Origin: an uncultured virus (IMG/VR IMGVR_UViG_3300050508_000500)
Taxonomy: Duplodnaviria > Heunggongvirae > Uroviricota > Caudoviricetes
Virus record (IMG/VR): IMGVR_UViG_3300050508_000500
Direction: 5' to 3' (one strand)
Length of the DNA stretch: 64,000 nt
Below the pieces are notes generated by a model that saw only the letters and a program-made list of their open reading frames with translations, was not told the DNA's origin and did not search any database. This document shows positions 1-64,000 of the stretch, in pieces (within the stretch, counting starts at the first letter, position 1; the number at the start of each line of letters is the position of its first letter). The position numbers were made by a program, and so were the translations under genes.

Positions 1-643
1 TCAGCAGTAAGGGTTGGACAGGAATGAGAGGCGCCTTCGCATGTTTCTTGGAGTTGCAGGATTGGCAGGCAGGAACCACATTCGCCAGTGTGTGCGCGCC
101 GCCCTTACTGATGGGGGTAAGGTGGTCTTGGGTCAGGCGTTTCATCTTGCGACGGCAATAGACACACCGATGACCGTAGGCACTTTTGATTTCTTCCCAC
201 TGTGCGGCGGTCAAGTCGTTGGTAGAGCTCGTAGTCATTGCGGTACGCCGGCGATCGGCTTTGGCCTGTATCCAGTCAGGATGCTCCGCGTACCAGTCGG
301 CATGCTTTTGGCGCAGGGCCATCCGGTGCGCTGCATAATACGCCGCACTTTGGGCATTCATCAAAGCTTTGTTTTGCCGGTAGTGAGCTTTGCCTCGCGC
401 CTGTTTTTCCGCTTTATGCGCCTGTTCATAGGCATGTCGTTTCTCAGGATTCTCGCGTTGCCAGCGTGCGACAGCTGCACGCACCTTCTCAGGATGCTGG
501 GTACGATATCTCAGACTTCCTTGGCGCTTACACAGGATACAGCGCGTAGCTTTGCCATCGCTGGTGTACTTGTCAATACCAAACTCATCGAGGGATTTCA
601 GCAGATCGCATCCACGACAGACTTTGTGCACAGGGGTTTCCAT
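1..643 (-). CDS. HNH endonuclease, 3' end outside the window (absent from the ORF track)
   Basis: Manual translation from ATG 643 (RBS GAGGAGG): METPVHKVCRGCD...CVYCRRKMKRLTQDHLTPISKGGAHTLANVVPACQSCNSKK; open to base 1. Confidence 0.9.
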   Translation of the reverse strand, partial: METPVHKVCRGCDLLKSLDEFGIDKYTSDGKATRCILCKRQGSLRYRTQHPEKVRAAVARWQRENPEKRHAYEQAHKAEKQARGKAHYRQNKALMNAQSAAYYAAHRMALRQKHADWYAEHPDWIQAKADRRRTAMTTSSTNDLTAAQWEEIKSAYGHRCVYCRRKMKRLTQDHLTPISKGGAHTLANVVPACQSCNSKKHAKAPLIPVQPLLL

Positions 644-659
644 AGGGGCCTCCTCACTG

Positions 660-756
660 AGGTAAAGGTGAGTACTTGGCTCCCATGCAAGTGAGTACAC
701 GAGACTTTTGACGAACGCTAGCAAGGCGTTCACCAAGTACCCTCTCAGTATAGCCG
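660..756 (-). promoter_or_regulatory. -10 box and structured 5' leader of the antisense HNH gene
   Basis: Minus strand TATACT, then stem GTACTTGG/CCAAGTAC enclosing hairpin GAACGC-cttgcta-GCGTTC. Confidence 0.55.
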
Positions 757-825
757 AGGAGGGGCTGAAAAAACAGGGAAAAGCATCATATATGTAGACT
801 ATCTTATTATAGGAAAGATTATACT

Positions 826-1227
826 ATGCCGACTCAGGCTATAGCGGCCACTGGCTTAGTTGTTACTATGGCGGGAACGCCTATCCCAGAAATAACTAAC
901 GTGTCGGAAATCGGGGCACAGTTCAATGTGGTCGATGTGAGCGCGCACGACGGCGGTGATTGGGCTAGCAAAATCCCCACCTTGCTCGACGGTGGCACCA
1001 TCCGCGTGTCCGCGAACTTTGTCCCCGCCAATGCGCAGCATGTGGCCCTGCGGACCGCGATGATTAACCGCGCCTCGACGGTCTTTACCGTGGTTTTTCC
1101 CAATACCGGCGCCACGACCTGGACTTTTAACGCGTTTGTGACGCGCTACCGCGTGCCGTCCGCACCGGTCAATGGCGCGCTGCCCCTGGAATTCGAGCTG
1201 ACGGTTGATGGGGCAGTGACTTTTTAA
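826..1227 (+). CDS. Major tail (tube) protein
   Basis: 133 aa; VVDVSAHD...KIPTLLDGGTI...TWTFNAFV...FELTVDG pattern of siphovirus tube proteins; upstream of chaperones and TMP. Confidence 0.8.
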   Translation: MPTQAIAATGLVVTMAGTPIPEITNVSEIGAQFNVVDVSAHDGGDWASKIPTLLDGGTIRVSANFVPANAQHVALRTAMINRASTVFTVVFPNTGATTWTFNAFVTRYRVPSAPVNGALPLEFELTVDGAVTF

Positions 1228-1245
1228 ACTATCCTCTCGCAGGAA

Positions 1246-1698
1246 GTGCCATGCATGGGCACGACCATTACGATTGACACCATTCACATTGACCAGGTGG
1301 TCATGACGACGCCGGCCGCGCCCAGTCTCCGCTGGCATGTCGGGCCGGTGCAGGCGACAACAGGAGGCAGCATGCCGCTGGATCTGCATATCAGTACGGA
1401 AGAGCGCATCCGGTTAGCGATTGAGCCGATGACGCCCGGCGACCAACCCGCCCCGATTGATGGCGAGGCGCAGTGGAGCGTCGAGGGGACATGCACCCTC
1501 GACACGATTGATGCGACCTCTGTCTGGGTCAATGCGGGCAGTACCGTCGGGGATAGCGTCGTGACCGTCAGTGCCGATGCCGATATGGGCGACGGGACCG
1601 TGACCATTATGGATACGGCCACCGTGCACGTGGCCTCGCCCATGGCGGCCAACCTGGGACTCTCGGCAGGGGAGCCCGAACTGAAGCCGTCAGCCTAG
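1246..1698 (+). CDS. Acidic beta-rich protein, possibly Ig-like tail accessory (start may be ATG 1372)
   Basis: Thr/Val/Asp-rich strands; GGAGG precedes ATG 1372; tail operon position. Confidence 0.45.
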   Translation: MPCMGTTITIDTIHIDQVVMTTPAAPSLRWHVGPVQATTGGSMPLDLHISTEERIRLAIEPMTPGDQPAPIDGEAQWSVEGTCTLDTIDATSVWVNAGSTVGDSVVTVSADADMGDGTVTIMDTATVHVASPMAANLGLSAGEPELKPSA

Positions 1699-1706
1699 GA
1701 GTTGCT

Positions 1707-2177
1707 ATGCCCTCTATTGTCGCCCTCGTGCCCATTGAGCTCGACAAGCCGCGTCAGCTGCTCTTTACACGGGCGGCGGTCAAGAACATTGAGTTGGCCC
1801 TCACGCGGATCTGGGGGCGGGACTACACGTTCTTTGAAGGGGTGCGGCGCCTCAGTGAAATGCTCTTGGATAATGACTTAAGTAAACTAAGCTATATTAA
1901 CATTTCCGTGATGCTGCACCAAGGCTGCCTCCATGAAGACCCGACGTTGACGCTCGCCCAGGTCGAAGAAGCCCTGCCCTACGCGGATCCCACGGGGCTT
2001 ATTCCCTATGTGGGTCTGATCCTTCAGGCCTGGAGCCATGCGAGCCCGCAGGCCGCCGTGGATGCCGTCACAGCGGAGGCCGTCGACACCGACCCTTTGG
2101 CCGGATCGACTGGGGCAAGCTCTGGGCCTTTGAACGGACCTGTCTTGGTGTCAGCGACGGCGAATTCTGGGGCATGA
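1707..2177 (+). CDS. Tail assembly chaperone (lambda gpG-like)
   Basis: Between tube and TMP; in-phase slippery C CCT TTG at 2093-2099. Confidence 0.75.
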   Translation: MPSIVALVPIELDKPRQLLFTRAAVKNIELALTRIWGRDYTFFEGVRRLSEMLLDNDLSKLSYINISVMLHQGCLHEDPTLTLAQVEEALPYADPTGLIPYVGLILQAWSHASPQAAVDAVTAEAVDTDPLAGSTGASSGPLNGPVLVSATANSGA

Positions 2178-2449
2178 CGTTTCTCGAAGGGCACCTGCTG
2201 GCTGAGGCGTACTGGCAGCAGCAGACCCGGCAGGTACGACCGATGGCGATGTTGCTGCAAGCGTATTGGAACGTGCACCGGGATACGGATCAGCGCCGCG
2301 ACCCGTTTACGCTGGACGAGATGTTAGCCGTGCTGGGGTATCCCGAGCCGCCCCCGCCTCCGCCACCGCCTCCACGCCTGGAGGAGATGGAGGCGCGGAT
2401 CGGGATACTGCATAGCTTGTATACGGCCAATGGGGAGAGGAAGGCTTAA
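2093..2449 (+). CDS. Chaperone -1 frameshift extension (gpT-like; ORF 2174-2449)
   Basis: The -1 frame is open from 2093 and reads PFGRIDWGKLW...LGVSDGEFWGMTFLE into the 2174 ORF. Confidence 0.75.
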   Translation, partial: PFGRIDWGKLWAFERTCLGVSDGEFWGMTFLEGHLLAEAYWQQQTRQVRPMAMLLQAYWNVHRDTDQRRDPFTLDEMLAVLGYPEPPPPPPPPPRLEEMEARIGILHSLYTANGERKA

Positions 2450-5400
2450 ATGGCGGAGATTGTGGTCGGCGATGTGGTGGCACGCCTCCGTATCGATGCC
2501 AGCGGTTTTGACCAGGCGCTGACGCAGGCCCAGCAGCGGCTCTCGCAACTCCAGCAGACGATGGGCCAACTCCGCCAGGGCCAGACGCAGGCGGCGCAGA
2601 CGACGCAGCAAACCGCCCAAGCCTTGCTCGCGCTGGCCCAAGCGCTCAGTCAACAGGTGCAAGTCGTTACGCAGGCCGCCAGTGCGCTTCAGCAGCTCAC
2701 CCAGGCGCTCATGTCCGCGAGCCAGGGCCAGGCCAGTATCGCGCAGAGTACGCAGCAATCGGCCCAGGCGGCGACGGCCCTCACGCAAGCCATCACGGCC
2801 CAGGCGCGTGCGTATCAACAATTGACGCAAGCCCAGGCTGCCGTCAGATCCGTGCAAGCGCAGGCACCCGCGATCGTTGGCGCGTCCCTTCCCGCCGCTC
2901 CTGCGGCAGGGAGTCGTTCGCAAGTCGATCCGCAGACGACCCAAACTTCGACCAGTCTCACGCAGGCCCTAGTGGCGCAGACACAAGCGTATACGGCGCT
3001 CTCGCAGGCGACGAGTCAGTACGCGCAATTGGCAACCCAGACGGCCAGTGCCATGCAGCAGGTGACGCAGAGCACCCGGCAGCAGACGCAGGCGCTGGCG
3101 CAGGCGGCGAGTCAACAACAGGCGACGGACGCCCGTCAAGCGGCGCAAGATGTCGCCGCCGTGCAGCAACGGGCCGCGCAAGCCCAACAAGCCGCCGTCC
3201 AGCAACAACAAGTCGCGGCCCGCACGGCGGCCACGGAAGCCCGCCAGGCGGCCCAAGACATCGCGGCCGCCGCCCAACGCGCGGCGCAAGCGCAACAGGC
3301 CGCGATGCAGCAACAACAAGTCGCGTCCCGTCTCGCGGCTCAGGAAGCCCGCCAGGCCGCGCAAGAAGTCGCGGCAGCGGCGCAGCGCACGGCCCAAATC
3401 CAACAAGCCGCGGTGCAACAACAGCAAGTGGCGTCCCGCCAAGCAGCCCAGGAGGCACGGCAGTCGGCGCAAGAAGTCGCGGCAGCGGCCCAACGTGCAG
3501 CGCAGGCCCAACAAGCCGCCGTGCAACAACAGCAAGTGGCCGCGCGCCAAGCGGCCCAGGAGGCACGGCAACTCGCCCAAGAACGCCGGGCGGCGGAGCA
3601 GCAAGCCGCTCAAGACGCGGCGCAGAATGCGGGACGGCTGGGCGCGGCCCTGAGTACGGCGCTCAGTGTGGCCGGGGGCATCGGGATTGCCACCAGTATT
3701 GGCGCCATCATCAGTCAGATGAAAGAGTTGGCGACGAGTATCGTCGCGGTCGGCGTGCAATTCCAACAGTTACGCCAGCAATTTACGGCCATCCAGGGCG
3801 TGAGCGCCGGCGCTGCGGCCTTCCAGCAGATGATCAACCTGGCGCAGCGGTTGGGGATCGAAGTCATCCCGCTCGCCGAAAACTTCCGGCGCTTTGACGC
3901 CGCGACCCGTGGCACGTCCATTCAGGGCGAGCAGGCCGCCCGCATCTTTGAAAACATGGTAGTGGGCATGCGGGCCATGGGAGCAAGCTCGCAGCAGACC
4001 GAGCGCGGGCTCCTCGCCCTCCAGCAGATGGTCTCCAAAGGCATCGTGTCGCAAGAGGAATTACGCCAACAGCTGGCGGAAGCGATTCCTGGGGCCACGC
4101 AGATTGCGGCGCGGGCCTTTGGGGTGACGACGCAAGAACTGAATAAGATGATCGAGAAGGGGACGGACAGTATTGAGTTCGTCCGGCGCTTCAGTGAGCG
4201 CTTTCGCATGGAGTTCGGCGGGGCCGTGGCGACCGCGACCGATACCGCCGCCGCCGCATTTCAGCGCCTGAGCAACGAGATCAAGCTGGCTGGGGAAACC
4301 ATCGCGGCCTCCGGGCTCCTGGACACGCTCCGGAGCCTGGCCGAGGCTGCCACGACGCTGCTGGCTACCTTGCGTAAAGTCCAGGAAGAACGTAGTCGGG
4401 AAGCGGGTCCCCCGGTGGGTGCTCTGCCGCGAGGCGGTGTGGGCTTCCCGCCCGCGATTCGGGAACGTCAGGCCGAGTTGGAGCGCTTGCAGGCGCAGAT
4501 TACGGGCGCCCAGGCCTCGCAATTGGTCGAGAGCATGCTCCCCGGCTTTGCGGGACCGCTTACGACGGAGGAGCGGCGGGCCATTCGGGATAAGCTGCAA
4601 GCCGTTGATGCCGAACAGCGCAAGGCAATGGCCGAGTTTCAACAGAAGCTGCAAGCGGAAGGCTTTGGGCCGGGGGGGCAAGTCGGCTTTAAGTTTGAGA
4701 TTGCGGCGGACGAACGGCCGCTGCAAGCGGCGGAAGAGCGCATAGCGAAAATCCTGGACCAAGGGCGCCAGCAAATCCGTGATATTGAGCTGAATGCGCC
4801 CTTTCTCTCCGCGCTCGACATTGCAGACCAGAAATTCAAAGCCTGGGAAAAGACCCTCAAGGCCGTGCAGGAAGAAATCGGCAAGCTGGGCGAAGGGTTG
4901 CGCCGGACGATTACGCCGAGTGGCGCGCCCAACTCCCTTGATGCCCTGATTGAGCGGATTGCCGGCGAAAAAGGCCTCGATCCGAACCTGATGCGCGCCT
5001 TAATCGAGCAGGAATCCGGCTTTAATCCGCAGGCTGTCTCCCGTGCGGGCGCCAAGGGCCTCATGCAACTCATGCCGGGGACGGCCGCCGCGTATGGCGC
5101 CGGGGGCCGGGAGTTTGAGCCCGAAGCCAATCTCCGGGCGGGCATGAGTTATTTTGCGGAACTCCTCCAGAAGTTCAATGGCAATGTCGAGCGGGCGCTC
5201 ACTGCTTACAATGCGGGACCGGCGCGCGGGGGCATCCCGCTTCCTACCGGCGAAAACGCGACCTTTGCGCAGGATGTTTTGCGGCGTGTCCCGCAGACCA
5301 TCCAGGGCATGCTCGATGCCGCTGGCCGCCAGCAACGCGCCCTGGCCGCGGGGCAAGAAGCGCAAACCCCTGACACCGAGCGGCTGGCGCAAACCAGGGC

Positions 5401-6544
5401 GACGGGCCGCGAATACCTCCAGGCCATTGAGGAGGAAGAGCGGCAGCGCGACGTCGACGCGCGGGAACGGCGCCAACAGGTCATGGCGACGGGCCGGGAA
5501 TATATTCGCGCCCTTGAGGAGGAAGTGCAGAAGCGCTTTCAGGCCGTGGAGAGCCTGAAGAGCTTGGAGCGGCAATATTCGCTCACGGCGGATGCCCGCA
5601 AGGAAGGCGAGGCGGCGCGCCTGGCAGCGCAGTTTCCCCAGGATGCGGAAATCCAGACACGGGCGGAAAATGTCCGGCTGCTCATTGAAGAAAAACAAGC
5701 GATGGAGAGCAGTTTTGCGGCGATCAAGGCCCGTACCGATGCGCAGCGCGAGGCGCAAGCGGCCTCCGACGCGATGACGCAGAGCATTGAGGCGCAACTG
5801 GAACGGCTCCGGGCACCGCGCGAGGAGCGAGCCGAACTCCGCCTCCGGGCACAAGCGCGGCGGCAAGGGGTGGAGTTGACCCCCGACGACGAAGCACGGC
5901 TGCGCGCGATTACCGCGCAAGAACGCTTTAACGACATTATGCAGATCACCGAGCGGATTGGCGATACTGCCGCGCAGACCATCACGCAGGGGCTCCTCAG
6001 CATTATTGACGGGACGGAACGTGTGAGCGATGCCTTCCGGCTCATGGCCAAGAGCATCCTCGACTCGGTGGCCCAGATTGCGCTGAACGAGGGCTTCCGC
6101 ATGCTCATACGGCTGGGCATTACGGCGATTGGCGCGGCGTTCGCGCCTGGAGCGGCTGGAGCGACTGGCACCGCTGCCGGGAACCAGGCTGCCCTCGGGA
6201 TTGCGCCGGGGACCACGTTTTTTCAGCAGGCCCAGGGCGGCGCGATTGTCAACCGCCCCACGGCCATCCTCGCCGGCGAAAATCCCGCGATGAATCCCGA
6301 GTACGTGCTCAATCGGCCGCAAATGCAAGCGCTTATGAGTGGCGCCATGCGCGCAGCACCCACGGCCGGGGGGCAAGCCATGGGGGGCGTCACCGTGATC
6401 AACGTGGCCAATCGGGAACAGGCCGCGCAAGAGGCGTCACGGGAACGCGCGTTAGGGAAAGCGGTGATTATCAACGAAGTTCTTAATGAAATCAGTCAAG
6501 GGTCAGGTTCGCGCATTGCGCGGACGTTACAGGCGCTGCGCTAA
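2450..6544 (+). CDS. Tail tape measure protein with lytic transglycosylase (SLT) domain
   Basis: 1364 aa, Ala/Gln-rich; TMP core ALQQMVSKGIVSQEELRQQLAEAIPG; SLT motifs EQESGFNPQAVS, GLMQLMP, AYNAGP. Confidence 0.95.
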   Translation: MAEIVVGDVVARLRIDASGFDQALTQAQQRLSQLQQTMGQLRQGQTQAAQTTQQTAQALLALAQALSQQVQVVTQAASALQQLTQALMSASQGQASIAQSTQQSAQAATALTQAITAQARAYQQLTQAQAAVRSVQAQAPAIVGASLPAAPAAGSRSQVDPQTTQTSTSLTQALVAQTQAYTALSQATSQYAQLATQTASAMQQVTQSTRQQTQALAQAASQQQATDARQAAQDVAAVQQRAAQAQQAAVQQQQVAARTAATEARQAAQDIAAAAQRAAQAQQAAMQQQQVASRLAAQEARQAAQEVAAAAQRTAQIQQAAVQQQQVASRQAAQEARQSAQEVAAAAQRAAQAQQAAVQQQQVAARQAAQEARQLAQERRAAEQQAAQDAAQNAGRLGAALSTALSVAGGIGIATSIGAIISQMKELATSIVAVGVQFQQLRQQFTAIQGVSAGAAAFQQMINLAQRLGIEVIPLAENFRRFDAATRGTSIQGEQAARIFENMVVGMRAMGASSQQTERGLLALQQMVSKGIVSQEELRQQLAEAIPGATQIAARAFGVTTQELNKMIEKGTDSIEFVRRFSERFRMEFGGAVATATDTAAAAFQRLSNEIKLAGETIAASGLLDTLRSLAEAATTLLATLRKVQEERSREAGPPVGALPRGGVGFPPAIRERQAELERLQAQITGAQASQLVESMLPGFAGPLTTEERRAIRDKLQAVDAEQRKAMAEFQQKLQAEGFGPGGQVGFKFEIAADERPLQAAEERIAKILDQGRQQIRDIELNAPFLSALDIADQKFKAWEKTLKAVQEEIGKLGEGLRRTITPSGAPNSLDALIERIAGEKGLDPNLMRALIEQESGFNPQAVSRAGAKGLMQLMPGTAAAYGAGGREFEPEANLRAGMSYFAELLQKFNGNVERALTAYNAGPARGGIPLPTGENATFAQDVLRRVPQTIQGMLDAAGRQQRALAAGQEAQTPDTERLAQTRATGREYLQAIEEEERQRDVDARERRQQVMATGREYIRALEEEVQKRFQAVESLKSLERQYSLTADARKEGEAARLAAQFPQDAEIQTRAENVRLLIEEKQAMESSFAAIKARTDAQREAQAASDAMTQSIEAQLERLRAPREERAELRLRAQARRQGVELTPDDEARLRAITAQERFNDIMQITERIGDTAAQTITQGLLSIIDGTERVSDAFRLMAKSILDSVAQIALNEGFRMLIRLGITAIGAAFAPGAAGATGTAAGNQAALGIAPGTTFFQQAQGGAIVNRPTAILAGENPAMNPEYVLNRPQMQALMSGAMRAAPTAGGQAMGGVTVINVANREQAAQEASRERALGKAVIINEVLNEISQGSGSRIARTLQALR
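3128..3582 (+). repeat. 108-bp (36-aa) tandem repeat, about 4.2 copies, in the TMP
   Basis: EARQAAQ(D/E)xAAAAQRAAQAQQAAxQQQQVA units start at 3128, 3236, 3344, 3452, 3560. Confidence 0.9.
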
Positions 6545-6558
6545 GGGCGAGGTTGAGG

Positions 6559-7146
6559 ATGGCCGTCTATCCGATCGATCCCATACCGTCGAGTATCTCG
6601 GTTGCCGCCATACATGACCCAATGCACCAGTTCGAGTCAGACCAAGGGTACGAACTGCGTCGGCCCAAGCATAGTCGGGCCTTGCGCCAGTATCAGTTGG
6701 AGTATTTGGGGCTCACGACGCCGCAGATGCGCGTGCTCCGCGACTTCTTGCTCCAGCAACGCCTGGGCGTACTGTCGTTTGAGTGGCTGCACCGCACGGG
6801 TGGGGATCGCGTCAACTACTCGAACACGACGCCCGTGGTCTGTACGCTCCAGCACAGCTACGTCACCAATCAGTGGCTCTGGCTCAACAGTGCGACGCAT
6901 GCCGGGCTCAACGGCTTCTGGACGCTGACGCGCTTCGATTCCACGAGTTTTGCGCTCAATGGCTCGGCCGCTCAGGGCGGGACGGGGAGTGCGATCGCGG
7001 TCCCGTATCTCCCCAATGCGACCGCCCGATTTGCTCAGGACGTGATGGAACCCGCCGTGAAGTTGATTGGCCCCGAGGCCGCCGATGTCTTCACGCAAGG
7101 GCGCGGGAGATTCAATCTAGTAGTACTAATCCAAGAACAATTTTAG
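6559..7146 (+). CDS. Distal tail / gpM-like minor tail protein
   Basis: Directly after TMP; FESDQGYELRR...YQLEY...FEW pattern. Confidence 0.55.
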   Translation: MAVYPIDPIPSSISVAAIHDPMHQFESDQGYELRRPKHSRALRQYQLEYLGLTTPQMRVLRDFLLQQRLGVLSFEWLHRTGGDRVNYSNTTPVVCTLQHSYVTNQWLWLNSATHAGLNGFWTLTRFDSTSFALNGSAAQGGTGSAIAVPYLPNATARFAQDVMEPAVKLIGPEAADVFTQGRGRFNLVVLIQEQF

Positions 7147-7148
7147 GC

Positions 7149-7964
7149 CTAGGGCAAATGCTTCCACGATTTTCTTCTCAGAATATCTTTAATCTGGGTC
7201 AGGCTCACCTGAAACTGTTGCGCCAAGGCTCTAGCACTTATGCCCTGCGTTCGCATGGTTCGTATGGAACGTACTTGTTCTTCCGTCAACTTGGCTCGCG
7301 AGTGGCTCGCTCCACGCTGTCGATGTGCATAAACAAAAGTAAGCACCTGTTCTTCGCTAAAGGGCCGTTCGATATGCTGCCAGGTTTTGCCGTGGACAAT
7401 GGCGCCAATAGACGTTCCATCAAGCTGAAATTGTTCCGCCAATTCGCGCAACTTCGCTCCTTGTTGATACAGCAGGTGAATGTCTGCAATGTCTTGTTCT
7501 CGCAGATGGCTTCGTTGCTCGCCAACGGCAAGGCGTTTTCGCTTCTTCGCATCAGTCGTATTCTGCTTATGTGTCCCAAGATAGATATGGTACAAATTAG
7601 TACACGGCGGGTTGTCGCAATGATGCAGGACATTCAGCCCAGCAGGAATCGGGCGGTTGTTAATCAACGCCCAGACCATACGCGATGCCAGACGGTTGTT
7701 CCAGTGTCCGTCCTCTTTGAGAGGAAAGATGCCATAACCGCCTTTATTCCGAAAGCCAGTCCATACGTGGCAGCAATAGGGGCACTCCCATCCATGCGCG
7801 CACACAGCGACACGGTTCCAAAAACGCGTGCTGGTCTGCGCACTTGCTATCTCTCCAGCACATTGGCGCGAGCAGTATTTGACCAGGCCACGTTGGACAC
7901 GATAGGCAGAAGCAGTAAAGGACTTGTGACAGGTAGGATTCAGGCACACACAGAGCACGGGCAT
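7149..7964 (-). CDS. HNH homing endonuclease, antisense within the tail operon
   Basis: RFWNRV...WTG...GYG...VLHHCDNPPCTNLYHIYLGTHKQN plus two C-terminal HTH repeats; ATG 7964 with GGAGG. Confidence 0.9.
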   Translation of the reverse strand: MPVLCVCLNPTCHKSFTASAYRVQRGLVKYCSRQCAGEIASAQTSTRFWNRVAVCAHGWECPYCCHVWTGFRNKGGYGIFPLKEDGHWNNRLASRMVWALINNRPIPAGLNVLHHCDNPPCTNLYHIYLGTHKQNTTDAKKRKRLAVGEQRSHLREQDIADIHLLYQQGAKLRELAEQFQLDGTSIGAIVHGKTWQHIERPFSEEQVLTFVYAHRQRGASHSRAKLTEEQVRSIRTMRTQGISARALAQQFQVSLTQIKDILRRKSWKHLP

Positions 7965-8075
7965 GGGCTCAACCTCCACGTTGAGAAGGGCTCCACAAGG
8001 AGAACGTACGGCGCCAGTGTGGAGACTGGTGGTCGAGCGGTAGCAACCCCGCTTATAGCCGTACCTCTGAGTATC
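7965..8075 (-). promoter_or_regulatory. -10-like box and structured leader of the second antisense HNH gene
   Basis: Minus strand GATACT, stem GTACGGC/GCCGTAC enclosing AGCGG-ggttgcta-CCGCT and ACCAGT-ctccac-ACTGGC. Confidence 0.55.
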
Positions 8076-8098
8076 CTCTATGCAGCGGAGAAAGTCTA

Positions 8099-8605
8099 GT
8101 GCCCCGTATTCTCTCAGCGGCGCTCGTGCGGGAAAAAAATCAGTTGCAATCGGATCATGTCATTACCTGGCTTTTCGAGCTATTTATACCAGGCGCTCCC
8201 GTCCCGTATCGTTTGGTCAATTACGATCAGGATATTCCGTTTCATGGCATCTGGTACAACCGTGCCAGCGTGGACGTGGACGCCCTCGAAGACGCCACGA
8301 GTCAATCCCTGGTGCGTCTGCGGGGGACGGTAGGCAATGTGGATCAGGCGTTTATCTCGTTACTCGAGCACTACTGGGGGCCGGATAGCCGCTGGGAGGT
8401 GACCATCTGGCCCATTGATACGCAGCAGCCCGACGCGACGCCCTTTGGCACAGGCGAAGTCTTCCAGGTCGTGCAGGTGGCGACGGACTTTCTCACGGCG
8501 GTGGTCGACCTCCAGGCCGAGGGTATAACTCTTTCAGGAACAATACCAAAAAGACGGTTCACGCAGTCCGGGGGCTTTCCGAACATACCTAGAAGGCTTA
8601 GCTAG
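8099..8605 (+). CDS. Tail tip protein (gpL-like)
   Basis: Position before NlpC; C-terminal IPKRRF...FPNIP pattern. Confidence 0.6.
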   Translation: MPRILSAALVREKNQLQSDHVITWLFELFIPGAPVPYRLVNYDQDIPFHGIWYNRASVDVDALEDATSQSLVRLRGTVGNVDQAFISLLEHYWGPDSRWEVTIWPIDTQQPDATPFGTGEVFQVVQVATDFLTAVVDLQAEGITLSGTIPKRRFTQSGGFPNIPRRLS

Positions 8606-8617
8606 AAAAGTTATATT

Positions 8618-9001
8618 ATGACCAGCATTGTCGTTCCTGACATCTTCCCACTCGTGGATGCGATTCTCGGGCGCAGTTATGACGACTATAACTGTTGGAA
8701 CCTCCTGCGGGATCTGTATGGCAAAGGCTGGGGCATTGATCTGGACGCCGACCCGGCAGCGGCGGTCGCCCAAGTCCAAGAGATCTGGTTTCAGGAGGAT
8801 CCCCGTGATCCGCTCACGCTGGTGCAAGTGTGGGACATTTTGATCTTCCGTCCCCGTGGCATGGCGAGTAGTCATGTGGGGATTGTTTGTGATGGTCGGC
8901 AGTTTGTGCACACGAGAAAGAACCTGGGCACATGTATGGAGTTGACGAAGCGTTGGGCGCCCCGCCTGATGCAGATTGCGCGGTTGCGGCGGCTCCTGTA
9001 G
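8618..9001 (+). CDS. NlpC/P60 tail assembly protein (gpK-like)
   Basis: NCWNL catalytic Cys, HVGI His, FVH motif. Confidence 0.85.
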   Translation: MTSIVVPDIFPLVDAILGRSYDDYNCWNLLRDLYGKGWGIDLDADPAAAVAQVQEIWFQEDPRDPLTLVQVWDILIFRPRGMASSHVGIVCDGRQFVHTRKNLGTCMELTKRWAPRLMQIARLRRLL

Positions 9002-12000
9002 CCACCGTTACCTGTATCCTGGTCCTGTCGCCCCTGCGGGCCGCCGATGGACACTTGCGCGTGCAGCGGGAGGTCTTTCCGGCAGGCGATCCGCTCGATG
9101 CCTATCTGCCCGAGGGCGAAGACTTGCGGCATGTCACCGTGAACGGGGCCACGATCCTGCCTGAGCATTACGCGCGCTACGTGCCGAAGGCCGGGGATGA
9201 ACTCTGGCTCTGGCCGACGTGGGGCGAACCGGCGACGTTGATTGGGATTGGTATCTCGTTGCTGGTCGGCCTCGCGGTTTCGGCGGCGTCCCATTTTCTC
9301 TTTCGTCCGAAGCCGCTCCTGCTGCCGCAGCAAAACCAGATGAGCGGCGAGGCCGAACGCACCTTTAGCTTTGAGGGGATTCGCACCGCCGTGGGGCCGG
9401 GCGCCGTCGTCCCGGTCGTGTATGGTCGCCACCGCATTGGCGGGCAACTCCTCCTGGCCACTGTCGATCAAGCCGCCGTCGTCGTGGACGATGGCACCAC
9501 GGCCCACACCGCTACGATTAGTGACGTCACGCACGGGGAACCCTCGGACATTGTGTATGTGACCGCCCCCAATCACGGCTTTGTCACGGGCCAGATTGTG
9601 TTGATCCAGGGCGTTCAAGGCAAAACAGAAGTAAATACCACCTGGGCGATTCACGTGGGCGATGCGGATACGTTTGTCCTCGATAGCTCGTGGGCCGTGG
9701 GTATCACGCATCCTTACCAGGGCGGCGGCACGGCCATGCTCTACAATCAGGGCTCGCGCAACTACCAGGCCATCACCAATCCGCCCACGCTGACGCTCAT
9801 GATCGGGCTCTGTGAAGGCCCGATTGAGGCCATCCTGACGGACACGATTCAGATTAATGGCCAACCCGTGGCCAACTTTCCGGGCGTGCAGGTCTATACC
9901 GGCCTCGGCACGGCCAATCAACCGGCCTTTGCCGAGTTTGGCGGGGCGCGCAACACGTTTGCCGACGGCCGCGACATCGGCGAGAGCCCCCTCACCTATA
10001 CCTCCAACGCCGCGTTGCATGCCTTTGTCCTCAACCTGGCCTGGCCCGAGGGCTTGTATTTTCTCAACGACAAGGGCGAAAAGCACAGCAATAATGCCGT
10101 GCTCCAGTATCGCTATGCGCCGCGCGGCACGGGCAGTTGGTCCGCGTGGACGCCCTTTCAGGTCAATGCCGACCGCACGGCGGCGGTGCGCCTGGGGATC
10201 CGCCGCGAAGGGCTCCCGTATCAAGCCTACGATATTCAGATTCAGCACCTCCGCGCGGGGAATACGGACGAACTCCGGGCACGGTATAAGAGTATCCTGG
10301 AAAGTGTGACCGAATACGTCCCGGATACGTATGCCTATCCGTACACGGCCTGGCTGGGCTTGCGCGCACTGGCTACCGATGCCTTGCGGGGGGCCTTACC
10401 CAATATCACGGTCGAGGTGCGGGGGCGTCAGGTGCGCGTGGGCTCCCTCGCGGTCCCGGAAACGTGGTCCGATAACCCCGCCTGGTGTGTGCTCGATGCG
10501 CTCACCAATCGGCGCTATGGGACGGGGGTGCCAGATAGCGAGGTGGACCTCACCGCCTTTGCCCTCTACGCCGCCTATTGTGACCAGCAAATGCAGGGTG
10601 AGCGGCGCCATACGCTGAATTACGTGCTGGACCGCGAAACGCGGGCGCAGCAATTTTTCTTAGAAACCATGGGCGGATCGCGCGGCATTCTCCTCAAAAC
10701 GGCCGGGCTCTGGACACCACGCCCGACGCGGGACGAAACGCCCACGTGTCTCCTCTCCTGGACCTCCGTGACGAATGTGCGCCTCACCTATATCCAGGAC
10801 GTGGACGCCATTAACGTCGTGGAGGCGCGCTTTGCCAGTGAAGATCAGGACTTTGAGCAAGACGTCATTACCTGGCCGACGCTGGCCAACTGGCCCCCTG
10901 AGGTCCATAAGCACAGCTTTGATTTGCGCGGCGTGACCAAGCCAAGCCGGGTCATGCGCGCCCTCCAGTATGAACTCAATCGGCGGCGCTTTGAAAATGT
11001 GCTCCTGGAGATGGACTGTTCCCTGGAAGCGCTGCCGCTGCAGATGCATGATCTCTTTCGCTTTGCCCATCCCTTGCCGGGCTGGGGCACGTCCGGGCGC
11101 ATCCAGCAAGGCTCCGATGCCGCCATCCTCCACGTCGATGAAGATTGCCTCTTTGAGCAGGACCTCACGTATGTCGTGTACGTGCGTCATGAGGACGATA
11201 CGCTCGAAGCCCGCGAGGTCCTGACCATCACGTTGGGCCCGACGCGCACGCTCCATCTGGCCGCGCAGCTCAGTTTCTTTCCGGTCCCGCGCACCTCCAC
11301 GTTCATGTTTGGGACGCTGGCCACCAATGCCAATACGCGCACGTTCCGGGTGACCAGTCTGCGGCGCAAAAATGATTTGACCGTGAGTCTCGAAGCGCTG
11401 ATTCACAACCCGAGCATCTATGATGAGGCCGTGGCGTCGCCGCTGGGGGTCATTACGACGCTCTTTAACCCGGAAGGCCCGCCGCCGCCGCTCCTCTCGC
11501 TCGTGGCAACCGAAGTGACGCGGATTCAGACGAGCGGCGCGAGTCTGCGCGTCATTAATCTCTCATGGGACGTCGCCCCCTTGAGTAGTGGCTATGCGCT
11601 CTACGGGGGCGCCATGATCTTGCGCCGCGTGCTCCTGGCGACGGGGCAAATGGGGCAGGTGGAGGCCGGGACGATTGGCGCCGGAGCGATTAGTGACCCC
11701 AATGACCCCAACTATAACTATACGCCGCTCACCCAGGTCCGGGGGCATGTGCTGGATTGGGATGACTATACGGCCATTAGTGGCTCGACGTATCAGTACC
11801 GCGTCGTCCCCATCTCGCACCTGGGGGTCCCCAATAATATCGGTGCGCGGGAAGTCGTCATTCATATTGCCGGCCCCACGACGCCCGGCTACTTCCCCGC
11901 GACGCCGCGGAACTTGCGTCTCCAGGGCCAGGCCGTGGGCGTGTCCCTGTGGGAAGGCCGGGACCTGCATGTCGAGTGGGATGCGGTGGCGGATAGCCCG

Positions 12001-14229
12001 CTCTTTAGCGAGACGTTTTTTGTGGCCTTCTACGTGGTGCAAGTCTGGGCGCCGGGGCAACTCTACTTGCTGCGGGCCTATAATGCGGCCCTGGCGCCCG
12101 CAGGCCAGAGCGTGCAGTGGACGTATACCCATCAGCAAAACGAAGAAGACCAGATTCGCAGCGGCTACGCCGGGGCGCGACGCGATCTCCAGGTGATGGT
12201 GTGGGCAGTCACCAATACCGGGCTCTTGTCGCTCGATCCTGCGGTGATCGTCGTGACCAATGCGCCGCCCGACATGAGTAATATCTTACCGGAAGCCCAG
12301 GCGCTCTTTGAGGCGGTGCGGATTGATTGGAAACAATGGATCCGCCCGCGGGATTTTGATCATTTCCTGGTGTTACTCGATGCCGGGAACCCGCCCACGA
12401 TCCCTAATCAGACGGTCGGCATTGATTTCCAGGTGCTGCTCATTCCGGATCTGCTCGCGGGCATCACCTATTATGTCCAGATTATTCCCTATGACTCGTT
12501 TGGCATTGGCATTCCGAGTGCCATTGCCTCCTTTACGCCCGTGGCCCTCACGGCCGACAAACTGGACAATACGCCACCAGCCGTGCCGACCGGCCTCCGC
12601 CTTACGACGGGGACGGATGCCAGTGCGGACGGGACGGTGATGACCTGGGTGCAGGCGCACTGGAACCCCCAGGGAGAAGAGGATCTCAACGGCTTTCAAC
12701 TCGTGTTTCGGGTGGCATCACCCAACATCCCGACCGTCGTGCAGCCGGGACGGTTTGATAGTACCTACAAAATTTTTGTCCCCGGCAATGTGACGGTCTT
12801 TGCCAAAATTGCCGCGATTGATCGCCTGGCGAATCTCAGTGCGTTTACCGATCCCGAGGTGTCCATTACGACGGGCCGCGATGGGACGCCACCGAGCGCC
12901 GCCGCGAACCTCTATGCCGTCGGCACCGTGCAAAAGATTGCGCTGCTCTGGACGCCGCCGGGCGATCTGGATTACGACTACTGTGAGGTCTGGACGTCGG
13001 GGCTCAACGATCGCAGCACGGCTGGGGTGATTGGGCAAGGCAGCTACAGCTTTGAACATACGGGGTTTGTCGCCAATCAGCGGGCCTATTATTGGATTCG
13101 TCCAGTAGATACCTCGGGCAATATTGGGCCGTTTCACCCCGTCTCGGCCACGGCAGGGGTGACGGCCGTCGCTGGGCAACTGGACGACACCTTCATTAGC
13201 TCCCTGGTGGCGACCAAAATCCTTACCGGGAAGCTCACGGCGCTGGTCAGTATTGGCGTGGCGGATCGCGTCTATATTGATGGCACCAATAGTCTGATGG
13301 TCATCCGCGATCAGTACCTGGGCAATAACCGCGTCCTCTTGGGGAAGCTCGGGCCGCTCTCGGATCAGTACGGCATTCAGATTTTTAATAGTGGCGGCGG
13401 CCTCATGTTTGACGCGAATGAGAGCGGTGTCACGGCAGCCGGAATTAAAACCGGGGTCATTAATGCGGGGCATCTGCGCACCGATACGGCGGTCATTACG
13501 GGCGTGGCTCAAATCCAAGATGCGCTGATCCGCAATGCGCATATTCTGGACCTGGCTGCTGACAAAATCATTGCGGGCACGATTAACGCGCAGGTGTTCC
13601 TGGGGGGGCCGGTAGCCGGATCCATTGCCCCGATTGTCCTTGACGGCGTCAATCGCCAGATCATTCTCCGGGACGATAACGGCACGATTCGCGTCTGGAT
13701 TGGGCGGATTGCGGCAGGGCCGACCAACTATAGCATCCTGATTTACCACGCGGATGGCTCCCTCATGTGGAGCCCGGAGACCGGGGCGCAAACGCCCGGC
13801 ATTGCCCCGTCCGCGGTCGTCACGGAGAAGATCTACGTCAACGCCGTCACCAACAGCGTGTCGTATACGGACATTGTGGGGCTCAGTGTGACGATCAGTG
13901 AGACGGCGCTGGCGTCGCTTGTGTTTGATTTGAACGAGGGCGATCAAGTCTGGGTGACCCTCACCGCCACCGTGAGCGTGGCCACGCTCGACGACGCGTG
14001 TGAGCTGCGCGTTCGGGAAAATAGCGCGGCTTCGGGGTCGCCAGAACTCGCGTATGGCCAAACGAATAACCCGGGGCGCAGTACGATGGTGTGCCAGGGC
14101 GTCTATACCGCCCCCAGTGGCTTTAGCGGGACGAAAGCCTTTGTGGGCACGTTTAAGAATGGAGGCGTGGCCGGGAATTCCATCGGCGCCGATCATATCA
14201 AGATGGTCGGCTTTCGGAGGCAGCGCTAG
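8932..14229 (+). CDS. Tail tip / host specificity protein (gpI+gpJ-like, FnIII repeats); start uncertain
   Basis: 1765 aa; VPVVYGRHRIGGQ, GLCEGPI, WSDNPAWC motifs; FnIII-like DNTPPAVPTGL...YYWIRPVDTSGN. Confidence 0.9.
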   Translation: MYGVDEALGAPPDADCAVAAAPVATVTCILVLSPLRAADGHLRVQREVFPAGDPLDAYLPEGEDLRHVTVNGATILPEHYARYVPKAGDELWLWPTWGEPATLIGIGISLLVGLAVSAASHFLFRPKPLLLPQQNQMSGEAERTFSFEGIRTAVGPGAVVPVVYGRHRIGGQLLLATVDQAAVVVDDGTTAHTATISDVTHGEPSDIVYVTAPNHGFVTGQIVLIQGVQGKTEVNTTWAIHVGDADTFVLDSSWAVGITHPYQGGGTAMLYNQGSRNYQAITNPPTLTLMIGLCEGPIEAILTDTIQINGQPVANFPGVQVYTGLGTANQPAFAEFGGARNTFADGRDIGESPLTYTSNAALHAFVLNLAWPEGLYFLNDKGEKHSNNAVLQYRYAPRGTGSWSAWTPFQVNADRTAAVRLGIRREGLPYQAYDIQIQHLRAGNTDELRARYKSILESVTEYVPDTYAYPYTAWLGLRALATDALRGALPNITVEVRGRQVRVGSLAVPETWSDNPAWCVLDALTNRRYGTGVPDSEVDLTAFALYAAYCDQQMQGERRHTLNYVLDRETRAQQFFLETMGGSRGILLKTAGLWTPRPTRDETPTCLLSWTSVTNVRLTYIQDVDAINVVEARFASEDQDFEQDVITWPTLANWPPEVHKHSFDLRGVTKPSRVMRALQYELNRRRFENVLLEMDCSLEALPLQMHDLFRFAHPLPGWGTSGRIQQGSDAAILHVDEDCLFEQDLTYVVYVRHEDDTLEAREVLTITLGPTRTLHLAAQLSFFPVPRTSTFMFGTLATNANTRTFRVTSLRRKNDLTVSLEALIHNPSIYDEAVASPLGVITTLFNPEGPPPPLLSLVATEVTRIQTSGASLRVINLSWDVAPLSSGYALYGGAMILRRVLLATGQMGQVEAGTIGAGAISDPNDPNYNYTPLTQVRGHVLDWDDYTAISGSTYQYRVVPISHLGVPNNIGAREVVIHIAGPTTPGYFPATPRNLRLQGQAVGVSLWEGRDLHVEWDAVADSPLFSETFFVAFYVVQVWAPGQLYLLRAYNAALAPAGQSVQWTYTHQQNEEDQIRSGYAGARRDLQVMVWAVTNTGLLSLDPAVIVVTNAPPDMSNILPEAQALFEAVRIDWKQWIRPRDFDHFLVLLDAGNPPTIPNQTVGIDFQVLLIPDLLAGITYYVQIIPYDSFGIGIPSAIASFTPVALTADKLDNTPPAVPTGLRLTTGTDASADGTVMTWVQAHWNPQGEEDLNGFQLVFRVASPNIPTVVQPGRFDSTYKIFVPGNVTVFAKIAAIDRLANLSAFTDPEVSITTGRDGTPPSAAANLYAVGTVQKIALLWTPPGDLDYDYCEVWTSGLNDRSTAGVIGQGSYSFEHTGFVANQRAYYWIRPVDTSGNIGPFHPVSATAGVTAVAGQLDDTFISSLVATKILTGKLTALVSIGVADRVYIDGTNSLMVIRDQYLGNNRVLLGKLGPLSDQYGIQIFNSGGGLMFDANESGVTAAGIKTGVINAGHLRTDTAVITGVAQIQDALIRNAHILDLAADKIIAGTINAQVFLGGPVAGSIAPIVLDGVNRQIILRDDNGTIRVWIGRIAAGPTNYSILIYHADGSLMWSPETGAQTPGIAPSAVVTEKIYVNAVTNSVSYTDIVGLSVTISETALASLVFDLNEGDQVWVTLTATVSVATLDDACELRVRENSAASGSPELAYGQTNNPGRSTMVCQGVYTAPSGFSGTKAFVGTFKNGGVAGNSIGADHIKMVGFRRQR

Positions 14230-14232
14230 CGT

Positions 14233-14559
14233 ATGGCCTATCTGGTCAAATACCGCACGGATGACGGGACCATTGTCGGGCTCTGGGAAAGTAATGCGCG
14301 GGTCTTTCTGGAAGCCCAGCGCGGCGCGGACGAGCCCGGCTATGGGTATCTCATCCGCGACGAGACGGCGCCGTCCCGCATGCAGGAGCAGTGGCGCGTG
14401 CTGGGGGACCAGGTGGTCCAGGACGTCCGCCCGCGTACCCTCCAGCCGCAGGGTCCCTCTCTCACTGGGACAGGCGTGACGCTGACGACGCTGGCGGAGC
14501 AGGTGGCGGCACTGACGACGCGGGTGGAGGCCCTCGAAGCCTTGAAAGTACAGTCTTAA
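14233..14559 (+). CDS. Hypothetical tail-associated protein with C-terminal coiled coil
   Basis: Tightly coupled to the gpJ-like gene; ends LTTRVEALEAL. Confidence 0.55.
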   Translation: MAYLVKYRTDDGTIVGLWESNARVFLEAQRGADEPGYGYLIRDETAPSRMQEQWRVLGDQVVQDVRPRTLQPQGPSLTGTGVTLTTLAEQVAALTTRVEALEALKVQS

Positions 14560-14595
14560 TATGACACAACATAGTTTGTAAGAAGAGAGTTTAAA

Positions 14596-16089
14596 GTGGC
14601 TCAACTCGGCGCGGGAATCGGGACTGGCTACCCAGGAGTCATCGACACACGGCAGACGTTTATCAATGCGCCGCCGATGGCTCCCGATAGTGCCAGTCGC
14701 CTGGATTCGGAAGTCATCAACGATGCCTTGGCGGCCATGGTCGCGGTCCAGACGGTCCTCGGCTCCAATCCGCAAGGCACGTTTGGCTCGCTCGCCGCGC
14801 GGCTCCAGCAGTTTCTCCCTGGGGGTGGCGAGAGCCCGCTCTTTTTTACCTTCAATGCCACCACGAGCGTCACCATTGCGGGGACCACGCATCGCCTCGG
14901 CACGCCCGCACCGCTTTTCCAGGCGTACAATGCGGAAACCCCGCGCCAGGTGATTCAGCCCAATACCGTAGCCATTGATACGCTCACCTATGATGCCACG
15001 TTTACCTTCCTCACGCCGCAAACGGGGATCATCAGTCTCGCGGCGCCGAGTCCGCAATATACGGTGTCCTTTACCAATCAGACGACCGTGAGTATTCCCG
15101 GCAGTACGCACGCCCTGGGGACTGCAGACCTCCTCGTACGCGTCTATACCGTGAGCGGCAGCCAGAATATCCTGACGCAGGTGCCCGTCAGTATTGCCCC
15201 GGCGACGGCGGATGTAACAGTCACTTTTGTCACGCCTGCGAGTGGCACGATCATTGTCAGTGCGGCCGGCCCACGGTTTGTGGCCACCTTTGCCAGTGCC
15301 ACGACGGTGAGCGTGCCCGGCGCCACGCATGGGCTCGGGACGTCCGCGTTGCTCTTTGCTGTCTATGACAACGCGAGTCCGCGCCAGAGCCTGCTGCCCA
15401 ACAGCATTACAGTAGATCCGAATTCGCATGACGTGGTCATGACCTTCGTAACCCCCACGAGCGGGCGGCTGATCATCGTCAAAGCCACCGCCATTACCGG
15501 GACCGATTTTGAAATCCGGGACGCGGGCGTCACGAATGCCTCAGCCGTGCGCGTCTTAAGTGACGACGGTGCACTCCTCCTCCAGATGGGCAGCGGCGAG
15601 GCCGTGGAAACCCTGAACAAAACCGGGACGGTCGTGCAGCGGACCGATAATAGCGGCAATTTGATGATTACCGGCACAGCGACCAAACCGGGTGGCGGCA
15701 GTTGGCTCAGTCCCTCAGACGAACGGCTCAAAAAGGATATCGAGCCGTTTGTGGAGGGGCTTGAGGTGCTCCTGGCGCTCGATCCGATCTGGTTTCGCTA
15801 TAACGGCCAGGGCGGCATCCCGATTACGCGCCAGCGGCACATCGGCCTGCGGGCGCAAGTCGTGCAGGCTGTGGCGCCCTATATGGTGACGAGTCGCCGG
15901 GGCGTGCTGACGCCTAACAGCGAGGAGACGGACCTCCTGGCGCTCGATACCGAGGCCCTGCCGTACCTGCTCCTCAATGCGCTCAAAACGGTGTATCAGC
16001 TCCTGGAGACGGTGCGCCAGGAGAAAGAGCAATTGGCCGAGCGTGTGACGGTGCTCGAAGCCCTCGCCCAGAAAGGAGGTCTTGCGTGA
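14596..16089 (+). CDS. Tail fibre with C-terminal intramolecular chaperone (peptidase S74)
   Basis: Three about 70-aa repeats (TxVxxxGxTHxLGT...TFxTPxxG); SDERLKKDI...HIGLRAQ and terminal coiled coil. Confidence 0.85.
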   Translation: MAQLGAGIGTGYPGVIDTRQTFINAPPMAPDSASRLDSEVINDALAAMVAVQTVLGSNPQGTFGSLAARLQQFLPGGGESPLFFTFNATTSVTIAGTTHRLGTPAPLFQAYNAETPRQVIQPNTVAIDTLTYDATFTFLTPQTGIISLAAPSPQYTVSFTNQTTVSIPGSTHALGTADLLVRVYTVSGSQNILTQVPVSIAPATADVTVTFVTPASGTIIVSAAGPRFVATFASATTVSVPGATHGLGTSALLFAVYDNASPRQSLLPNSITVDPNSHDVVMTFVTPTSGRLIIVKATAITGTDFEIRDAGVTNASAVRVLSDDGALLLQMGSGEAVETLNKTGTVVQRTDNSGNLMITGTATKPGGGSWLSPSDERLKKDIEPFVEGLEVLLALDPIWFRYNGQGGIPITRQRHIGLRAQVVQAVAPYMVTSRRGVLTPNSEETDLLALDTEALPYLLLNALKTVYQLLETVRQEKEQLAERVTVLEALAQKGGLA

Positions 16090-16559
16090 GACGCCTGGGG
16101 ATCCCCCTGCTCCTGATGGCCCTGTGGAGCACGCCCGCCTGGGCACAAGGGCAGTTTTTTAACTCGAACTTGACCGTAGCAGGCACGATCAACGCCGGGA
16201 CGGCCACGGGGAGCGGCAATGCCTATGTGCTGACGCTCAACCCGCCGATTGGGGCCTATGTGACCAATCAATGCTTTATGTTTCAGGCCAACCATACCGT
16301 GACGGGCGCGGCGACGCTCAATATCAATGCCCGGGGCGTGAAGGCGCTGCGGAAGTTTGTGTCGACGGTGTCGACGGACCTGGCCGCGAATGACATTGCG
16401 AATGGACAGATCATCACGGTCTGCTATGACGGCACCAACATGCAACTGACGGGCGGCGGGCCGGGTGGCGCCGGCGGGGGGGGCGGGGGCGGCGGCGTCC
16501 CGGCCTTTGTGACCGCCACGACGGCCCTCAGTGCCCATGCCAACGCGGGAGGACTCTAG
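16086..16559 (+). CDS. Signal-peptide protein with tail-fibre-like domain
   Basis: MRRLGIPLLLMALWSTPAWA; NAYVLTLNP...TGAATLNIN...YDGTNMQL resembles fibre modules. Confidence 0.65.
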   Translation: MRRLGIPLLLMALWSTPAWAQGQFFNSNLTVAGTINAGTATGSGNAYVLTLNPPIGAYVTNQCFMFQANHTVTGAATLNINARGVKALRKFVSTVSTDLAANDIANGQIITVCYDGTNMQLTGGGPGGAGGGGGGGGVPAFVTATTALSAHANAGGL

Positions 16560-16560
16560 G

Positions 16561-17058
16561 ATGCGCGGACGACGAGTGATGGGCTTCCTGGCCCTGCTAG
16601 GGGCCTTCCTGGCGGGGTCAAGCTGGGCGGCAGTCACGCCCAATAGTCCGGTCTTCATGCAGACGCCCACGGTGGGCAAGGTGCAATTTCTCCAGGGCAC
16701 CGACACGGCAGGGACCTATAAAACGCTCTATGCCGCGGGCACGAACGGGGCGCGCTGTAATGCGATGTGGCTCACCACGGATGACGGGACGACGACGCAT
16801 CTCGTGACGGTGCAAATCGTGAGCGGCGGCATCCGGTTCGGCGGGGTGGCGGCTCAGACGCTCGTGAGTCAAGGCTTTGCCAGTGGGACACCCGCCCTCA
16901 ACCTGTTGGCGCCGACGCTCTGGCCGGGCTTGCCGCTCGATAGCGACGGGAATCCCTATATCCAACTGGCCAGCGGCGATACGCTCCAGGCCACCTATAC
17001 GATCGCGCTGACGGCGGCCACCCGGATTAATCTTATTGTAAGCTGCGGTGAGTTTTAG
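16561..17058 (+). CDS. Secreted beta-rich hypothetical protein
   Basis: MRGRRVMGFLALLGAFLAGSSWA signal peptide. Confidence 0.65.
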   Translation: MRGRRVMGFLALLGAFLAGSSWAAVTPNSPVFMQTPTVGKVQFLQGTDTAGTYKTLYAAGTNGARCNAMWLTTDDGTTTHLVTVQIVSGGIRFGGVAAQTLVSQGFASGTPALNLLAPTLWPGLPLDSDGNPYIQLASGDTLQATYTIALTAATRINLIVSCGEF

Positions 17059-17083
17059 GCCGTATTGTCCTATGGGAGTGTTC

Positions 17084-18019
17084 ATGATGCGACGATGCCT
17101 GCTCTGTCTGCTCTTCCTGCTCACTAGCGGCACGTTCGCCCTCAGCGAGGCGCAGCAACTGGGCGGTCGGATGCATAGTAGCAACCTGCGCCTGAACAAG
17201 CTGCGGGCGGGCACGCTCACTAATTGCGGCAGCAACAACTTTGTGAGCGGCTGGCGCCCCGATGGCACGACGATTTGTACCGCATTCGCCCTCGATATTA
17301 GCAATGTGGTCATGCTCACAGCCCCGCAAAAGGTCACGAATAAGCAAATCGTTCCCAAGGCGGTCGCGTATACGCCGGCGGGGACGCCGTTGTCCATTAC
17401 GCCCAATCTGGATACGACCGATGTCGTGGTGGTCGATGGCATTACCGGGGACCTCACGATCAACGCGCCCATCGGCACGGGCGGCAATCCCACCGAGGAG
17501 CAAGAGGTCTCGTTTCGGTTTAAGTCGACCACGCCCCGGGCGCTCACGTGGCACGCCATCTATACCACCGAAAACGGCATTCCGCTCCCGAGTGCCACCA
17601 CCGGAGACGGCACCACGACGGATCGCGTGAAAGTGCTCTACAATGCGGTCTCCGCCAAGTATGGGGCCGTGGCCACCACGCGGGGCATTGGGCGCGGCAT
17701 TACCACGAGTACAGGCACGGCCACCAGCCTGAACTGCAATGCGCAGATCGCCGCCCTGTGCCGGCACACCATGACCGGGGCGGCGGGGACGCTCACCATT
17801 ACCGTGAGTGGCACGGTGACGGATGGCACGCTGACGCGTATTAGTCTCAAATGCACCAACGCGCAGACCTTGACGCTGAGCACAGCAGGCTTTTTGCCGT
17901 CGCCCAATATTCCTCTCGCCATGACCTGTCCTGCCACGGCTGCCGGGATGGGCTGGTTTGATATTGGTTTGTCCTATTCGCAAGCGGACGGCAAACATCA
18001 GGTGATTGCTACGAACTGA
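17084..18019 (+). CDS. Secreted Thr/Gly-rich fibre-like protein
   Basis: MMRRCLLCLLFLLTSGTFALSEA signal peptide; LTINAPIGT...RALTW fibre-like motif. Confidence 0.6.
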   Translation: MMRRCLLCLLFLLTSGTFALSEAQQLGGRMHSSNLRLNKLRAGTLTNCGSNNFVSGWRPDGTTICTAFALDISNVVMLTAPQKVTNKQIVPKAVAYTPAGTPLSITPNLDTTDVVVVDGITGDLTINAPIGTGGNPTEEQEVSFRFKSTTPRALTWHAIYTTENGIPLPSATTGDGTTTDRVKVLYNAVSAKYGAVATTRGIGRGITTSTGTATSLNCNAQIAALCRHTMTGAAGTLTITVSGTVTDGTLTRISLKCTNAQTLTLSTAGFLPSPNIPLAMTCPATAAGMGWFDIGLSYSQADGKHQVIATN

Positions 18020-18031
18020 TGGAGTGTATGC

Positions 18032-18667
18032 ATGGCGACTCAAAGAACTCTTTTTAGCTCAGGATGGTGCATAACGCTGGTGTGCGGGCTGCTCCTCTTA
18101 GTGCCTTGGGTAGTCTGGGGCGGCGCAGCAACGACCCTCACCGAGGCGCAGTATCAGCAACTGAAGACCCAAATTACGGTGACGGACGTGAACGAGAATC
18201 AAGCCGATGTCGCCGCCGGGCGGGATCAGGTCATTGCGGACAGGTACAACCAACCAGTGACGCCCACGTTCCAGGTCTACAAAACGGCCGTGACGCGCAA
18301 GACGATTCTTTTTGAGAAGTCTCCTGCCAATACGAGCTTTATCTTTGAGGGCAATGGCTACTTGACCTTGACTGTTCAGGAGTTGATGACTTTTCATGAC
18401 TTTTTTGATGGCCCGAGCCTGGTGATGGACGCGAGTTTGCCCAATGTCCACAGTGCCCTCGATGCGATTTTCAAACTCCCGGGCAATGCCACGAATAATC
18501 GCAACCACATTAAACAGCAGTCGTCACGCGCCGTCACCCGCGCAGAAAAAATCTATGTCACCGGAACCAATGCCGGCACGACTGCGGATCCAGGCTTTCT
18601 TGTCTGGGAAGGCTTCTTGACGCAGCACGATATCCGGTACGCGCTCCGAGGAGGGCCACTGCCATGA
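18032..18667 (+). CDS. Secreted hypothetical protein
   Basis: Hydrophobic N-terminus LVCGLLLLVPWVVWG; overlaps next start. Confidence 0.6.
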   Translation: MATQRTLFSSGWCITLVCGLLLLVPWVVWGGAATTLTEAQYQQLKTQITVTDVNENQADVAAGRDQVIADRYNQPVTPTFQVYKTAVTRKTILFEKSPANTSFIFEGNGYLTLTVQELMTFHDFFDGPSLVMDASLPNVHSALDAIFKLPGNATNNRNHIKQQSSRAVTRAEKIYVTGTNAGTTADPGFLVWEGFLTQHDIRYALRGGPLP

Positions 18668-19164
18668 GGACACGTCTTGCTTCCCTCCTTTTCCTGAGTC
18701 TTGTGCTCTGGGTGTCACCGCTCTGGGCCGCGTCCCCCTTCGTGTGGCTCCGGGGCACGATCGACACCTGGATTACCACGAGTACCGGATTGGCGAGTGG
18801 CTCCAGCGTGCTTTCTGGCAACATTACGCTTGCAAGTGCCAACTACACCCGCGCAGATTGTGAGCTGAGTACTGGGGCCTGGAGTGGGACTGTGGCAGCC
18901 AATACGGCGGTCGTGGTGTGGCTCATTCGGCAAGCAGACGGCACCAATTTTGAAGACGGTACTACTGGCGCTGATCCAGCCAGGATCCCTGATTTCATCT
19001 TTCCCCTGCGCGCGGTTAGCACGGCCCAGCGCATTGTGATTCCGAGCATTGAACTCCCGCGGGGGGTGTTCAAGGCTCTCCTCAAAAATGACGGCACGGG
19101 CGTGACCCTCCAGGGCGCCCCATGGACCTTACGATGCACCCCGTACGTGTTACAAATACCCTAG
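18664..19164 (+). CDS. Secreted beta-sandwich hypothetical protein
   Basis: MRTRLASLLFLSLVLWVSPLWA signal peptide; DGTNFEDG motif. Confidence 0.6.
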   Translation: MRTRLASLLFLSLVLWVSPLWAASPFVWLRGTIDTWITTSTGLASGSSVLSGNITLASANYTRADCELSTGAWSGTVAANTAVVVWLIRQADGTNFEDGTTGADPARIPDFIFPLRAVSTAQRIVIPSIELPRGVFKALLKNDGTGVTLQGAPWTLRCTPYVLQIP

Positions 19165-20009
19165 CGCTGCTCCTGCTGCTAACGCTGCTGAGTACGCCAG
19201 CGCTCGCGCAACCCCGGCTGGACCGGAATGCGCCGACCGCCCAGGGGCTCCTCGCTTGGTGGCGCGTGGTCGCAGGCGTGAGCGGGGGACGCACCTGGTA
19301 CGATCTTACCGGGCGCTTCCCGCTAGCCGTGACCAATATCGACACGGCGGGGAGTAGTGGCGCGGGGGCGACGACGCGGCCTGGCGGGCAGGGCGAAATG
19401 CGCTTCGACGGAACGAATGATTATGCCACCCATCCGGTCACTGCGCAGTTGTGGCCCCCCGCCGTCAGTATCCTCTTGTGGATGAAGCGGACCGCCACCG
19501 GCAACGACTATCAAGGCCTCGTGACGGGGGGGAATAATAGTGGATTCCGCGATATTATCGTGCGATCCAGTGGAGGCATGAACGTGTCGTTTGTCACGTC
19601 GACGTCCAGTTACCTGCAACAAGACAATGCCAATCCTGGCGCCATTCCTGTGGGGGTCTGGACGCATCTGGCCTATACCTACAGTAGTGCCACGGGCTTG
19701 CAAGGGTATACCAACTGTCTCCCCACCACGTTTAATGGGGCCTCGGGGACGATGTACCCGGTGACCACGCTGCCGACCGTGGTGGGCACGTTAGACGTGG
19801 CAGCGCCGTCGCTCTATTTTCCCGGCGCCATGGATGACATTAAACTCTACAATCGGGCGTTATCTGGGCAGGAAGTGTGTCAGGTCATGCGGGACTCCCA
19901 GCGGGGTGAGCCGAAGTTACTCCCCCCGTCGCTGCTCGTGGGGGTCGTGCCGCCGCTGGTCGTGGGCGGCCCCAAGAGCCGCTTTTTCCCCTTTTTCCAG
20001 GCCCCCTGA
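19134..20009 (+). CDS. Secreted LamG / ConA-like lectin domain protein
   Basis: Signal LALLLLLTLLSTPALA; FDGTNDY, WTHLAYTY, GAMDDIKLYNRALS. Confidence 0.85.
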   Translation: MHPVRVTNTLALLLLLTLLSTPALAQPRLDRNAPTAQGLLAWWRVVAGVSGGRTWYDLTGRFPLAVTNIDTAGSSGAGATTRPGGQGEMRFDGTNDYATHPVTAQLWPPAVSILLWMKRTATGNDYQGLVTGGNNSGFRDIIVRSSGGMNVSFVTSTSSYLQQDNANPGAIPVGVWTHLAYTYSSATGLQGYTNCLPTTFNGASGTMYPVTTLPTVVGTLDVAAPSLYFPGAMDDIKLYNRALSGQEVCQVMRDSQRGEPKLLPPSLLVGVVPPLVVGGPKSRFFPFFQAP

Positions 20010-20019
20010 AAGGATCCGT

Positions 20020-22479
20020 ATGGTGTGGTTTGTCCTTCTCCTGAGTCTGGTGTGGGTAGCGCCCGCCTGGAGTGCCACGTATTTTGTCTCGACCGCCTCT
20101 GGCGCGTCCGATGGGAACCCCTGCGCGGATAACAATATCGGTGCCCCCAAGCGCAACATTGCTGGGGCAAATGGGGGGATCTCCTGTTTGTTCCCTGGCG
20201 ACACGCTGTTCATCCGTGGGGGGACCTATAATGAACAGATTCGGCCCCCCGGAGGGTCCTGGATGCGCAGCGGCACAGGGGAGAATAGCCGCGTTACCAT
20301 TGCCGGCTATCAGCAAGAGACGGTCATTCTTGCGCCGTTTAGTGGGAACGCGGTCCTCTCCTTAGAGCAGACGGGGAATTTTTCCTGGATGACCTTTGAG
20401 CGTCTGATTTTTGACGGGAACAATACCGGCGTGGTCGCCACCATTGCGGGGGACACCCATCATTTACGGTTTCGGAATGTGGAACTGAAAAATTCCCATG
20501 TCGATGGCAACTCCCATGGCTTCGGAGGCTCAGGAGGGCATCACCATGAATTTCTTGGTGTCTACATCCACCATGTCACAGGCTACGGGGCCTATTTTTC
20601 TGGCGCGGATTCCCTCTGGGATCATGTGACCATTGTGGATAATGGCGGGTATGGCCTGCATTTCTACGATAAAGCGTCCCACATTGATAACACCGTCGTC
20701 AGGAATAGTATTATTGCCCGCAACGGGTTTAACAACCAGTATGGCGGGGGTGGGATTGTCCTCTTCCATGGGGATAACCAGCAAGTCTACAACAATCTCA
20801 TTTACGGCAATTTTGAAGGGGTCGGGATTCGCAGTAGTTGTAACAGTTGCCGCGTCTACAATAATACCATCTATAACAATCAATACCGGGCGATCCAGAT
20901 TCTGGGCGAAACCTTTGATTATGAATATCCCCCTGGCAGTGGCATTTGGCGTGAGATCCGTCCGCCCACCAACGTCTATTTGCAAAACAACATCTTCGAC
21001 AACAATGGCAATACGATTGACCATCAAAATGGCACCATCGCGGCCCAGGACCATAACCTCTGCCAAGGTGCCAATCAAAACCTCTGTGATATGACCGGCA
21101 ACCCGGCTTTTGAGGATGCCGGGGGGGACAATTTTAAATTGACCCAGGGCAGTCAGGCCCGCAATCGCATTCCCACCAGTGCGGGCGCCTGTACCCTGGC
21201 CATTGACTTTGAAGGCACGGCTCGGCCCCAAACCCCGATTGGCGGCTCGGCAACCCCGTGTGACATTGGGGCGTATGAGTACAAGGAAGGCAATTCCCTA
21301 ACCCCACCGAACGGCCAACCTATTTATGTGCGAGGCAGCGTGGGGAACGATACGAATACGTGCTTTGCGGCGGAAAGTCCCACGACCGCCAAACAGCACT
21401 TACTGGGGCCAGACGGGGCCCTCAATTGCATGCAGACGCCTGGCAAGGTGCTCTACATCGAAGGCAATGGGAGTGTGTATAGCGAGGAAATTGATATCGC
21501 CAATACCAATCTCGTGGGGGGGGATGGTCCCTCGTTTACGACCGCGACGCGCCTGGAAGGCTATGGCTCGCCGCTGCCTGCCCTCAAGGCCCCCGCGGGG
21601 GGCGGGCTCAACCTGTATGTACGTGGCAGCAATGCGAAGTATCTGATTTTTAAGAAACTGGTCATTGACGGCAACAACGACACCTATAATACTGTGGCGA
21701 TAGCCGCTCCAGCCCACCATATTCGATTTGAAGAAGTGGAGGTCAAGAACACGCTCGGTCGCGGGTTTGAGGGGATCCATCTGTCCAATGTCAACAATAT
21801 CGAGTTGGTCGACGTCTTTATCCATGACGTCCGCAGAGACGGTATCAAAATAGAAGGCACCATTGATGGGTTTCTGTGCCAGCGGTGTCATCTCTTTAGC
21901 GCCCAGGCGAGTGGTCTGTACGTGGTGAATAATGGGACGAAAGCCAATCTGACCCTCCGGGAAACGGAAATCCGCAATAATAGCGGCGATGGGGTGAACG
22001 CGGAAACGGGCACCGGTCTGCTGCTGCAAAACCTGCTCCTCCACTCTAACGGGGGCCGGGGCGTGTGGATTCAGAGTGGAACCTCGGGCACCAGCCTCTT
22101 GAACACGACGGTGTACGGGAATACGGGCATAGGGGTGCAGTGTGATCCGCCCGCCTCCAATACCGAGATTGTGAACAACATCGTCTATGGCAACTCGGGG
22201 GGCAACATCGTCAATAATTGCAGCGCCGTGGCCACCTCGAACGTCACGATCAACCCCAACTTTCGTGGCCCGCCGGGCGATTTGAAGCTCAACGAACCGT
22301 CCCCAGCGATTGACCAGGGCCAGACGCTCCCCAGTATCCTCACGGATTATGAAGGCCAGCCGCGGCAGCAAGGCCAGCAAGACGTCGGCGCCTATGAGAC
22401 GATTGCGACGACGGGGACGCCTGGCGACACGGTGACTGAGCAGCCGTGCAACCTGCTCGCGGCCAGTATGTACTTTTAG
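20020..22479 (+). CDS. Secreted double right-handed beta-helix protein (pectin-lyase-like fold)
   Basis: Signal MVWFVLLLSLVWVAPAWS; PGDTLFIRGGTY; NNLIYGN/NNTIYNN ladders; two D(I/V)GAYE ends. Confidence 0.85.
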   Translation: MVWFVLLLSLVWVAPAWSATYFVSTASGASDGNPCADNNIGAPKRNIAGANGGISCLFPGDTLFIRGGTYNEQIRPPGGSWMRSGTGENSRVTIAGYQQETVILAPFSGNAVLSLEQTGNFSWMTFERLIFDGNNTGVVATIAGDTHHLRFRNVELKNSHVDGNSHGFGGSGGHHHEFLGVYIHHVTGYGAYFSGADSLWDHVTIVDNGGYGLHFYDKASHIDNTVVRNSIIARNGFNNQYGGGGIVLFHGDNQQVYNNLIYGNFEGVGIRSSCNSCRVYNNTIYNNQYRAIQILGETFDYEYPPGSGIWREIRPPTNVYLQNNIFDNNGNTIDHQNGTIAAQDHNLCQGANQNLCDMTGNPAFEDAGGDNFKLTQGSQARNRIPTSAGACTLAIDFEGTARPQTPIGGSATPCDIGAYEYKEGNSLTPPNGQPIYVRGSVGNDTNTCFAAESPTTAKQHLLGPDGALNCMQTPGKVLYIEGNGSVYSEEIDIANTNLVGGDGPSFTTATRLEGYGSPLPALKAPAGGGLNLYVRGSNAKYLIFKKLVIDGNNDTYNTVAIAAPAHHIRFEEVEVKNTLGRGFEGIHLSNVNNIELVDVFIHDVRRDGIKIEGTIDGFLCQRCHLFSAQASGLYVVNNGTKANLTLRETEIRNNSGDGVNAETGTGLLLQNLLLHSNGGRGVWIQSGTSGTSLLNTTVYGNTGIGVQCDPPASNTEIVNNIVYGNSGGNIVNNCSAVATSNVTINPNFRGPPGDLKLNEPSPAIDQGQTLPSILTDYEGQPRQQGQQDVGAYETIATTGTPGDTVTEQPCNLLAASMYF

Positions 22480-22489
22480 GGAGAGAGCG

Positions 22490-24352
22490 ATGCGCTGCTG
22501 GATCGTCCTGGTCGTCCTCTGCCTGCCGCGCCTGCTGGCGGCGCATTGTCTCCCCCAGCCGCCCGCGACGCTCTTCCCCGTGGTCGTGAACCAATTTGGG
22601 TATACACCCACGGCCCAGAAAGTGGGGGTGGTCCGCGATCCTCAGACGGGCTTTGATGCCGCTACCACCTATACCCCGCCTGCGAGTCTCCAGGTCCGCC
22701 GGCGCAGCGATACCGGGCTGGTGCTGAGCGTCACCCCCACGGCCTGGAACGGGGGCGCCACGCACGCGCAAAGTGGCGACAAGGTGTGGTGGGTGGATTT
22801 CTCGGGTCTGACGACGCCTGGCGTGTATTACCTTTTCGATCCCAGCGCCAACGCCCGCAGTGACTTTTTTGCCGTGAGTGACACGGCCTATACCACGGTA
22901 CTCCGGCAAGTCCTCCGCATGTTCTACTATCAGCGGAGTGGTTTTGCGAAGGGTGGACAATACACGGATGCGAAGTGGGCGGACGGCGCCGCATTTCTGG
23001 GCGCCGGGCAAGATACGCAGGCGCGCAGCGTGATCGATCAGGGCAACGCGGGGACGGCCAGAGACCTGCAGGGCGGCTGGTTTGATGCGGGTGATTTTAA
23101 TAAATACAGCATCTGGGGCACCTGGGCGCTCACCGACTTGCTCATGGCCTATCTCCAGTATCCCACCGTGTGGACAGATGATCTGAATATCCCCGAATCG
23201 GGCAATGGTATCCCCGACCTCTTAGACGAGGCCAAGTGGGAACTCGACTGGCTGCGCCGCATGCAGACGGCCACGGGGAATGGCTCGGTCTTAAGCAAAC
23301 TCGCCGTGACCGATCACCAGCGCGCCAGTCCGCCCAGCACCGACACCACGCCCCGGTACTGGGGCGCCGCCTCCACCGCCAGTACCGCCTGTACGGCGTC
23401 GGTCTTTGCGCTGGGCGCCATTGCTTTTGCGGCGGCAGGTCAGGCCGATTATGCCACGACGCTCACCACGGCGGCAGAGAGTGCCTGGACGTGGGCGCAG
23501 ACGAATAACGCCGTAGGCTATGCCAACACGGGCTTTAATAATGCCAACCCCGAACCTAGTACCTACGGACGGGCACTCTGTCAGTTGCAGGCTGCCGCCT
23601 TTCTCTATGCCAGGACGGGCACGGGAGCCTACAAGACCTACGTCGAGAACAATTACACGACGCTTAATGCGGTCAATTCGACCTATTGGTTTGGCTTTGC
23701 GCCGGATGTCTACGCCCAGCAAGCCCTCCTCTACTATGCGGTCCAGCCCGGCGTGACCGCAGGCGTGAAGACGGCGATTCAGAATAGCAAAACTACGGGG
23801 ATTGGCAGCGCGGAATTTTACCCGGCTGTCACCGCCCAGACGGACGCCTATCGGGCGTACATGAAGGATGCGGACTATCAGTGGGGGTCCAATCAGAACA
23901 AATCGCACATCGGGAACATCTTTCTGGATCAAATCCGCTATAGCCTCGATACGCCCAATGCTACCAACTACAAAAATGCCGCAGCGGGCTATGTGCACTA
24001 TATCCTCGGGGTGAATCCGCACAGTATCGTCTTCTTGACAAACCTCTACCAGTATGGCTGCGCGCGCTGTTCCAATGAGACCTTCCACGAATGGTTCTCG
24101 GATGGCACAGATTGGGATAATGCTCTCACCTCGCCCAAGGGACCAGCGCCGGGATATCTGGTGGGCGGTCCTAATCCCAACTTTACGGGCACCGGCCTCC
24201 CGACGCCGCCCGCAGGTGGGCAGCCGATTTTAAAGGCATTCGCTGATTTCAATACCAGTACTCCCCAGAATAGCTGGGAATTTACTGAAAGTGGAATATA
24301 TTATCAAGCTGCATTTCTACATCTACTAGCTCATTTTGTAGCAAACCCCTAG
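22490..24352 (+). CDS. Glycoside hydrolase family 9 with N-terminal Ig-like domain, secreted
   Basis: VNQFGY N-domain; DLQGGWFDAGDFNKY; PDLLDEAKWELDWL; C-terminal NSWEFTESGIYYQA acid motif. Confidence 0.9.
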   Translation: MRCWIVLVVLCLPRLLAAHCLPQPPATLFPVVVNQFGYTPTAQKVGVVRDPQTGFDAATTYTPPASLQVRRRSDTGLVLSVTPTAWNGGATHAQSGDKVWWVDFSGLTTPGVYYLFDPSANARSDFFAVSDTAYTTVLRQVLRMFYYQRSGFAKGGQYTDAKWADGAAFLGAGQDTQARSVIDQGNAGTARDLQGGWFDAGDFNKYSIWGTWALTDLLMAYLQYPTVWTDDLNIPESGNGIPDLLDEAKWELDWLRRMQTATGNGSVLSKLAVTDHQRASPPSTDTTPRYWGAASTASTACTASVFALGAIAFAAAGQADYATTLTTAAESAWTWAQTNNAVGYANTGFNNANPEPSTYGRALCQLQAAAFLYARTGTGAYKTYVENNYTTLNAVNSTYWFGFAPDVYAQQALLYYAVQPGVTAGVKTAIQNSKTTGIGSAEFYPAVTAQTDAYRAYMKDADYQWGSNQNKSHIGNIFLDQIRYSLDTPNATNYKNAAAGYVHYILGVNPHSIVFLTNLYQYGCARCSNETFHEWFSDGTDWDNALTSPKGPAPGYLVGGPNPNFTGTGLPTPPAGGQPILKAFADFNTSTPQNSWEFTESGIYYQAAFLHLLAHFVANP

Positions 24353-25149
24353 GAGGGCTGGAGAAGGGTTACTTGTCCGTTGCGACGCGTGCGCCAGCTC
24401 GGCAAGGTCGCTTCAATGGTCCCAACGTGATAGCGATTCTCGCTGACATAGGGACGATCCGCCAGGGATTCACGGCTGATAGGGATGTTATGTTCGAGAC
24501 AATACCCGGTCAACCATTTGCCATAGTCCGTCAGCAGGGACGGCGGGAGTTGCCGCTCCAGTTTATTGGCAAAGACATACTGGCGCAGCGTGATCCATTG
24601 TTGCTGGCTCAAGGCAAGGTCGGCCTTGGTATTGGCCTGCTGGGTCGCAACAAAATGGTCGATCAGCGTTTGCTGCTGGGCAATCAAGAGTTGATCCTGG
24701 CGATATTGGGATGCCGCGATCTGGGCCATCTCATGTTTCATGTTATCAACTTGATACGCCATCTCGACCAAAGCCCGCATGGCAGGGTCATGCAAGGCAG
24801 GCATGGGCGAGGCGTGTGCCTGCTTCATATCGAGAAAGGCTTGATTGACTTTTAACTGAAAGGCAGGGCTAATCCAGCCCGCGTAGGAAATGGCGAGTAA
24901 TTCATGCGTATAGACGCCAGCAACGTTTCCCCCTTTAACGACGTCAAAAGTCGAAAATGACATTTGGCTATCGAGTTCTGTTATAAGCTCTTGCGTCGAT
25001 TTGCGCTTGAGCCATTGCCCTGGCCGCTTCGTCTCTGAAGCGCCGCTTGCTTTGTGCAGCGTATTGAGGTTGTAGCGTCCAGAGAGATCTTGCAAGATAT
25101 GAACGTCAGCAATAATCAAGGCGTGCGTGGTAGACTCGTCAGTAGCCAT
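24349..25149 (-). CDS. KilA-N domain protein
   Basis: ATG 25149 with AGGAG; GRYNLNTLHKASG...WLKRKSTQELI...YAGWISPAFQLKV. Confidence 0.9.
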   Translation of the reverse strand: MATDESTTHALIIADVHILQDLSGRYNLNTLHKASGASETKRPGQWLKRKSTQELITELDSQMSFSTFDVVKGGNVAGVYTHELLAISYAGWISPAFQLKVNQAFLDMKQAHASPMPALHDPAMRALVEMAYQVDNMKHEMAQIAASQYRQDQLLIAQQQTLIDHFVATQQANTKADLALSQQQWITLRQYVFANKLERQLPPSLLTDYGKWLTGYCLEHNIPISRESLADRPYVSENRYHVGTIEATLPSWRTRRNGQVTLLQPS

Positions 25150-25272
25150 GACAGGCTCTCCTGTGAAGAGTGTGGCGTGGTCAGAGCCCTGTTGGTGTGT
25201 CAAGCACTGGCAGGGCTTGTTTTTTGTCCCTCGAGTATAGCAGAACGCCGGGGCACTCCCTAGAAGGATCAT

Positions 25273-25791
25273 GTGGTGGCCGACGAACTCCAGGTGCAGG
25301 GTCAGGGGCCGGGCGGGGGCAATGGCTTTAGTGTCGACTTGAAGCAGCGCTCCTTGGGGATTACGGGGCCGATCGTCATCCCAGTCATTTGCCTGCTGCT
25401 TCTCGGCGTGTTGGGGTGGATGCGCTCCAAAGACTTGAACGAGCACCTCAAGGCACTTGGGGCTAGGCAAGAGCAGATTCGCACGGAACTCCGGGAGCAA
25501 AATACACTCGGGGCCGCCCAGACGGAAGCCGTGCGGGGGGAGTTACGCGAACAAAACGCCCTCCTGCACGCGCAAAGTGAGGAAATGCGGCAGGAGTTTC
25601 GGACGCAAAACCGCACCATGGCCGACCAGGCGCAGGCCGTGCAACAGGCCTTCGCGGCGCAGATACAAGGGTTGGCAGATCGCTTGGATGTCCATGACTA
25701 TAATCAAGACAAGGCGCCGGGTGAGCGTCTGCCGCTCAGTCTTTCACCGGGCCGGTTGCCACAGCCCGAGCGTCCACGCGAGCGGCCGTAA
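25273..25791 (+). CDS. Single-TM coiled-coil membrane protein (possible lysis accessory)
   Basis: TM IVIPVICLLLLGVLGW followed by repeated ELREQN coiled coil. Confidence 0.45.
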   Translation: MVADELQVQGQGPGGGNGFSVDLKQRSLGITGPIVIPVICLLLLGVLGWMRSKDLNEHLKALGARQEQIRTELREQNTLGAAQTEAVRGELREQNALLHAQSEEMRQEFRTQNRTMADQAQAVQQAFAAQIQGLADRLDVHDYNQDKAPGERLPLSLSPGRLPQPERPRERP

Positions 25792-25801
25792 GGAGCACTG
25801 G

Positions 25802-26023
25802 GTGCGGACACGCTGGGGCCTGCTCGTGGGACTGTGCCTGCTGTCGAGCGGGTGCTTCTGGCGCCTGCACGAGTTGACGACAGCCCTGGCGGAGCGCCAC
25901 GTCGCCTCGTGCATTTTTTCTATGGGCTTCCCGTATCCTTTTATCTTGGTGCGCGTGGTCACTGTGACCGGTGGCGCGACGTTAGAGACGTGTAAAGAGA
26001 TCGAGCGCCTGCTTGGGCCGTAG
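25802..26023 (+). CDS. Small lipoprotein (possible o-spanin-like)
   Basis: GTG start after AAGGAG; MRTRWGLLVGLCLLSSGC lipobox-like. Confidence 0.5.
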   Translation: MRTRWGLLVGLCLLSSGCFWRLHELTTALAERHVASCIFSMGFPYPFILVRVVTVTGGATLETCKEIERLLGP

Positions 26024-26032
26024 GAGGGAACC

Positions 26033-26191
26033 GTGTATCTCGTCCTCATTATTGTCGTCGTCCTGCTGCTGCTTGGGGCATTTCCCGGCGCGCCCTGGAG
26101 TGGGTGGCATGGGTACGGGTATTATCCTAGTGGCATCCTCGGCATTCTCCTGATAGTGCTCGTCATTCTCCTGCTCACGGGTCGCCTCTAG
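26033..26191 (+). CDS. DUF3309-like two-TM small protein (absent from ORF track)
   Basis: MYLVLIIVVVLLLLGAFP...GYGYYPSGILGILLIVLVILLLTGRL; RBS AGGAGG. Confidence 0.8.
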   Translation: MYLVLIIVVVLLLLGAFPGAPWSGWHGYGYYPSGILGILLIVLVILLLTGRL

Positions 26192-26197
26192 CCTCGC

Positions 26198-26329
26198 CTA
26201 TCCCAAGAGCCACCAGAGCACGGCCCCCAGCGCCGCACCGATGACCGTCAGCACCAGGCCGAGGACACACCCGGCGCCACTGGGACCCAGAGTGTGGGGG
26301 TTAAGGCGGGGGTCGTGGGGCACGCGCAT
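26198..26329 (-). CDS. 43-aa single-TM peptide
   Basis: GGAG RBS; MRVPHDPRLNPHTLGPSGAGCVLGLVLTVIGAALGAVLWWLLG. Confidence 0.45.
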   Translation of the reverse strand: MRVPHDPRLNPHTLGPSGAGCVLGLVLTVIGAALGAVLWWLLG

Positions 26330-26352
26330 GCGCTCCGTATCTGGCAAGAGAG

Positions 26353-26376
26353 GTGGGAGGGTGTGCGCCCTCCCAC
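26353..26376 (-). terminator. Hairpin downstream of the peptide gene
   Basis: GTGGGAGGG/CCCTCCCAC 9-bp stem; pyrimidine run follows on the minus strand. Confidence 0.5.
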
Positions 26377-26390
26377 GCCGTTATCTGGGA

Positions 26391-26543
26391 CTAGGAGCAG
26401 GACGAGCTGGCGCTGTTCGTTTGGGACAGCGTGATCGTCTGCGAAAGGCTGCCCGGTCCGCTCAGGCTTTGGGAATACGACACGGACGTTGACTGCGAAT
26501 ACGATATCACGGCACCGGCCTTCACGTTGGTCTGCACTTTCAT
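26391..26543 (-). CDS. 50-aa RiPP-precursor-like peptide (absent from ORF track)
   Basis: AGGAGG RBS; MKVQTNVKAG-AVISYSQSTSVSYSQSLSGPGSLSQTITLSQTNSASSSCS. Confidence 0.65.
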   Translation of the reverse strand: MKVQTNVKAGAVISYSQSTSVSYSQSLSGPGSLSQTITLSQTNSASSSCS

Positions 26544-26609
26544 ACACCCTCCTGGCGCGGCTCACGGGCCGCCTATGACTGGTGTGGGCCATGGCCCACC
26601 GTGCCAGGA

Positions 26610-26745
26610 CGCCCCTGACACGTGCTGTTCCAAGTGTAGCAGACCGATGGCGTATTTTCCTATACGTAAATAAATTTTTTACTTTTGTAGAATTTTACCG
26701 CATACATTTTTCTTTTGTAGAAGTCACGCAAAAGGTGTATGCTAG
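26610..26745. promoter_or_regulatory. AT-rich divergent promoter region with direct repeats
   Basis: CTTTTGTAGAA at 26682 and 26712; TTGTAG-17-TATGCT on + strand; TGcTACACT on - strand. Confidence 0.55.
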
Positions 26746-26816
26746 CCACGAACCGCGGGGAACGGTGTCCCCTTTTCCCCGGCGCTGTGCCCCTACCCCT
26801 AAGAGACACAAGGACG

Positions 26817-27194
26817 ATGGCCGACCCAGAGGCGGGAGACGTGCGCGATGATATTGCACGGCGCCTTGACGCCATGCGCGAGGCGAAGCAATGGACGTTA
26901 ACCGAGTTAGCCAGGCGAGCCGGGCTCAAGCTCGGGGTCCTCTCGTCGCTCCATCGGGGTCGCCTGAAGGGGGCACATATGAAGCTCGGGGTCGCGCAGC
27001 AACTCTGCCGTGCCCTCGGCGCCAAAGTGGGGCGCGACCTGTTGGGCGAAGACGAGGAGGCGCCGGGGCTACCGACGCTGCCCGAGGGGGTCGATCTGGG
27101 GCAGATGTCCCAAGCGGAAAAAGATACCCTGATCATTCATCTGCTGGCGGAGGTGCTCCATCGCGGGCTGCACATGCCCCCCCTACTGGGGTAA
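26817..27194 (+). CDS. XRE-family HTH regulator
   Basis: RLDAMREAKQWTLTELARRAGLKLGVLSSLHRG...LCRALG. Confidence 0.8.
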   Translation: MADPEAGDVRDDIARRLDAMREAKQWTLTELARRAGLKLGVLSSLHRGRLKGAHMKLGVAQQLCRALGAKVGRDLLGEDEEAPGLPTLPEGVDLGQMSQAEKDTLIIHLLAEVLHRGLHMPPLLG

Positions 27195-27204
27195 AGGAGT
27201 GACG

Positions 27205-27360
27205 ATGGCTGAGAAGATCCCTGATAATCGCTGGCTGCGCGAAACTCTGCCGGTGCCCGACGAGGCCGTGGCCTGGGAGGAGGAAGTGGCCGCGATGACC
27301 GAAGACGAGTTCTATAAGTACCTGGAGGAGTGCGAGGGTGGCCTCGCCTTTGGGGTCTAA
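27205..27360 (+). CDS. 51-aa highly acidic protein (absent from ORF track)
   Basis: AAGGAG RBS; MAEKIPDNRWLRETLPVPDEAVAWEEEVAAMTEDEFYKYLEECEGGLAFGV. Confidence 0.6.
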   Translation: MAEKIPDNRWLRETLPVPDEAVAWEEEVAAMTEDEFYKYLEECEGGLAFGV

Positions 27361-27384
27361 GACCCGGCAGCGTTCGCCGCGTGG

Positions 27385-28269
27385 GTGCCCTCTGACAAGC
27401 GTCCCACGCGGCACGTAGCACACAGCCTCGGAGAAAGGTGTGTTGTGGTAAGCATACCAGATCTATCCTCCACGCATGCACCTCCTGTGACAACGCCTCG
27501 CGCTGTTGAACCCACCGTGCTCCAGCCCGAGGCGCGTCCGGCGCATCCCGACCTGATGCTCTTACTCGCCATGGAGCATCTGCAACAGGCGCAGCAACGG
27601 CTCGAAACCGAGGTGCAACAACTCGCCCCGCTTCTCGAACAAATCATCACCCTGCTCACGCCACGCAAAGAGCCCCAGGCGCCTCCCATCGCCTCCTATG
27701 CGAGCTTGTATGCTGACGAGGACCCGCCTGACGTGTTCCCCCAGGCGACCGAGACGCCGCCGAGACCGCCGCAACGAGGGGGGTGGTGCCGTCTCTTCGC
27801 CTCGCGCAGTAGCCGGGTCTGCGCCGTGGTGGCCCTGCTCATGGTGTGCGCACTTCCCTGGTATCGAGTGAATGTCACGTCCAGTGCGCCTCGTGGCCTC
27901 TGGCGTCTGCTGGCCGTGCCGGCGGTCGTCGAAAAAGGCATGTGGGTGACCCTGCCCGCGCCCGCGAGTGTGAAAACCTGGGCACCGCACTGGGCACACC
28001 TGCTCAAGCCGGTGGCCGCGGTAGCCGGGGACCAGGTATGTGTCGCCAAGGACACGCTCTGGATTCGGGGGCAATCCTTTGGCCGTGTCCTCACGCAGGA
28101 TGCGGAGGGGCAGCCTTTGCCACGGTTGCGGGAGGGCTGCGTGGTGGTACAGTCTGGCACGGTGTTTCTGGCCAGTGCCGCGCCCCAGAGTCTCGATAGT
28201 CGCTATTTTGGGAGTGTGCCCGTGACGGTACTGACCGCGCAGGCGCTCCCGCTCCTTACGTGGAGGTAA
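27385..28269 (+). CDS. traF: Conjugative S26 peptidase (pilin maturation) with N-terminal extension
   Basis: NVTSSAPRGLW (Ser), LLKPVAAVAGD (Lys), SLDSRYFG. Confidence 0.85.
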   Translation: MPSDKRPTRHVAHSLGERCVVVSIPDLSSTHAPPVTTPRAVEPTVLQPEARPAHPDLMLLLAMEHLQQAQQRLETEVQQLAPLLEQIITLLTPRKEPQAPPIASYASLYADEDPPDVFPQATETPPRPPQRGGWCRLFASRSSRVCAVVALLMVCALPWYRVNVTSSAPRGLWRLLAVPAVVEKGMWVTLPAPASVKTWAPHWAHLLKPVAAVAGDQVCVAKDTLWIRGQSFGRVLTQDAEGQPLPRLREGCVVVQSGTVFLASAAPQSLDSRYFGSVPVTVLTAQALPLLTWR

Positions 28270-28273
28270 TGGT

Positions 28274-28624
28274 ATGGATTCCTTCCAGCACATTCGTGAT
28301 CGTCTCGCCAACCTGTATCGTACCGCCCTCGGCCGGGAGCCCGCGCCGGGCCAACGCCAGGAGTCGTCTCTCGTGAACGGCATCCTGCGGCAAACCCTTG
28401 ATCCTGACCAGGGGCTGGCACAGCAGCGCCTCACCACCCCCGAGCGGACGGGTCCTCAGTCGTCGCTCTCGCGGCAGACGGTTGACCATCTGGGACAGCG
28501 GACGACCCCCACGCCACAGGCCCAACACTTCCTGGAGCAGATTGACGCGCTGCAACAACGCCTCGCTGCTGCCCGGCAGGCGGATCAGGCCCAACGGCGC
28601 CAGGGGTGGGAGCGTGGGCGCTAG
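28274..28624 (+). CDS. Hypothetical protein of the tra region
   Basis: GGAGG RBS; Gln/Arg-rich; ends QRRQGWERGR. Confidence 0.55.
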   Translation: MDSFQHIRDRLANLYRTALGREPAPGQRQESSLVNGILRQTLDPDQGLAQQRLTTPERTGPQSSLSRQTVDHLGQRTTPTPQAQHFLEQIDALQQRLAAARQADQAQRRQGWERGR

Positions 28625-28645
28625 GCAGACTGGTAGGGATCTACA

Positions 28646-30160
28646 ATGACTGGCTTTGAGATGATCTTACAACTCGGTCTGTGGGCCAAGACGCATCCCC
28701 ACCTGCTGTTTGGGGGGATGGGGAGCATGCTGGCCCTGATGGCTGGAGCCGGGATGCTGGGGCATGCCAAACGGCACAAACAGATTACCCAGGGAAGCGC
28801 TCGGTGGGCGACGTTTCGCGAGATCCGGGACGCGGGGTTGCTGGCGCCCCAGGGCGTGGTGGTCGGGCGCTTAGGGCGACGGCTCCTCTGTGACGCCAGC
28901 GATACGCACGTGTTGCTCCTGGCGCCTACGAGGACCGGCAAAGGCGTGGGGCCGATTTTGTGCACCCTCCTTGGGGGATGGCACGCCTCCGCGCTCGTCT
29001 ACGATCCCGCCGATGGCGAAAACGCGAACGCCTCGGCGCCGTATCGGGCCGCACTGGGACACCGTGTCGCCCAATTTACGCCGAAGCGCTCGCCCCAGGC
29101 CTGTATCAATGTGTGCGACCTTATACGGGTGGGAACGCCGCACGAGTTTGATGATGCCTGGGCGATTGCGGAGAGCCTCCAGCCGCAGGACCAGCAGGTG
29201 CGCCACAGTGACACTGGCGTCCATTTTCGTGACCTGGTGTTGATGCTGCTCACCGCCGCGCAACTGCATATGGCCTACGCGGAACCGCCAGGCTCACTCG
29301 GCAAATTGCTGTGGCTCCTCATGCAGAAGTACCGCACGCTCCCGGCGTTTGTGCAGGCGATGACGCGAGAGAACCACACGGGCATCGGCGTCCATCAGGC
29401 CATTCATATGCTGGCAACGGGGATTCAGAATATTACCAACGAGCGCGAGCTCTCGGGAGTATGGACGACGGCGATCCGCCCGCTCTTGCCCTATATGGAT
29501 TACGCGATCCAGCGCAGCACGGATCGCTCGACCATCGCCCTGCGCGATTTGCAGCATGGCCCCACGCCGCTCACGCTCTACCTCGTGGCGCCCAGTACGA
29601 CGGATTTGACGCGCCTGGCCCCGGTGTACCGGGTTATTTCCGATATGGCCATGCGCGAACTGGAGCAGATGCCGCCAAGGAGCGCCCGGCATCGCCTGCT
29701 CGTTATTGCGGATGAGGCCCCGGCGTACGGGTATAGTCGCTTCCTCGATAAAGGCAGCGCCGAAGTGGCCAAGTACGGCATCAAGCTCCTCCTTGTGGCG
29801 CAAGATCTGCCGCAACTGGACGCCACGTTTGGGCGGGAAAATAGCGTCTGGGGCAACACCTCCACCAAGATTTTCTTTGCTCCGGATAGCGATCTCACGG
29901 CCAAGCGTCTCAGTGAGAACTTTCTTGGCAAAGAAACCGTCGAGCAACCCGTCCTCTCGAAGCAGGCGGGCCTCGTCCAGCGGCCTTCGGTCTCGTACCA
30001 GCAAGTCGGGCGGTTCCTGATGACCCCTGATGAGTTGCGGGCCATGGACCCACGGGCGGCGATTGTCTACCAGACGGGGTTGCGGCCCATTCTATGCGGC
30101 AAGGTCAATTGTTTGACGGATCCAGAATATGCCGGGCGGCATGCGGCGCCAGTCCCGTAG
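28646..30160 (+). CDS. traG: Type IV coupling protein (VirD4/TraG family)
   Basis: N-terminal TM; GSARWA; Walker A APTRTGKG; Walker B LVIADE; AQDLPQL; LMTPDEL. Confidence 0.95.
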   Translation: MTGFEMILQLGLWAKTHPHLLFGGMGSMLALMAGAGMLGHAKRHKQITQGSARWATFREIRDAGLLAPQGVVVGRLGRRLLCDASDTHVLLLAPTRTGKGVGPILCTLLGGWHASALVYDPADGENANASAPYRAALGHRVAQFTPKRSPQACINVCDLIRVGTPHEFDDAWAIAESLQPQDQQVRHSDTGVHFRDLVLMLLTAAQLHMAYAEPPGSLGKLLWLLMQKYRTLPAFVQAMTRENHTGIGVHQAIHMLATGIQNITNERELSGVWTTAIRPLLPYMDYAIQRSTDRSTIALRDLQHGPTPLTLYLVAPSTTDLTRLAPVYRVISDMAMRELEQMPPRSARHRLLVIADEAPAYGYSRFLDKGSAEVAKYGIKLLLVAQDLPQLDATFGRENSVWGNTSTKIFFAPDSDLTAKRLSENFLGKETVEQPVLSKQAGLVQRPSVSYQQVGRFLMTPDELRAMDPRAAIVYQTGLRPILCGKVNCLTDPEYAGRHAAPVP

Positions 30161-30196
30161 GCTGGAGGCGGGAGGCGGGAAGAGAAGGAGAGCCCC

Positions 30197-30526
30197 GTGG
30201 TGGTGAGCACAACGAAGCGGAGCAAAACAGTTGGCGTGGTGGTGCTGCTGGGCGTGTGCCTGGTGGCACGCCAGGCACACGCCTTTTCCCTGGGGATTGC
30301 CCTGGATGGCTTTCTCGGGGATCTGGAAACGGCCATGGTCTCGCTCGGCCTGGTTGCTTTCCTGGCGGGTGGGATTGGGACCATCGTGGCGATGACCGAG
30401 AATGCCTACGCGCAATTCTTAAGTGGGTATCTCTCGCTCTTCGTCAAAGGCGGCATTTTGGGAGGACTCTCCACGATTGGCGGGGCCTTGGGTCTCGTCA
30501 GTGGCGCCCTCCTGCTAGGAGCATAG
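30197..30526 (+). CDS. trbC: Pilin (TrbC/VirB2)
   Basis: Signal ending AHA plus two hydrophobic helices; precedes VirB3/VirB4. Confidence 0.7.
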   Translation: MVVSTTKRSKTVGVVVLLGVCLVARQAHAFSLGIALDGFLGDLETAMVSLGLVAFLAGGIGTIVAMTENAYAQFLSGYLSLFVKGGILGGLSTIGGALGLVSGALLLGA

Positions 30527-30527
30527 C

Positions 30528-30824
30528 ATGGCCGAACGGTGGGGGACGCTGGGCTACGAGGCCCCGATACGGTTAGGCACCTGGCAACGCCTGCTGAGTC
30601 TGGGGGCACCCCGCATGTACTCCTACACCTGGCTCATTGCCTGTATCTGGGTGGGCCTGGTGACGTGGATGAAGCTGGGCATGCGCTGGGCGGCTGCGGT
30701 AGGTGTCGTCTGGCTCAGCGTCCAACTCCTGCTTATAGGCCTCACGTACTGGAATGTGAATTGGGATAGTGCATTGCTGGCGCGCTGGCGGCGCAAGTAT
30801 CAACCGTACTACAGAAGCGGCTGA
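30528..30824 (+). CDS. trbD: VirB3/TrbD
   Basis: GYEAPIRLG...LLSLGAPR then two TMs. Confidence 0.8.
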   Translation: MAERWGTLGYEAPIRLGTWQRLLSLGAPRMYSYTWLIACIWVGLVTWMKLGMRWAAAVGVVWLSVQLLLIGLTYWNVNWDSALLARWRRKYQPYYRSG

Positions 30825-30839
30825 GAGAGGAGGGATGGC

Positions 30840-31430
30840 ATGAATCATCGGCAGCATAGCTTGATATGTGATGTTTGTTTCGGTGAGTTTTTGGGGTGGA
30901 AACCAACTCAGCGCTATTGCAGCCGAAAATGTGTTTGGGCTTCTTTCCGTTTCACGGAAGCCGATTTCTGGCGATTGGTTGATAAATCTCCTCGGCCGAA
31001 AGGGTGCTGGTTGTATACCGGGTCTGCGTATGATAACGGGGGCGGGATTAGCTATGGAAAATTTGGGGCTGCCTATGCTCATCGTTATGCATATGAGCGT
31101 TACCATCCAGGGGTAGTTTTAACTTCAGACGATCTTATCTGTCATACCTGCGACATAGGATTATGCGTTCATAAGGACCATCTTTTTAAAGGAGCATGTC
31201 AAGACAACATGGATGATGCACGTTCAAAAGGACGAATTTCTCAAGGTTCAAAACATCCAGGAGTCACGACGACAGAAGAGGTAGTCAAAAAGATATGGGA
31301 TGAATGGCAAAGAGAGGGGAGACCAACACTCAAAGTCCTTGCACAAAAGTATGATGTCTCCTTTTTCGTGGCCATGCATATTGTGTCGGGGACAACCTGG
31401 AAACATGTAACGCGCCTGAAGGGACTCTAA
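30840..31430 (+). CDS. HNH homing endonuclease inserted between trbD and trbE
   Basis: FWRLVDK...GCWLYTG...AHRYAYE...CHTCDIGLCVHKDHLFKG...DNMDD; visibly more AT-rich than flanks. Confidence 0.9.
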   Translation: MNHRQHSLICDVCFGEFLGWKPTQRYCSRKCVWASFRFTEADFWRLVDKSPRPKGCWLYTGSAYDNGGGISYGKFGAAYAHRYAYERYHPGVVLTSDDLICHTCDIGLCVHKDHLFKGACQDNMDDARSKGRISQGSKHPGVTTTEEVVKKIWDEWQREGRPTLKVLAQKYDVSFFVAMHIVSGTTWKHVTRLKGL

Positions 31431-31432
31431 CC

Positions 31433-34060
31433 ATGGCGGTCTATACCGAATACCACCCCACGCCGCGCAAAAAACCTGCCGTGGTATCCGACATGCTGCC
31501 CTGGCGCGCCATGGTGGCTCCCAATGTGGTGCTTCAGAAAGATAAAGGCTTACAACGCTCCTATGCCGTGCGAGGCACCGACGTGACGGGCCTCACTCCC
31601 GAAGAGTTGGGCACGCAAGCCCTGCGGGCCAATGATGTCCTGAAGAAGTTTGGCGGGCAGTGGATGATCCATAGTGAAGCGCAGCGCCGCCGCGTGACCT
31701 CCATCCCGCAGGCAGATTGGCAGGGCTATGCGGTGGCCGCATGGATGGATGCCTGTCGCCGTCAGCAGCTCCTGGTCGACCCCGGCAGCTACGAAACACA
31801 GTATTTTATGACGCCGACCTACCGGCCGCCGCCTGAAGCCGCGGTCCAGGGCCTGCGCTGGTTTCTCTATGGTCCCGGCGCCCAACGTCAGACAGCAACC
31901 CAGGCACGGCAGCGCACCGAACAGGAGTTTGTCACGCAAGTCGATTACTTTATGGGGCTCTTGTCAGGCATGCTGGCAGAATGTCGAGTCCTGACGCCAG
32001 CGGAAACGTTTACCTATCTCCACTCCACGATTTCGGATCAGTGGCACCCGGTCGGGACGCTCGCCTACTGGAACGGCATTGATAGCCAACTGGGCACCTC
32101 GCCCTGGTATGGGGAGCATTATCCGAGCCTGGGCGGGCGGCCTGATGACCCCCACTCCTGGAAAGTGCGGCTCTGCTCCATTATGGGCTACCCCCATAGC
32201 TCGGTGGTGGGAGTCATGCAGGCACTCGATGTGGCGCAAGTGGAGTATCGCTGGGTGGTGCGCTGGCTGGGGATGCACCGGCAACTCCAGGAAGGGATTT
32301 TGCGCCGCCGCCACCATGCCTGGGTCGGCCAGGAAAAGACCATGGCGCAGCGCGCGGCAGAACAGCTCGGCGGGGACATGGCCCGTGTGACGGATAGCTC
32401 GGCCTTGAACAAAGCCGCCGAACTCGATGCGGCCAGGCAAGAAACGGGGCATGACCTGGTAGCCTACGGCGATTTTACGACGGTTATTATGGTCTGGGAC
32501 CGTGATCCGGCTGAGGCGGACATGAAGCTGCAAGTCGTGCGGCAGGCCCTCCAGGATCGCGGCTTCACCACGGCGATTGAAACTGATGAGAGTACGCCCG
32601 CCTGGTTTGCCACGCATCCGGGGAACCGCCTCGATCATGTGGCCCGCACGCCGCAGTCCTCCCTCACGCTCGAACACCTCTGCCCCGGCCTCAATGCCGC
32701 TTGGCGCGGTCCGGCGCGTGACGAGTATCTGGACGGCTTGCCGTGGCTCTATGCTGTGAGTCGCGGGAATACCCTCATTCGCATTGTGAACCATATTCGT
32801 GACCTGGGACACTTCTTATTGCTTGGCGCAACACGCTCTGGCAAGTCGACACTCCTCAATGTCCTGCGCGCGGCCTGGATGCAGTACCGCCACGCGCAAG
32901 CCATGCTCTTCGATCTGGATGGGCACGGCCGGCTGCTCACCCACCTGCTTGGCGGCGCGTGGCATGATTTGGGGGCGCCGGGTGTCCAGTATGCCCCGTT
33001 TCAGGGCCTGGAGGACGCGGAGCACCTGGGCCTGGTGCAAGAGTGGCTCCTCGACCTCTTGCTCGATTACGGGATTACGCGGGATGCGATGGTGGTCAGT
33101 CACCTGGGGCGCGGCCTGGCGGCCTTGCGGGAGCAACCGGCTTCGAAGCGCACCATGAGTACGCTCCTCAGCCTCCTGGTGGCGGCGGGGGAATCCGCGA
33201 CGCAGCGCGCCCGCACCGGCAGTCGAGATATTCACGGGATTGCCCACCCGGATCAAACCCTCATGACCCTGGTCAATACTAGGCATGCCATCCACCGCAC
33301 GCTCGAGCAATTTACGCAGCGGGGGGTCTATCAGGGCCTCTTTGATGCGGCAACGGACGCCTTGACGAGCCATCCAGTCCAGACCTTTGAGATGGCGCAA
33401 CTGCTCCATCGCCCGTCCGTGCTGGCCCCGGTGCTGCGCTATATCCTCAATCTCCATGTGGAGCCCCAGATGAGTACGGCGGCGCCCATGTTGCTCGCCA
33501 TGGATGATGCGGCGGTCTCGTGGATGGCCGACTCGATGACCCAGGAAGTGACCGGCATGGCGGGGGTCCGGCGCGAAGAAAAAGTGCAGACCTATCTCCA
33601 AACCAAGGCGAAAAAAGCCGTGAGCCTGGGCTTTTCCACCCACAGCCTCATTAAAGTGTTTGGTGGGCCGCTGGGGACCCTCCTCCAGGAAGCGTGTCCC
33701 ACGCGATTTTACCTCCCGAACGGCGCGGCGCTGGAGCCCGATATTTACGCGGTCTATACCCGGCTGGGCCTCACCGATCCCGCCATTCAGTTGGTGGCGC
33801 ACGCGCAGCCGCAACGGGATGTCTTCTTTGCGCAACGCGAACTCGGGCAGCAGCTCGTGAGTCTGCCCCTGCCGCGGCCCGTGCTGGACTGTGTCGCCCG
33901 CAATAGCATGGCGGACCATGCTCTCATGGATCACCTCCTCGCGCAGGAAGGGCCCGAGGGGTTTGCCCCGGCCTGGTTTCGCGCCTGTGGGCAGCATGAG
34001 GCGGCGACGTTTGTCGAAAGGTATCACGATGACGCGAAGCGAATGGTTCCAATTGCCTGA
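31433..34060 (+). CDS. trbE: VirB4/TrbE ATPase
   Basis: SDMLPW...VVLQKD; Walker A GATRSGKST; ACPTRFYLPN. Confidence 0.92.
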   Translation: MAVYTEYHPTPRKKPAVVSDMLPWRAMVAPNVVLQKDKGLQRSYAVRGTDVTGLTPEELGTQALRANDVLKKFGGQWMIHSEAQRRRVTSIPQADWQGYAVAAWMDACRRQQLLVDPGSYETQYFMTPTYRPPPEAAVQGLRWFLYGPGAQRQTATQARQRTEQEFVTQVDYFMGLLSGMLAECRVLTPAETFTYLHSTISDQWHPVGTLAYWNGIDSQLGTSPWYGEHYPSLGGRPDDPHSWKVRLCSIMGYPHSSVVGVMQALDVAQVEYRWVVRWLGMHRQLQEGILRRRHHAWVGQEKTMAQRAAEQLGGDMARVTDSSALNKAAELDAARQETGHDLVAYGDFTTVIMVWDRDPAEADMKLQVVRQALQDRGFTTAIETDESTPAWFATHPGNRLDHVARTPQSSLTLEHLCPGLNAAWRGPARDEYLDGLPWLYAVSRGNTLIRIVNHIRDLGHFLLLGATRSGKSTLLNVLRAAWMQYRHAQAMLFDLDGHGRLLTHLLGGAWHDLGAPGVQYAPFQGLEDAEHLGLVQEWLLDLLLDYGITRDAMVVSHLGRGLAALREQPASKRTMSTLLSLLVAAGESATQRARTGSRDIHGIAHPDQTLMTLVNTRHAIHRTLEQFTQRGVYQGLFDAATDALTSHPVQTFEMAQLLHRPSVLAPVLRYILNLHVEPQMSTAAPMLLAMDDAAVSWMADSMTQEVTGMAGVRREEKVQTYLQTKAKKAVSLGFSTHSLIKVFGGPLGTLLQEACPTRFYLPNGAALEPDIYAVYTRLGLTDPAIQLVAHAQPQRDVFFAQRELGQQLVSLPLPRPVLDCVARNSMADHALMDHLLAQEGPEGFAPAWFRACGQHEAATFVERYHDDAKRMVPIA

Positions 34061-34271
34061 GCGTGAGCGCGCGGCGATTCGGCAGGCGAGTGCCGAGGCC
34101 AGCTTGCGCGAGTTTGCCCCACGCCGCGACCGGCGTCGCAGTGACTGGCAGCGCACCATAGATGTCTGGGAAGCCCGAGATGCGTACCGGGTACAGAATG
34201 GCCTGCTCGGCGTCGGACTCGCGTTGCTCCTCGGGTTTGTCCTGGCATGTGCGGGGGTGTTTCTCCGCTAG
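34029..34271 (+). CDS. Small protein with C-terminal TM
   Basis: MTRSEWFQLPERER...GLLGVGLALLLGFVLACAGVFLR. Confidence 0.45.
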   Translation: MTRSEWFQLPERERAAIRQASAEASLREFAPRRDRRRSDWQRTIDVWEARDAYRVQNGLLGVGLALLLGFVLACAGVFLR

Positions 34272-34282
34272 AAAGGTGACGT

Positions 34283-34489
34283 ATGAATCGCCACGTGCTG
34301 ATGGGAGGTGTCTGGGTGGCGGGCATGCTCCTCCTGATGCTGGTGGGGGTGGTACTGCTCGCGTTCACGCTGAGTGGCTGCGCGGACTTTGGCTATCGGA
34401 TGAATGAACTCCATGGCTTAAATTGCCGGCCCGAGGCGCTCAAGGACGGAAAATGTGTGAGTACCAGCAGCAAGGAGGCCAAGCAATGA
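34283..34489 (+). CDS. Small lipoprotein (entry exclusion TrbK-like or VirB7-like)
   Basis: Lipobox LSGC; adjacent to trbJ. Confidence 0.55.
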   Translation: MNRHVLMGGVWVAGMLLLMLVGVVLLAFTLSGCADFGYRMNELHGLNCRPEALKDGKCVSTSSKEAKQ

Positions 34490-35181
34490 GACTTCGTACG
34501 GTCCTGGCCATCGGGGTGTTGGTCGCCACTCCGCTCTCTAGCGGTGCACAGGTCCTGGGTACCGGAATTACACCGGTTGCTGAGGTCGGAGCGAATCTGG
34601 CTCAAAATACGATCACGGCCATCCAAAGCGCCATCACGTCTGCCCAGACCACGCTTATCCAACTCAACCAAATTATCGATCTCACCCCCGTGAAATCCCT
34701 CACGGCAGCCGGGGGGATCGTCGAGGACATCGAACTCATGTGCGACCTCCTCAAGCAGGCGGAAGCGCTCAACGCCGACGTGCAGAGCCTAGAGCGGCAG
34801 ATCGCCGTACTCCTGGACCTGGAGCAAGCTCCCCGCACGCGGTCGGAGTTGGATCAGCGGATGGCCGAACTCAAAAAGATGAAACAGGAAGCCCGGACGT
34901 TTGCCTTTCGCACGCAAACCCTGATTAAGACCCTTATTCGCACCGGCGACCATGTGCGGGCACTTTTTGAGGACGTGGAAAAACTCTTGGGCAACCTGGC
35001 CGGGCAACAACGCCTCGCGGAAGTGCAGCAGAACCAGACCAAGACGTTGGCCGTCCTGGCGGCCCAGACGGCGGCGTGGCAACGCTCGGAGGTCATTGAC
35101 CGCGCCTCGGCCGACATGATCCGGGAAAGCCTGAGCCGGATTGGCGATCAACGCCTGGCCGACTGGCCACGCTGGGAGTGA
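34486..35181 (+). CDS. trbJ: TrbJ/VirB5-like protein
   Basis: Signal peptide; ANLAQNTITA; GNLAGQQ; helical and Gln-rich. Confidence 0.75.
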   Translation: MRLRTVLAIGVLVATPLSSGAQVLGTGITPVAEVGANLAQNTITAIQSAITSAQTTLIQLNQIIDLTPVKSLTAAGGIVEDIELMCDLLKQAEALNADVQSLERQIAVLLDLEQAPRTRSELDQRMAELKKMKQEARTFAFRTQTLIKTLIRTGDHVRALFEDVEKLLGNLAGQQRLAEVQQNQTKTLAVLAAQTAAWQRSEVIDRASADMIRESLSRIGDQRLADWPRWE

Positions 35182-35184
35182 CGC

Positions 35185-36117
35185 ATGGGAGCCCTCATTA
35201 ATCTCCTGGCGGGCGCCTATCTGAGCGCGCTCGAAACGGGTGCCCAGGCGCTGGCCCAGTACGCCATTCCTATCCTGAGTGTGGCCGCGCTCATCCAACT
35301 CTACCGGGAATGGTGGCCGGTCATGCTGAGCGGCGGGAGCCAGCTCGGCGACGCCCTCGGGCATCTGCTCTTTTTGGCGGTCACCACGGGCTTTTATATG
35401 TGGGTCTTGGTCCATCTCTGGGAGATGGGGCAGGCGGCCTTTGACACGTTTGCCACCTGGGGCATGCTCGGGGGCGGCAATGGGCTCAGTAGCGAGCAAC
35501 TCCGCAACCCTGGCTTTATCCTCGACATTGGCCTCCGCGTCGCCTTTCCCCTCGCTGAGCAGGCCACCTGGTATCAAAAAATCTGGCAGGGCTTGAACCT
35601 GGCCTTTGCGCCCAGCGAATGGTTGCAGGTGCTCGCCATTACGCTCGCCTTTGCGGCCATTGCGGTGCATCACCTCTTTATGCTCGTGGAGTTTTACCTC
35701 GCCCTCATGTGCGGCCAGGTCCTCATTGGCTGGGGTATCTGGCGCACCACCACCCATTTTGCCGAGTTTAGCCTGGGGTGGATTACGGGGGCCCTTATTC
35801 GGGCGCTCGTGAGTTGTACGATGATTGGTCTCTCTCTCCCGCTCTTTGAGCAACTCCGTCTGCCCCCGCCCGCGACGGGAGGCGTCTTCGATGTCATGAC
35901 CTACATCCAGGCAGCCACCCCCGTGATCGGGAGCCTCATTTTTGCGGTCCTGGCCTGGGTCCTGCCCGCCAAGGCGGCACGGCTGGCGGGAGGGGCCTCG
36001 CTGGGCCTCACAGGCTCGACGATTGCCTCGGCGGCCATGACCACGACCCGCTTTGTCCAGATGTCGGCCGGGGTGGCGCGGGGTACCTCGGCCATGCTGC
36101 GCCGGGTAGGCGCGTAA
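35185..36117 (+). CDS. trbL: TrbL/VirB6 inner-membrane protein
   Basis: Polytopic; LRNPGFILDIG; VEFYL...LIGWGIWRTTTHFAE; PAKAARLAGG. Confidence 0.85.
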   Translation: MGALINLLAGAYLSALETGAQALAQYAIPILSVAALIQLYREWWPVMLSGGSQLGDALGHLLFLAVTTGFYMWVLVHLWEMGQAAFDTFATWGMLGGGNGLSSEQLRNPGFILDIGLRVAFPLAEQATWYQKIWQGLNLAFAPSEWLQVLAITLAFAAIAVHHLFMLVEFYLALMCGQVLIGWGIWRTTTHFAEFSLGWITGALIRALVSCTMIGLSLPLFEQLRLPPPATGGVFDVMTYIQAATPVIGSLIFAVLAWVLPAKAARLAGGASLGLTGSTIASAAMTTTRFVQMSAGVARGTSAMLRRVGA

Positions 36118-36121
36118 GGAG

Positions 36122-36883
36122 ATGCCCATGGCGACGCGCATGGCGACAGACGTGGCCCCCACCATCGGCAGCAGCAACGGCCATGCCCTGCCAACCTTGC
36201 CGCCAGAGCTCGAAGCGTTTCCCGCCATGATTGAGGCCGTGATGACGCAGACGCGTGCCGACCTCGATGCGCGCGATGCCTCGGCCGAACAGCACGCCTG
36301 GCTGTGGCATCGGTTTGCGCTCTGGCTGGCTGGTCTGCTCTTTGGGGCGCTGCTCATCGTCGCCTGGCTCGTCTATGAGCGCCGCGACGTGCAGGCCTTC
36401 GTGCAGGTGGTGCAGATGGACGAGGGCCGTCTCGTGCAGATTGGCGTCCCCCAGAAGCTCCTCGACTATACCCCGCCTGATGCGCCCTACATGGACATGC
36501 TGGCCGAATGGCTGCGCCGGGTCTACTGGCGCGGCGACGACGTGGCTAAGGCCGAGTTGCATGATTGGCGCTGGGTGGAACTCCACACCTGCCCCAGTGC
36601 GCGCCCCTTTCTGGCGGGGCTCAAGTCCAAACAGAAACCGGGCAAAAAAGTGACCACCCGGGTGCAGGTGAATATCACGAGCATCACCAAAACTCCGACG
36701 CCCAAGAGTTATCAAGTGCTCTGGGAACAGGTGACCACGGGAACCGACGCCAAAGGCAAGGCGGCGCAGTTTACCACCACGTTCACCGTGGGTCGCCTCG
36801 CGCTCAAAACGCTGGCAGACGCCGAAGATAACCGCTTAGGGATTTGCGTATCGTCGTTTGACACGGCTGAAAATGCGACGTAA
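36122..36883 (+). CDS. trbF: TrbF/VirB8
   Basis: AWLWHRFA + TM; VQAFVQVV; VNITSI...SYQVLWE; NRLGICV. Confidence 0.85.
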   Translation: MPMATRMATDVAPTIGSSNGHALPTLPPELEAFPAMIEAVMTQTRADLDARDASAEQHAWLWHRFALWLAGLLFGALLIVAWLVYERRDVQAFVQVVQMDEGRLVQIGVPQKLLDYTPPDAPYMDMLAEWLRRVYWRGDDVAKAELHDWRWVELHTCPSARPFLAGLKSKQKPGKKVTTRVQVNITSITKTPTPKSYQVLWEQVTTGTDAKGKAAQFTTTFTVGRLALKTLADAEDNRLGICVSSFDTAENAT

Positions 36884-36896
36884 GGAGTGCTCTCGT

Positions 36897-37850
36897 ATGC
36901 GTGTCCTTGGTGTGCTTGTGCTGTGCCTGCTGACGGGGTGTGCGGAGCCCCCGCCGCCGCCTCTGGTGCCTCCGCCGCCCGAGGATCTATCTCTGTGGTC
37001 TGTTCCTGAAGTGGTAAGCCCTGCACCGGTCCAGGCCGCCGCTGAGGCATCCCCGGTCAAAGAGGTGCCTCCGACACCCGCCGAGAAAGTCTATACCTAC
37101 ACGCGTGGGGGGACGTACCTGGCACCCGTCAGCCTGGGCTTTCCGTTGGATATTGTCTTTGGTCCTGGCGAGCAAGTGCATACGCTCACCGATGGGGACC
37201 GGACGCCCCAGGAAGAGGGCAAGGCCCGCAAGTGGCAGGTGCTCCAGGGCGAAGAAGGGAGCGGCGCGGAGACACGCCATCATGTGTTCGTCACCGCGAG
37301 CGAGGTGGGACTGCGCAATGGCCTCGTCGTCACGACCACCAAGCGTGTCTTTTATATCACGCTCGAAAGTGTGGCGAAGTCGCCGATTCGGGTGCTCCGG
37401 TGGAAGGAGGAGGCCGGGTCGGCTGAAGGGACAGGCCATCGCGCTAAAGAGCCAAGCTTACTGCCAGATCCTGCCGAGCCAAAGAGGTGGCATGTGGGCT
37501 ATGTCCTGACGTCCTCGCAGGCCCAAGCCCCCGACTGGTGGCCTCGCCATGTAGTCGATGACGGTCGCAAAATGTATATCGTGCTGCCGGAGGTGACCCT
37601 CTTTGGCGTGGCTCCCATGGTACGGATGATTGGCCCGAACGGGCCAGCGCTGGTCAATGCGCGCACCTATCTTAACGTGATTATTCTGGACCAACTGGCA
37701 GCCCGGCTGGAACTCCGGGTGGGGATAGGCGAGCAGGCAGAAGTGGTCACGATAGCCAGGGGAAGGCTACGCACCATCGCGTGCCCGGATGATGCGGACT
37801 GCCCCCAGTTTCCCGCAGCGGCGCAGCACCTCGCAGGGAGGAGACCATGA
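36897..37850 (+). CDS. trbG: TrbG/VirB9 (lipoprotein signal)
   Basis: LTGC; YTYTRG...DIVFGPGE; LVVTTTKRVF; PRHVVDDGRKMYI. Confidence 0.88.
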   Translation: MRVLGVLVLCLLTGCAEPPPPPLVPPPPEDLSLWSVPEVVSPAPVQAAAEASPVKEVPPTPAEKVYTYTRGGTYLAPVSLGFPLDIVFGPGEQVHTLTDGDRTPQEEGKARKWQVLQGEEGSGAETRHHVFVTASEVGLRNGLVVTTTKRVFYITLESVAKSPIRVLRWKEEAGSAEGTGHRAKEPSLLPDPAEPKRWHVGYVLTSSQAQAPDWWPRHVVDDGRKMYIVLPEVTLFGVAPMVRMIGPNGPALVNARTYLNVIILDQLAARLELRVGIGEQAEVVTIARGRLRTIACPDDADCPQFPAAAQHLAGRRP

Positions 37851-38974
37851 GAGGCGCCGTCTATACCAACCCCATGTCCGCGCCGCCGGTGACAGGGCGC
37901 TCCTTTGGGCGTCTCATTGGCGCCTTTGTCGTGGTCGTGGTGCTTATCCTGGCTGTGGTGGGCGGGCTCCTCTACCTGCGCCGGACGTCGGCCCCGCCCG
38001 CGACGCCCGCGGAAAAGCCGGTGCGCACCTGGAAAAGTCAGAGCATCTATACGCCACTGGACAAAGACCCCGTCGTCCGCGATATCACGGTCCAGGCACT
38101 ACCCACGGTGGCGGCCGCGGCCCCCGATACGGTCGGCCCACGGCTGGAGGCGCTAGAGCGCCAGTCCAAAGACATCCTGCACAAGCTTGAAACCCTCCAG
38201 CATCCGCCCGCGACGCGTGCGGCGGTCCAGGCGCCTCCCCGGCAGGCCCCCAGAAAGGACACCCCGAAGCCGCCGGTGCCACCGCTCCTCATCACCAACA
38301 AGGTGGAGCCATCGCCCGTACCGGAGACGACCCGCCTCTACACGCTCGCCCCAGGGGCCACGAAGATTCCCTTTGTCCTGGAGACGAAGATCATTTCTGA
38401 TGTCGAGGGCTATATGACGGGACGGGTGATCTCGAATATCTTCGATACTGCGACAGGAAGACATCTTTTGATTCCGCAGGGCTCGACGGTCCTCGGCAAT
38501 ACGCAGAGCAGTAAACTCGTCTACGGCAATGAACGTCTTGACACCATTACTCTCAAACTTGCCTTCCCTGATGGGCGGAGCGTCGATCTCGATCGGGCAC
38601 CCATCACGGATCAGGAAGGCGTATCCGGGATGGGAGGTGATGTAAACCAACATTATGGCAGATTGTTAGCGGCCGTCCTCATTCAGGGCGTCCTCAAGGG
38701 TGGAACGACCTCTATCACTGTCGCTGCGAATGAAGCCGCCGGTGTGGGTCATATCGCTTCGAGCGTGGCAGGCGTTGGCGCGCAGGCGGGAACGAAGATT
38801 ACGGGACCACTCCTCAGCACCAAACCCACCATAACCGTTGAAGCTGGCCAGCTTGGAAACGTCATCTTACTCAAAGAGTTAAAACTTCCAGAAATGTGGC
38901 AGGATGGGGAGCCGCGTGAGGCACCGAAGCCCACGCCTGCGGCGACACACAAATCGACCCCACTCAGGAGATGA
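37847..38974 (+). CDS. trbI: TrbI/VirB10
   Basis: TM + Pro-rich linker; IFDTATGRHLLIPQGSTVLG; DQEGVSG; PTITVEAG. Confidence 0.92.
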   Translation: MRGAVYTNPMSAPPVTGRSFGRLIGAFVVVVVLILAVVGGLLYLRRTSAPPATPAEKPVRTWKSQSIYTPLDKDPVVRDITVQALPTVAAAAPDTVGPRLEALERQSKDILHKLETLQHPPATRAAVQAPPRQAPRKDTPKPPVPPLLITNKVEPSPVPETTRLYTLAPGATKIPFVLETKIISDVEGYMTGRVISNIFDTATGRHLLIPQGSTVLGNTQSSKLVYGNERLDTITLKLAFPDGRSVDLDRAPITDQEGVSGMGGDVNQHYGRLLAAVLIQGVLKGGTTSITVAANEAAGVGHIASSVAGVGAQAGTKITGPLLSTKPTITVEAGQLGNVILLKELKLPEMWQDGEPREAPKPTPAATHKSTPLRR

Positions 38975-38978
38975 TCCT

Positions 38979-39398
38979 ATGACCAGAGCAGAACGTGCTG
39001 CCGAGACAGTGCGCAAAGCGAAAGAAAGATTGCTTGAACATGAACGCCTCGCCAAAGCGCAGCGACTAGCCCAACGCAAGGCTATCATGCAGGCCGAAGC
39101 CGCTGTTCGAGAAGAGGACCGCAAGGCGACAAACAAACGCCGCTATCATGTGGGCGCTATGGCCGATGAGGCCGGACTGTTTGCGTGGAGTAATGCCGAC
39201 CTACGCGGGCTCTTTGTGCTACTGGCGACCCTGGGGGACTGCCCTGATCCTGTGGCGGTCCTGGAGGGGCTGTTGGTGAAAAATGGGGTCGCAGTTGCGT
39301 GGGACTCTGATGATCTCGAAAGAGATCATCCTTTCGCGCTTTCTTCTCCAAGCGCCCATGCAGGGAAGAACTCCCCTTCCCCTTCTCAAGACTCCTGA
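38979..39398 (+). CDS. Relaxosome accessory protein (TraD/MobC-like)
   Basis: Coiled coil then RKATNKRRYHVGAMADEAGL; upstream of the relaxase. Confidence 0.55.
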   Translation: MTRAERAAETVRKAKERLLEHERLAKAQRLAQRKAIMQAEAAVREEDRKATNKRRYHVGAMADEAGLFAWSNADLRGLFVLLATLGDCPDPVAVLEGLLVKNGVAVAWDSDDLERDHPFALSSPSAHAGKNSPSPSQDS

Positions 39399-39490
39399 CG
39401 AGTCCGACTGGAAGGAGGTGAGGAGGGAGTAGCCAACGGCAGTGGGAGTCATTGTCAGAGCGAAAACCGTCCAGCAGCAGGAGTGAGGCT

Positions 39491-40219
39491 GTGAGCCGCG
39501 AAGCATCTCATGATGAGAGGCGTATCGCAGACAGGGTGGTGCGTGGTGCTATCTATGGCTATGTCTATGTTGTGCAGATGGAAGGCTATCCATGGTTGAA
39601 AATTGGACGGACAGAGCATAGTGATAGTGAGGCGGTACGGCGTCGAGTCAGAACGATGCAGACAGGCTGTCCACTGCCCTTGCAGATTGTGAAAGAATAT
39701 CCCTGTGAGAATCCAATGGTTTTGGAACACGCGCTCCATATATTCCTGGCGCGCCACCGGCGACACGGTGAGTGGTTTGAAACCACGCTTGAGCAGATTG
39801 AGCGCCTGATGGTAAGGGCGCATTACCATCCGTCACTCTGGAGAGAGGCGGTCGAGCAAGAGCAGGAGGCTAGGCGGGTACGTGCAGAGGTCGAGAGGGC
39901 AAGAGGTGCACAGTTTTTTGCGGATCAGTGTGAGAATGCTACGCTAGAACGTACGCGGCAGAGGGCGCAATGGGAGGCCACGCACGCCAGCGAAGATGCC
40001 GAGCGAGCGAGGAGGATCCAGGCAGACATGCGCGCCTTTGCTCTCGCAAGAAAAAAGCGGCGTCTCGGGAGGAGAGCCCGCACGCTTGGTGTGCTGTGTT
40101 GTGGGCTCGTGGTTGGGGTCGCAGGGACCGTGCTCGTGATGATGACGTCCATGAGCAACGGGCACCACACGTCGTATCAGCGTGTGCAGGGTGGCGCATT
40201 TGCTCTTTCTCCAGACTAG
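39491..40219 (+). CDS. GIY-YIG (T5orf172-like) nuclease with C-terminal TM; start uncertain
   Basis: GYVYVV...KIGRT...RRVRTMQTGCP...LEHALH...GEWF. Confidence 0.8.
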   Translation: MSREASHDERRIADRVVRGAIYGYVYVVQMEGYPWLKIGRTEHSDSEAVRRRVRTMQTGCPLPLQIVKEYPCENPMVLEHALHIFLARHRRHGEWFETTLEQIERLMVRAHYHPSLWREAVEQEQEARRVRAEVERARGAQFFADQCENATLERTRQRAQWEATHASEDAERARRIQADMRAFALARKKRRLGRRARTLGVLCCGLVVGVAGTVLVMMTSMSNGHHTSYQRVQGGAFALSPD

Positions 40220-40227
40220 GTCTTGCC

Positions 40228-41340
40228 ATGCCTCATCTGCACTTTCGACGAACCGTGTATAAGAGTGGAGGGCACAAAGCGGTGGCCCGGCTGGAATATA
40301 TTAGCGGAAGACAGGTCGTCCAGTCTGAGCAGGCAGGCAGGCAGCTTGCGTACATAAGCAATGGTCGTGAAGACCTTGTCGCCGAAGGGACGCGCAATCT
40401 CCCGGCCTGGGCACGCACGGCTCACGAGTTTTTCACCGCTGCCGAGCAGTATGAAAGACCATCGCCTTACGATGCGCAGCGGCGCGGTATCGCCTTTGAG
40501 GAATGGAAAATCACGCTCCCTCACGAACTGTCACGCGAGCAGAACCTGGCCCTAGTCAAGGATTTACTGACGATGATTGCCGGGAATCGCTTGCCCTACA
40601 GCTATGCCTTTCACAATCCACAGACCCTGAGTGGCACGCAGCCGCAACCGCACATCCATCTTCTGCTTTCTGGGCGCCTCACGGGCACCACGGATGAGTA
40701 CCAACGTCCCGTGGCGCAGCACTTTAAGCGGTGGAACAGCAAGGAGCCCGCACGCGGTGGGGCGAAGAAAGATCCCGCCATGAATCACCAGGGTGCCATC
40801 AAAGCGTACCGGCTCATGATTAGCGATGTCGTCAATCTCCATCTCGAACAGCATGGGCATGTGGCGCGGGTGCACCCTGACAGCCTCAAGAGTCGGGGGA
40901 TCGACCGTGAGCCTGAGCCCAAGCTGCTGCCGAGTGAAAGCGCTGCCTACCGCACGCATGGTGTCGTCTCTCCGGCTCTCGCCAAAGTCCTCGACATCCG
41001 TCAGCTTCGCGCCACAGCGCCGCCCCGCGAGCAGAACAATGCGCGACAGTATTGGGAGCAGCGCAAGGCGTTCTTGGGCATTACACGGGACATGCCGCAC
41101 GCTCAGAAGCTCGCGCACATTTTGCTCAAGCGCCACGGCACGGTCGAGCGGGTGCCAGCGCGCTACCGGGCACTGCTGCAGCACCAGCCTTCTCGCATGC
41201 AGGGGCAGAGGCAAGCGCGGGGTGGGCAGTTGCAGCGGCTCGCGCGGGTACTCGTCGCGCAGCTGGAAGATACCCGCGCTCAGGGGACGCTGCGCGTGCG
41301 ACTGCATGAGCCAGAGCGCGATCAGGGAATAGGGATATGA
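40228..41340 (+). CDS. mobA: MobA/MobL (MOBQ) relaxase
   Basis: ARLEYISGR (Tyr); EWKITLPHELSREQ; YAFHNP...QPHIHLLLS; VHPDSLKSRGIDREP. Confidence 0.92.
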   Translation: MPHLHFRRTVYKSGGHKAVARLEYISGRQVVQSEQAGRQLAYISNGREDLVAEGTRNLPAWARTAHEFFTAAEQYERPSPYDAQRRGIAFEEWKITLPHELSREQNLALVKDLLTMIAGNRLPYSYAFHNPQTLSGTQPQPHIHLLLSGRLTGTTDEYQRPVAQHFKRWNSKEPARGGAKKDPAMNHQGAIKAYRLMISDVVNLHLEQHGHVARVHPDSLKSRGIDREPEPKLLPSESAAYRTHGVVSPALAKVLDIRQLRATAPPREQNNARQYWEQRKAFLGITRDMPHAQKLAHILLKRHGTVERVPARYRALLQHQPSRMQGQRQARGGQLQRLARVLVAQLEDTRAQGTLRVRLHEPERDQGIGI

Positions 41341-42410
41341 ACGCGGAGACCACAAGGAGACACGTGATGCGATATCGACATCGGGCCGGGCTCTCGCTCG
41401 GCGTGCTGCTCTGGGGCACCGCCGCCTGGGGGGCCACCTACTATAGTGCGCCGTCCGGCTCAGGGACGGCTTGCTCGCAGGAAGCGCCCTGTAGTCTCGG
41501 CACGGGCACCAGTACGCTGCGGCCGGGGGATACCCTCTATCTGCGGGGTGGCACGTATAACGATGGCATTAACCCGGGTGTCGGGGGGTTGGCGAGTGGC
41601 AGTGGGGAGTCGTCACGCACCACGATTGCCGGCTATCCCGGGGAAATGCCGGTGCTCACGCGGCTCAATCTGGGCGAAGGTGGGGGCTTTAGTTGGATGA
41701 CGTTTTCCGGGTTGCGCATCGAGGGGGGCGGGGTCTTTCTCGGGGGCGATACCCATCATATTCGCGTGCAGCAATCGGACATCGCCGGCGGACGCATGGG
41801 CATTAGTGGCTCCGGGGGGTTTCACGAATTTATCGGCAACCAGATTCACGGCGCCGAATACTATGGCACCTACTGGTCGGGGCACGATACGGTTTTTGAC
41901 GGCAACGATATTTATGACAATGGCGGCTATGGCGTCCACGTCTTTAATACGGGGCATACCGATGTGAGTAACAATGTCATCAGGAATAACCGCATTATCC
42001 ACAACGGCATTGGTGAGTATGGGCCGGGGTTGGGCGGCGTCGTGGTGGCGCACGGGACGCATAACGTCGTAGATAACAATATGATCTCGGAAAACTTTGC
42101 GGGCGTCCAGGTGGACTACGGCTGTGAGAGCTGCGAGGTCACCAACAATACGATTACCAACAATCGGTTCCATGGCATCCAGGTGGGGAGCCGCGCGAGC
42201 AATACGGTGCTGCGGAATAATCTGCTCTCGGGCAATGGCAGCGAGATTTCAGACTTTGGCAGCGCCACGGCGCAGGCCGATAACGGCACGGGCGCGGCCG
42301 GGGCCAGCGCTGAGCCCCGCCGTGATCCGCTGCCGGCATCCTCGGGGGGTGGCGGGCCCGCGCCCCGGCCGACCACCACGCCGACGGCGTTTGCCGCCGC
42401 CAATCCGTGA
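41337..42410 (+). CDS. Secreted right-handed beta-helix protein, paralogue of 20020-22479
   Basis: Signal ending AAWG; PGDTLYLRGGTY; GDTHHIR; DNGGYG. Confidence 0.85.
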   Translation: MNAETTRRHVMRYRHRAGLSLGVLLWGTAAWGATYYSAPSGSGTACSQEAPCSLGTGTSTLRPGDTLYLRGGTYNDGINPGVGGLASGSGESSRTTIAGYPGEMPVLTRLNLGEGGGFSWMTFSGLRIEGGGVFLGGDTHHIRVQQSDIAGGRMGISGSGGFHEFIGNQIHGAEYYGTYWSGHDTVFDGNDIYDNGGYGVHVFNTGHTDVSNNVIRNNRIIHNGIGEYGPGLGGVVVAHGTHNVVDNNMISENFAGVQVDYGCESCEVTNNTITNNRFHGIQVGSRASNTVLRNNLLSGNGSEISDFGSATAQADNGTGAAGASAEPRRDPLPASSGGGGPAPRPTTTPTAFAAANP

Positions 42411-42421
42411 CGCCGCTAAGG

Positions 42422-42440
42422 CCGATGGCGGCGCCATCGG
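42422..42440. terminator. Hairpin at the convergence of the two transcription arms
   Basis: CCGATGGC-ggc-GCCATCGG; no U-tract. Confidence 0.35.
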
Positions 42441-42455
42441 AGGCAAAGCCCGGCG

Positions 42456-43562
42456 CTACTGCGGCTGTACGGTGCAGCCGGTGGGATCGCCCACCAGCGT
42501 GCGTCCTTGGGTCTGGACGACCCCGAAACAATCGGGGCCGATGGGAGCCGCATTATCTGCCAGGACCGAGTTACGCAGCGTGACCGTCCCTCCTGCGTTG
42601 TTGATACCCCCACCGGTGCCCTGGAGGATCAAGCGGTTGTGGGTAATGGTGGAGCGCCGCACCTCGACCGTGCCCGCTTCCACAAAGATCCCACCGCCAA
42701 AATTCACGGCTTCGTTCCCGACCATGGCGACATCGCGGAGCGTCACCTGACCCCCCGCGAGATTGAGGGCCCCGCCGCGCACGCCTGCCCCGTTATCTAA
42801 AAAGACCGTGTTGCGGACGTCGAGTTCGCCCACGCCATCCGTGCCGCCGCCGTGGTTGAGAAAGGCGATGTTCCCAGCGATGATGGAGTTGCGGAGGATG
42901 ACCCGGCCCGCGGCGGGATCGAAGCCGAGGCCCCCGCCCGACTCGGCGAGGTTGTCGGCAATGAGGCACCCGTCAATGAAGGTCGGCCCTAGGCTGGCGA
43001 CACCCCCGGAGACGAAGTCGGCCGTGTTGCCGGTAATGGCACACCGCAGGAGCCGCAACGTGCCCCCAAAGCCATTGTGAAGACCCCCACCGATCCAGGC
43101 TTCATTCTCGACCAGTGCCACGTCTTGCACGAGGAGATCGCCCTGGTTAAAGACCGCACCGCCGCGATTGAAAAACACGGGTGAGACGGCGCCACCGCGG
43201 ATGGTCAGGCCTTCGATCGTGACCCGCCCCGAGGGGCCAATATGCAGGAGGCGAAAGAGCGGCGTATCGAGGCCGTCGTCCCGCGCCAGGGTCGTCTGGG
43301 AGACACCGACGCCCCGGATGGTCAGGTTGCCGAGAATGACCGGCGTGGCGGTGAAGCCGTTGACGTCGTCGCCGTTATCCTGCCGCGTGAAGGTAAAGGT
43401 CGAGGCGTCGAGCTCGATCACGTCCTCGCGCGCGGGCTGCAGATTACTCCGGGCAATCGCCGTTTTAATACACTCGGCATCGCCAGCGGTGCAGGGAAAG
43501 ACGCGGGCCGTGACCGGGGGAACCACGATGATGATGATGAGCAGGGCGAGTAGGGTACGCAT
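42456..43562 (-). CDS. Secreted Pmp-repeat beta-helix (adhesin-like) protein
   Basis: Signal MRTLLALLIIIIVVPPVTA; repeated xNxAxxGGG(I/L) units. Confidence 0.75.
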   Translation of the reverse strand: MRTLLALLIIIIVVPPVTARVFPCTAGDAECIKTAIARSNLQPAREDVIELDASTFTFTRQDNGDDVNGFTATPVILGNLTIRGVGVSQTTLARDDGLDTPLFRLLHIGPSGRVTIEGLTIRGGAVSPVFFNRGGAVFNQGDLLVQDVALVENEAWIGGGLHNGFGGTLRLLRCAITGNTADFVSGGVASLGPTFIDGCLIADNLAESGGGLGFDPAAGRVILRNSIIAGNIAFLNHGGGTDGVGELDVRNTVFLDNGAGVRGGALNLAGGQVTLRDVAMVGNEAVNFGGGIFVEAGTVEVRRSTITHNRLILQGTGGGINNAGGTVTLRNSVLADNAAPIGPDCFGVVQTQGRTLVGDPTGCTVQPQ

Positions 43563-43715
43563 GAGAAACCTCCACAGTATGGGGGAGAAGACACGCGCGG
43601 ACACAACCGTCCGTCGTGCGCAGTCTAGCATACGCCATGGGCTGCAGGAATAGGGCCTTGCAGGTGATGGTTGCCAAGCGGTAGCACGAGGGGGAGCGCT
43701 GCAGGAATCCTCCTA

Positions 43716-43934
43716 TCACGGCAAGAGGGGCTCCAGCAAGAGCAACGCATCATGCAGACACCCAAGCATCAGCGCGAAGGAGCCCAGGGCCATCGTGAGA
43801 CTGCGCAGAGGCCGAGACGCTCCCCGGTGCAGGCTCCTGACACAGCCGGCGGCGCAGAGACAGGCCAGAAGGACCACGATCAGGCCCATGAGGGGCGTGG
43901 TCCAGGGCCACCATCCCCAGAGCGGACTGCTCAT
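43716..43934 (-). CDS. Small two-TM hypothetical protein
   Basis: GAGGAG RBS; two hydrophobic stretches. Confidence 0.4.
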   Translation of the reverse strand: MSSPLWGWWPWTTPLMGLIVVLLACLCAAGCVRSLHRGASRPLRSLTMALGSFALMLGCLHDALLLLEPLLP

Positions 43935-43958
43935 AGAGACTCCTCGCGTAGTGGCTGC

Positions 43959-44198
43959 CTAGATGCCGTGCCGATAAAAGCGATCGTGTGGCACGGCGGC
44001 GGCGACGATGGCGGCGTGCTGCTCGCGGCGTCGGAGCTCGGTCTCCCAGACACTCACCGCCTCGCGGTAGCACGTGCCACAGTTGCCGCAGCACAGATAG
44101 ATCCACCAACCGTCCTGGCTCGGGGTGGCGTAGCGGGCATGGGCAAGGTCGTGGGCGTGCTGCTCGGGGTGCAGGGCGGGACAGTATGATGTAGCCAT
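43959..44198 (-). CDS. Small Zn-ribbon-like hypothetical protein
   Basis: CPALH...CGNCG; AGGA RBS. Confidence 0.45.
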   Translation of the reverse strand: MATSYCPALHPEQHAHDLAHARYATPSQDGWWIYLCCGNCGTCYREAVSVWETELRRREQHAAIVAAAVPHDRFYRHGI

Positions 44199-44246
44199 GA
44201 GGTCCGTCCTAGTGCCCGCGTTCCTGGACGAGGCACGTATACTCTG

Positions 44247-44447
44247 CTACCAGTTGGTCAACGCTCCGGGACGTGCTGTCGAGAAAGACATCCACCCCAT
44301 CGTAGGCAAACACCACACCTTCCAGGGGCGCAAGGTGTCGTGGACCAGGGCGAGTGCGGCGGCAATACAATCCGCCAGGGAGTGCTCGACGCGGGCCAAC
44401 TCGTGGGCGCGAAACTCGAGGCGACGATAGGGGGTGGGCAGGGGCAT
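44247..44447 (-). CDS. Hypothetical protein
   Basis: AAGGAGG RBS before MPLPTPYRRLE. Confidence 0.45.
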   Translation of the reverse strand: MPLPTPYRRLEFRAHELARVEHSLADCIAAALALVHDTLRPWKVWCLPTMGWMSFSTARPGALTNW

Positions 44448-44473
44448 CGGTTCCCTCCTTAGCGTGGATCCTC

Positions 44474-44695
44474 TCAGGGCTGGCGTGTGGCGACGCGCCA
44501 GCTTTTGCCGTGAATAATATTGTGCACGACGCCGTGGGACACCTGGAACTGCCGGGCCAGTGCCGTTTGGATGCCGTACTCCTTGCGACGTGCCTGCCAA
44601 AGGCGCAGAATGTCCTGCGCGACCGCATTGGTAATGGTCGCGTGGTGGTGCTGCTCCCCGCGCACATAGCGCACGCTTTCGTCATTGGGATGCAT
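44474..44695 (-). CDS. Stand-alone HTH domain of the HNH C-terminal type
   Basis: RGEQHHHATIT...LARQFQVS...IIHGKSW matches the tail of the 7149-7964 protein. Confidence 0.7.
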   Translation of the reverse strand: MHPNDESVRYVRGEQHHHATITNAVAQDILRLWQARRKEYGIQTALARQFQVSHGVVHNIIHGKSWRVATRQP

Positions 44696-44982
44696 GGGTA
44701 GTCTCCTTTACAGGTGGTGTCTGTGCTTTGATTGCGCACGGGATATCCTGTCGCCCTCGACATAGGCTTCCGCATAGTCGCCGACTGTCCACGGCGTCCT
44801 GTATCCACAGCGGCCACATTTCCAGATATTGGCCTCACCATCATCACGAATCTGTGGCGTATAGGTATGCTCCTGTGGGGGTGTCGCTCATGGCAGGGCG
44901 TCAGCATGGGGCTCCTTTCTCTCTACTAATTTCATACTAAAATCTGTCACATTAGTAGGTCGAACAACCGCGTGTTATCCGT

Positions 44983-46080
44983 CTACTCAGAAAAGAAGTC
45001 GATGTCCTCGTCAGGCTGCTTGGCAGCTTCTGGCGTCCTGACGTCCGTACCCCCTTCCCTGGGGGACTTCGTGGCTCCTGGGCCATCCTGGGGGTTTCTA
45101 GGGGCATTCTCGCTCACAAGCGCATCATAGAGCATCGCCAGAGTGGTCGGTTCCCCCAGGTCGGGGTACGTCGCCGCCATCCGTTCCCACCAGTCCGCAC
45201 GGGCGTCATACTCCAGGCCGCGCTGCGTCAGCACCTCCTCAATGCGCACGATGAGCGGGTTGTCGGGTTCTACGGGCTGCGGGACGGGCTGCGGGACGGC
45301 CGCCGGAGCACCGTGGGCGGTGGGGTCGGCCCCCTCACCAAAGAGATCAATCACATTTTGCTGGTGGCGTGCCTGGGGGATGTCTTCTTTCTCGCGCTCG
45401 TCGTCTCCCTCAAAGAACTGGCGCAGGTCTGGCGTCAGCTGCACGTACTTGGCGACGCGCTTAATGGCAGTTTTGCGCTTCATCATGACCGTATCGCTCA
45501 CCCAGGGACCGCTTTCATGCCCAGGCGCGCGGCGGCGAATCGCGTCCAGGTCCTCCAGCGTCAGGACCTCAAAGGCGCAGTCGCCCGACTTGAACATGAC
45601 CGCGCCGTAATAAAACAACTCGGCACCGGGCTTCTTGCCCAGCGTGACGGCAGGGCGATGCACGGGACGATCCTGGAACATATCAAAGGACCATTCGTCC
45701 CCCTCGTGGACGGGATGGGCGAAGGCCCGGCGCACTTTGCCGGTGCGGTCCAGCGTGCGGATAACGCCAAAGTAGGTCGGGATGCACTGTAGGCCCTTCT
45801 GGTTCCGGTATTTCTTCTGTTTGTAGGCGATAAAGTGGGCATCTCTGCCCGGCATGAGGCCATAATTGGCGGCGTAAATGATCGCGTCCCGAATGCTTTC
45901 AACGACGCACTCGGACACGTCTTTGTTGCCGGTGAGTTCGAGCCAGCAGGCGGCGCGGAATTGCTCGCTGGTGATGTCGGGGGGGAGCAGCTTGTAGACA
46001 TCGGGCATGAGGTCGCGCATGGTGCTCACCACGGGTGCAGGCAGTAGCGCCGACTTGCGACTAACGGCGGTCTCGGCCAT
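44983..46080 (-). CDS. recT: RecT-family single-strand annealing protein
   Basis: SIRDAII..A..GLMP, AHFIAY, PVHEGD, GPWVSD..MMKRKTAIKR; acidic tail DIDFFSE. Confidence 0.9.
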   Translation of the reverse strand: MAETAVSRKSALLPAPVVSTMRDLMPDVYKLLPPDITSEQFRAACWLELTGNKDVSECVVESIRDAIIYAANYGLMPGRDAHFIAYKQKKYRNQKGLQCIPTYFGVIRTLDRTGKVRRAFAHPVHEGDEWSFDMFQDRPVHRPAVTLGKKPGAELFYYGAVMFKSGDCAFEVLTLEDLDAIRRRAPGHESGPWVSDTVMMKRKTAIKRVAKYVQLTPDLRQFFEGDDEREKEDIPQARHQQNVIDLFGEGADPTAHGAPAAVPQPVPQPVEPDNPLIVRIEEVLTQRGLEYDARADWWERMAATYPDLGEPTTLAMLYDALVSENAPRNPQDGPGATKSPREGGTDVRTPEAAKQPDEDIDFFSE

Positions 46081-46246
46081 CGGGGGCTCCTTGGGTGGCG
46101 TGCAGCCACTCGTCTAAGCGTTGATCCATGAAGCGGCGTAACTCCTCAGTCGGCGTCGTATCGCGGCGGATACATTCCGCACGAAACTCGCGCATCCGTT
46201 CGCGGTCAAACACTATCGTAATTTGACTCGTTGGGCTCGGGGCCAT
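46061..46246 (-). CDS. Ribbon-helix-helix protein
   Basis: QITIVFD...REFRAEC...TEELRRFM. Confidence 0.55.
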   Translation of the reverse strand: MAPSPTSQITIVFDRERMREFRAECIRRDTTPTEELRRFMDQRLDEWLHATQGAPDGRDRR

Positions 46247-46306
46247 GGCGCATCCTTTCTATGTGGCACGCATGAATAAAGTGAATAGAGTGTATTCCAT
46301 GCTGCG

Positions 46307-46585
46307 CTACCCGTCAAACTGTTTTTTCACGACATCCAGGCACCGCGGCATCCGCGCTCCGACCCAGGTGAGGATGGGTGCCTTGAGCCGGGTACGTTCG
46401 CCCTCAGTAAACGGCGTCGTGCGCTGCTGGAGGGCTCTCACCCAGGCGCGCTGGTCGGGCGTCAGGGCGCTCGTAGGGTCGAGGGCCATACACACGAGCG
46501 CCAGGCGTAGCACGCAGTCCCGCACGGCAGGGTCGGGGACGTCGGGGGCCTCGCCCTGCCGCAGCTCTTTGTAGACTCTATCCAT
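46307..46585 (-). CDS. Hypothetical protein
   Basis: GGGAGG RBS; overlaps upstream ORF end. Confidence 0.45.
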   Translation of the reverse strand: MDRVYKELRQGEAPDVPDPAVRDCVLRLALVCMALDPTSALTPDQRAWVRALQQRTTPFTEGERTRLKAPILTWVGARMPRCLDVVKKQFDG

Positions 46586-46847
46586 GGGCCTCCCTCGCTC
46601 GTACGCGCGTCAGGGCCTCGCGCAGCGCGGCGTTGTAGGCCTGGGCGGCTGCCTGGGTGCCCAGCACATCCCCGCTCAGGGCGACGTCGCTGAGCCGCGC
46701 GTAGGTCGCACCAACGTGGGCATCGGCACTGACGGCCTGGCACTCGGCGATGGTGGCGTCCGCCATGGTGCGGTTCGAGATGTGGGCACAGGCGATATAG
46801 ACGGCGCGCTGTGCTGGTGTGAGCCAGGTGGGAAGAGGAGGTGTCAT
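46578..46847 (-). CDS. Hypothetical protein
   Basis: AAGGAG RBS; ATGA overlap with upstream gene. Confidence 0.45.
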   Translation of the reverse strand: MTPPLPTWLTPAQRAVYIACAHISNRTMADATIAECQAVSADAHVGATYARLSDVALSGDVLGTQAAAQAYNAALREALTRVRAREAHG

Positions 46848-47305
46848 AGGTCTTGCACTCCTTTGCCACGGTTACAGGTAAAGTCTTCTTCGAGCAATGC
46901 GGTAAGTAGCTGTTGAGGCAAGGCAAACCATTCGCCACGAACACGGTACTTCTTGTAGCGTTTGTGCAGTTCCCGCTCTAAGGTAAAGCAATCGTAATGA
47001 TAGATTTCACGCAGGAGATGCAAGGGCCTGGCGGCGCCTTCTTGGAGTTGCTTCCGACGATTCCAGGGAGACCAGCTCCGCCCAATCTTGTAGAGCGCGG
47101 TACCCTCTTCATGGATCACATACACTTTTCCCTCATGTGAATAATCAAGGGGCTTATGGGTCTTTGCCCAATCCAACAGACAGACGGTTGCCTTTTCCTC
47201 AGCTTTCTCGTGTGACAGACCGCCATCAATTTCCATAATGGCTACTCGTTCGTCCCACCACTCCCGCCAATCTGAAGCGATCCGCTGTCGCATTGTTTGT
47301 GCCAT
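46844..47305 (-). CDS. GIY-YIG (T5orf172-like) nuclease
   Basis: GKVYVI...YKIGRS...RRKQLQ...LERELH...RGEWF. Confidence 0.85.
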   Translation of the reverse strand: MAQTMRQRIASDWREWWDERVAIMEIDGGLSHEKAEEKATVCLLDWAKTHKPLDYSHEGKVYVIHEEGTALYKIGRSWSPWNRRKQLQEGAARPLHLLREIYHYDCFTLERELHKRYKKYRVRGEWFALPQQLLTALLEEDFTCNRGKGVQDL

Positions 47306-47319
47306 AGTGATTTCCTCCT

Positions 47320-47575
47320 AAGACGTCTTCACGCGCGAGGTATCTTCACGCGCGCGCGCGTCTTCGAGTCAAAAGTAACAGTTGGGCCACTTGGACAAAA
47401 AAGACAACTTCCCCATAACCCTATGAATATAAAGGTGTATAAGTTGCACTAATACAGCATTAGTACAACTTATAGATATCATAGTTAACATATTCCTAGG
47501 CATAAATGTCCTCTTGTAGAGTTGCCAAAGTTGTCCAAGTTGCCCAAGTTGTGAAGTGTTACTTTTGAACGCAAC
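47320..47575. repeat. Putative replication origin: nested inverted repeats and 9-bp iterons
   Basis: TCAAAAGTAACA (47369)/TGTTACTTTTGA (47557); 15/16 IR at 47438 and 47459; AAGTTGYCC-type repeats 47519-47553; AT-rich. Confidence 0.65.
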
Positions 47576-47578
47576 ACG

Positions 47579-48790
47579 CTAAAATGGGACCGAATCATCG
47601 GCTTCATCCTCTAAGATCATCTCTTTGGTTGCACGGACCGTCGCACTGTATTTTCCATAGCTTGAATGATGAATGAGATCATCTTTGACCATAGTGACGA
47701 GCAGTTTGCGAGTGTAGCCATATTTTGCGTCAGGCCATTCACAGGCTTTGCGTATCTCTTCGATCCCCATCTCTCGATGTTCTTCCGCCAGAATTTTGAT
47801 GATTTTGCGTTGATCACGGGTCATCTGATATTCATCCCCCTCACCAATGTATTCCCAATGCCCCTCTAAGAAGCGCAAGGCAATGGTCGTATCGTCGGCG
47901 TCCTTGTCCCGAATATGCAGGAACGCATAATCATCTTTGGGTTTGCGCTCCAAGACCCACAAGACATCTTGCGCGCCCTGATAGGCCACCGAGCCGAGCA
48001 GGCTATCAAAGATGTCATCGGCATCCTGTTTGCGTAAGTGGGTCAGCATGGCTAAGCAGAAGGGATGTTGCTTGCGCAAGTCCTGGAGAGGGGTAAACAT
48101 CTCGTAAATATCATGGTAATTCTTCTCGGTTCTGCCGTTCTTGGGGGACTCCAGTTTCCCGAGCACGTCAATAACGACCAGGCCGTAGTGCTCCTGCGCA
48201 ATCGCCTCGGCTAAGAGTTCTAGGCCACCATCGGCGAGGGCGGGAAAGTTGTACATGAGATGAAAGGCGTTGGCGGTCGTCAGGTTTGGCTGGATCGTCC
48301 GCGCCCGTCCCTGGAGCCTGGCACGTCCGTCTTCAAGGGCGAGGTACAAAATGGGGCGGGGCTCTGGGCAGGGGAAATGCCGAAAACCCGCCCGCCCCAC
48401 GGCCAGGCTCAGGGCAAGGTCGAACATGAGCCAGGACTTCCCGCGCTTGCTCTTGCCACCAAACAGCAACATGCCTTCGTGCATCAGCCCTTCAAACAGT
48501 TGGAGCGGTGCCGGGATGTCAGCCGCAAGGAGTTCGGTCAGCGTTTCATGGGCGAGGCGTGTGGGAGAGTGCCCATTGTTGCGCCGTTGCGCATCGGCAA
48601 TCGCCTCAAGAATGTCTTGCCGGCTGTAGCTCGCTAGCCTGGCGGCGCGGAAGATGCGCGCATTGAGACTCTTCTCCTCAAGCATCCGTCCCAACTCCAT
48701 CAGGTTGTGCGGATCAACCCAGGTCTCAGGACTCGTGCCTTTCTTCTCTAACAGTTCGAGCAACTCAGCTTGGTGTAACGTTATGGCCAT
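47579..48790 (-). CDS. RecA-family AAA helicase (RepA/AAA_25-like) with C-terminal winged helix
   Basis: Walker A GKSKRGKS; YLALED; Walker B LVVID; THLRK; ends VPF. Confidence 0.88.
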   Translation of the reverse strand: MAITLHQAELLELLEKKGTSPETWVDPHNLMELGRMLEEKSLNARIFRAARLASYSRQDILEAIADAQRRNNGHSPTRLAHETLTELLAADIPAPLQLFEGLMHEGMLLFGGKSKRGKSWLMFDLALSLAVGRAGFRHFPCPEPRPILYLALEDGRARLQGRARTIQPNLTTANAFHLMYNFPALADGGLELLAEAIAQEHYGLVVIDVLGKLESPKNGRTEKNYHDIYEMFTPLQDLRKQHPFCLAMLTHLRKQDADDIFDSLLGSVAYQGAQDVLWVLERKPKDDYAFLHIRDKDADDTTIALRFLEGHWEYIGEGDEYQMTRDQRKIIKILAEEHREMGIEEIRKACEWPDAKYGYTRKLLVTMVKDDLIHHSSYGKYSATVRATKEMILEDEADDSVPF

Positions 48791-49343
48791 CGCCCCCCCT
48801 TTCCACGTCAGCAGCCAGGGTCTCCCAGAAATAGACGGGTGAAAGGTGGGCATCGTAGAGCGCTTTCGTGATCGCCTCCTTCGTCTTCGGACTCGCTTGG
48901 GCCAACTCCCATAGCTTTGTCCTGGCGGGTGCGCATACCTGTATCCACTGGGGGTCTGAGACGATCATCTCTTCCAGCAATATCTGGGCAATCTCGTCAG
49001 GCGTCGGCTCCTCCAGGCTCTTGAGCCGGTCGATGCGTGGGCTCCTGGCTCTGGGGGCGTAGCGGGTGGCCCTGGCGTAGTCAGGATGGATACAAAATAG
49101 GTTGCGGACCTCGATCCCCATGGCGGCACAGATATCTTCAATGGGGCACTGGTGCGCAAAGCAGTAGAGCAGCGTCATCGGGTGGCCGTCGCGATCTTTG
49201 CCTTCGGTGATACTTAAGGCGTCCGTGCGCGAGGACTGGCAGGCGGGGCAAGGGGCACAGTAGCGGCTGCCATGCTGCACCCCCAGCACGAGGGCACTAC
49301 ACTCGGCGGGGGTGTACCAACGGTGTTCTGAGAGTGGCGTCAT
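48765..49343 (-). CDS. Primase-type Zn-binding domain protein
   Basis: CPAC...ALSITEG...LYCFAHQC..EDICAAMG. Confidence 0.65.
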   Translation of the reverse strand: MTPLSEHRWYTPAECSALVLGVQHGSRYCAPCPACQSSRTDALSITEGKDRDGHPMTLLYCFAHQCPIEDICAAMGIEVRNLFCIHPDYARATRYAPRARSPRIDRLKSLEEPTPDEIAQILLEEMIVSDPQWIQVCAPARTKLWELAQASPKTKEAITKALYDAHLSPVYFWETLAADVERGGDGHNVTPS

Positions 49344-49403
49344 AGGTGTATCCTCTTGGCGGCATGCGTGGCTACCACCCCTAGCTTGCGAGAGGGTAAA
49401 TAA

Positions 49404-49607
49404 TTGGCTAATCTATATCCCACGGATACACCTCCTTCTGAGCGTGTGCATAAAAAGCGCGGGCCGGTGAAGCAGGCGGGTATGGTGGATACCCATATCC
49501 ACCTGCCAGCAGAGTTACTGGAGTGGGCGAAGCATCAACCCGAGCGGCTTTCTCCTATGATCCGGCGCTTGCTCACCGAGGAGCGCCGCAAAACACAAAC
49601 CTCCTAG
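49404..49607 (+). CDS. Ribbon-helix-helix protein
   Basis: THIHLPAELLEWAK...LSPMIRRLL. Confidence 0.5.
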   Translation: MANLYPTDTPPSERVHKKRGPVKQAGMVDTHIHLPAELLEWAKHQPERLSPMIRRLLTEERRKTQTS

Positions 49608-49679
49608 CATGGCAGACGATTTTGTGTCATACTTATAGCAATATTAAGGCACAATGAAGTCGATTAGCAAGGAGAAAAT

Positions 49680-49883
49680 ATGCTCAAGAGAGTCACCACG
49701 ACGGTGCGGCTCTCGGCGAGTGCCAAGGAACTCCTGGAACTCTTAAGCGAGCTGCACTGTTTGAGTCATTCGGCCATCATGGAAATTGCCTTGCGGGAGA
49801 AAGCGAAGCGGGACAAGGTCATGCCCGAGCGTGTCTTGTTCCACCAACTCGTCGCGCCCGGCGACCGCGACGGGGCGCTCTAG
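49680..49883 (+). CDS. CopG-like ribbon-helix-helix protein
   Basis: TTVRLS...LLELLS...SAIMEIALRE; AAGGAG RBS. Confidence 0.65.
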   Translation: MLKRVTTTVRLSASAKELLELLSELHCLSHSAIMEIALREKAKRDKVMPERVLFHQLVAPGDRDGAL

Positions 49884-50149
49884 CCCCGTTTCTTCTTAGC
49901 GCGACAGCGGCAGCAGCGGCTCCGCCTGCACCTGTTTGTGCAACCAGTGCGGCTCCGGCGCTTCCGTACACATGACATGATCGGCGACCAGGCGCCGGAT
50001 GGGATCACGCCACGTCTGGAAGGCGTAGCTCTCGCCCGACGGCATCATCAGCGTGAGCGTGGTAGTGCTGGCGGGCAGCCAGAGGTGGCGGCGATGCGCG
50101 GCGGGCAGCGCCTGGTGCTGGGTCGGGCTCATCACGTATCCTTTCTCCG

Positions 50150-50410
50150 ATGGAGGTCCCAATGCCTGAGTACCCGCGCCTGGAGGCCCATAGCCTCGTC
50201 CATCTCCTGCCCTCGGGGAACTGGCCCACTGCGTTGGCCGACGCCCTCGACGGCGCCCTGGACGGGGACACCATCGTGGTCCACGACTTGGCCATGCAAG
50301 CCCTCGCCGAAGCCACGGCGGTACGGCTCTATCCCCACAAACGCTTGCTATTCTGTCTGGGCGTCCCGACCGATGCCTGGCCCTGGCAGCAGGAGGTCCC
50401 TGACCGTTAG
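50150..50410 (+). CDS. Hypothetical protein
   Basis: GGAGG RBS before MPEYPRLE. Confidence 0.4.
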   Translation: MEVPMPEYPRLEAHSLVHLLPSGNWPTALADALDGALDGDTIVVHDLAMQALAEATAVRLYPHKRLLFCLGVPTDAWPWQQEVPDR

Positions 50411-50655
50411 TGCCGCTTCTTCTGCTTCCTGTGGCAGTCCACACAGAGGGTCACCAGCGCCTGGGGCGGGACCTCCCAGGGCAACACCCCCGCCACGTAC
50501 CACTTGTGGTGCACCTGCAACTCCCGCGTCGTGGCCCCGCACGCTTGGCAGGTCCAGTGATCGCGGGCGAAGATGCGCAGGCGCGTCTGCTGCCAGCGCG
50601 GATCGCGCAGCAACTGCCGATAGGCACGGCGCCGGGCGGTGGAGGTGCGGCGCAT
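50407..50655 (-). CDS. Small HNH endonuclease
   Basis: RWQQTR...RDHWTCQACG...LQVHH...LVTLCVDCH. Confidence 0.8.
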   Translation of the reverse strand: MRRTSTARRRAYRQLLRDPRWQQTRLRIFARDHWTCQACGATTRELQVHHKWYVAGVLPWEVPPQALVTLCVDCHRKQKKRH

Positions 50656-50668
50656 GGAGGACTCCTTG

Positions 50669-52733
50669 CTAGGGCGTCAGGCCCTCGGGGAGGTTGCCCA
50701 GGTTGCCCGGCGTGGTGCCGTAGCCACGTGGCGTATCAAGTTGCGAGCGTCCACCGGTGTGCCAGTGTGGAAACCGTTTCTCCAGTTCTATGCGCGTCGC
50801 CGTCTCCGTCTGTCCACGGAAGGACGCGGCATAGGGCGGGCTACTCACCACGGCGTCCAGGCTGCCGGGGGGCATGCCTTCGAGTTGTCCCGGCGTGCTG
50901 CCATACTTCACGAATGCGCCCTGCTCGCTCGGGGTTGTGCCCCGAGCGCCGCCCCGACTGCCGTTATGGTCCTGGGACATGGGGAGGTTATACGGGGGGC
51001 TACTCACACACGCGTCGAGGCTGCCGGCGGGCATCGCCCCCAGTTGGCCCTCAGTGTGACCATAGTCGGCTGCCGCCGACTGGCCCCGTGTTTGGCCGTC
51101 ATTGCTGGCGCGTGCCCAGTCAATACCATCGTTGCCGTGGACGGTGTGGGCCGCATACGGTGGGGAACTTACGCACACCTCAACATTCCCTGCTGTCGTC
51201 CCCTCGCGCTTCTGCATACACAGGACCACCTCATAATCAATCGCCAGGTCGGGGCGCTTCTTCTCATGCAGGCGGCGGAAGAAGCTCTTGCGCTCGGTGC
51301 GGTGTGTGGTGTCGGCGCCAAACAGCGAACCCTGCGTGCCGTGGTCCTCGACCAGGAGCGCGTGGTGCTCGTGTAGCGTGACCAGGCCCAGGGATTCGCA
51401 TAAAGTTCTCCATTGTCCTGGAAAATCAACAATTTGCCCTTCGCGCACGTATGATTTGACCACCCATACGGCAATGCCATTTGGTTTTAATAGGGCCACT
51501 ACTTGCTCGAGTATCTGCTTACTGGCTTCCCAAAACGTGGTGCCGTGCTCGTTGCCAAGCTGAGCCGGGTCGGTGCCATATTCAAAGGCATAGCGGAGTT
51601 GCCCGCCGGGATTCCCCATGGAGGCAAGCGTATGCCCTGCGGCGACAGCCCTGGCAATGTCCTTCTCTGGTGCATGGCCTACCGTGACACTGGCCTCATA
51701 CGGGGGCGACGAGATCGCCGCCTCCACCGACCCCGCTGGCAGGTTCCCCAGCTGCGCCGGGGCGCTGCCGTAGTGAGTAAACGCCATGCTTTGCCCTTCT
51801 CTGAAGGCCGTCCCATCGCCGCGTACTGCGGGGGGGGTATTTGTCCCGCCTGTGCGGTGACAACCGTCTGCGTACGGCGGGCTACTCAGGCACGCATCGA
51901 GCGACCCCGCTGGCAGGTTCCCCAGTTGCGCCGGGTCACTGCCATAGTACGGGTCGGCAATGCCCTTGTCGCGGTAGATGCCGCTGTGGCTGTCCCGCTC
52001 GCGCTTGGCGTGGTCGGAGTAGGTATGCTCTTTGCCCAGGCCGTGGACATGGGGCGGGGAGGCGATCGCCGCATCGAGCGAGCCGGGGGGGAGCGCGCCG
52101 AGCTGACCGGGGGCCGTGCCCTGATGCTGATAGCCTACAGGTGACGTAGAGCCAGGGGACTTGCGTTGGCTAGGAGTGCCGGTTATCGCAATGCCCCCGC
52201 CTGATTGTTCTGCACCGAATGGTGGCGAGGCCACGCATGCCGTGATCTGGTCCCGCAGTACGGTCCCCAGTGCCCGCGAATCGCCTTGGAGCAGCGTCGG
52301 CGCCACCCACTGCGGGAGGTGCCCGTAGCGCCGTTGCCACAACTCCAGGTTTCCCGTGACGTGGTGCGGCTCGTGGGATTCTTGCTGGCTACAGGCCTCG
52401 TGCTTGGCGTCCGAGCCGCCACAGTCAAAGCCGTGGGCCAGGGCGCAAAAACGCGCCTCCAACTCTACACCGATAAAACGATAGCCGGCGAGGGCGGCAT
52501 CCAACCCCCCGAGTCCGGTACCCGCGAAGCAATCTAGTACTGTTGATCCTGGTGCCAGCCATCCCTCGGCGGCGCAGTGCTGATAGATACGCTGGATCAA
52601 GCTGCGGGAAAATTTGGCGGGGTCCTCAGTGGGCGAAGGCTTCAGGACAGATCAAGCCTTGCCAGCCTGTGTCATAACAGGCCGACCAGGTGTCCTGAAG
52701 CACTTCGCCCAGATCCTTTCGTGGCTGATGCAT
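50669..52733 (-). CDS. N4C/N6A DNA methyltransferase with seven SPP(Y/F/H) repeats, interrupted near the 5' end by 7 extra nt
   Basis: VLDCFAGTG SAM motif; GVELE; repeated SPPY; ATG 52733 with AAGGAG; TGAGGAC splits AFAH|PAKF. Confidence 0.8.
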
Positions 52734-52802
52734 GTTGCTCCTTCAGATAGCGCCAGCGGCGCGCCTAGGTTGGGGTACGGCGTCGGACTGAGCGGGACGC
52801 TG

Positions 52803-53510
52803 CTAACTCGTAGGCATGATATGCAACGTGGCCTGCGAGAAGCGGCGTTTGAGCCAGCCGGGCAACGCTTCGGTGTAGACGTTCGTGTGAAAGCTATACT
52901 CGTCCTCCCAGCGTTTCCCGCCCACCGCCGCCTTACGGAACGGGATGCCGTGGTCGAGACAGTACGCGCGCAGATGATCGCTACAGGCTTTGTAGGCCGA
53001 TTCCGGGATCTGCTTCTGTAGATGGTTGATATAGACATACTCCGCAATAGTGAAAAAGAGTTGCGTTTCTAAGGCGCGGCGGGCGTTCGCGTTCGCTTCC
53101 TCGGCACGGTGCTCCGCTTCCAGCGCCCGTTGCTCGACGGCATCGAGACGGACCACGGTATCAATGAGCAACTGGTGGGCCGGGTTTTTCACCTGGGGGG
53201 GGGCATATGTGCCGGTCTTACGGATTTGGGGTAGGACCTCTTCAAAAACCCACGATTGAAACCGTTTGGCTTCAGGCTTATCACTCCTGAAAATCAAACG
53301 GTAGAGTCCTGATTCATTAATAATCAACAGTTTATCGACCAGAGCGATACCCTTCTCGCCTGTCTCTAGCCTCCCGACGGCATCTGAAACATTGCGCAAG
53401 TCTAAAACTTCACAGACATCTTTTGCTACCCACCATGGTTTACCGTTCTCATCAAGTTGTATGCGGACTTCACGCGTGCCAAAGTGAAATGGAATCAGAT
53501 TAGACATCAC
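52803..53510 (-). CDS. Bro-N antirepressor-like protein
   Basis: PWWVAKDVCEVL, IINESGLYRLIFRSDKPEAKRF, VLPQIRKTG. Confidence 0.92.
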   Translation of the reverse strand: MMSNLIPFHFGTREVRIQLDENGKPWWVAKDVCEVLDLRNVSDAVGRLETGEKGIALVDKLLIINESGLYRLIFRSDKPEAKRFQSWVFEEVLPQIRKTGTYAPPQVKNPAHQLLIDTVVRLDAVEQRALEAEHRAEEANANARRALETQLFFTIAEYVYINHLQKQIPESAYKACSDHLRAYCLDHGIPFRKAAVGGKRWEDEYSFHTNVYTEALPGWLKRRFSQATLHIMPTS

Positions 53511-53781
53511 GTTTCTCCTCAGAACAACGCGACTTGCGCGTCCGTTTCAGGGTGAGATGGTGTTCGCGTGCCGGGCGGCCTCCTTGGGGGTTTTTCACTT
53601 CTTGGTGATAAACTACATAATCCCTATTTTCAAGGAGATGGGCACGCCGAAGCTGCATCTTGATCCAATCGGCGTACGGTTTAGTCAGTTCCAGGTAGCT
53701 ATAGAGATCACGCGCATTCACGGTATTCACGGTATCACTGCCTAATTGCCGAACAGCGAATGGCATGAGTTCAGACATCAC
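53500..53781 (-). pseudogene. AntA/AntB antirepressor N-terminal fragment, probably truncated
   Basis: VNARDLYSYL...WIK...ENRDY...GGRP then runs into a 42-bp repeat. Confidence 0.65.
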
Positions 53782-54217
53782 GTTTCTCCTCAGAACAGCG
53801 CCGGTTGCGCGTCCAGTTCAGGTGGTGGTGGCGGCGCCAGCGGTTTCCAGTCGTTGCCGTCTTTAGAGGGAGCGCAGGCGCGGCGGTGGTGCAGCATTGA
53901 GCGCCTGCCGCCATGCCTCCATGGTCCCCTGATACGCCGTCGGCACGTCCTGACCGCGTCGGCGGTAGATGTGGTAAATATCGCGCAGCACTTGCGTCGT
54001 GTACGGGTCGCCGCGATCGAGCAAGTGGAGCACATCGCCATCGGTCAGGGCGCGCGTCTGGACGGGGGGCGCGGAGAGAGGTACGGTCGTGTCGCGCACA
54101 ACGGTGGCGAGGAGATACGCTGCCACGAGCAGCACGAGCAGACCGCCGTTGATAGGACCGAGGACGGGCGGACGTCGCATGGGAGGGCCTCCTTTCAAAA
54201 GAGCGCCGGTTGCGCGT
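53502..54217. repeat. 42-bp direct repeat (53502-53543, 53773-53814) plus partial third copy (54195-54217)
   Basis: 38/42 identical; first 25 nt AGACATCACGTTTCTCCTCAGAACA exact. Confidence 0.9.
53863..54180 (-). CDS. Membrane-anchored hypothetical protein
   Basis: AAGGAGG RBS; MRRPPVLGPINGGLLVLLVAAYLLA. Confidence 0.5.
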   Translation of the reverse strand: MRRPPVLGPINGGLLVLLVAAYLLATVVRDTTVPLSAPPVQTRALTDGDVLHLLDRGDPYTTQVLRDIYHIYRRRGQDVPTAYQGTMEAWRQALNAAPPPRLRSL

Positions 54218-54407
54218 TTGTCTCGGGTTGCGGTGGCAGTGGCAGCGCCGCCAGAAAGGCCGCACAGCCTACTACGGCCAGCGCATGGGGATGGCCGTAG
54301 CGGTGGGCGGTCAGGGCAAAGCCACAGGTACAGCACGTCTCGTGCAGCTTGCGCGTCATCGTGCCCGGAGGCGTGGAACATAACCAACACGTTTCATCCT
54401 GCATCAT
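54195..54407 (-). CDS. Small Cys/His-rich protein
   Basis: CWLC, CCTC; ends AQPALF; GAGGAG RBS. Confidence 0.45.
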   Translation of the reverse strand: MMQDETCWLCSTPPGTMTRKLHETCCTCGFALTAHRYGHPHALAVVGCAAFLAALPLPPQPETNAQPALF

Positions 54408-54898
54408 ACAAGCTCCTCGCGTGTGCGGGTTTTCCAGACAATACTTTTGCGCATACGCAGACAGATACGGCAGTTGCGCTCGCCACTAGGTCTGACATAG
54501 GCATTGTCACCAAGCAGAGAATGGCCGCGTTTACAGAGATTGGCTCGATGCATCAGGATAGTAGGCGAGATGCCACGAAGACTATTGATGCGGTGCGTTA
54601 CTGGCTCAAGATGCCATGGATTACAACAAGAGGGAGTGCGGCAGAGATGATCTAATTCAAGCCCATCTGGTACACGACCAATCAAGAGTTCATACGTATA
54701 AATATGGGCATAGATTTTGCCATCGCTGCGTCCGCCTAGACGAAATGTTCCATAGCCGTGGTCTGTTAGGCCAGCTTCCCAGAGCCAACACCCACTTGCA
54801 TCGTGACGGACCTTTTCAAAGAATCGTTCATTGATATTCCGTGCTATGGTCAATGCCTGCCCTCCATCCAGTCGCCCAGGCTGGCCATCACCTGCCAA
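54404..54898 (-). CDS. HNH endonuclease
   Basis: RFFEKV...GCWLW...GYG...LDHLCRTPSCCNPWHLEPVTHRIN...CKRGH. Confidence 0.9.
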   Translation of the reverse strand: MAGDGQPGRLDGGQALTIARNINERFFEKVRHDASGCWLWEAGLTDHGYGTFRLGGRSDGKIYAHIYTYELLIGRVPDGLELDHLCRTPSCCNPWHLEPVTHRINSLRGISPTILMHRANLCKRGHSLLGDNAYVRPSGERNCRICLRMRKSIVWKTRTREELV

Positions 54899-54931
54899 CA
54901 GTCGTCGGTGGTCATGGAGATCTCCTCGGGG

Positions 54932-55354
54932 CTATACGGTGTCTGTTTCATGCTGGGTCTCCTTGCGGGTTAAGCGTGCGCTTATCTGGGCAAAGTCTCG
55001 TGGTCTCCAGATTCCTGCCTCGACCTTGCCTGTGTGCTCGAGCAGGGACAGCCAGCGCTGTTGCTCGGGCGTCAGTTTCCCGCTGTTCGTCTTGAGCTCA
55101 TACATCAGTACAGCCGTGCCATCCGTGCACACCAGATCCGGAAAACCGTATTCGCTGCGCCTGGAGTCGTGCGTATGAAAAGTGAGCCAGCCATTATCGG
55201 TCGCCAGCCGTCTCACTCGTGCCAGCAGGCTGCCTTCTGGGGTGTCATCGGGGAGGTCAGGCGGGCGCACCGTCAGCGCCGGGTCAAGCGTCAACCCGTG
55301 GCGTTGCGCGTGGGCAATCGCGTCAGCTTCGGTCCATCGATGCTGCGGTCGCAT
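54932..55354 (-). CDS. VRR-NUC (PD-(D/E)xK) nuclease
   Basis: HDSRRS..GFPDL...ELKTNSGKLTPEQQRW. Confidence 0.88.
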   Translation of the reverse strand: MRPQHRWTEADAIAHAQRHGLTLDPALTVRPPDLPDDTPEGSLLARVRRLATDNGWLTFHTHDSRRSEYGFPDLVCTDGTAVLMYELKTNSGKLTPEQQRWLSLLEHTGKVEAGIWRPRDFAQISARLTRKETQHETDTV

Positions 55355-55472
55355 ACGTTTCCTTCTCACCGCATGGGGCATGCTCAGGGCGGGCGAGGCA
55401 CGGGGGCATCCTAGTCCGTGGGGATCCGAGAGACAAGCCCAAATGCGGGCGTCAATCCCAGTCGGGGTCACG

Positions 55473-55889
55473 TTAGTAGCGCAGCCGTGCGGCGTCGGCC
55501 TCGGTGGCTGGCAGGGCAGCTGCGACCTTGAGGCACTCGCGTTCAATCGCGTGTTGCAGCAGGGTGGGGGGGAGGTCCGGGAAGTCGTAGACGAGGCGGA
55601 TGAGTGCCTCATAGGTGGCCAGAATGACCGGCGGAATGCCGCTGGTCGCCTGTTCGCGGCGTACGAGGGCCAGGGCCGTAAAGCGGCTGATCCCGCGATC
55701 ACGGTTCTGCGCGAGGGTGCGCGTGGCGTGGCCACGCGCCTGGCAGAGTTGCTCCATCGGCGTCAGATACGTCGTGAGCAGCGCCGTGGTGGCGGCAGCA
55801 GGCGGGCGTTTCGGCCCGGCCAGGGTGGTCGTCCCGGCGAGGAGCAGCGTGCTCAGAGCCAGAGCCAGGGTCGTGGTGGTGCGGGACAT
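55473..55889 (-). CDS. Secreted helical protein (paralogue A)
   Basis: Signal peptide; C...RDRG...VY..P...EC pattern. Confidence 0.6.
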   Translation of the reverse strand: MSRTTTTLALALSTLLLAGTTTLAGPKRPPAAATTALLTTYLTPMEQLCQARGHATRTLAQNRDRGISRFTALALVRREQATSGIPPVILATYEALIRLVYDFPDLPPTLLQHAIERECLKVAAALPATEADAARLRY

Positions 55890-55910
55890 GGGATCTCCTT
55901 CGTGGTGGTG

Positions 55911-56117
55911 TTAGGACCGCCTTGCGCGGGCGCGCACAGCGGCAATCAGGTGCGTATACGCCTCTTCTAAGTCCGCCGTGGGCGGCGGGGGCAGGCGCGT
56001 CAGGAGGCCGTCCGGGGCGACGTGGACCACCCGGTAGAGGCCGTCGACTTGGAGCAGGCACAGGCGGCTGCCATCGGGCGCGGCCGTGGTCGTGAGGACG
56101 TGCAGACGCAGGGTCAT
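55911..56117 (-). CDS. Hypothetical protein
   Basis: ORF in the early operon with purine-rich RBS. Confidence 0.4.
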   Translation of the reverse strand: MTLRLHVLTTTAAPDGSRLCLLQVDGLYRVVHVAPDGLLTRLPPPPTADLEEAYTHLIAAVRARARRS

Positions 56118-56136
56118 AGCCATTCTCTTCTTTCTC

Positions 56137-56532
56137 CTAGTGCGTTGCGCCTGCCTGGGTTTCCCAACAAGCGCGCTCGGCTACCTGTTGCACCTGGCGC
56201 GGGGTGATGGACGGATAGCGGTAGACCTGGTAGACAATCTCTTGGAGGATCGCCTGTAAATTGCTATCCATGCCCTGCATCCTTGTCTCCTGCCGAATGA
56301 GGTGGAGACTGCCACTGAGCGTGGTCCCCGCATCGCGGGACGCGGCGACCGTGGCCGCATATTCCCCGAGGAGGGGACACATCCGTGTCAGGTTCACAGG
56401 CAGCGCGTCCGTTGCGGTCGATGGTCGTTTTTTGGGCGCGCCGCCCGCCTCAGCCAGGGCAACCCACGCGATGAGGAGCAGGGCTGCGAGCGTCCAGGCG
56501 AGTGTCCAGAGGGCAATACTTTTGCGGGTCAT
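56137..56532 (-). CDS. Secreted helical protein (paralogue B)
   Basis: Signal ...ALAEA; C...RDAG...VY..P...AC pattern. Confidence 0.6.
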   Translation of the reverse strand: MTRKSIALWTLAWTLAALLLIAWVALAEAGGAPKKRPSTATDALPVNLTRMCPLLGEYAATVAASRDAGTTLSGSLHLIRQETRMQGMDSNLQAILQEIVYQVYRYPSITPRQVQQVAERACWETQAGATH

Positions 56533-56640
56533 TGGGTCATCCTTTCGTGGTATACTGCTTGGGTGAATGTTGCATGTCTTTCCATGTGAGAGGGCGGGGT
56601 GACTGCGACCACCTCGCCCTCTGCCTCTGCGTGCCTCTGC

Positions 56641-56880
56641 CTAGTCTTCTTCGGGGTTCGGTTCGCCCTCGGCACAGTCCGCACATATGAGCGCGGTACA
56701 CCAGCGGGCCTGCCGCGTCCAGGGGCGGTCTGTGCACACATAGCACAGCAGGTCAGCGTCATAGAGGCTCTGGTAATACGTCTCGGGGCGTACCAGGGCG
56801 CGGGTCGTGAGGGACGGGCGCACGTCAGCGCTGATTGTCCAGGTATCGAGGTCCTGCCAGAAAGCGGGAATCGTGGTCAT
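56641..56880 (-). CDS. Small Zn-finger protein
   Basis: CYVC...CADC; AAGGAG RBS. Confidence 0.5.
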   Translation of the reverse strand: MTTIPAFWQDLDTWTISADVRPSLTTRALVRPETYYQSLYDADLLCYVCTDRPWTRQARWCTALICADCAEGEPNPEED

Positions 56881-56896
56881 GGGGTCGTCTCCTTTG

Positions 56897-57844
56897 TTAT
56901 ATGATCTCGCCCAGTGCCAGCCGTAATTGATCATTCGATCCTACGCGGTTTCCTTTGGCGTGATTACAGGGCCAGCAGAGCGTGTGGACGTTACTTTCAC
57001 ATTCAAGTCCGCCTTTCGTGAGGGGGAGAATATGGTCAATGGTGGCACGTGCGCTATGGCGAAGCGGCACGTTATCTCGCACCTTTTTCCAGCACGATTG
57101 GCAGCGCCAGCCATCTCTGGTAAAGATGTGTCGTCGCGTATAGCGCGTGCCTATGCTTGTCTTGATGCGTGCTGCCCGATGACGATAGGCGGCGGTCTGA
57201 TAGCACTCCTCTGAGCAATAAATTTGTGATCCAGTCGTCCGCAGGGCTTCCGTGCCGCAGATAGCACAGGCAAAGAGGGCACCAACAAATTGTGTTCGCC
57301 CTAATCGCTCACGTTTTGCTGTGCGCTCTCCTGCTCTTCGGCAGACGTCTGAGCAGTATTTTTGTCGCCAATTGCGCCCGCGCCTGCTCGTCTTGCCACA
57401 GGTATGACACGAGAAAAGTGAGCCGACGATTAGTACACGAGCATGTCGCATCCTGTCTCGGCGCACGTTGGCTATGGCATAACAGGTATCTGAGCAATAC
57501 TTCTGATGCGCTCCTGTGCGCGCGGTGCTTGTTCCGCAGACGACACAGGAGAAGATCGCGCCAATGCATCTCTCTTCTGCACTGCCTTTATAGCGTCGCG
57601 CATAGGCTTTTTCGTGGATCTTTTTGCATACCGCACAGTATTGCTGTGTCGCGCCTTTTCGCATCAAGTCGTTGCCACAGATGAGGCATTGCATGATGGC
57701 CCCGCGCATACGCGCTGGGATGACGCCTCTCTTGGTACGTCCCCAGCGCTCCTTCGCCGCTTTGCTACAAGCTGGTGAGCAGCGTAGTTGTCGGGGCCGG
57801 TTGGTGGGAAACCGCTGCCCACAGATATCGCACGCTACCTCCAT
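56897..57844 (-). CDS. HNH endonuclease with five tandem C4 Zn-ribbon repeats
   Basis: CxxCG...CxxxC-type units x5; RDGWRCQSC...TIDHILPLTKGG...NVHTLCWPCN. Confidence 0.88.
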   Translation of the reverse strand: MEVACDICGQRFPTNRPRQLRCSPACSKAAKERWGRTKRGVIPARMRGAIMQCLICGNDLMRKGATQQYCAVCKKIHEKAYARRYKGSAEERCIGAIFSCVVCGTSTARTGAHQKYCSDTCYAIANVRRDRMRHARVLIVGSLFSCHTCGKTSRRGRNWRQKYCSDVCRRAGERTAKRERLGRTQFVGALFACAICGTEALRTTGSQIYCSEECYQTAAYRHRAARIKTSIGTRYTRRHIFTRDGWRCQSCWKKVRDNVPLRHSARATIDHILPLTKGGLECESNVHTLCWPCNHAKGNRVGSNDQLRLALGEII

Positions 57845-57860
57845 TGGCTGTCTGCCCCTC

Positions 57861-58394
57861 CTAGGCGTTGAGGATAGTTGCCTCGGTCTTGTGGGCCTCA
57901 AGGCGAGCAAGGTCCGCGCCTTGCTGAAGATCTGCCAGCTTGGCTTCGGCCACTAACCCCAGGTGCCCATGAAGTTGCAGATTGGCTCGGTCGTGGTCAT
58001 ACAGGCGCGTGACCTCATCCGTGGCATCGCTCTGAAACCACACGCGCATCTGCTCGTCGCGGATCGCCTGGCCCTGGTCGCCCTTGTACGTCGCCCGATA
58101 GGTGATGCGGGGGCGCTGCGCGCGTTTGACCATCGCGGCGGCATAGCGATGTTTGCAGGCCGTCTCTGGATGCTGCACGGCATCGGGACAGTCGCACGTG
58201 CCGTGCGCGACCCGGTAGACCACCTCCGGGTCTGCCTGCGAGGTGACGACACAGGTGCTATCGGGGTTGACGTGGACATGGCCGTTCAGGGCGAGGAGGA
58301 GCGCTTTGGCGATGCGCTTCGTATCGGCAGGGTACTTGGTGCTGGCCCGCTCAGCCAGGGCGCGGAGGTCGGTGTCAAACTGGGTGATCGTCAT
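57861..58394 (-). CDS. SWIM Zn-finger protein
   Basis: VYRV...CDCPD...ACKH. Confidence 0.7.
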   Translation of the reverse strand: MTITQFDTDLRALAERASTKYPADTKRIAKALLLALNGHVHVNPDSTCVVTSQADPEVVYRVAHGTCDCPDAVQHPETACKHRYAAAMVKRAQRPRITYRATYKGDQGQAIRDEQMRVWFQSDATDEVTRLYDHDRANLQLHGHLGLVAEAKLADLQQGADLARLEAHKTEATILNA

Positions 58395-58418
58395 GGTCGT
58401 GTCTCCTTGGTGGTGCGG

Positions 58419-58613
58419 TTAGGGGAGAATGGTGATGGAGGTCGTCGCCCAGGCTTTGGCTTGGGCGATCGCGTCCCGGAGGTGCATGCGGAGATAGCGC
58501 GGGGCCGGATCGTCATCGATCTGGATGGCCCACAAAGCCGTCGGTGCGCCGCGGGGTTGCCGGGGCGTGTGGCCGTGGCAGACTTCGTACTGGCGCGTGT
58601 TTACGTGAATCAT
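58419..58613 (-). CDS. Small early hypothetical protein
   Basis: CCAAGGAGACACGA RBS region shared with the 58394 gene. Confidence 0.5.
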   Translation of the reverse strand: MIHVNTRQYEVCHGHTPRQPRGAPTALWAIQIDDDPAPRYLRMHLRDAIAQAKAWATTSITILP

Positions 58614-58761
58614 GGTTCGTGTCTCCTTGGTTGTTCGGGCTTGTGACCGTCCCGCACCGTGCGGGGCCGCATTCCGCCAGCGTGGGGCTGGCGCACTCTG
58701 CGTTATTCAGGGACATACACAGGCGTTACCGTGGGTCGTCTGGTCGTTTTCCGGGGTCGTC

Positions 58762-58971
58762 TCACACCTGCCTCCACCATTCCTGCATCCGGCGTGCATA
58801 CGCGGCATGCCAGGTGCGCACGGCGTCGGTGATCGCGTCCGCCACACCATCAGACGGATGCGCCCAGCGGTAGGCCTGGACCTCCTCCAGCACGGCCATA
58901 CAGGTCGTTGAATCGTTGTCGAGGGCCGTCAGGATGCGGGCAATGGTGGTGTCGAGGGTTGTGGTGGTCAT
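58762..58971 (-). CDS. Small early hypothetical protein
   Basis: AAGGAG RBS; first ORF after the leftward promoter. Confidence 0.5.
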   Translation of the reverse strand: MTTTTLDTTIARILTALDNDSTTCMAVLEEVQAYRWAHPSDGVADAITDAVRTWHAAYARRMQEWWRQV

Positions 58972-59234
58972 CGTCTCATTCTCCTTGGTGTTTCGTTGTT
59001 TCCAACTCGTCAGTGAGGCCCACAGCCTCAGACACCGTTGTCTCTCGTCGCCAGGATCGTCGCGTTCAATGCTCTCCTGGTGGGGCGTTTGTCTTCAGTA
59101 GCCTTCCGGGGGTCTGTTCCCGTTCTCGCCCTGGCTCTGTCTTTCCCTCCCCGGTTTCTTAAGTGCCGGCACACATGAGGTACTCAACTCTGTAGCGCCC
59201 ATCGCCTTGTCAATCAACCAACCAACTGATTACT

Positions 59235-59263
59235 AGTATAGCTGACTTCGCTTACATTGGCAA
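59235..59263 (-). promoter_or_regulatory. Sigma70-type leftward promoter
   Basis: TTGCCA-17 nt-TATACT. Confidence 0.65.
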
Positions 59264-59291
59264 GCAGAAAAGAGCAACAAAGAATTAAAAC

Positions 59292-59320
59292 TTGAAAATA
59301 ATTTCACTTTTTGGTATTCT
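59292..59320 (+). promoter_or_regulatory. Sigma70-type rightward promoter
   Basis: TTGAAA-17 nt-TATTCT with TGn extension. Confidence 0.65.
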
Positions 59321-59338
59321 TGATACAGGAGGTACGAC

Positions 59339-59554
59339 ATGGAGCGATTGCATATCTTTCAGGAGCGCCTGTTACTGGCGCGGCGGCGGGCCGATCTGAG
59401 CCAGGAAGCCCTTGCTGGAAAGGCGCAGGTCTTTAAGACGGATATTAGTAAGTATGAGCGTGGGACAGCGATGCCGAATCTGCCGCGCTTTGTGCGCTTG
59501 GCGTCGGCACTCAAGGTGAGTACCGATTATCTGCTTGGTTTGACGGAGGCGTAA
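59339..59554 (+). CDS. XRE-family HTH (Cro/CI-like)
   Basis: RLLLARRRADLSQEALA...ISKYERG...LASALKVSTDYLLG. Confidence 0.92.
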   Translation: MERLHIFQERLLLARRRADLSQEALAGKAQVFKTDISKYERGTAMPNLPRFVRLASALKVSTDYLLGLTEA

Positions 59555-59823
59555 CTGCGGCTTCCCGCCTCTTCCGCCTTCCTTTTTCGCTTGACATCCC
59601 CCCTCCGTCTCTCGCACACTAGTAGGGCGTATTTGATTCTGTTCTGTGGTATCCGCTTTGACCGTTGGTCTTGCGTTTGGCTTGGGCGCCACAGTGGCGA
59701 GGGGGCCTCAACCGCCCTCTTGGCTCGCGCACGTCGAGCACGCCCATCTCACCCCATCCCTACTCTCTCTCCTAGAGAGAAGAGACTTGCTCTTGGTGCG
59801 TCTATTCCCCGAGGAGGCGGTCG

Positions 59824-60162
59824 ATGGCGGAAAAGCCCGCGTGTCCGCACACCAACATTGAAGCCCAGGTCCAGGCCCGGCCCACGGCTATGCTCCCCCA
59901 GGGTCAGCGCTATCAGGTCCTCGTGCGCCTGCGCTGTGCCGCGTGTACCATCCCGCTGACGTTCGAACTGCCGCCGGGCTTTGTGGGCGATACGATGCAT
60001 GCCGCCACGATGAGCAGCGATGCCTATGAAGCGCGCCTCGGTGCGACGCTGAAGACGGTCGTGCCGACTGCAGACGTCGGCCCCTGGCTGGCGGTGACGG
60101 TGCTCCCGCAGGACGCCACGCCCGCGCCCACGACCCCGCTGCCGGTTCCGGCGCCGGTGTAG
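59824..60162 (+). CDS. Hypothetical protein
   Basis: GAGGAGG RBS; CPH...CAAC. Confidence 0.5.
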   Translation: MAEKPACPHTNIEAQVQARPTAMLPQGQRYQVLVRLRCAACTIPLTFELPPGFVGDTMHAATMSSDAYEARLGATLKTVVPTADVGPWLAVTVLPQDATPAPTTPLPVPAPV

Positions 60163-60166
60163 TGCG

Positions 60167-60598
60167 ATGGCGTTTGCTCACCGGCCTCCCCCAAAAGTTG
60201 CCTATGCGCAGCGTGCCAACCCGCCGCCTATCCCCTATTGGGAAAAATGTATCCTTGCCGCGTATCTTCGGATGATGGGCGCTACCCAGTTGGATGCAGC
60301 GCGTGCAGTGGGGCGGTCGATCCGCACTATTGCCACGTGGGAATCTCGCAAAGACCACTGGGCCTTGGCGCTTGCCGAAGCCCGCAAGCGCTGGCTGGTC
60401 GATCTCGAACATGCCTCCCGTGCGGCACTCCTGCGGACTATTAAAGACGGCAATGGGCTGCTCGCGCTCCAAGTCCTCGAACGGATCGACCCCGAGTTGG
60501 CTCCCGCGAAGCAACGTCTCGATGTGGAACTGAGTGACGGGCTGGCCAGCCTCCTGGCTCAAGCGCGAAAGGCTCCCAATGGCGACACTCCTCACTGA
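60167..60598 (+). CDS. terS: Terminase small subunit (putative)
   Basis: N-terminal HTH; overlaps terL start. Confidence 0.65.
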   Translation: MAFAHRPPPKVAYAQRANPPPIPYWEKCILAAYLRMMGATQLDAARAVGRSIRTIATWESRKDHWALALAEARKRWLVDLEHASRAALLRTIKDGNGLLALQVLERIDPELAPAKQRLDVELSDGLASLLAQARKAPNGDTPH

Positions 60599-62036
60599 CC
60601 TCGCGGAGCCCGCGTCGGCCTTCGAGCAGTATCTCGAACTGCGCGACCGCTGGCGCGAGAACCCCGTCCTCTATGTCCGCCAACGCTTTGGTATGGAGCC
60701 CACGCTGCAGCAGTCCCAGATTCTGGAGGCCATCCTCCCTCCCGGCGCGAAAGTCTCGGTGCGCTCTGGGCACGGCATTGGCAAAAGTTCGAGTGCCGCC
60801 TGGGCGGTGAGTTGGATGCTCGAAACCCACGACTATGCCAAAGTCCCCTGTTCGGCTCCTTCCTCGCATCAGCTCCGCGACATTTTGTGGGGCGAGCTCA
60901 GTAAGTGGCGTCGGCATGCGGATGCCCTCAGCGCCGCCCGTGGCGACCCGCCGCGCTTCTGGCTCTCGCGGCTTTTTAAGCTCCTCACGGATAGTCTCGT
61001 GGACCCCAGCGCGAAAGAATGGGGCGCGTTCGCCCGCACCGCTCGCAAGGAAAACCCCGAAGCCCTCCAGGGCTTTCATGCGACGCATCTGCTCTTCGTC
61101 CTTGATGAAGCCAGCGGCATGCCCGAAGAAGTGTTTGAGGCGGCGGAAGGGGCGCTCTCGACGCCCGAGGCCCGCGTCCTCATGTTGGGGAATCCCACCC
61201 GCACCAATGGCACGTTCTACGCCTCCCATCACAAGGACCGGGGCAGTTATACCACGCTGCACTTTCGCTCGCAGGATTCGCCGTTGGTGGATGCCTCCTA
61301 CCGCCCCCGCCTCGTGGCGAAGTGGGGCGAAGGCTCCAATGTGGTGCGCGTGCGCGCGGACGGCGAATTCCCGCGCCAAGCCGACGACGTGCTGATCTCC
61401 CTGGAGCTCACCGAGCCCTGTCTGACTCGTGAACGACGCGAGCCTGGTGGGGTGCGGCGGCTTGGCGTAGATGTGGCGCGACTGGGTTCAGATCGTACAG
61501 CGCTTGTCTTGCGGCATGGGAGTCTCATTGACCAGATCAAGGTCTATGCACGTCAGGACACCATGGCCACGGTCGGCTGTATTCTCGCGGTCTTGGAGCC
61601 CTGGCAGGTGGAAGAAGTCGCCATTGATGTCATTGGGTTGGGTGCAGGTGTCTATGATCGCCTTGCGGAGTTAAAACGTCAGGGCGTGATCCGTGTCGGC
61701 ATTACGGCGGTGAATGTGGCGGAGAAGGCTCCCGTCGTGCGTCATCCTGCGGAGGCGAAGCCACGTCTCCTCCGCGATTATCTCTGGCTGGAAGTGGCGG
61801 AGTGGCTGCGGACGGCCCAGCCGGTGTTTTGTGCACCGGCTGCGAACGCGTGCGAGGACCTCGCGGGGGAATTGGCGAGTGTGGGGTATGGGTTTGATAG
61901 CCAGGGACAACTCGTGGTTGAAGATAAAGACCATATCCGCAAGCGTCTCGGGCATTCGTGTGATCTTGCCGATGCACTCGGCTGTACGTTTGCGCCGCCG
62001 CCGCGTAGGAGTTTGGCGATGGAGTTGCATATATGA
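60579..62036 (+). CDS. terL: Terminase large subunit
   Basis: Walker A SGHGIGKS; FVLDEA; GNP; nuclease GVDVARLGSD, DLADAL. Confidence 0.95.
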   Translation: MATLLTDLAEPASAFEQYLELRDRWRENPVLYVRQRFGMEPTLQQSQILEAILPPGAKVSVRSGHGIGKSSSAAWAVSWMLETHDYAKVPCSAPSSHQLRDILWGELSKWRRHADALSAARGDPPRFWLSRLFKLLTDSLVDPSAKEWGAFARTARKENPEALQGFHATHLLFVLDEASGMPEEVFEAAEGALSTPEARVLMLGNPTRTNGTFYASHHKDRGSYTTLHFRSQDSPLVDASYRPRLVAKWGEGSNVVRVRADGEFPRQADDVLISLELTEPCLTRERREPGGVRRLGVDVARLGSDRTALVLRHGSLIDQIKVYARQDTMATVGCILAVLEPWQVEEVAIDVIGLGAGVYDRLAELKRQGVIRVGITAVNVAEKAPVVRHPAEAKPRLLRDYLWLEVAEWLRTAQPVFCAPAANACEDLAGELASVGYGFDSQGQLVVEDKDHIRKRLGHSCDLADALGCTFAPPPRRSLAMELHI

Positions 62037-63583
62037 GTGTCACGCTTCCGCATCCGGCGTATCGTGCCATGCTGCCGCTCTGGGCGATGCTGCGCGACGG
62101 CTACCTGGGCGAAGCCGCCGTCAAGTCGGCACAGCCCCTCGATGCCGTCCGCCGCAGTACGTCCACAGCGCGCAATGGGACGGCGTATCTGCCACGCCCA
62201 GCGGGGATGCGCCGCGATGAACAGTACGCCGCGTATCGGGATCGCCCCGCGTGGACGAGTGCCACAGAACACGCCGTGCATGGGATTACCGGCTCGGTAT
62301 TCCGCCACGAGCCGCAACTCGTAGGGCCTGCTGCCTTAGAGCCGCAACTGGCCGACATTACGCAGACCGGCATTTCGCTGCGCATGTTCTGTGAAGAGGC
62401 GGTGCGTGAGACCTTACTCATGGGGCGCTTCGGCATCCTGGTCGACTTCCCGACCGGTGACCTCACGCCCGATGGTCAGTTGCTCCCGCCGCCGCCGCAG
62501 AGTCGCCCGTACTGGGTGGCGTACCAGGCCGAGGAGATTATTAACTGGCGCACGATGCAGCGGGGGGGCGATACGATCCTGTCGCTCGTGGTGCTGCGGG
62601 AATGTGTGCAGGTCCCACAAGGCCCGTGGGGGACGCCCGACTTCTTTGTGGTCAAAGACCAGATTCAGTACCGCGTGCTGCGCTTGAATGAACGGGGGCT
62701 CTACGAGGTGAGCTTGTGGCTGGAAGATCCGATTGGCCAGCGTACCAATGCCCAGGCCGCAACGCTCCAGCGGGTGTGGATGCCGACCCGCCAGGGGCAA
62801 CCGCTCGACTTCCTCCCGTTCTGCTTCATGGCGCCGTTTTCGCTCGAGCCGACGCCCGAGAAGTCGCTCCTCGAAGGCTTAGTCCAAAGGAACTTTTTGA
62901 ACTGGCGCCACAGCGCGGACTACGAGCATGCCTTACACTTGACCGCCATGCCGCAGTTCTACATTGCCGCCAACATGGAAGCGCCCCCGGAGCTGTACGT
63001 GGGGGCCAGCTCGGCCCTCTTCCTGCCCGATAATCAAGCCAAGGTGGGGATCGTCGAGTTTCACGGGCAGGGCCTCCAGCCGCACGAGAACGCCCTCAAA
63101 GCCGATCTGCAAATGATGGCCGCGATGGGCGCGCGGCTCCTCGAAGGTCCACCGGAGACCCAGGAAACGGCCACGGGTGTGCAGTGGCGCATGGCGGGCA
63201 GCGATAGCCCCGTGCAGAGCCTCGTGAGCAGCGTCAGTCAAGGGCTCACGTGGGCACTGCAAGTGCACGCGTGGTGGCAGGGCCTCACTGAAAATGTGGA
63301 TGATCCGTCCGTGCATGTGGTCCTCAACAAGGACCTCGTATCGAATGTGATGCAACCGCAGATGCTCCTGGCCTTGATGCAAGCGTTGCTCAACGGTACT
63401 ATTTCGTACGAAACGTTCTATTTCTGTTTACAACGTGGGGAGATTGCAAGGCCACTTGTGCCTGTAGAGGAAGAACAGGCGCTGATTGAAGACGAGCAAG
63501 CCCAACGGCCGCTCGCCATGCTGCCTCCAGGACCAGGAACCCCACCACCGGGACGCAATGGGACGACGCGGCAGGTGGCTTAG
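62033..63583 (+). CDS. Portal protein (DUF4055-like)
   Basis: 516 aa after terL; HPAY, YLPRP, GRFGILVD, IINW, SADYEHALH. Confidence 0.85.
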   Translation: MSVTLPHPAYRAMLPLWAMLRDGYLGEAAVKSAQPLDAVRRSTSTARNGTAYLPRPAGMRRDEQYAAYRDRPAWTSATEHAVHGITGSVFRHEPQLVGPAALEPQLADITQTGISLRMFCEEAVRETLLMGRFGILVDFPTGDLTPDGQLLPPPPQSRPYWVAYQAEEIINWRTMQRGGDTILSLVVLRECVQVPQGPWGTPDFFVVKDQIQYRVLRLNERGLYEVSLWLEDPIGQRTNAQAATLQRVWMPTRQGQPLDFLPFCFMAPFSLEPTPEKSLLEGLVQRNFLNWRHSADYEHALHLTAMPQFYIAANMEAPPELYVGASSALFLPDNQAKVGIVEFHGQGLQPHENALKADLQMMAAMGARLLEGPPETQETATGVQWRMAGSDSPVQSLVSSVSQGLTWALQVHAWWQGLTENVDDPSVHVVLNKDLVSNVMQPQMLLALMQALLNGTISYETFYFCLQRGEIARPLVPVEEEQALIEDEQAQRPLAMLPPGPGTPPPGRNGTTRQVA

Positions 63584-63592
63584 GAGGGTGCG

Positions 63593-63784
63593 ATGGCCAA
63601 GAAGAAGGTATCCTTTAAGACGGGGACCAAGGCCCGAGCCGCTCGGGGTAAAGTCGCCGAACAACTGAAGCGTCGGGGGTTGCGGAAAGGGAATGCCTTT
63701 GCCCTGGCGACGTATATTGCCAAGCGTGCCGGTGCGGCCGGCCGCAAACGCCTTGCCCGTCGGGGCTTGCGCAAGCGAGGATAG
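63593..63784 (+). CDS. Small, extremely basic protein
   Basis: AGGAGG RBS; Lys/Arg-rich 63 aa. Confidence 0.6.
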   Translation: MAKKKVSFKTGTKARAARGKVAEQLKRRGLRKGNAFALATYIAKRAGAAGRKRLARRGLRKRG

Positions 63785-63787
63785 TCG

Positions 63788-63991
63788 ATGGCTGAGCACA
63801 CCACGGCGAACTTTGAGATCCTCCAGGAGGAAATCCGTCTGCGCATGCTCCAGGAAGACCGGGCCTATGCGTTGCAGCGGCTCCTCATGACCTTTCGCCC
63901 CCGGGCGGAATCACCCCGTTCTTATCGTCAACTCCTGGTGGACGTGCAGACGTGTGTTACCGAAGAATTGCAAACGTTAGGAGAGCCCTAG
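63788..63991 (+). CDS. Hypothetical protein
   Basis: Follows the previous gene by 3 nt. Confidence 0.4.
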   Translation: MAEHTTANFEILQEEIRLRMLQEDRAYALQRLLMTFRPRAESPRSYRQLLVDVQTCVTEELQTLGEP

Positions 63992-64000
63992 TGGAACCTT

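Follow-up and report, generated by a model that had tools for sequence, protein, structure and literature searches.

Tailed virions assemble in the cytoplasm, and their structural proteins normally lack signal peptides. In the DNA of an uncultured virus (IMG/VR IMGVR_UViG_3300050508_000500), a tail fibre gene is nevertheless followed by eight genes whose products open with Sec-like leaders, which raises the question of whether these leaders are real export signals and what exported proteins would do beside the tail genes of a phage. The whole stretch analysed here, referred to as the window, is 64,000 nucleotides long and encodes a portal, a terminase, a tape measure protein and gpJ, indicating a tailed phage.

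Layout of the cassette

The eight genes, designated sp1 to sp8 in their order on the plus strand, lie behind a plus-strand gene (14596–16089) for a 497-aa tail fibre. This fibre matches PHROG tail fibre families and contains a Peptidase_S74 domain at residues 374–431 (E 4.6e-12); it has no leader, and its N-terminus is not hydrophobic. The distances of sp1 to sp8 to the preceding gene are −4, +1, +28, +12, −4, −31, +10, and +10 bases, respectively, so the tight coupling described in the initial annotation held, with spacings of −31 to +28 bases behind the S74 fibre gene. Stop and start codons overlap at two junctions, between the S74 fibre gene and sp1 (GTGA) and between sp4 and sp5. Within the cassette, neither promoter-like sites (14 vs 8.2 ± 3.1) nor terminator-like sites (17 vs 16.0 ± 4.1) were clearer than in shuffled sequences. 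The two overlaps and the lack of a clear internal promoter or terminator suggest late co-expression.

Leaders and their conservation

Start codons of sp1 to sp8 were picked by ribosome-binding site (RBS), and Shine–Dalgarno-like sites precede all eight. With these starts, each of the plus-strand genes from 16086 to 24352 encodes a Sec-like leader, as had been claimed for the region. By inspection and rule, the leaders are of the signal peptidase I type, with a short n-region, an uncharged hydrophobic core and a small-x-small site; the n-region is mostly basic, sp7 being the exception with no basic n-region. The predicted cut sites of sp1 to sp8 are AWA|QG, SWA|AV, ALS|EA, VWG|GA, LWA|AS, ALA|QP, AWS|AT, and LLA|AH, respectively. 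A pattern check for the lipobox [LVI][ASTVI][GAS]C at the leader end gave 0 of 8, indicating that they are not of the signal peptidase II type. The calls combine conservation with a crude rule-based score of our own, which is neither SignalP nor a trained predictor. As a control, 10 of the 65 called genes outside the cassette scored at least 4.0, mostly membrane parts of a type IV secretion block, and none of the other called tail genes within positions 1–16085 reached this value. With this background of 15%, eight leaders in a row would arise by chance with a probability of about 3e-7 by simple arithmetic.

The leaders were then compared with those in three related phage contigs (L003, L005 and L006). 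The leader was retained in 19 of 19 ortholog pairs; identity was 46% (199/434) within the leader vs 75% (571/760) in the next 40 mature residues, and the sharp conservation boundary falls at the predicted cut site. Orthologs of sp4 have differing canonical leaders and share the mature start GAATT or GAATV. Real starts downstream of the hydrophobic stretches, which would have undone the initial annotation, are contradicted because coding sequence is conserved from the leader up to the next in-frame start. Together, these comparisons strongly support the leaders as real export signals on proteins predicted to be fibre- or enzyme-like, whose genes continue the tail operon, and export of the sp1 to sp8 products is very likely.

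Identity among the related phages was about 89% for gpJ and 85–93% for the S74 fibre, and 53–87%, 35–45%, and 30–42% for sp3, sp6, and sp7, respectively; the sp7 ortholog in the relatives is 1569–1595 aa long. In L006, the position of sp5 holds an unrelated 212-aa leader-bearing protein. Judged by this divergence, sp3, sp6 and sp7 are the putative variable, receptor-binding-protein-like genes of this phage group.

Fibre, jelly-roll and lectin modules

The product of sp1 (16086–16559; 157 aa; GTG start with AAGGAGG upstream) opens with a leader of some 20 residues (AWA|QGQ), followed by a fibre module, a poly-Gly linker and a tail of 20 aa. It matches phrog_28171 (E 2.1e-7) and, weakly, the phiOH2 tail fibre. 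The module is found again in longer fibre-type proteins, with a leader in 9 of 38. Many leaderless sp1-type proteins open with a common N-terminal domain of about 55 aa, the place that the leader occupies in sp1, and some relatives fuse a leader, the sp1-type N-terminal domain and variable C-terminal parts. The sp3 protein (17087–18019, alternative start 17084; 310 aa) joins a leader of about 20 aa (ALS|EAQQ) to two beta domains of the tail-fibre-tip type. Its relatives number 713 representatives at E<=1e-3, and the match is often C-terminal in proteins of up to 1858 aa. The AF2 model (pLDDT 82) gave 170 BFVD matches at E<=1e-3, with tail fibre, minor tail and collagen-repeat phage proteins among them, and a match to PDB 6o38 (E 3e-6). 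We conclude that sp1 and sp3 are predicted tail-fibre modules.

The listed open reading frame of sp2 begins at 16531, and the chosen ATG, with GGGAGGA upstream, gives a gene at 16561–17058 for a 165-aa protein with a 23-aa leader (SWA|AVTPNS) and a jelly-roll domain. Its 388 homologs carry a Pfam domain in no case. Among the best 120 of these 388, 115 were leader-like; in the other five, the start is truncated, miscalled or borderline. In each of 20 members inspected by eye, a hydrophobic leader ends in a small-residue site immediately ahead of the conserved (A/G/S/P)(V/T)TxNS start, with the cut site A|AVT in 15 of them, and C66 and C162 are invariant in the family. The AF2 model (pLDDT 82) is a jelly roll, for which the top VIA match (Z 9.3) was the cement protein of phage KHP40, with Z 8.3 for a fibre domain of phage 7-7-1. 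Its Atlas neighbours were viral at 92–100%, and a pattern-based scan of 185,579 species genomes matched the family in 1 place. The sp2 proteins are a virus-only family and the conserved core of such cassettes.

Among the remaining small genes, sp4 (18032–18667; 211 aa; RBS-chosen start) encodes a leader of about 30 aa (VVWG|GAATT) and belongs to a fold family without a name that occurs in viruses, with Atlas neighbours viral at 88–100%. The sp5 protein (18664–19164; 166 aa; RBS-chosen start) has a 22-aa leader (LWA|ASP) and two Cys. The sp6 protein (19134–20009, alternative start 19122; 291 aa) has a 25-aa leader (ALA|QPR) and a LamG/concanavalin-like lectin domain (Laminin_G_3, PF13385, E 3.1e-19), and its C-terminal part matches the virion structural protein family phrog_8510 (E 6.5e-11). 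Fibre, tip or beta-helix modules common to known phage fibres were found in sp1, sp3, sp6 and sp7.

Beta-helix and GH9 proteins

The ATG of sp7 at 20020 is RBS-backed, with the listed open reading frame beginning at 19834; the gene (20020–22479; 819 aa) has a lower GC content (0.557). An 18-aa leader (AWS|ATYF) is followed by a pair of right-handed beta-helix modules, both with a choice-of-anchor Q domain at their end. Beta_helix (PF13229, E 2e-28) and NosD (PF05048) both matched, and the choice-of-anchor Q model NF041518 matched in two stretches (E 3.7e-17); we take these domains as marks of secreted or surface proteins. A search against the PDB gave no sequence match. From its modules, sp7 appears depolymerase-like.

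The sp8 protein (22490–24352; 620 aa; RBS-chosen start) consists of a leader of about 17–19 aa, a CelD_N Ig-like domain (PF02927, 46.4 bits) and a GH9 catalytic domain (PF00759, E 1.7e-60, 206 bits vs a cut-off of 27.7) covering profile positions 1–443 of 444. It aligns end to end with the solved GH9 structure 3x17 (E 5.4e-40). The DAGD motif is kept and aligned to that of 3x17 (GGWFDAGDFNKY), one Glu aligns in the C-terminal NE..ID.NA region, and the HHR-type motif is changed to FHEW; in GH9 enzymes, the DAGD aspartates and a C-terminal glutamate are catalytic. On this alignment, sp8 is a full-length GH9 protein and a predicted glucanase. The closest named homologs (about 54%) are GH9 proteins of about 750 aa from Verrucomicrobiota and Blastocatellia, several of them with leaders. 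By the strict score, 77 of the 120 best homologs were leader-like; a looser lipobox pattern occurred in 1 of the first 26 homologs listed, and several of the closest read A|HC, A|GC or A|DC. In sequence, sp8 resembles a secreted bacterial GH9 protein acquired by capture, whose leader may simply have been inherited. With these results, the domain calls made earlier for the cassette (fibre-like, LamG, beta-helix and GH9) were all borne out, in the last three cases by Laminin_G_3 in sp6, Beta_helix and NosD in sp7, and CelD_N and Glyco_hydro_9 in sp8. Both sp7 and sp8 begin directly with catalytic-type folds after the leader.

Cysteine content

The mature proteins of sp1 to sp8 contain 2, 2, 6, 0, 2, 2, 15, and 5 Cys, respectively, and there are none in the tape measure protein (1364 aa), the tail tube protein, g108 and the S74 fibre (497 aa). 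The paired Cys proposed for the cassette are therefore found in sp1, sp2, sp3, sp5 and sp6. For sp4, which has none, and for sp7 and sp8, with odd counts, the pairing does not hold.

Leader-gene clusters in distant phages and the transfer block

At ten distant viral loci, of the genes lying no more than two positions from an sp2 homolog, 20 of 36 were leader-like, vs 14 of 168 elsewhere (Fisher p 1.2e-9). One of those near an sp2 homolog carries a Peptidase_S74 domain (locus L018) and one a phage tail collar domain. The sp2 proteins are 43–62% identical across phages with unrelated tails of the SU10-adaptor, GTA-like and lambda-J-like types. In sequence terms, such conservation fits a partner in the host envelope or another exported protein better than a docking site on the tail.

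The window also encodes TraF, T4CP, VirB4/6/8/9/10 and a MobA relaxase. After the relaxase lies a ninth leader-bearing beta-helix protein, bh9 (41364–42410, plus strand; PF13229, E 1.1e-24; leader AWG|ATYY). This protein is paralogous to the N-terminal half of sp7, with 38% of residues identical across 338 aa (E 2e-52). It is followed by a minus-strand gene (42456–43562) for a leader-bearing repeat protein of beta-helix type (leader score 5.55), which had no Pfam or NCBIfam match. A convergent KilA-N gene and an HTH gene lie between the cassette and the transfer genes. Leader-bearing genes cluster around an sp2 homolog in G004 and G005, the latter a complete 61-kb phage genome with terminal repeats and no tyrosine integrase match; tblastn of the eight type IV secretion and relaxase proteins of the window against both whole records gave no match, with the window as positive control. 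Transfer families were likewise found in 0 of 7 distant loci of 15–20 kb scanned with Pfam. The suggestion that the secreted apparatus could also aid mating was not supported, as these clusters occur without transfer genes and the cassette shows coupling with the tail fibre gene rather than with the transfer genes.

Proposed route and alternative explanations

Our preferred reading, which we hold at a probability of roughly one half, is that the eight genes form the distal part of the tail and host-recognition operon and that their products are Sec pre-proteins meeting the virion at lysis. The leaders would carry the products over the inner membrane late in infection, and the proteins would fold in the oxidising periplasm, where most could form disulfides. 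Virions built in the cytoplasm would be reached only once holin and endolysin break the envelope; we identified no route over the outer membrane before lysis. Fibre and lectin members would then attach to the tail tip and serve as accessory receptor-binding proteins, and sp7 and sp8 would ride along with the virion or act free on the host polysaccharide coat. The host-contact gear of this phage thus probably folds outside the cytoplasm, which to our knowledge is not how tailed-phage parts are made. That at least some of the exported proteins become virion parts is somewhat short of an even bet; we recognised no virion-attachment or N-terminal adaptor domain in sp1 to sp8. Tentatively, a large uncultured group of tailed phages may use a two-compartment route, with heads and tails made in the cytoplasm and Sec-exported, disulfide-bonded fibres, lectins and enzymes, grouped around sp2, snapped onto the tail tip at lysis.

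Export need not lead to a virion. The proteins could be free periplasmic or released factors late in infection, with the enzymes clearing coat or matrix for progeny escape and the fibre and lectin proteins binding or masking receptor glycans of the dying cell and of its debris, thereby blocking re-adsorption and superinfection. T5 Llp and influenza neuraminidase likewise prevent wasteful re-adsorption or superinfection, and the same job would here be done by other means. We regard this main alternative as less likely than the virion reading, since the hypervariable genes are sp3, sp6 and sp7 and not gpJ or the S74 fibre, so that off the virion the phage's own receptor-binding parts would be oddly invariant. 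The S74 chaperone domain is a hallmark of trimeric virion fibres, and at one of the distant loci a fibre with this domain carries a leader; leader-bearing proteins of phage phi18:3 are, moreover, annotated as virion-found. That no attachment domain was recognised nonetheless speaks for free factors, as do the leader taking the place of the N-terminal domain of many leaderless relatives, the retention of sp2 across unrelated tail types, the choice-of-anchor Q domains of sp7 and the leaders on several of the cellular GH9 proteins nearest to sp8. Signal peptides are also reported for 5% of prophage CAZymes (3261/64,678; PMC13507307), and signal-peptide-bearing genes of P. gingivalis phages have been read by the authors who described them as modifying the envelope (PMC10367356).

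A second alternative, which we consider improbable, is that the proteins are adhesins and matrix enzymes of the carrier cell, displayed in a plasmid-like prophage state and aiding contact, including mating through the phage's own type IV secretion system. The transfer genes of the window, the two leader-bearing beta-helix proteins flanking them and the relatives that join a leader, an sp1-type N-terminal domain and variable C-terminal parts would suit this explanation, as would the phage-fibre-like Bdellovibrio fibres discussed below. However, the clusters of G004 and G005 lack any match to the eight transfer proteins, the seven scanned loci lack transfer families, the cassette has the tail fibre gene as its coupled neighbour and lies apart from the transfer genes, and sp2 has viral Atlas neighbours and a single place in the scanned species genomes. 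Least probable is that the hydrophobic N-termini go unused, with true starts downstream or leaders that are relics on captured genes. The sp7 leader without basic n-region, the long sp4 leader and the rule-based calls leave some room for it; RBS-like sites before the leader-including starts, conserved residues up to the next in-frame start, and leaders that persist despite sequence change in each of the 19 ortholog pairs and among 115 of the 120 best sp2 homologs argue against it.

Comparison with known systems

A full-text literature search found no paper describing such a leader-bearing cassette as a mechanism. Classical tailspikes, tail fibres, free depolymerases and prophage CAZymes share with sp1 to sp8 the beta-helix, fibre-tip, LamG and glycoside hydrolase modules, the genomic position and the fast divergence. 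Classical tailspikes and fibres of the P22 gp9 type, however, bind the particle through an N-terminal domain, lack a leader and fold in the cytoplasm. T5 Llp, phi80/N15 Cor and lambda Lom are Sec-exported, encoded beside tail-tip or receptor-binding protein genes, and act on the host envelope or receptor; they differ in being single small lipoproteins or outer-membrane proteins without fibre or enzyme modules, whereas sp1 to sp8 have no lipobox. Among prophage CAZymes, only the 5% noted above have a signal peptide (PMC13507307). The receptor-binding protein g3p of filamentous phages is reported to be made as a Sec pre-protein (PMC8310372), but inoviruses assemble at the membrane by extrusion and the present phage is tailed.

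Cellulophaga phage phi18:3 (NC_021794) has three consecutive genes, gp085, gp086 and gp087, with leader-like N-termini (…GYS|QV, …VSA|QT, and …LNA|QT, respectively), which its GenBank record assigns to the virion structure or tail 'based on experimental MS/MS proteomics analysis'. The host belongs to the Bacteroidota, the record is silent on leaders, and the three proteins show no detectable sequence similarity to sp1 to sp8. They contain 0, 1, and 3 Cys, respectively, and hence no disulfide theme. Co-purifying envelope material can contaminate virion proteomes. By analogy, gp085 to gp087 would be a cultured precedent for virion incorporation of leader-bearing proteins.

The mosaic adhesive trimer (MAT) fibres of Bdellovibrio bacteriovorus are reported to resemble phage tail fibres and to have a signal peptide, then a conserved domain of about 130 aa at the N-terminus, variable tips and sometimes an S74 chaperone; they are encoded by chromosomal genes of the predator and shown on its own surface (PMC10769870). 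The match between sp2 and the tip domain of Bd2133 is weak and within the noise band (Z 6.9). The fused sp1 and sp3 relatives have the same plan as the MAT fibres, and L018 has an S74 domain with a leader; in the present phage, by contrast, the genes lie in a tail operon and are split into eight small units.

Organization of the cassette

The phage of the window is lambda-like and long-tailed. It carries genes for the tail tube (826–1227), an SLT-domain tape measure protein (2450–6544), a gpJ of 1765 aa (8932–14229) and an S74 tail fibre (14596–16089), together with a terminase that is TerL-like by tblastn (at 60534), a portal of the DUF4055 family (at 62033) and a type IV secretion/relaxase block (27385–41340). 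The stretch from 16086 to 24352 is occupied by eight plus-strand genes, sp1–sp8, hereafter the cassette. Their starts were picked by Shine-Dalgarno-like sites and lie at 16086 (sp1), 16561 (sp2), 17087 (sp3), 18032 (sp4), 18664 (sp5), 19134 (sp6), 20020 (sp7) and 22490 (sp8). The spacing from the preceding gene is −4, +1, +28, +12, −4, −31, +10 and +10 bases, respectively, and the GTG of sp1 and the stop codon of the S74 fibre gene overlap, which bears out the tight coupling described in the initial annotation. A consensus scan gave no internal site that was convincing as a promoter or terminator; promoter-like sites numbered 14 (8.2 ± 3.1 in shuffles) and terminator-like sites 17 (16.0 ± 4.1 in shuffles).

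Further upstream, the gpJ reading frame begins within the NlpC/P60 (gpK-like) gene (8932–9500) and its first ~180 residues match the tail assembly protein families phrog_32 and phrog_4554; this could mean a gpI-like part fused to J, or a miscalled J start. Past the cassette, a minus-strand KilA-N gene (24349–25500) runs towards sp8 and overlaps it by 4 bases, and the strongest hairpin of the region (a 15-pair stem plus a T run; 25184–25218, plus strand) lies inside or just upstream of this KilA-N gene.

Evidence for export

All eight products start with an n-region, then a hydrophobic core free of charges, then a small-x-small site. A lipobox was found in none of the eight leaders, and a lipoprotein reading of sp8 was rejected. 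Leaders were scored with a simple rule of our own rather than with SignalP, on genes from a crude gene caller. All six cassette genes found by this caller were flagged (five at ≥4.0 and sp7 at 3.9), and sp4 and sp6, which it missed, were assessed by reading their N-termini. Of the 65 genes called elsewhere in the window, 10 scored ≥4.0, most of them for membrane components of the secretion block; the remaining called tail genes all scored lower.

The same cassette is present in the related phage contigs L003, L004/L005 and L006. Every ortholog examined there kept its leader (19/19 pairs). Across the ortholog pairs, identity was 46% (199/434) in the leaders versus 75% (571/760) in the next 40 residues, and the onset of conservation coincided with the predicted cut site. 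For sp4, three unrelated leaders were each followed by GAATT or GAATV. Drift before the cut together with conservation from it onward, as in these alignments, marks a cleaved leader. The premise that every product bears a signal peptide, recognized by rule or by eye in 8/8, therefore stands. That the real starts might lie downstream of the hydrophobic stretches is contradicted by the region from leader to next in-frame start, which is conserved coding sequence. Sec export with periplasmic folding is a well-supported prediction, and we regard export of the cassette products as highly probable.

The predicted mature N-termini often begin with Gln (A↓QGQ, A↓QPR and A↓QF(L/I)(M/S)PG(E/N)R), both in sp1 and sp6 of the window and in the IMG/VR loci L016–L018, L020 and L022–L025. 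The QF..PG.R start was found repeatedly, in four proteins from three phages. These recurrent starts may reflect an N-terminal motif common to such proteins, or the formation of pyroglutamate.

Domains and folds of the cassette proteins

The sp1 protein consists, in order, of a leader, a fibre module, poly-Gly and a 20-aa tail. The module also occurs within longer proteins, with a leader in 9/38, and many of the leaderless ones begin with a common ~55-aa N-terminal domain. In a tblastn search of 50,697 phage records, sp1 gave only four records, all weak, a tail fibre protein of a cultured phage among them; sp2 and sp3 had no match in the same records.

The mature part of sp2 is a 142-aa jelly roll (AF2 pLDDT 82). 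In structure it comes closest to a phage cement protein (Z 9.3), followed by the turret jelly roll of a virus and a fibre domain of a phage (both Z 8.3). Only three chains reached Z ≥ 8 in the wide structure search, the remainder falling in the usual noise band, and Foldseek gave weak jelly-roll matches only (TM 0.32–0.44). With so few chains at Z ≥ 8, no functional family can be named for sp2. Its sequence family comprises 388 matches, none with a Pfam domain, and has two invariant Cys; 115 of the best 120 members are leader-like. In all 20 family sequences read by eye, the hydrophobic leader directly precedes a conserved (A/G/S/P)(V/T)TxNS start, with A↓AVT in 15 of them. The Atlas neighbours of sp2 are 92–100% viral.

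Residues 70–310 of sp3 form two beta domains, which are found C-terminally in proteins of up to 1858 aa (713 representatives; leader-like in 69 of the best 150). At E ≤ 1e-3 the sp3 model had 170 matches in BFVD, among them tail fibres, minor tail proteins and phage proteins with collagen repeats; PDB 6o38 was matched as well. The sp4 clusters are unnamed and 88–100% viral, and sp2–sp5 had no family match in Pfam, PHROGs or NCBIfam. A LamG domain is carried by sp6. In sp7 there are two beta-helix modules, both of them accompanied by a choice-of-anchor Q domain, and no sequence match to sp7 was found in PDB. CelD_N and a full-length GH9 domain with the DAGD motif make up sp8, whose nearest named homologs (~54% identical) are GH9s of Verrucomicrobiota and Blastocatellia, several of them with leaders. 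The fibre, LamG, beta-helix and GH9 folds of the initial annotation are thus confirmed. The paired Cys it described hold for part of the set: from sp1 to sp8 the mature proteins have 2, 2, 6, 0, 2, 2, 15 and 5 Cys, fitting pairs in sp1, sp2, sp3, sp5 and sp6 and not in sp4, sp7 and sp8. The tape measure, the tube, the window protein g108 and the S74 fibre have none.

The GC content of sp7 is low (gene 0.557; 2-kb bin at 20001–22000, 0.545; neighbours 0.59–0.65), which is compatible with a recent module exchange. Two further leader-bearing beta-helix-type proteins, at 41364–42410 (plus strand) and 42456–43562 (minus strand), adjoin the far side of the transfer block beyond the relaxase; the former and the N-terminal half of sp7 are paralogous (38% identity, E 2e-52).

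Divergence among close relatives

Among the relatives, identity was ~89% for gpJ and 85–93% for the S74 fibre, versus 53–87% for sp3, 35–45% for sp6 and 30–42% for sp7, indicating that the genes of the predicted exported proteins are the fast-evolving, host-range-like set of this phage group. The length of sp7 is 1569–1595 aa in L003 and L005. The cassette is modular. An unrelated 212-aa leader-bearing protein stands in place of sp5 in L006 (11505–12143), and L005 has an additional low-GC3 frame of 247 aa between sp4 and sp5 (11525–12268).

The IMG/VR record G001 (loci L026–L029) reads as window 20009..1, then 23.8 kb absent from the window, then window 64000..43419, which puts the molecule at ~87.8 kb or more and makes it circular or circularly permuted. 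The G001 contig breaks between sp6 and sp7 and again within the gene of 42456–43631, and the block bracketed by these breaks (sp7, sp8 and the transfer genes) is possibly population-variable.

Distribution of sp2-centred cassettes and the transfer genes

An IMG/VR profile scan found 18 loci with sp2 homologs. In 10 distant non-redundant loci with crude gene calls, leader-like genes made up 20/36 within two genes of the sp2 homolog versus 14/168 elsewhere (Fisher p 1.2e-9). These distant loci have sp2 alone in common with the cassette of the window, and the tails of their phages vary (SU10-adaptor type, GTA-like with DUF2460/BR0599/Rcc01698, and others). One leader-bearing neighbour has a Peptidase_S74 domain; other neighbours include one phage tail collar domain and one beta-helix. 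In the complete 61.5-kb genome G005, 8/77 called genes were leader-like at the first start, five of them consecutive around sp2. A tyrosine integrase match was found in the records G004 and G006 and not in G005. A pattern scan of 185,579 species genomes returned one locus, a MAG with a gpJ-like remnant followed by leader-bearing genes, and a megablast search with the cassette found nothing in GenBank phages or PLSDB plasmids. Matches of TerL (≤40% identity) and VirB4 (≤32%) were too distant for host placement.

Locus L018 has two sp2 paralogs (967–1383 and 4384–4869). The second is directly followed (4872–6290) by a protein of 472 aa that has both a leader and a Peptidase_S74 chaperone domain, a predicted exported S74 fibre.

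The region 27385–41340 encodes a near-complete conjugation set (TraF-type S26 peptidase, T4CP, VirB4, VirB6, VirB8, VirB9, VirB10 and a MobA/MobL relaxase), making the window a candidate conjugative phage-plasmid by gene content; the nearest plasmid VirB4/TrbE is only ~32% identical. By tblastn, with the window itself serving as positive control, none of the eight transfer proteins was matched in G005, G004 or G001. On this point G001 and the record G002 are uninformative, as their contigs end at window base 20009 and ~1.2 kb after sp8, respectively. A Pfam scan of seven distant loci found no transfer family. As no transfer gene was found in these records and loci with sp2 clusters, the cassette is independent of the secretion system, and the earlier suggestion that it could aid mating is not supported.

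Proposed fate of the cassette proteins

Tailed-phage assembly is, in the textbook view, entirely cytoplasmic. We propose that after export and periplasmic folding some cassette members would join the virion at lysis, and give a rough probability of 0.4–0.45 that some end up there. Attachment at lysis is suggested by the operon position, the fibre modules, the RBP-like divergence, the putative exported fibre with an S74 domain that a relative encodes, and the precedent of a cultured phage, Cellulophaga phage phi18:3. The products may instead be free factors that mask receptors or clear matrix. This we hold to be the somewhat less probable reading; in its favour, no particle-binding domain was recognised in the cassette proteins, sp2 is conserved across unrelated tails, and sp8, and probably sp7, are of bacterial secreted-enzyme ancestry. 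A role as adhesins of the carrier cell appears improbable.

Should export and oxidative folding of receptor-binding parts prove routine, lysis would count among the steps of assembly. Pipelines that drop leader-bearing genes as non-structural or "moron" would then mislabel host-range determinants, and host Sec, signal peptidase and Dsb would have to enter host-range prediction and engineering of such phages. If the products are free factors, phages would be making a new and widespread class of agents for masking receptors or clearing matrix. Under either reading, the sp2 family, with its virus-only neighbours, is a handy marker of such cassettes.

Comparison with known systems

Llp, Cor and Lom are single exported proteins whose genes adjoin RBP genes. 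Full-text literature searches found no description of Sec-exported fibres of tailed phages. Leaders are rare among prophage CAZymes (5%; PMC13507307), and P. gingivalis phage genes with signal peptides are interpreted by the authors as envelope modifiers (PMC10367356). Bdellovibrio MAT fibres (PMC10769870) share the plan of a leader, a conserved N-domain and a variable tip, but are cellular proteins. In phi18:3, gp085–087 each have a leader-like N-terminus and no sequence similarity to sp1–sp8; these three are annotated in the GenBank record, from MS/MS, as virion or tail proteins.

Follow-up and report, generated by a model that had tools for sequence, protein, structure and literature searches.

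Gene content of the window

The window, that is the whole 64,000-nucleotide stretch of the uncultured virus record IMGVR_UViG_3300050508_000500 (IMG/VR), carries a Trb/P-type T4SS at 26.8–41.3 kb. In this tailed phage genome the module is bordered by the tail-fibre genes on one side and the early/replication arm on the other. All genes of this module are open frames on the plus strand (Pfam, NCBIfam). A first-pass annotation had placed tail, terminase and portal genes on one molecule with a Trb/P-type T4SS, a coupling protein and a MOBQ relaxase, and this was confirmed by matches to Pfam, NCBIfam and PHROGs. The features outside the module are as follows (Pfam and PHROGs unless indicated).

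826–24352, plus: tail and fibre module
826–1227, plus: tail tube
2450–6544, plus: tape measure with SLT domain
8618–9001, plus: NlpC/P60 protein
8932–14229, plus: gpJ-like protein
14596–16089, plus: S74-chaperone fibre
19122–20009, plus: Laminin_G protein
19834–22479, plus: beta-helix protein, signal-peptide-like N-terminus
22490–24352, plus: GH9 cellulase
25184–25218, plus: strong terminator-like hairpin (15-bp stem, then a T run) 3' of the tail/fibre operon
26650–26745, no strand: AT-rich non-coding stretch ahead of the T4SS operon (sequence read)
41337–42410, plus: beta-helix protein, signal-peptide-like N-terminus, overlapping the relaxase stop codon (PF13229, E 1e-24)
42456–43562, minus: Gly-rich repeat protein, signal-peptide-like N-terminus, last gene of the leftward early arm (translation)
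44983–58971, minus: early/replication arm, including several HNH genes
44983–46080, minus: RecT
47579–48853, minus: AAA_25 helicase
50669–52600, minus: DNA methyltransferase
52803–53781, minus: Bro-N/AntA proteins
54932–55735, minus: VRR-NUC protein
60534–62036, plus: large terminase TerL, start of the late arm (phrog_5902, E 2e-58; phrog_2, E 2e-36)
62033–63583, plus: portal (phrog_145, E 5e-107)

The beta-helix protein at 41337–42410 and the N-terminal part of the one at 19834–22479 are paralogous (BLASTP 36% identity, E 6e-52). No family match was found for the Gly-rich repeat protein, which we read as secreted and beta-helix-like; it is 93% identical in L030, which comes from an 87,501-bp contig and represents a diverged phage type, and 82% identical in L031, which together with L032 represents a third phage type. 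These sequences and the more distant G007 were also used for comparison of the module genes.

26841–27194 (alternative start 26739), plus: Cro/CI-type HTH regulator, first gene of the module (PF13443, E 3.5e-6); 67–69% identical in L030 and L032, dN/dS 0.14–0.25
27385–28269, plus: TraF-type pilin-processing S26 peptidase (PF10502, E 2e-14; TIGR02771 TraF_Ti, E 1.3e-21); conserved part from 27487, Ser and Lys motifs visible, dN/dS 0.20–0.22
28274–28624, plus: small Gln-rich protein without family match, conserved in L030 and L032 (78–84% identical, dN/dS 0.14–0.21)
28646–30160, plus: TraG/VirD4-type type IV coupling protein (PF02534, E 3.5e-55; NF010450 IncP TraG, E 3e-73); dN/dS 0.09–0.11
30197–30526, plus: pilin-like protein in TrbC/VirB2 position (signal peptide, two hydrophobic helices); 86–88% identical in relatives, dN/dS 0.10–0.14
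30528–30824, plus: TrbD/VirB3-like small membrane protein (two hydrophobic helices); 96–98% identical in relatives, dN/dS 0.04–0.06, 39% to the G007 counterpart
30840–31430, plus: HNH homing-endonuclease-type gene between the trbD-like gene and trbE (PHROGs 1872 and 59)
31433–34060, plus: TrbE/VirB4 ATPase (NF010447, E 9e-162); dN/dS 0.06–0.07
34316–34489, plus: small lipoprotein, LSGC lipobox, VirB7/TrbH-like or TrbK-like (translation); weak match to TIGR04359 TrbK (E 7e-4, below cutoff)
34486–35181, plus: TrbJ/VirB5-like protein (signal peptide, coiled coil)
35185–36117, plus: TrbL/VirB6 (PF04610, E 1.7e-10; TIGR02783, E 4e-18); dN/dS 0.05–0.09
36122–36883, plus: TrbF/VirB8 (PF04335, E 6e-14); dN/dS 0.05–0.06
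36858–37850, plus: TrbG/VirB9 (PF03524, E 2.6e-27; TIGR02775, E 1.4e-21)
37847–38974, plus: TrbI/VirB10 (PF03743, E 2.4e-33; NF038091, E 7.6e-24)
38979–39398, plus: small basic protein with a coiled coil (translation); in relatives its gene immediately precedes that of the relaxase
39452–40219, plus: T5orf172/MUG113 (GIY-YIG-like) gene, variable among phage types (PF13455, PF10544)
40228–41340, plus: MOBQ relaxase (PF03389, E 9.7e-18; NF041496 MobQ, E 9e-17)

Every T4SS profile score was below the curated NCBIfam cutoff, thus these proteins are far from any characterised system. The frames in trbC, trbD and trbJ position gave no profile match and have the expected topology; the frame at 30197–30526 is a TrbC/VirB2 candidate by position and topology. 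The TrbJ-like protein is 37% identical to a DUF4141-bearing protein of G007, and its AlphaFold model is all-helical at low confidence (pLDDT 57.5).

Catalytic motifs are intact. Walker A (APTRTGKG) and Walker B (VIADEA) were read in the coupling protein, and the Walker A columns of TrbE/VirB4 are invariant in 22 clade members. The MobA/MobL-MobQ relaxase of the first-pass annotation was found in the long frame 39970–41340, with its start corrected: it most likely begins at M87 (window 40228). A profile of four orthologues matches R1162 MobA (2ns6) with E 7e-31, and Tyr24 and His129/142/144 are invariant. The coiled-coil protein encoded upstream has no family match and is 47–67% identical over about 100 aa in L030, L031 and G007; it is a candidate relaxosome accessory protein.

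The T4SS genes assigned earlier stood, and two variable homing-endonuclease-type genes have to be added within the module. The HNH gene is present in the window type only, its place being taken by 8–23 nt in L030, the IMG/VR record G002, L031 and L032 versus 614 nt here. The T5orf172 gene, a paralogue of 46844–47305 (E 3e-9), has no match in L031 and only 42% identity over 93 aa in L030. Homing endonucleases come and go within the T4SS operon among phage types, a turnover in the manner of phages that favours the module being part of the phage genome.

The phage genome and the age of the module

The window and the public virus record G001 (64,380 bp) join as a circle, giving a composite of 87,789 bp. 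The window has the overlap pattern A-M-B and G001 has B-X'-A; one shared stretch of 20,009 bp is 100% identical, the second, of 20,582 bp, is 99.85–100% identical. CheckV puts the completeness of G001 at 70%, from which a full length of about 92 kb follows. A genome of about 88 kb that is circular or circularly permuted is the best explanation. The tail, TerL and portal genes were in the window as annotated before, whereas head genes are found instead in the 23.8 kb added by X' of G001 (MuF, capsid, tail terminator and others), into which the late arm runs on from TerL and portal. The rightward arm starts at about 59.3 kb with TerS/TerL and continues through portal, head, tail, fibres and depolymerase-like enzymes to the T4SS, the relaxase and the beta-helix protein, ending at 42.4 kb. 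The early arm is read leftward and occupies 58.97 to 42.46 kb. The label siphovirus rests on the long tape measure and the tail tube; no sheath gene was found. Neither an integrase nor a partition system nor a recognisable lysis cassette was found in the phage genome.

An assembler might have fused phage reads with plasmid reads, as all data are metagenomic and Logan's contigs from single runs are short and fragmented here. Both junctions (tail-fibre/T4SS and relaxase/early genes) were present in the window, L028, L029, L030 and L031/L032. The same junctions occur in at least four differently broken assemblies and in two diverged phage types (75–89% nucleotide identity). L028 and L029 cover composite positions 21433–43330/44057 at 99.99–100% identity and thus belong to the same phage as the window; they come from contigs of 70,484 and 56,390 bp, full extents that rest on arithmetic and equal sizes. 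The longest contig in the 100% identical portal and GH9 clusters likewise has 70,484 bp. L030 is 100% identical to G002 over 13,138 bp and keeps both junctions, and G002 is collinear in T4SS, relaxase, RecT, TerL, portal and capsid at 68–89% nucleotide identity. In total, the junctions were seen in contigs of at least five data sets and three sequence types with differing break points, and in the diverged types the junction sequences have diverged too, so each was assembled from different reads. Logan contigs of four rhizosphere runs cover 29–30 of 30 bins in 24001–44000, and some of their pieces span VirB10, T5orf172 and the relaxase at 38654–41317; these runs may include the source sample and are therefore not independent. 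We give a chimera next to no chance.

A separate ICE, IME or plasmid could also have recently inserted into, or cointegrated with, the phage genome. The E. coli p1002-1 cointegrate and streptococcal phage–ICE tandems are known parallels. The GC content and gene types are unlike classic phage genes, and conjugation genes are plasmid hallmarks. The IMG/VR pipeline indeed cut window 20010–43418 out of G001 as non-viral, and G001 is filed as "provirus" because this trimming took out the T4SS-bearing segment. Against an insertion, no called frame of the 87.8 kb encodes an integrase, recombinase, ParA/B or plasmid Rep, no exact direct or att-like repeats flank the module, and module genes have paralogues in other parts of the phage. 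No relative with an empty site was found; G003 diverges and stops shortly ahead of the module, so it says nothing on this point. Types that are 11–25% apart in nucleotides retain both junctions.

The T4SS genes are all intact, with dN/dS of 0.04–0.23 (family-matched genes plus the pilin-like, TrbD-like, lipoprotein and TrbJ-like frames). Their dS of 0.35–1.5 is similar to the 0.45–2.4 of TerL, portal, MuF and capsid. In comparison, dN/dS was 0.06–0.14 for TerL and portal, and 0.05–0.12 for tube, tape measure, gpJ-like protein and fibre against G003. These rates indicate purifying selection on the module and an age equal to that of the phage core genes.

VirB4 falls into a metagenome-only clade (40–93% identity) and is at most 33% identical to any plasmid TrbE seen; the best had 31.8% identity among 1,378 matching records of 72,556. 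In the VirB4 tree, a support of 100 separates the 83-row clade from 10 rows of canonical TrbE. G007 (VirB4 47% identical) shares the T4SS set and the relaxase at 37–58% identity, and at similar protein divergence RecT (49%) and an orf48765 homologue (66%). It also encodes a methyltransferase, tail-fibre proteins and a VRR-NUC protein; its 67 kb gave no TerL, portal or capsid match. Clade members at 41–51% identity are again tied to phage genes: contigs of 105,655 bp (VirB4 41%, portal 73%) and 50,619 bp (VirB4 51%, portal 73%) appear in both sets of matches from the same source, each paired by equal size. A recent insertion is thus highly improbable, and the compared contigs indicate that the linkage is neither chimeric nor a recent insertion. 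Linkage and conservation of the module, taken alone, we regard as very probable.

Control region, transfer and alternative readings

In the AT-rich region at 26650–26745, TTTTGTAGAA occurs twice at a distance of 30 bp, together with an inverted repeat (26700–26711/26731–26742). Between diverging flanks, the region is conserved in L030 and L032; it is a candidate promoter/operator or possibly an oriT. Based on the module's own HTH regulator, this conserved region and the strong terminator, the T4SS operon is probably regulated separately from virion production. No oriT was established in the phage DNA. The MOBQ nic core GTGCGCCCT occurs once, at 26363, against a chance expectation of 1.02 (at least one in 59 of 100 shuffles); the site is altered in L030, and L032 lacks the surrounding 357 bp.

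We consider it fairly probable that the roughly 88-kb phage has the T4SS–coupling protein–relaxase module as an ancestral and functional component, not as a passenger, and that this module transfers the phage genome. In an infected or carrier cell, TraF-matured pilin and the VirB3–10 homologues would assemble a P-type mating channel. The MOBQ relaxase would nick a putative oriT on the phage DNA, and the TraG-type coupling protein would pass the relaxase-bound single strand into the neighbouring cell. This would give the phage a second, contact-dependent transmission route for which the tail receptor is not needed, and the channel would have to work without VirB11.

In an alternative that we hold unlikely, the machine is real and phage-borne but the phage genome is not its cargo. 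Proteins or just the relaxase could be sent into neighbours, for instance to prepare or disarm them, or the machine could mobilise other DNA. It might also act as a pilus or adhesin and, with the depolymerase-like neighbours with signal-peptide-like N-termini, hold biofilm cells together for virion spread. The missing oriT would fit this, as would the absence of TrbB/VirB11, which profile searches did not find throughout the 87.8 kb or in G007; this ATPase is essential in the RP4 and Ti systems. T4SSs that have a VirD4 protein and yet a non-conjugative role are known, and the GH9 cellulase and three beta-helix or Gly-rich repeat proteins flanking the module suggest a cell-envelope or matrix programme. 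However, the pairing of a relaxase with a coupling protein marks a system for DNA transfer. The relaxase, with its invariant Tyr and His triad, is kept beside the T4SS in all three phage types and G007, under purifying selection (dN/dS 0.21–0.35).

The element might also be mainly a conjugative plasmid or carrier-state phage-plasmid, with virion genes serving occasional packaging, GTA-like or defective. Conjugation would then be the main spread route, and "phage" the wrong head-word. We judge this improbable. The circular map, the lack of an integrase, the operon's own regulator and control region, and the Bro-N, AntA and KilA-N antirepressor-type genes (Pfam) agree with it. In contrast, ParA/B and a plasmid Rep initiator are missing from the frames scanned, and the replication genes are of phage type (RecT, AAA_25 helicase, methyltransferase, VRR-NUC). 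The virion gene set is full and under selection (dN/dS 0.03–0.16), with TerL, portal, MuF and capsid for the head and with tail terminator, tube, tape measure, gpJ-like protein and fibres for the tail. At least eight homing-endonuclease-type genes (Pfam, PHROGs) also count against a plasmid. Their number suggests a lytic phage; a lytic cycle would give cells only a short time to mate, which speaks against the main reading of transfer by mating.

In summary, the comparisons indicate a tailed phage of about 88 kb from rhizosphere metagenomes in which a near-complete conjugation apparatus with relaxase is a conserved, selected part of the genome. The first-pass reading of a conjugative phage is supported, and from it we infer mating transfer: the phage may travel as virions and also pass directly between mating cells. 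According to reviews of the field, no tailed phage with such an apparatus and relaxase has been found so far. Except for the missing trbB, the gene order is, as first annotated, the one shared by canonical Trb systems.

Gene content of the window and typing of the transfer module

Open frames of the window were scanned against Pfam, PHROGs and NCBIfam. The resulting layout, in window positions, was as follows.

826-24352, plus strand: tail and fibre module (tail tube, tape measure of 1364 aa with an SLT domain, NlpC/P60, gpJ-like protein of 1765 aa, S74-chaperone fibre, Laminin_G, beta-helix, GH9 cellulase)
24349-25149: KilA-N gene
25184-25218: strong terminator-like hairpin, 3' of the tail and fibre module
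26033-26191: DUF3309 membrane protein (52 aa, E 8e-14), lying with two other small genes between the late-operon terminator and the T4SS control region
26650-26745: conserved AT-rich non-coding stretch, following the few small genes between the hairpin and the T4SS operon
from about 26.8 kb, plus strand: tightly packed T4SS operon, in the order HTH regulator, TraF-type peptidase, Gln-rich small protein, TraG/VirD4, pilin-like, TrbD-like, HNH, TrbE/VirB4 (31433-34060), small membrane frame, lipoprotein, TrbJ-like, TrbL, TrbF, TrbG, TrbI, small basic protein, T5orf172 gene, MOBQ relaxase, and a beta-helix protein that overlaps the relaxase stop codon
42456-58971, minus strand: early and replication genes (RecT, AAA_25 helicase, methyltransferase, Bro-N/AntA, VRR-NUC, several HNH)
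from 59339, plus strand: HTH protein, probable small terminase, TerL, portal

TerL and portal were detected in the window (phrog_2, phrog_5902, phrog_145), and a capsid protein (PF20911) and MuF (PF04233) in segment X, which is present only in G001, an overlapping public IMG/VR virus record that supplies the head genes. Long-tail genes were represented by the tail tube (PF08813/phrog_158), the tape measure (PF20155) and the tail terminator (PF12691), and no tail sheath family was found in any of the Pfam, PHROGs or NCBIfam scans. In the marker genes tested here, the genome is that of a Caudoviricetes phage with a long non-contractile tail. The genome as a whole showed no recognisable endolysin, holin, lysis cassette or lysogeny module, and the window has zero tRNA genes. 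Sigma-70 promoters were discarded as an uninformative signal (7 found against 6.1 expected).

The first-pass annotation had read the stretch between about 26.8 and 41.3 kb as a P-type type IV secretion system (T4SS) with a coupling protein and a MOBQ relaxase. Typing was done here with NCBIfam and Pfam profiles as stand-ins for CONJScan and MOBscan, and the scans bore out the T4SS and relaxase genes at these positions. A VirB4-family ATPase is present (NF010447 TrbE, E 9e-162; TIGR00929, E 1.6e-61), and across 22 clade members its Walker A columns do not vary. The type IV coupling protein (PF02534, E 3.5e-55; NF010450, E 3e-73) carries Walker A and Walker B motifs. The relaxase matched PF03389 and NF041496, and a profile of four orthologues matched R1162/RSF1010 MobA (PDB structure 2ns6) at E 7e-31 over the nuclease domain, with the catalytic Tyr region and the H...HxH motif aligned; Tyr24 and His129/142/144 are invariant. 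The VirB6, VirB8, VirB9 and VirB10 core was found with scores that all exceed the Pfam gathering score (PF04610, PF04335, PF03524, PF03743), and the Ser and Lys motifs of the S26 type are visible in the TraF peptidase. Candidates for the VirB2 pilin, VirB3 and VirB5 gave zero profile matches, though their position, size and topology fit. The predicted model of the TrbJ-like protein reached a pLDDT of 57.5, too poor for a fold search.

In its details the module had to be revised. The relaxase starts at about 40228 and not at 39970, two variable homing-endonuclease-type genes lie inside the module, and TrbB/VirB11 is absent: no T2SSE/VirB11 match to this traffic ATPase was obtained in any frame of the window, of segment X or of G007, a deeper relative. 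The sole additional ATPase, a HerA-like one, is missing both from G002, a record of a second phage type, and from G003, a close relative ending just before the module.

Homing-endonuclease-type genes were found throughout all modules. There are at least eight (six HNH, two T5orf172/GIY-YIG-like; window 2-736, 7149-7679, 30840-31430, 39452-40219, 46844-47305, 50407-50655, 54404-54898 and 56897-57910), at least five of which were missed by a codon-usage gene caller, and three occupy sites where relatives have either nothing or something different. In addition, signal-peptide-like N-termini were seen in four proteins bracketing the T4SS (window 19834-24352, 41337-42410, 42456-43562), namely two paralogous beta-helix proteins, the GH9 cellulase with a CelD_N domain and a Gly-rich repeat protein.

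Linkage of the module to the phage genome

The nearest record, G001, is a 64,380-bp IMG/VR 'provirus' with a completeness rating of 70%. BLAST showed that G001 1-20009 and 43799-64380 are the reverse complements of window 1-20009 and 43419-64000, respectively. Its middle 23,789 bp (segment X) are not in the window, and window 20010-43418 (segment M) is missing from G001. In window orientation G001 reads B-X'-A and the window A-M-B, where A and B are the common segments. The genes on X' (MuF-like, major capsid protein, DnaT_2 connector-type, tail terminator, Gp80-like) are the head genes expected between portal and tail tube. Both records are consistent with a genome that is circular or circularly permuted and measures 87,789 bp (the composite), a size close to the approximately 92 kb implied by the CheckV estimate of 70%. 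The ends of G001 coincide with the end of the gene at 19122-20009 and with position 43419. Since the 'host flanks' of G001 are segment M itself, the provirus label is no evidence of integration. The record had been cut exactly around the T4SS/depolymerase segment (window 20010-43418), and the removed 'host' DNA is phage DNA.

The head module itself contains a three-gene island (L003:14604-18491; G001 34604-38491; composite 69311-73195), which encodes a 343-aa unknown protein, the HerA-like ATPase (PADLOC HerA and mad8 matches) and a DNA methyltransferase (mad2 and MTase_II matches). The island is missing from G002 and G003 and may be a phage-borne defence or anti-defence cassette.

Independent assemblies were searched for the same arrangement. 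Relatives were found by a VirB4 scan of metagenome contigs and were compared back to the composite by BLAST. Two contigs belong to the same phage as the window: L028, taken from a contig of 70,484 bp, is 99.99% identical to composite 21433-43330, and L029, taken from a contig of 56,390 bp, is 100% identical to composite 21433-44057. If collinear with the composite, the L028 contig would run from about 60.65 to 43.35 kb and the L029 contig from about 5.97 to 62.36 kb, with ends that differ from those of the window. For the 100%-identical portal and GH9 clusters the longest contig is 70,484 bp in both cases, and this recurrence fits one contig with portal, GH9 and VirB4.

The second phage type consists of G002 (40,992 bp), L030 (from the 87,501-bp contig Ga0207428_10000184) and L035; L030 is 100% identical to G002 over 13,138 bp, and L035 is 99.97% identical to L030. 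Along composite 30311-77717, G002 is collinear at 68-89% identity, and it carries T4SS genes, relaxase, RecT, TerL, portal, MuF and capsid on a single contig. L030 covers 21654-43578, so that both module junctions are kept. A third type is represented by L031 and L032, which are mutually identical over 4,063 bp and jointly cover 25277-43581. Logan contigs from four rhizosphere runs, among which the source sample may be included, covered 29-30 of 30 bins across 24001-44000, with pieces spanning 38654-41317. Read joints in the Logan data had sides of only 21 letters and were treated as noise. Among the sequencing runs listed as containing the phage, none was an RNA run. Taken together, linkage and conservation of the module in the phage are well supported.

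We also considered that the module could be a separate element residing in the phage. An ICE or IME would bring a recombinase and flanking att repeats, and a phage-plasmid a replication initiator and/or a partition system; neither set was found. The frames scanned across the 87.8 kb yielded no integrase, recombinase, ParA/B or plasmid Rep, the nearest signal being a ParG-like match below cutoff (E 0.007). Exact direct repeats of att type are lacking around the module, where only imperfect short repeats occur. An integrase and att sites belonging to the module, which the first-pass annotation had named as evidence against its reading, were thus not found in these frames or in the module flanks. 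Megablast of window 26000-42500 against 50,697 phage records and 72,556 plasmids returned no near-identical DNA, and the VirB4 lineage is on no plasmid among the 72,556 PLSDB records. The position of the module is conserved in diverged genomes. The missing integrase, Rep and Par genes, the lack of exact repeats, the kept position and the absence of the VirB4 lineage from plasmids argue against a separate element.

An empty site was looked for in G003 (62,798 bp), which is collinear with the window from 26553 back through tail and head genes to TerL (96% identical). It diverges at 26553, where the T4SS control region should begin, and ends within 427 nt in a minus-strand Pro-rich frame (L021:1-427). 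Because the record stops 427 nt past the divergence, it neither shows nor excludes an empty site; G003 could be a T4SS-less variant or the bearer of an extra gene.

Selection on the module and its wider relatives

Nei-Gojobori dN/dS was calculated for the module genes of the window against L030, L031 and L032.

Table. Range of dN/dS for module genes, window versus L030, L031 and L032.
VirB4: 0.06-0.07
Coupling protein: 0.09-0.11
TrbL: 0.05-0.09
TrbF: 0.05-0.06
TrbG: 0.16-0.23
TrbI: 0.12-0.13
TraF: 0.20-0.22
Pilin-like: 0.10-0.14
TrbD-like: 0.04-0.06
Relaxase: 0.21-0.35

The dS values of these genes were mostly 0.35-0.8. Core virion genes compared with G002 and G003 gave dS of 0.45-2.4 and dN/dS of 0.03-0.16. 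The dS values are comparable; the module therefore looks as old as the phage backbone, and selection maintains it. Orthologues at the corresponding site in the other types are lacking for three genes, namely HNH 30840-31430, T5orf172 39452-40219 and KilA-N 24349-25149; at the HNH site relatives have 8-23 nt, compared with 614 nt in the window. The beta-helix protein following the relaxase shares 36% identity (E 6e-52) with the N-terminal region of the one encoded at 19834-22479, and the T5orf172 gene has a paralogue at 46844-47305. Both pairs of paralogues link the module with other parts of the genome.

A search of a large protein database with VirB4 gave 223 matches at E ≤ 1e-30. Among the 120 matches listed, 110 had 40-93% identity and all came from metagenome-type sources; the other 10 were canonical TrbE (e.g. 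Bradyrhizobium) at 30-33%. The best plasmid match (72,556 PLSDB plasmids) was 31.8% identical. A FastTree phylogeny was built from 93 rows, comprising 88 of the 120 listed proteins (780-1000 aa) and five from the window and relative loci, while 32 were dropped for their length, including an intein-bearing one. In this tree 83 rows form one clade (support 100) apart from the 10 canonical rows. P0043 (1221 aa, on a 100,012-bp contig) is a member of the VirB4 clade with Hom_end and LAGLIDADG domains, which would be an intein inside VirB4.

Phage-linked members occur in two of the three main subclades and comprise the window group, P0038, G007 and P0097. P0038 lies on a contig of 50,619 bp, and a portal protein (73% identity) from the same source is on a contig also of 50,619 bp; the same VirB4/portal coincidence was found for P0097 at 105,655 bp. 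In G007 (67,012 bp) VirB4 is 47% identical, and the same T4SS set and relaxase are present at 37-58%, together with RecT (49%), a homologue of 48765-49343 (66%), methyltransferase, VRR-NUC, primase and tail-fibre genes. G007 gave no match to TerL, portal or capsid, and VirB11 is likewise absent. Many of the clade members listed sit on contigs of 80-105 kb, among them P0010, P0011, P0043, P0063, P0070, P0072, P0086, P0091 and P0097.

Phage collections returned few relatives. The VirB4 tblastn search hit 3 of 50,697 phage records, all of them human-faecal contigs of 5-16 kb that are labelled 'Bacteriophage sp.' and lack annotation, with 27-30% identity. Alignments of coupling protein and relaxase against IMG/VR recovered G002 and G007 again and no further relatives. 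The T4SS clade occurs in only three IMG/VR records of the collection scanned, compared with at least 110 protein-database clusters. We consider it possible, at a little below even chances, that tailed phages of soil and rhizosphere form a family of long standing and wide diversity (at least 83 VirB4 clusters), which routinely moves its own genomes both as virions and by a VirB11-less, Trb-like conjugation with its own MOBQ relaxase. This would amount to a 'conjugative phage' lifestyle, hidden by virus-calling pipelines that remove conjugation genes as host DNA.

Genome contigs were searched for cellular relatives. A single-sequence VirB4 search found none, and an alignment of 22 VirB4 sequences found canonical TrbE at 29-32%, one remnant at 39% and nothing else. 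The remnant lies at the start of an Acidimicrobiales MAG contig (L047:1-5613), where the 39%-identical VirB4 is accompanied by TrbC-like and TrbD-like frames and by a coupling protein broken into three frames. Perhaps this locus is a degraded representative of that T4SS lineage within a binned cellular genome, or else an artefact of binning or long-read error. The nearest named GH9 homologues were from Verrucomicrobiota MAGs in four of the six named rows among 120 listed (48-54% identity), and the commonest taxon according to Atlas was Myxococcota. The Verrucomicrobiota, Myxococcota and Acidimicrobiales signals are host leads only.

Proposed working and comparison with known systems

As part of the same analysis, the window was searched for an origin of transfer. 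The MOBQ oriT consensus NWACCNNTAAGTGCGCCCTYNN, as quoted in a passage of PMC3832669, was matched only in its 10-nt core GTGCGCCCT. This core has one occurrence in the window, at 26363, within a hairpin at 26353-26376 (GTGGGAGGG, 6 nt, CCCTCCCAC). As an oriT the match was rejected: one occurrence is no more than chance expectation, and neither L030 nor L032 conserves the site. The inverted repeats found in this search were unremarkable.

We infer how the module might work, from mating and substrate to regulation and a matrix programme. Selection has kept a relaxase and a coupling protein in company with a pilus-type channel, and the simplest meaning of this would be that DNA is transferred by mating. 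As the relaxase gene is carried on it, the phage genome would be the obvious substrate. That the operon could be switched independently of virion assembly is suggested by its separate terminator, its regulator and the conserved AT-rich control region. The neighbours of the module, a GH9 cellulase and three beta-helix or Gly-rich repeat proteins, hint at a cell-surface or biofilm-matrix programme. The weak points of the mating reading are the missing VirB11, the lack of a demonstrable oriT and the lack of a recognised lysis cassette or lysogeny module. Dual transmission, by virions and by mating, is in our view a strong hypothesis on genomic grounds, and the overall reading of the first-pass annotation, a candidate conjugative phage, survived every test run.

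Compared with P-type systems (Trb, MPF-T; IncP/RP4, Ti-type plasmids, Tn4371-like ICEs), the gene set and most of the gene order are common to both, with TraF and TraG followed by trbC-, D-, E-, (K/H)-, J-, L-, F-, G- and I-like genes. The best NCBIfam models for the phage T4SS are the IncP/Trb ones, but every score is below the curated cutoff. Unlike the Trb systems, the phage module lacks TrbB/VirB11, and the genome lacks plasmid replication or partition genes. The relaxase of RP4 is TraI, which is of the MOBP type; that of the phage is of the MOBQ type and closest to R1162 MobA, from which it differs in having 370 aa and no primase domain.

Phage-plasmids such as P1, N15 and SSU5 are, like the window phage, genomes of tailed phages with plasmid-type functions and no integrase. 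However, they are defined by the plasmid replication and partition genes that were not found here. In the relevant part of one 2025 preprint, putative phage-plasmids show only sporadic T4SS domains (10.1101/2025.11.07.687105), and the sections of Pfeifer et al. 2021 that describe a CONJscan search of phages report no conjugative phage (PMC7969092). Elements combining both gene sets appear in excerpts of other sources: the E. coli cointegrate p1002-1, called a 'conjugative phage-plasmid' (SegMantX preprint), streptococcal phage-ICE tandems (PMC13651849) and prophages riding on conjugative megaplasmids (PMC12934698). 'Conjugative phage-plasmid' is also used in passing in a passage of a single-cell preprint, and 'conjugative prophage', where we met it in print, denotes streptococcal Φ1207.3. 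According to a 2025 review, no phage-plasmid or prophage is known to move both ways (PMC12282955).

As these excerpts describe them, cointegrates and tandems resemble the window phage in having virion and conjugation genes on one DNA molecule, but they arose recently, by fusion or accretion, from two elements that can be told apart and that each bring their own genes for maintenance or integration. In contrast, the window module has no maintenance or integration genes of its own, it is kept in place across diverged phages, and its VirB4 clade is metagenome-only among the matches listed. Full-text literature searches returned no phage lineage with a Trb-type T4SS; the supplementary table of the single-cell preprint may bear on this point. 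Mobile elements are sorted by their route from cell to cell, as virions or by conjugation. If a phage lineage has kept a complete mating apparatus under long selection, this division would be broken. The phage would gain a route into cells that lack its receptor, and models of host range, superinfection and gene flow in soil biofilms would change. Such elements may lie in a blind spot, as virus-calling pipelines may systematically hide them, in the way that the module was cut from G001 and the remainder labelled a provirus.
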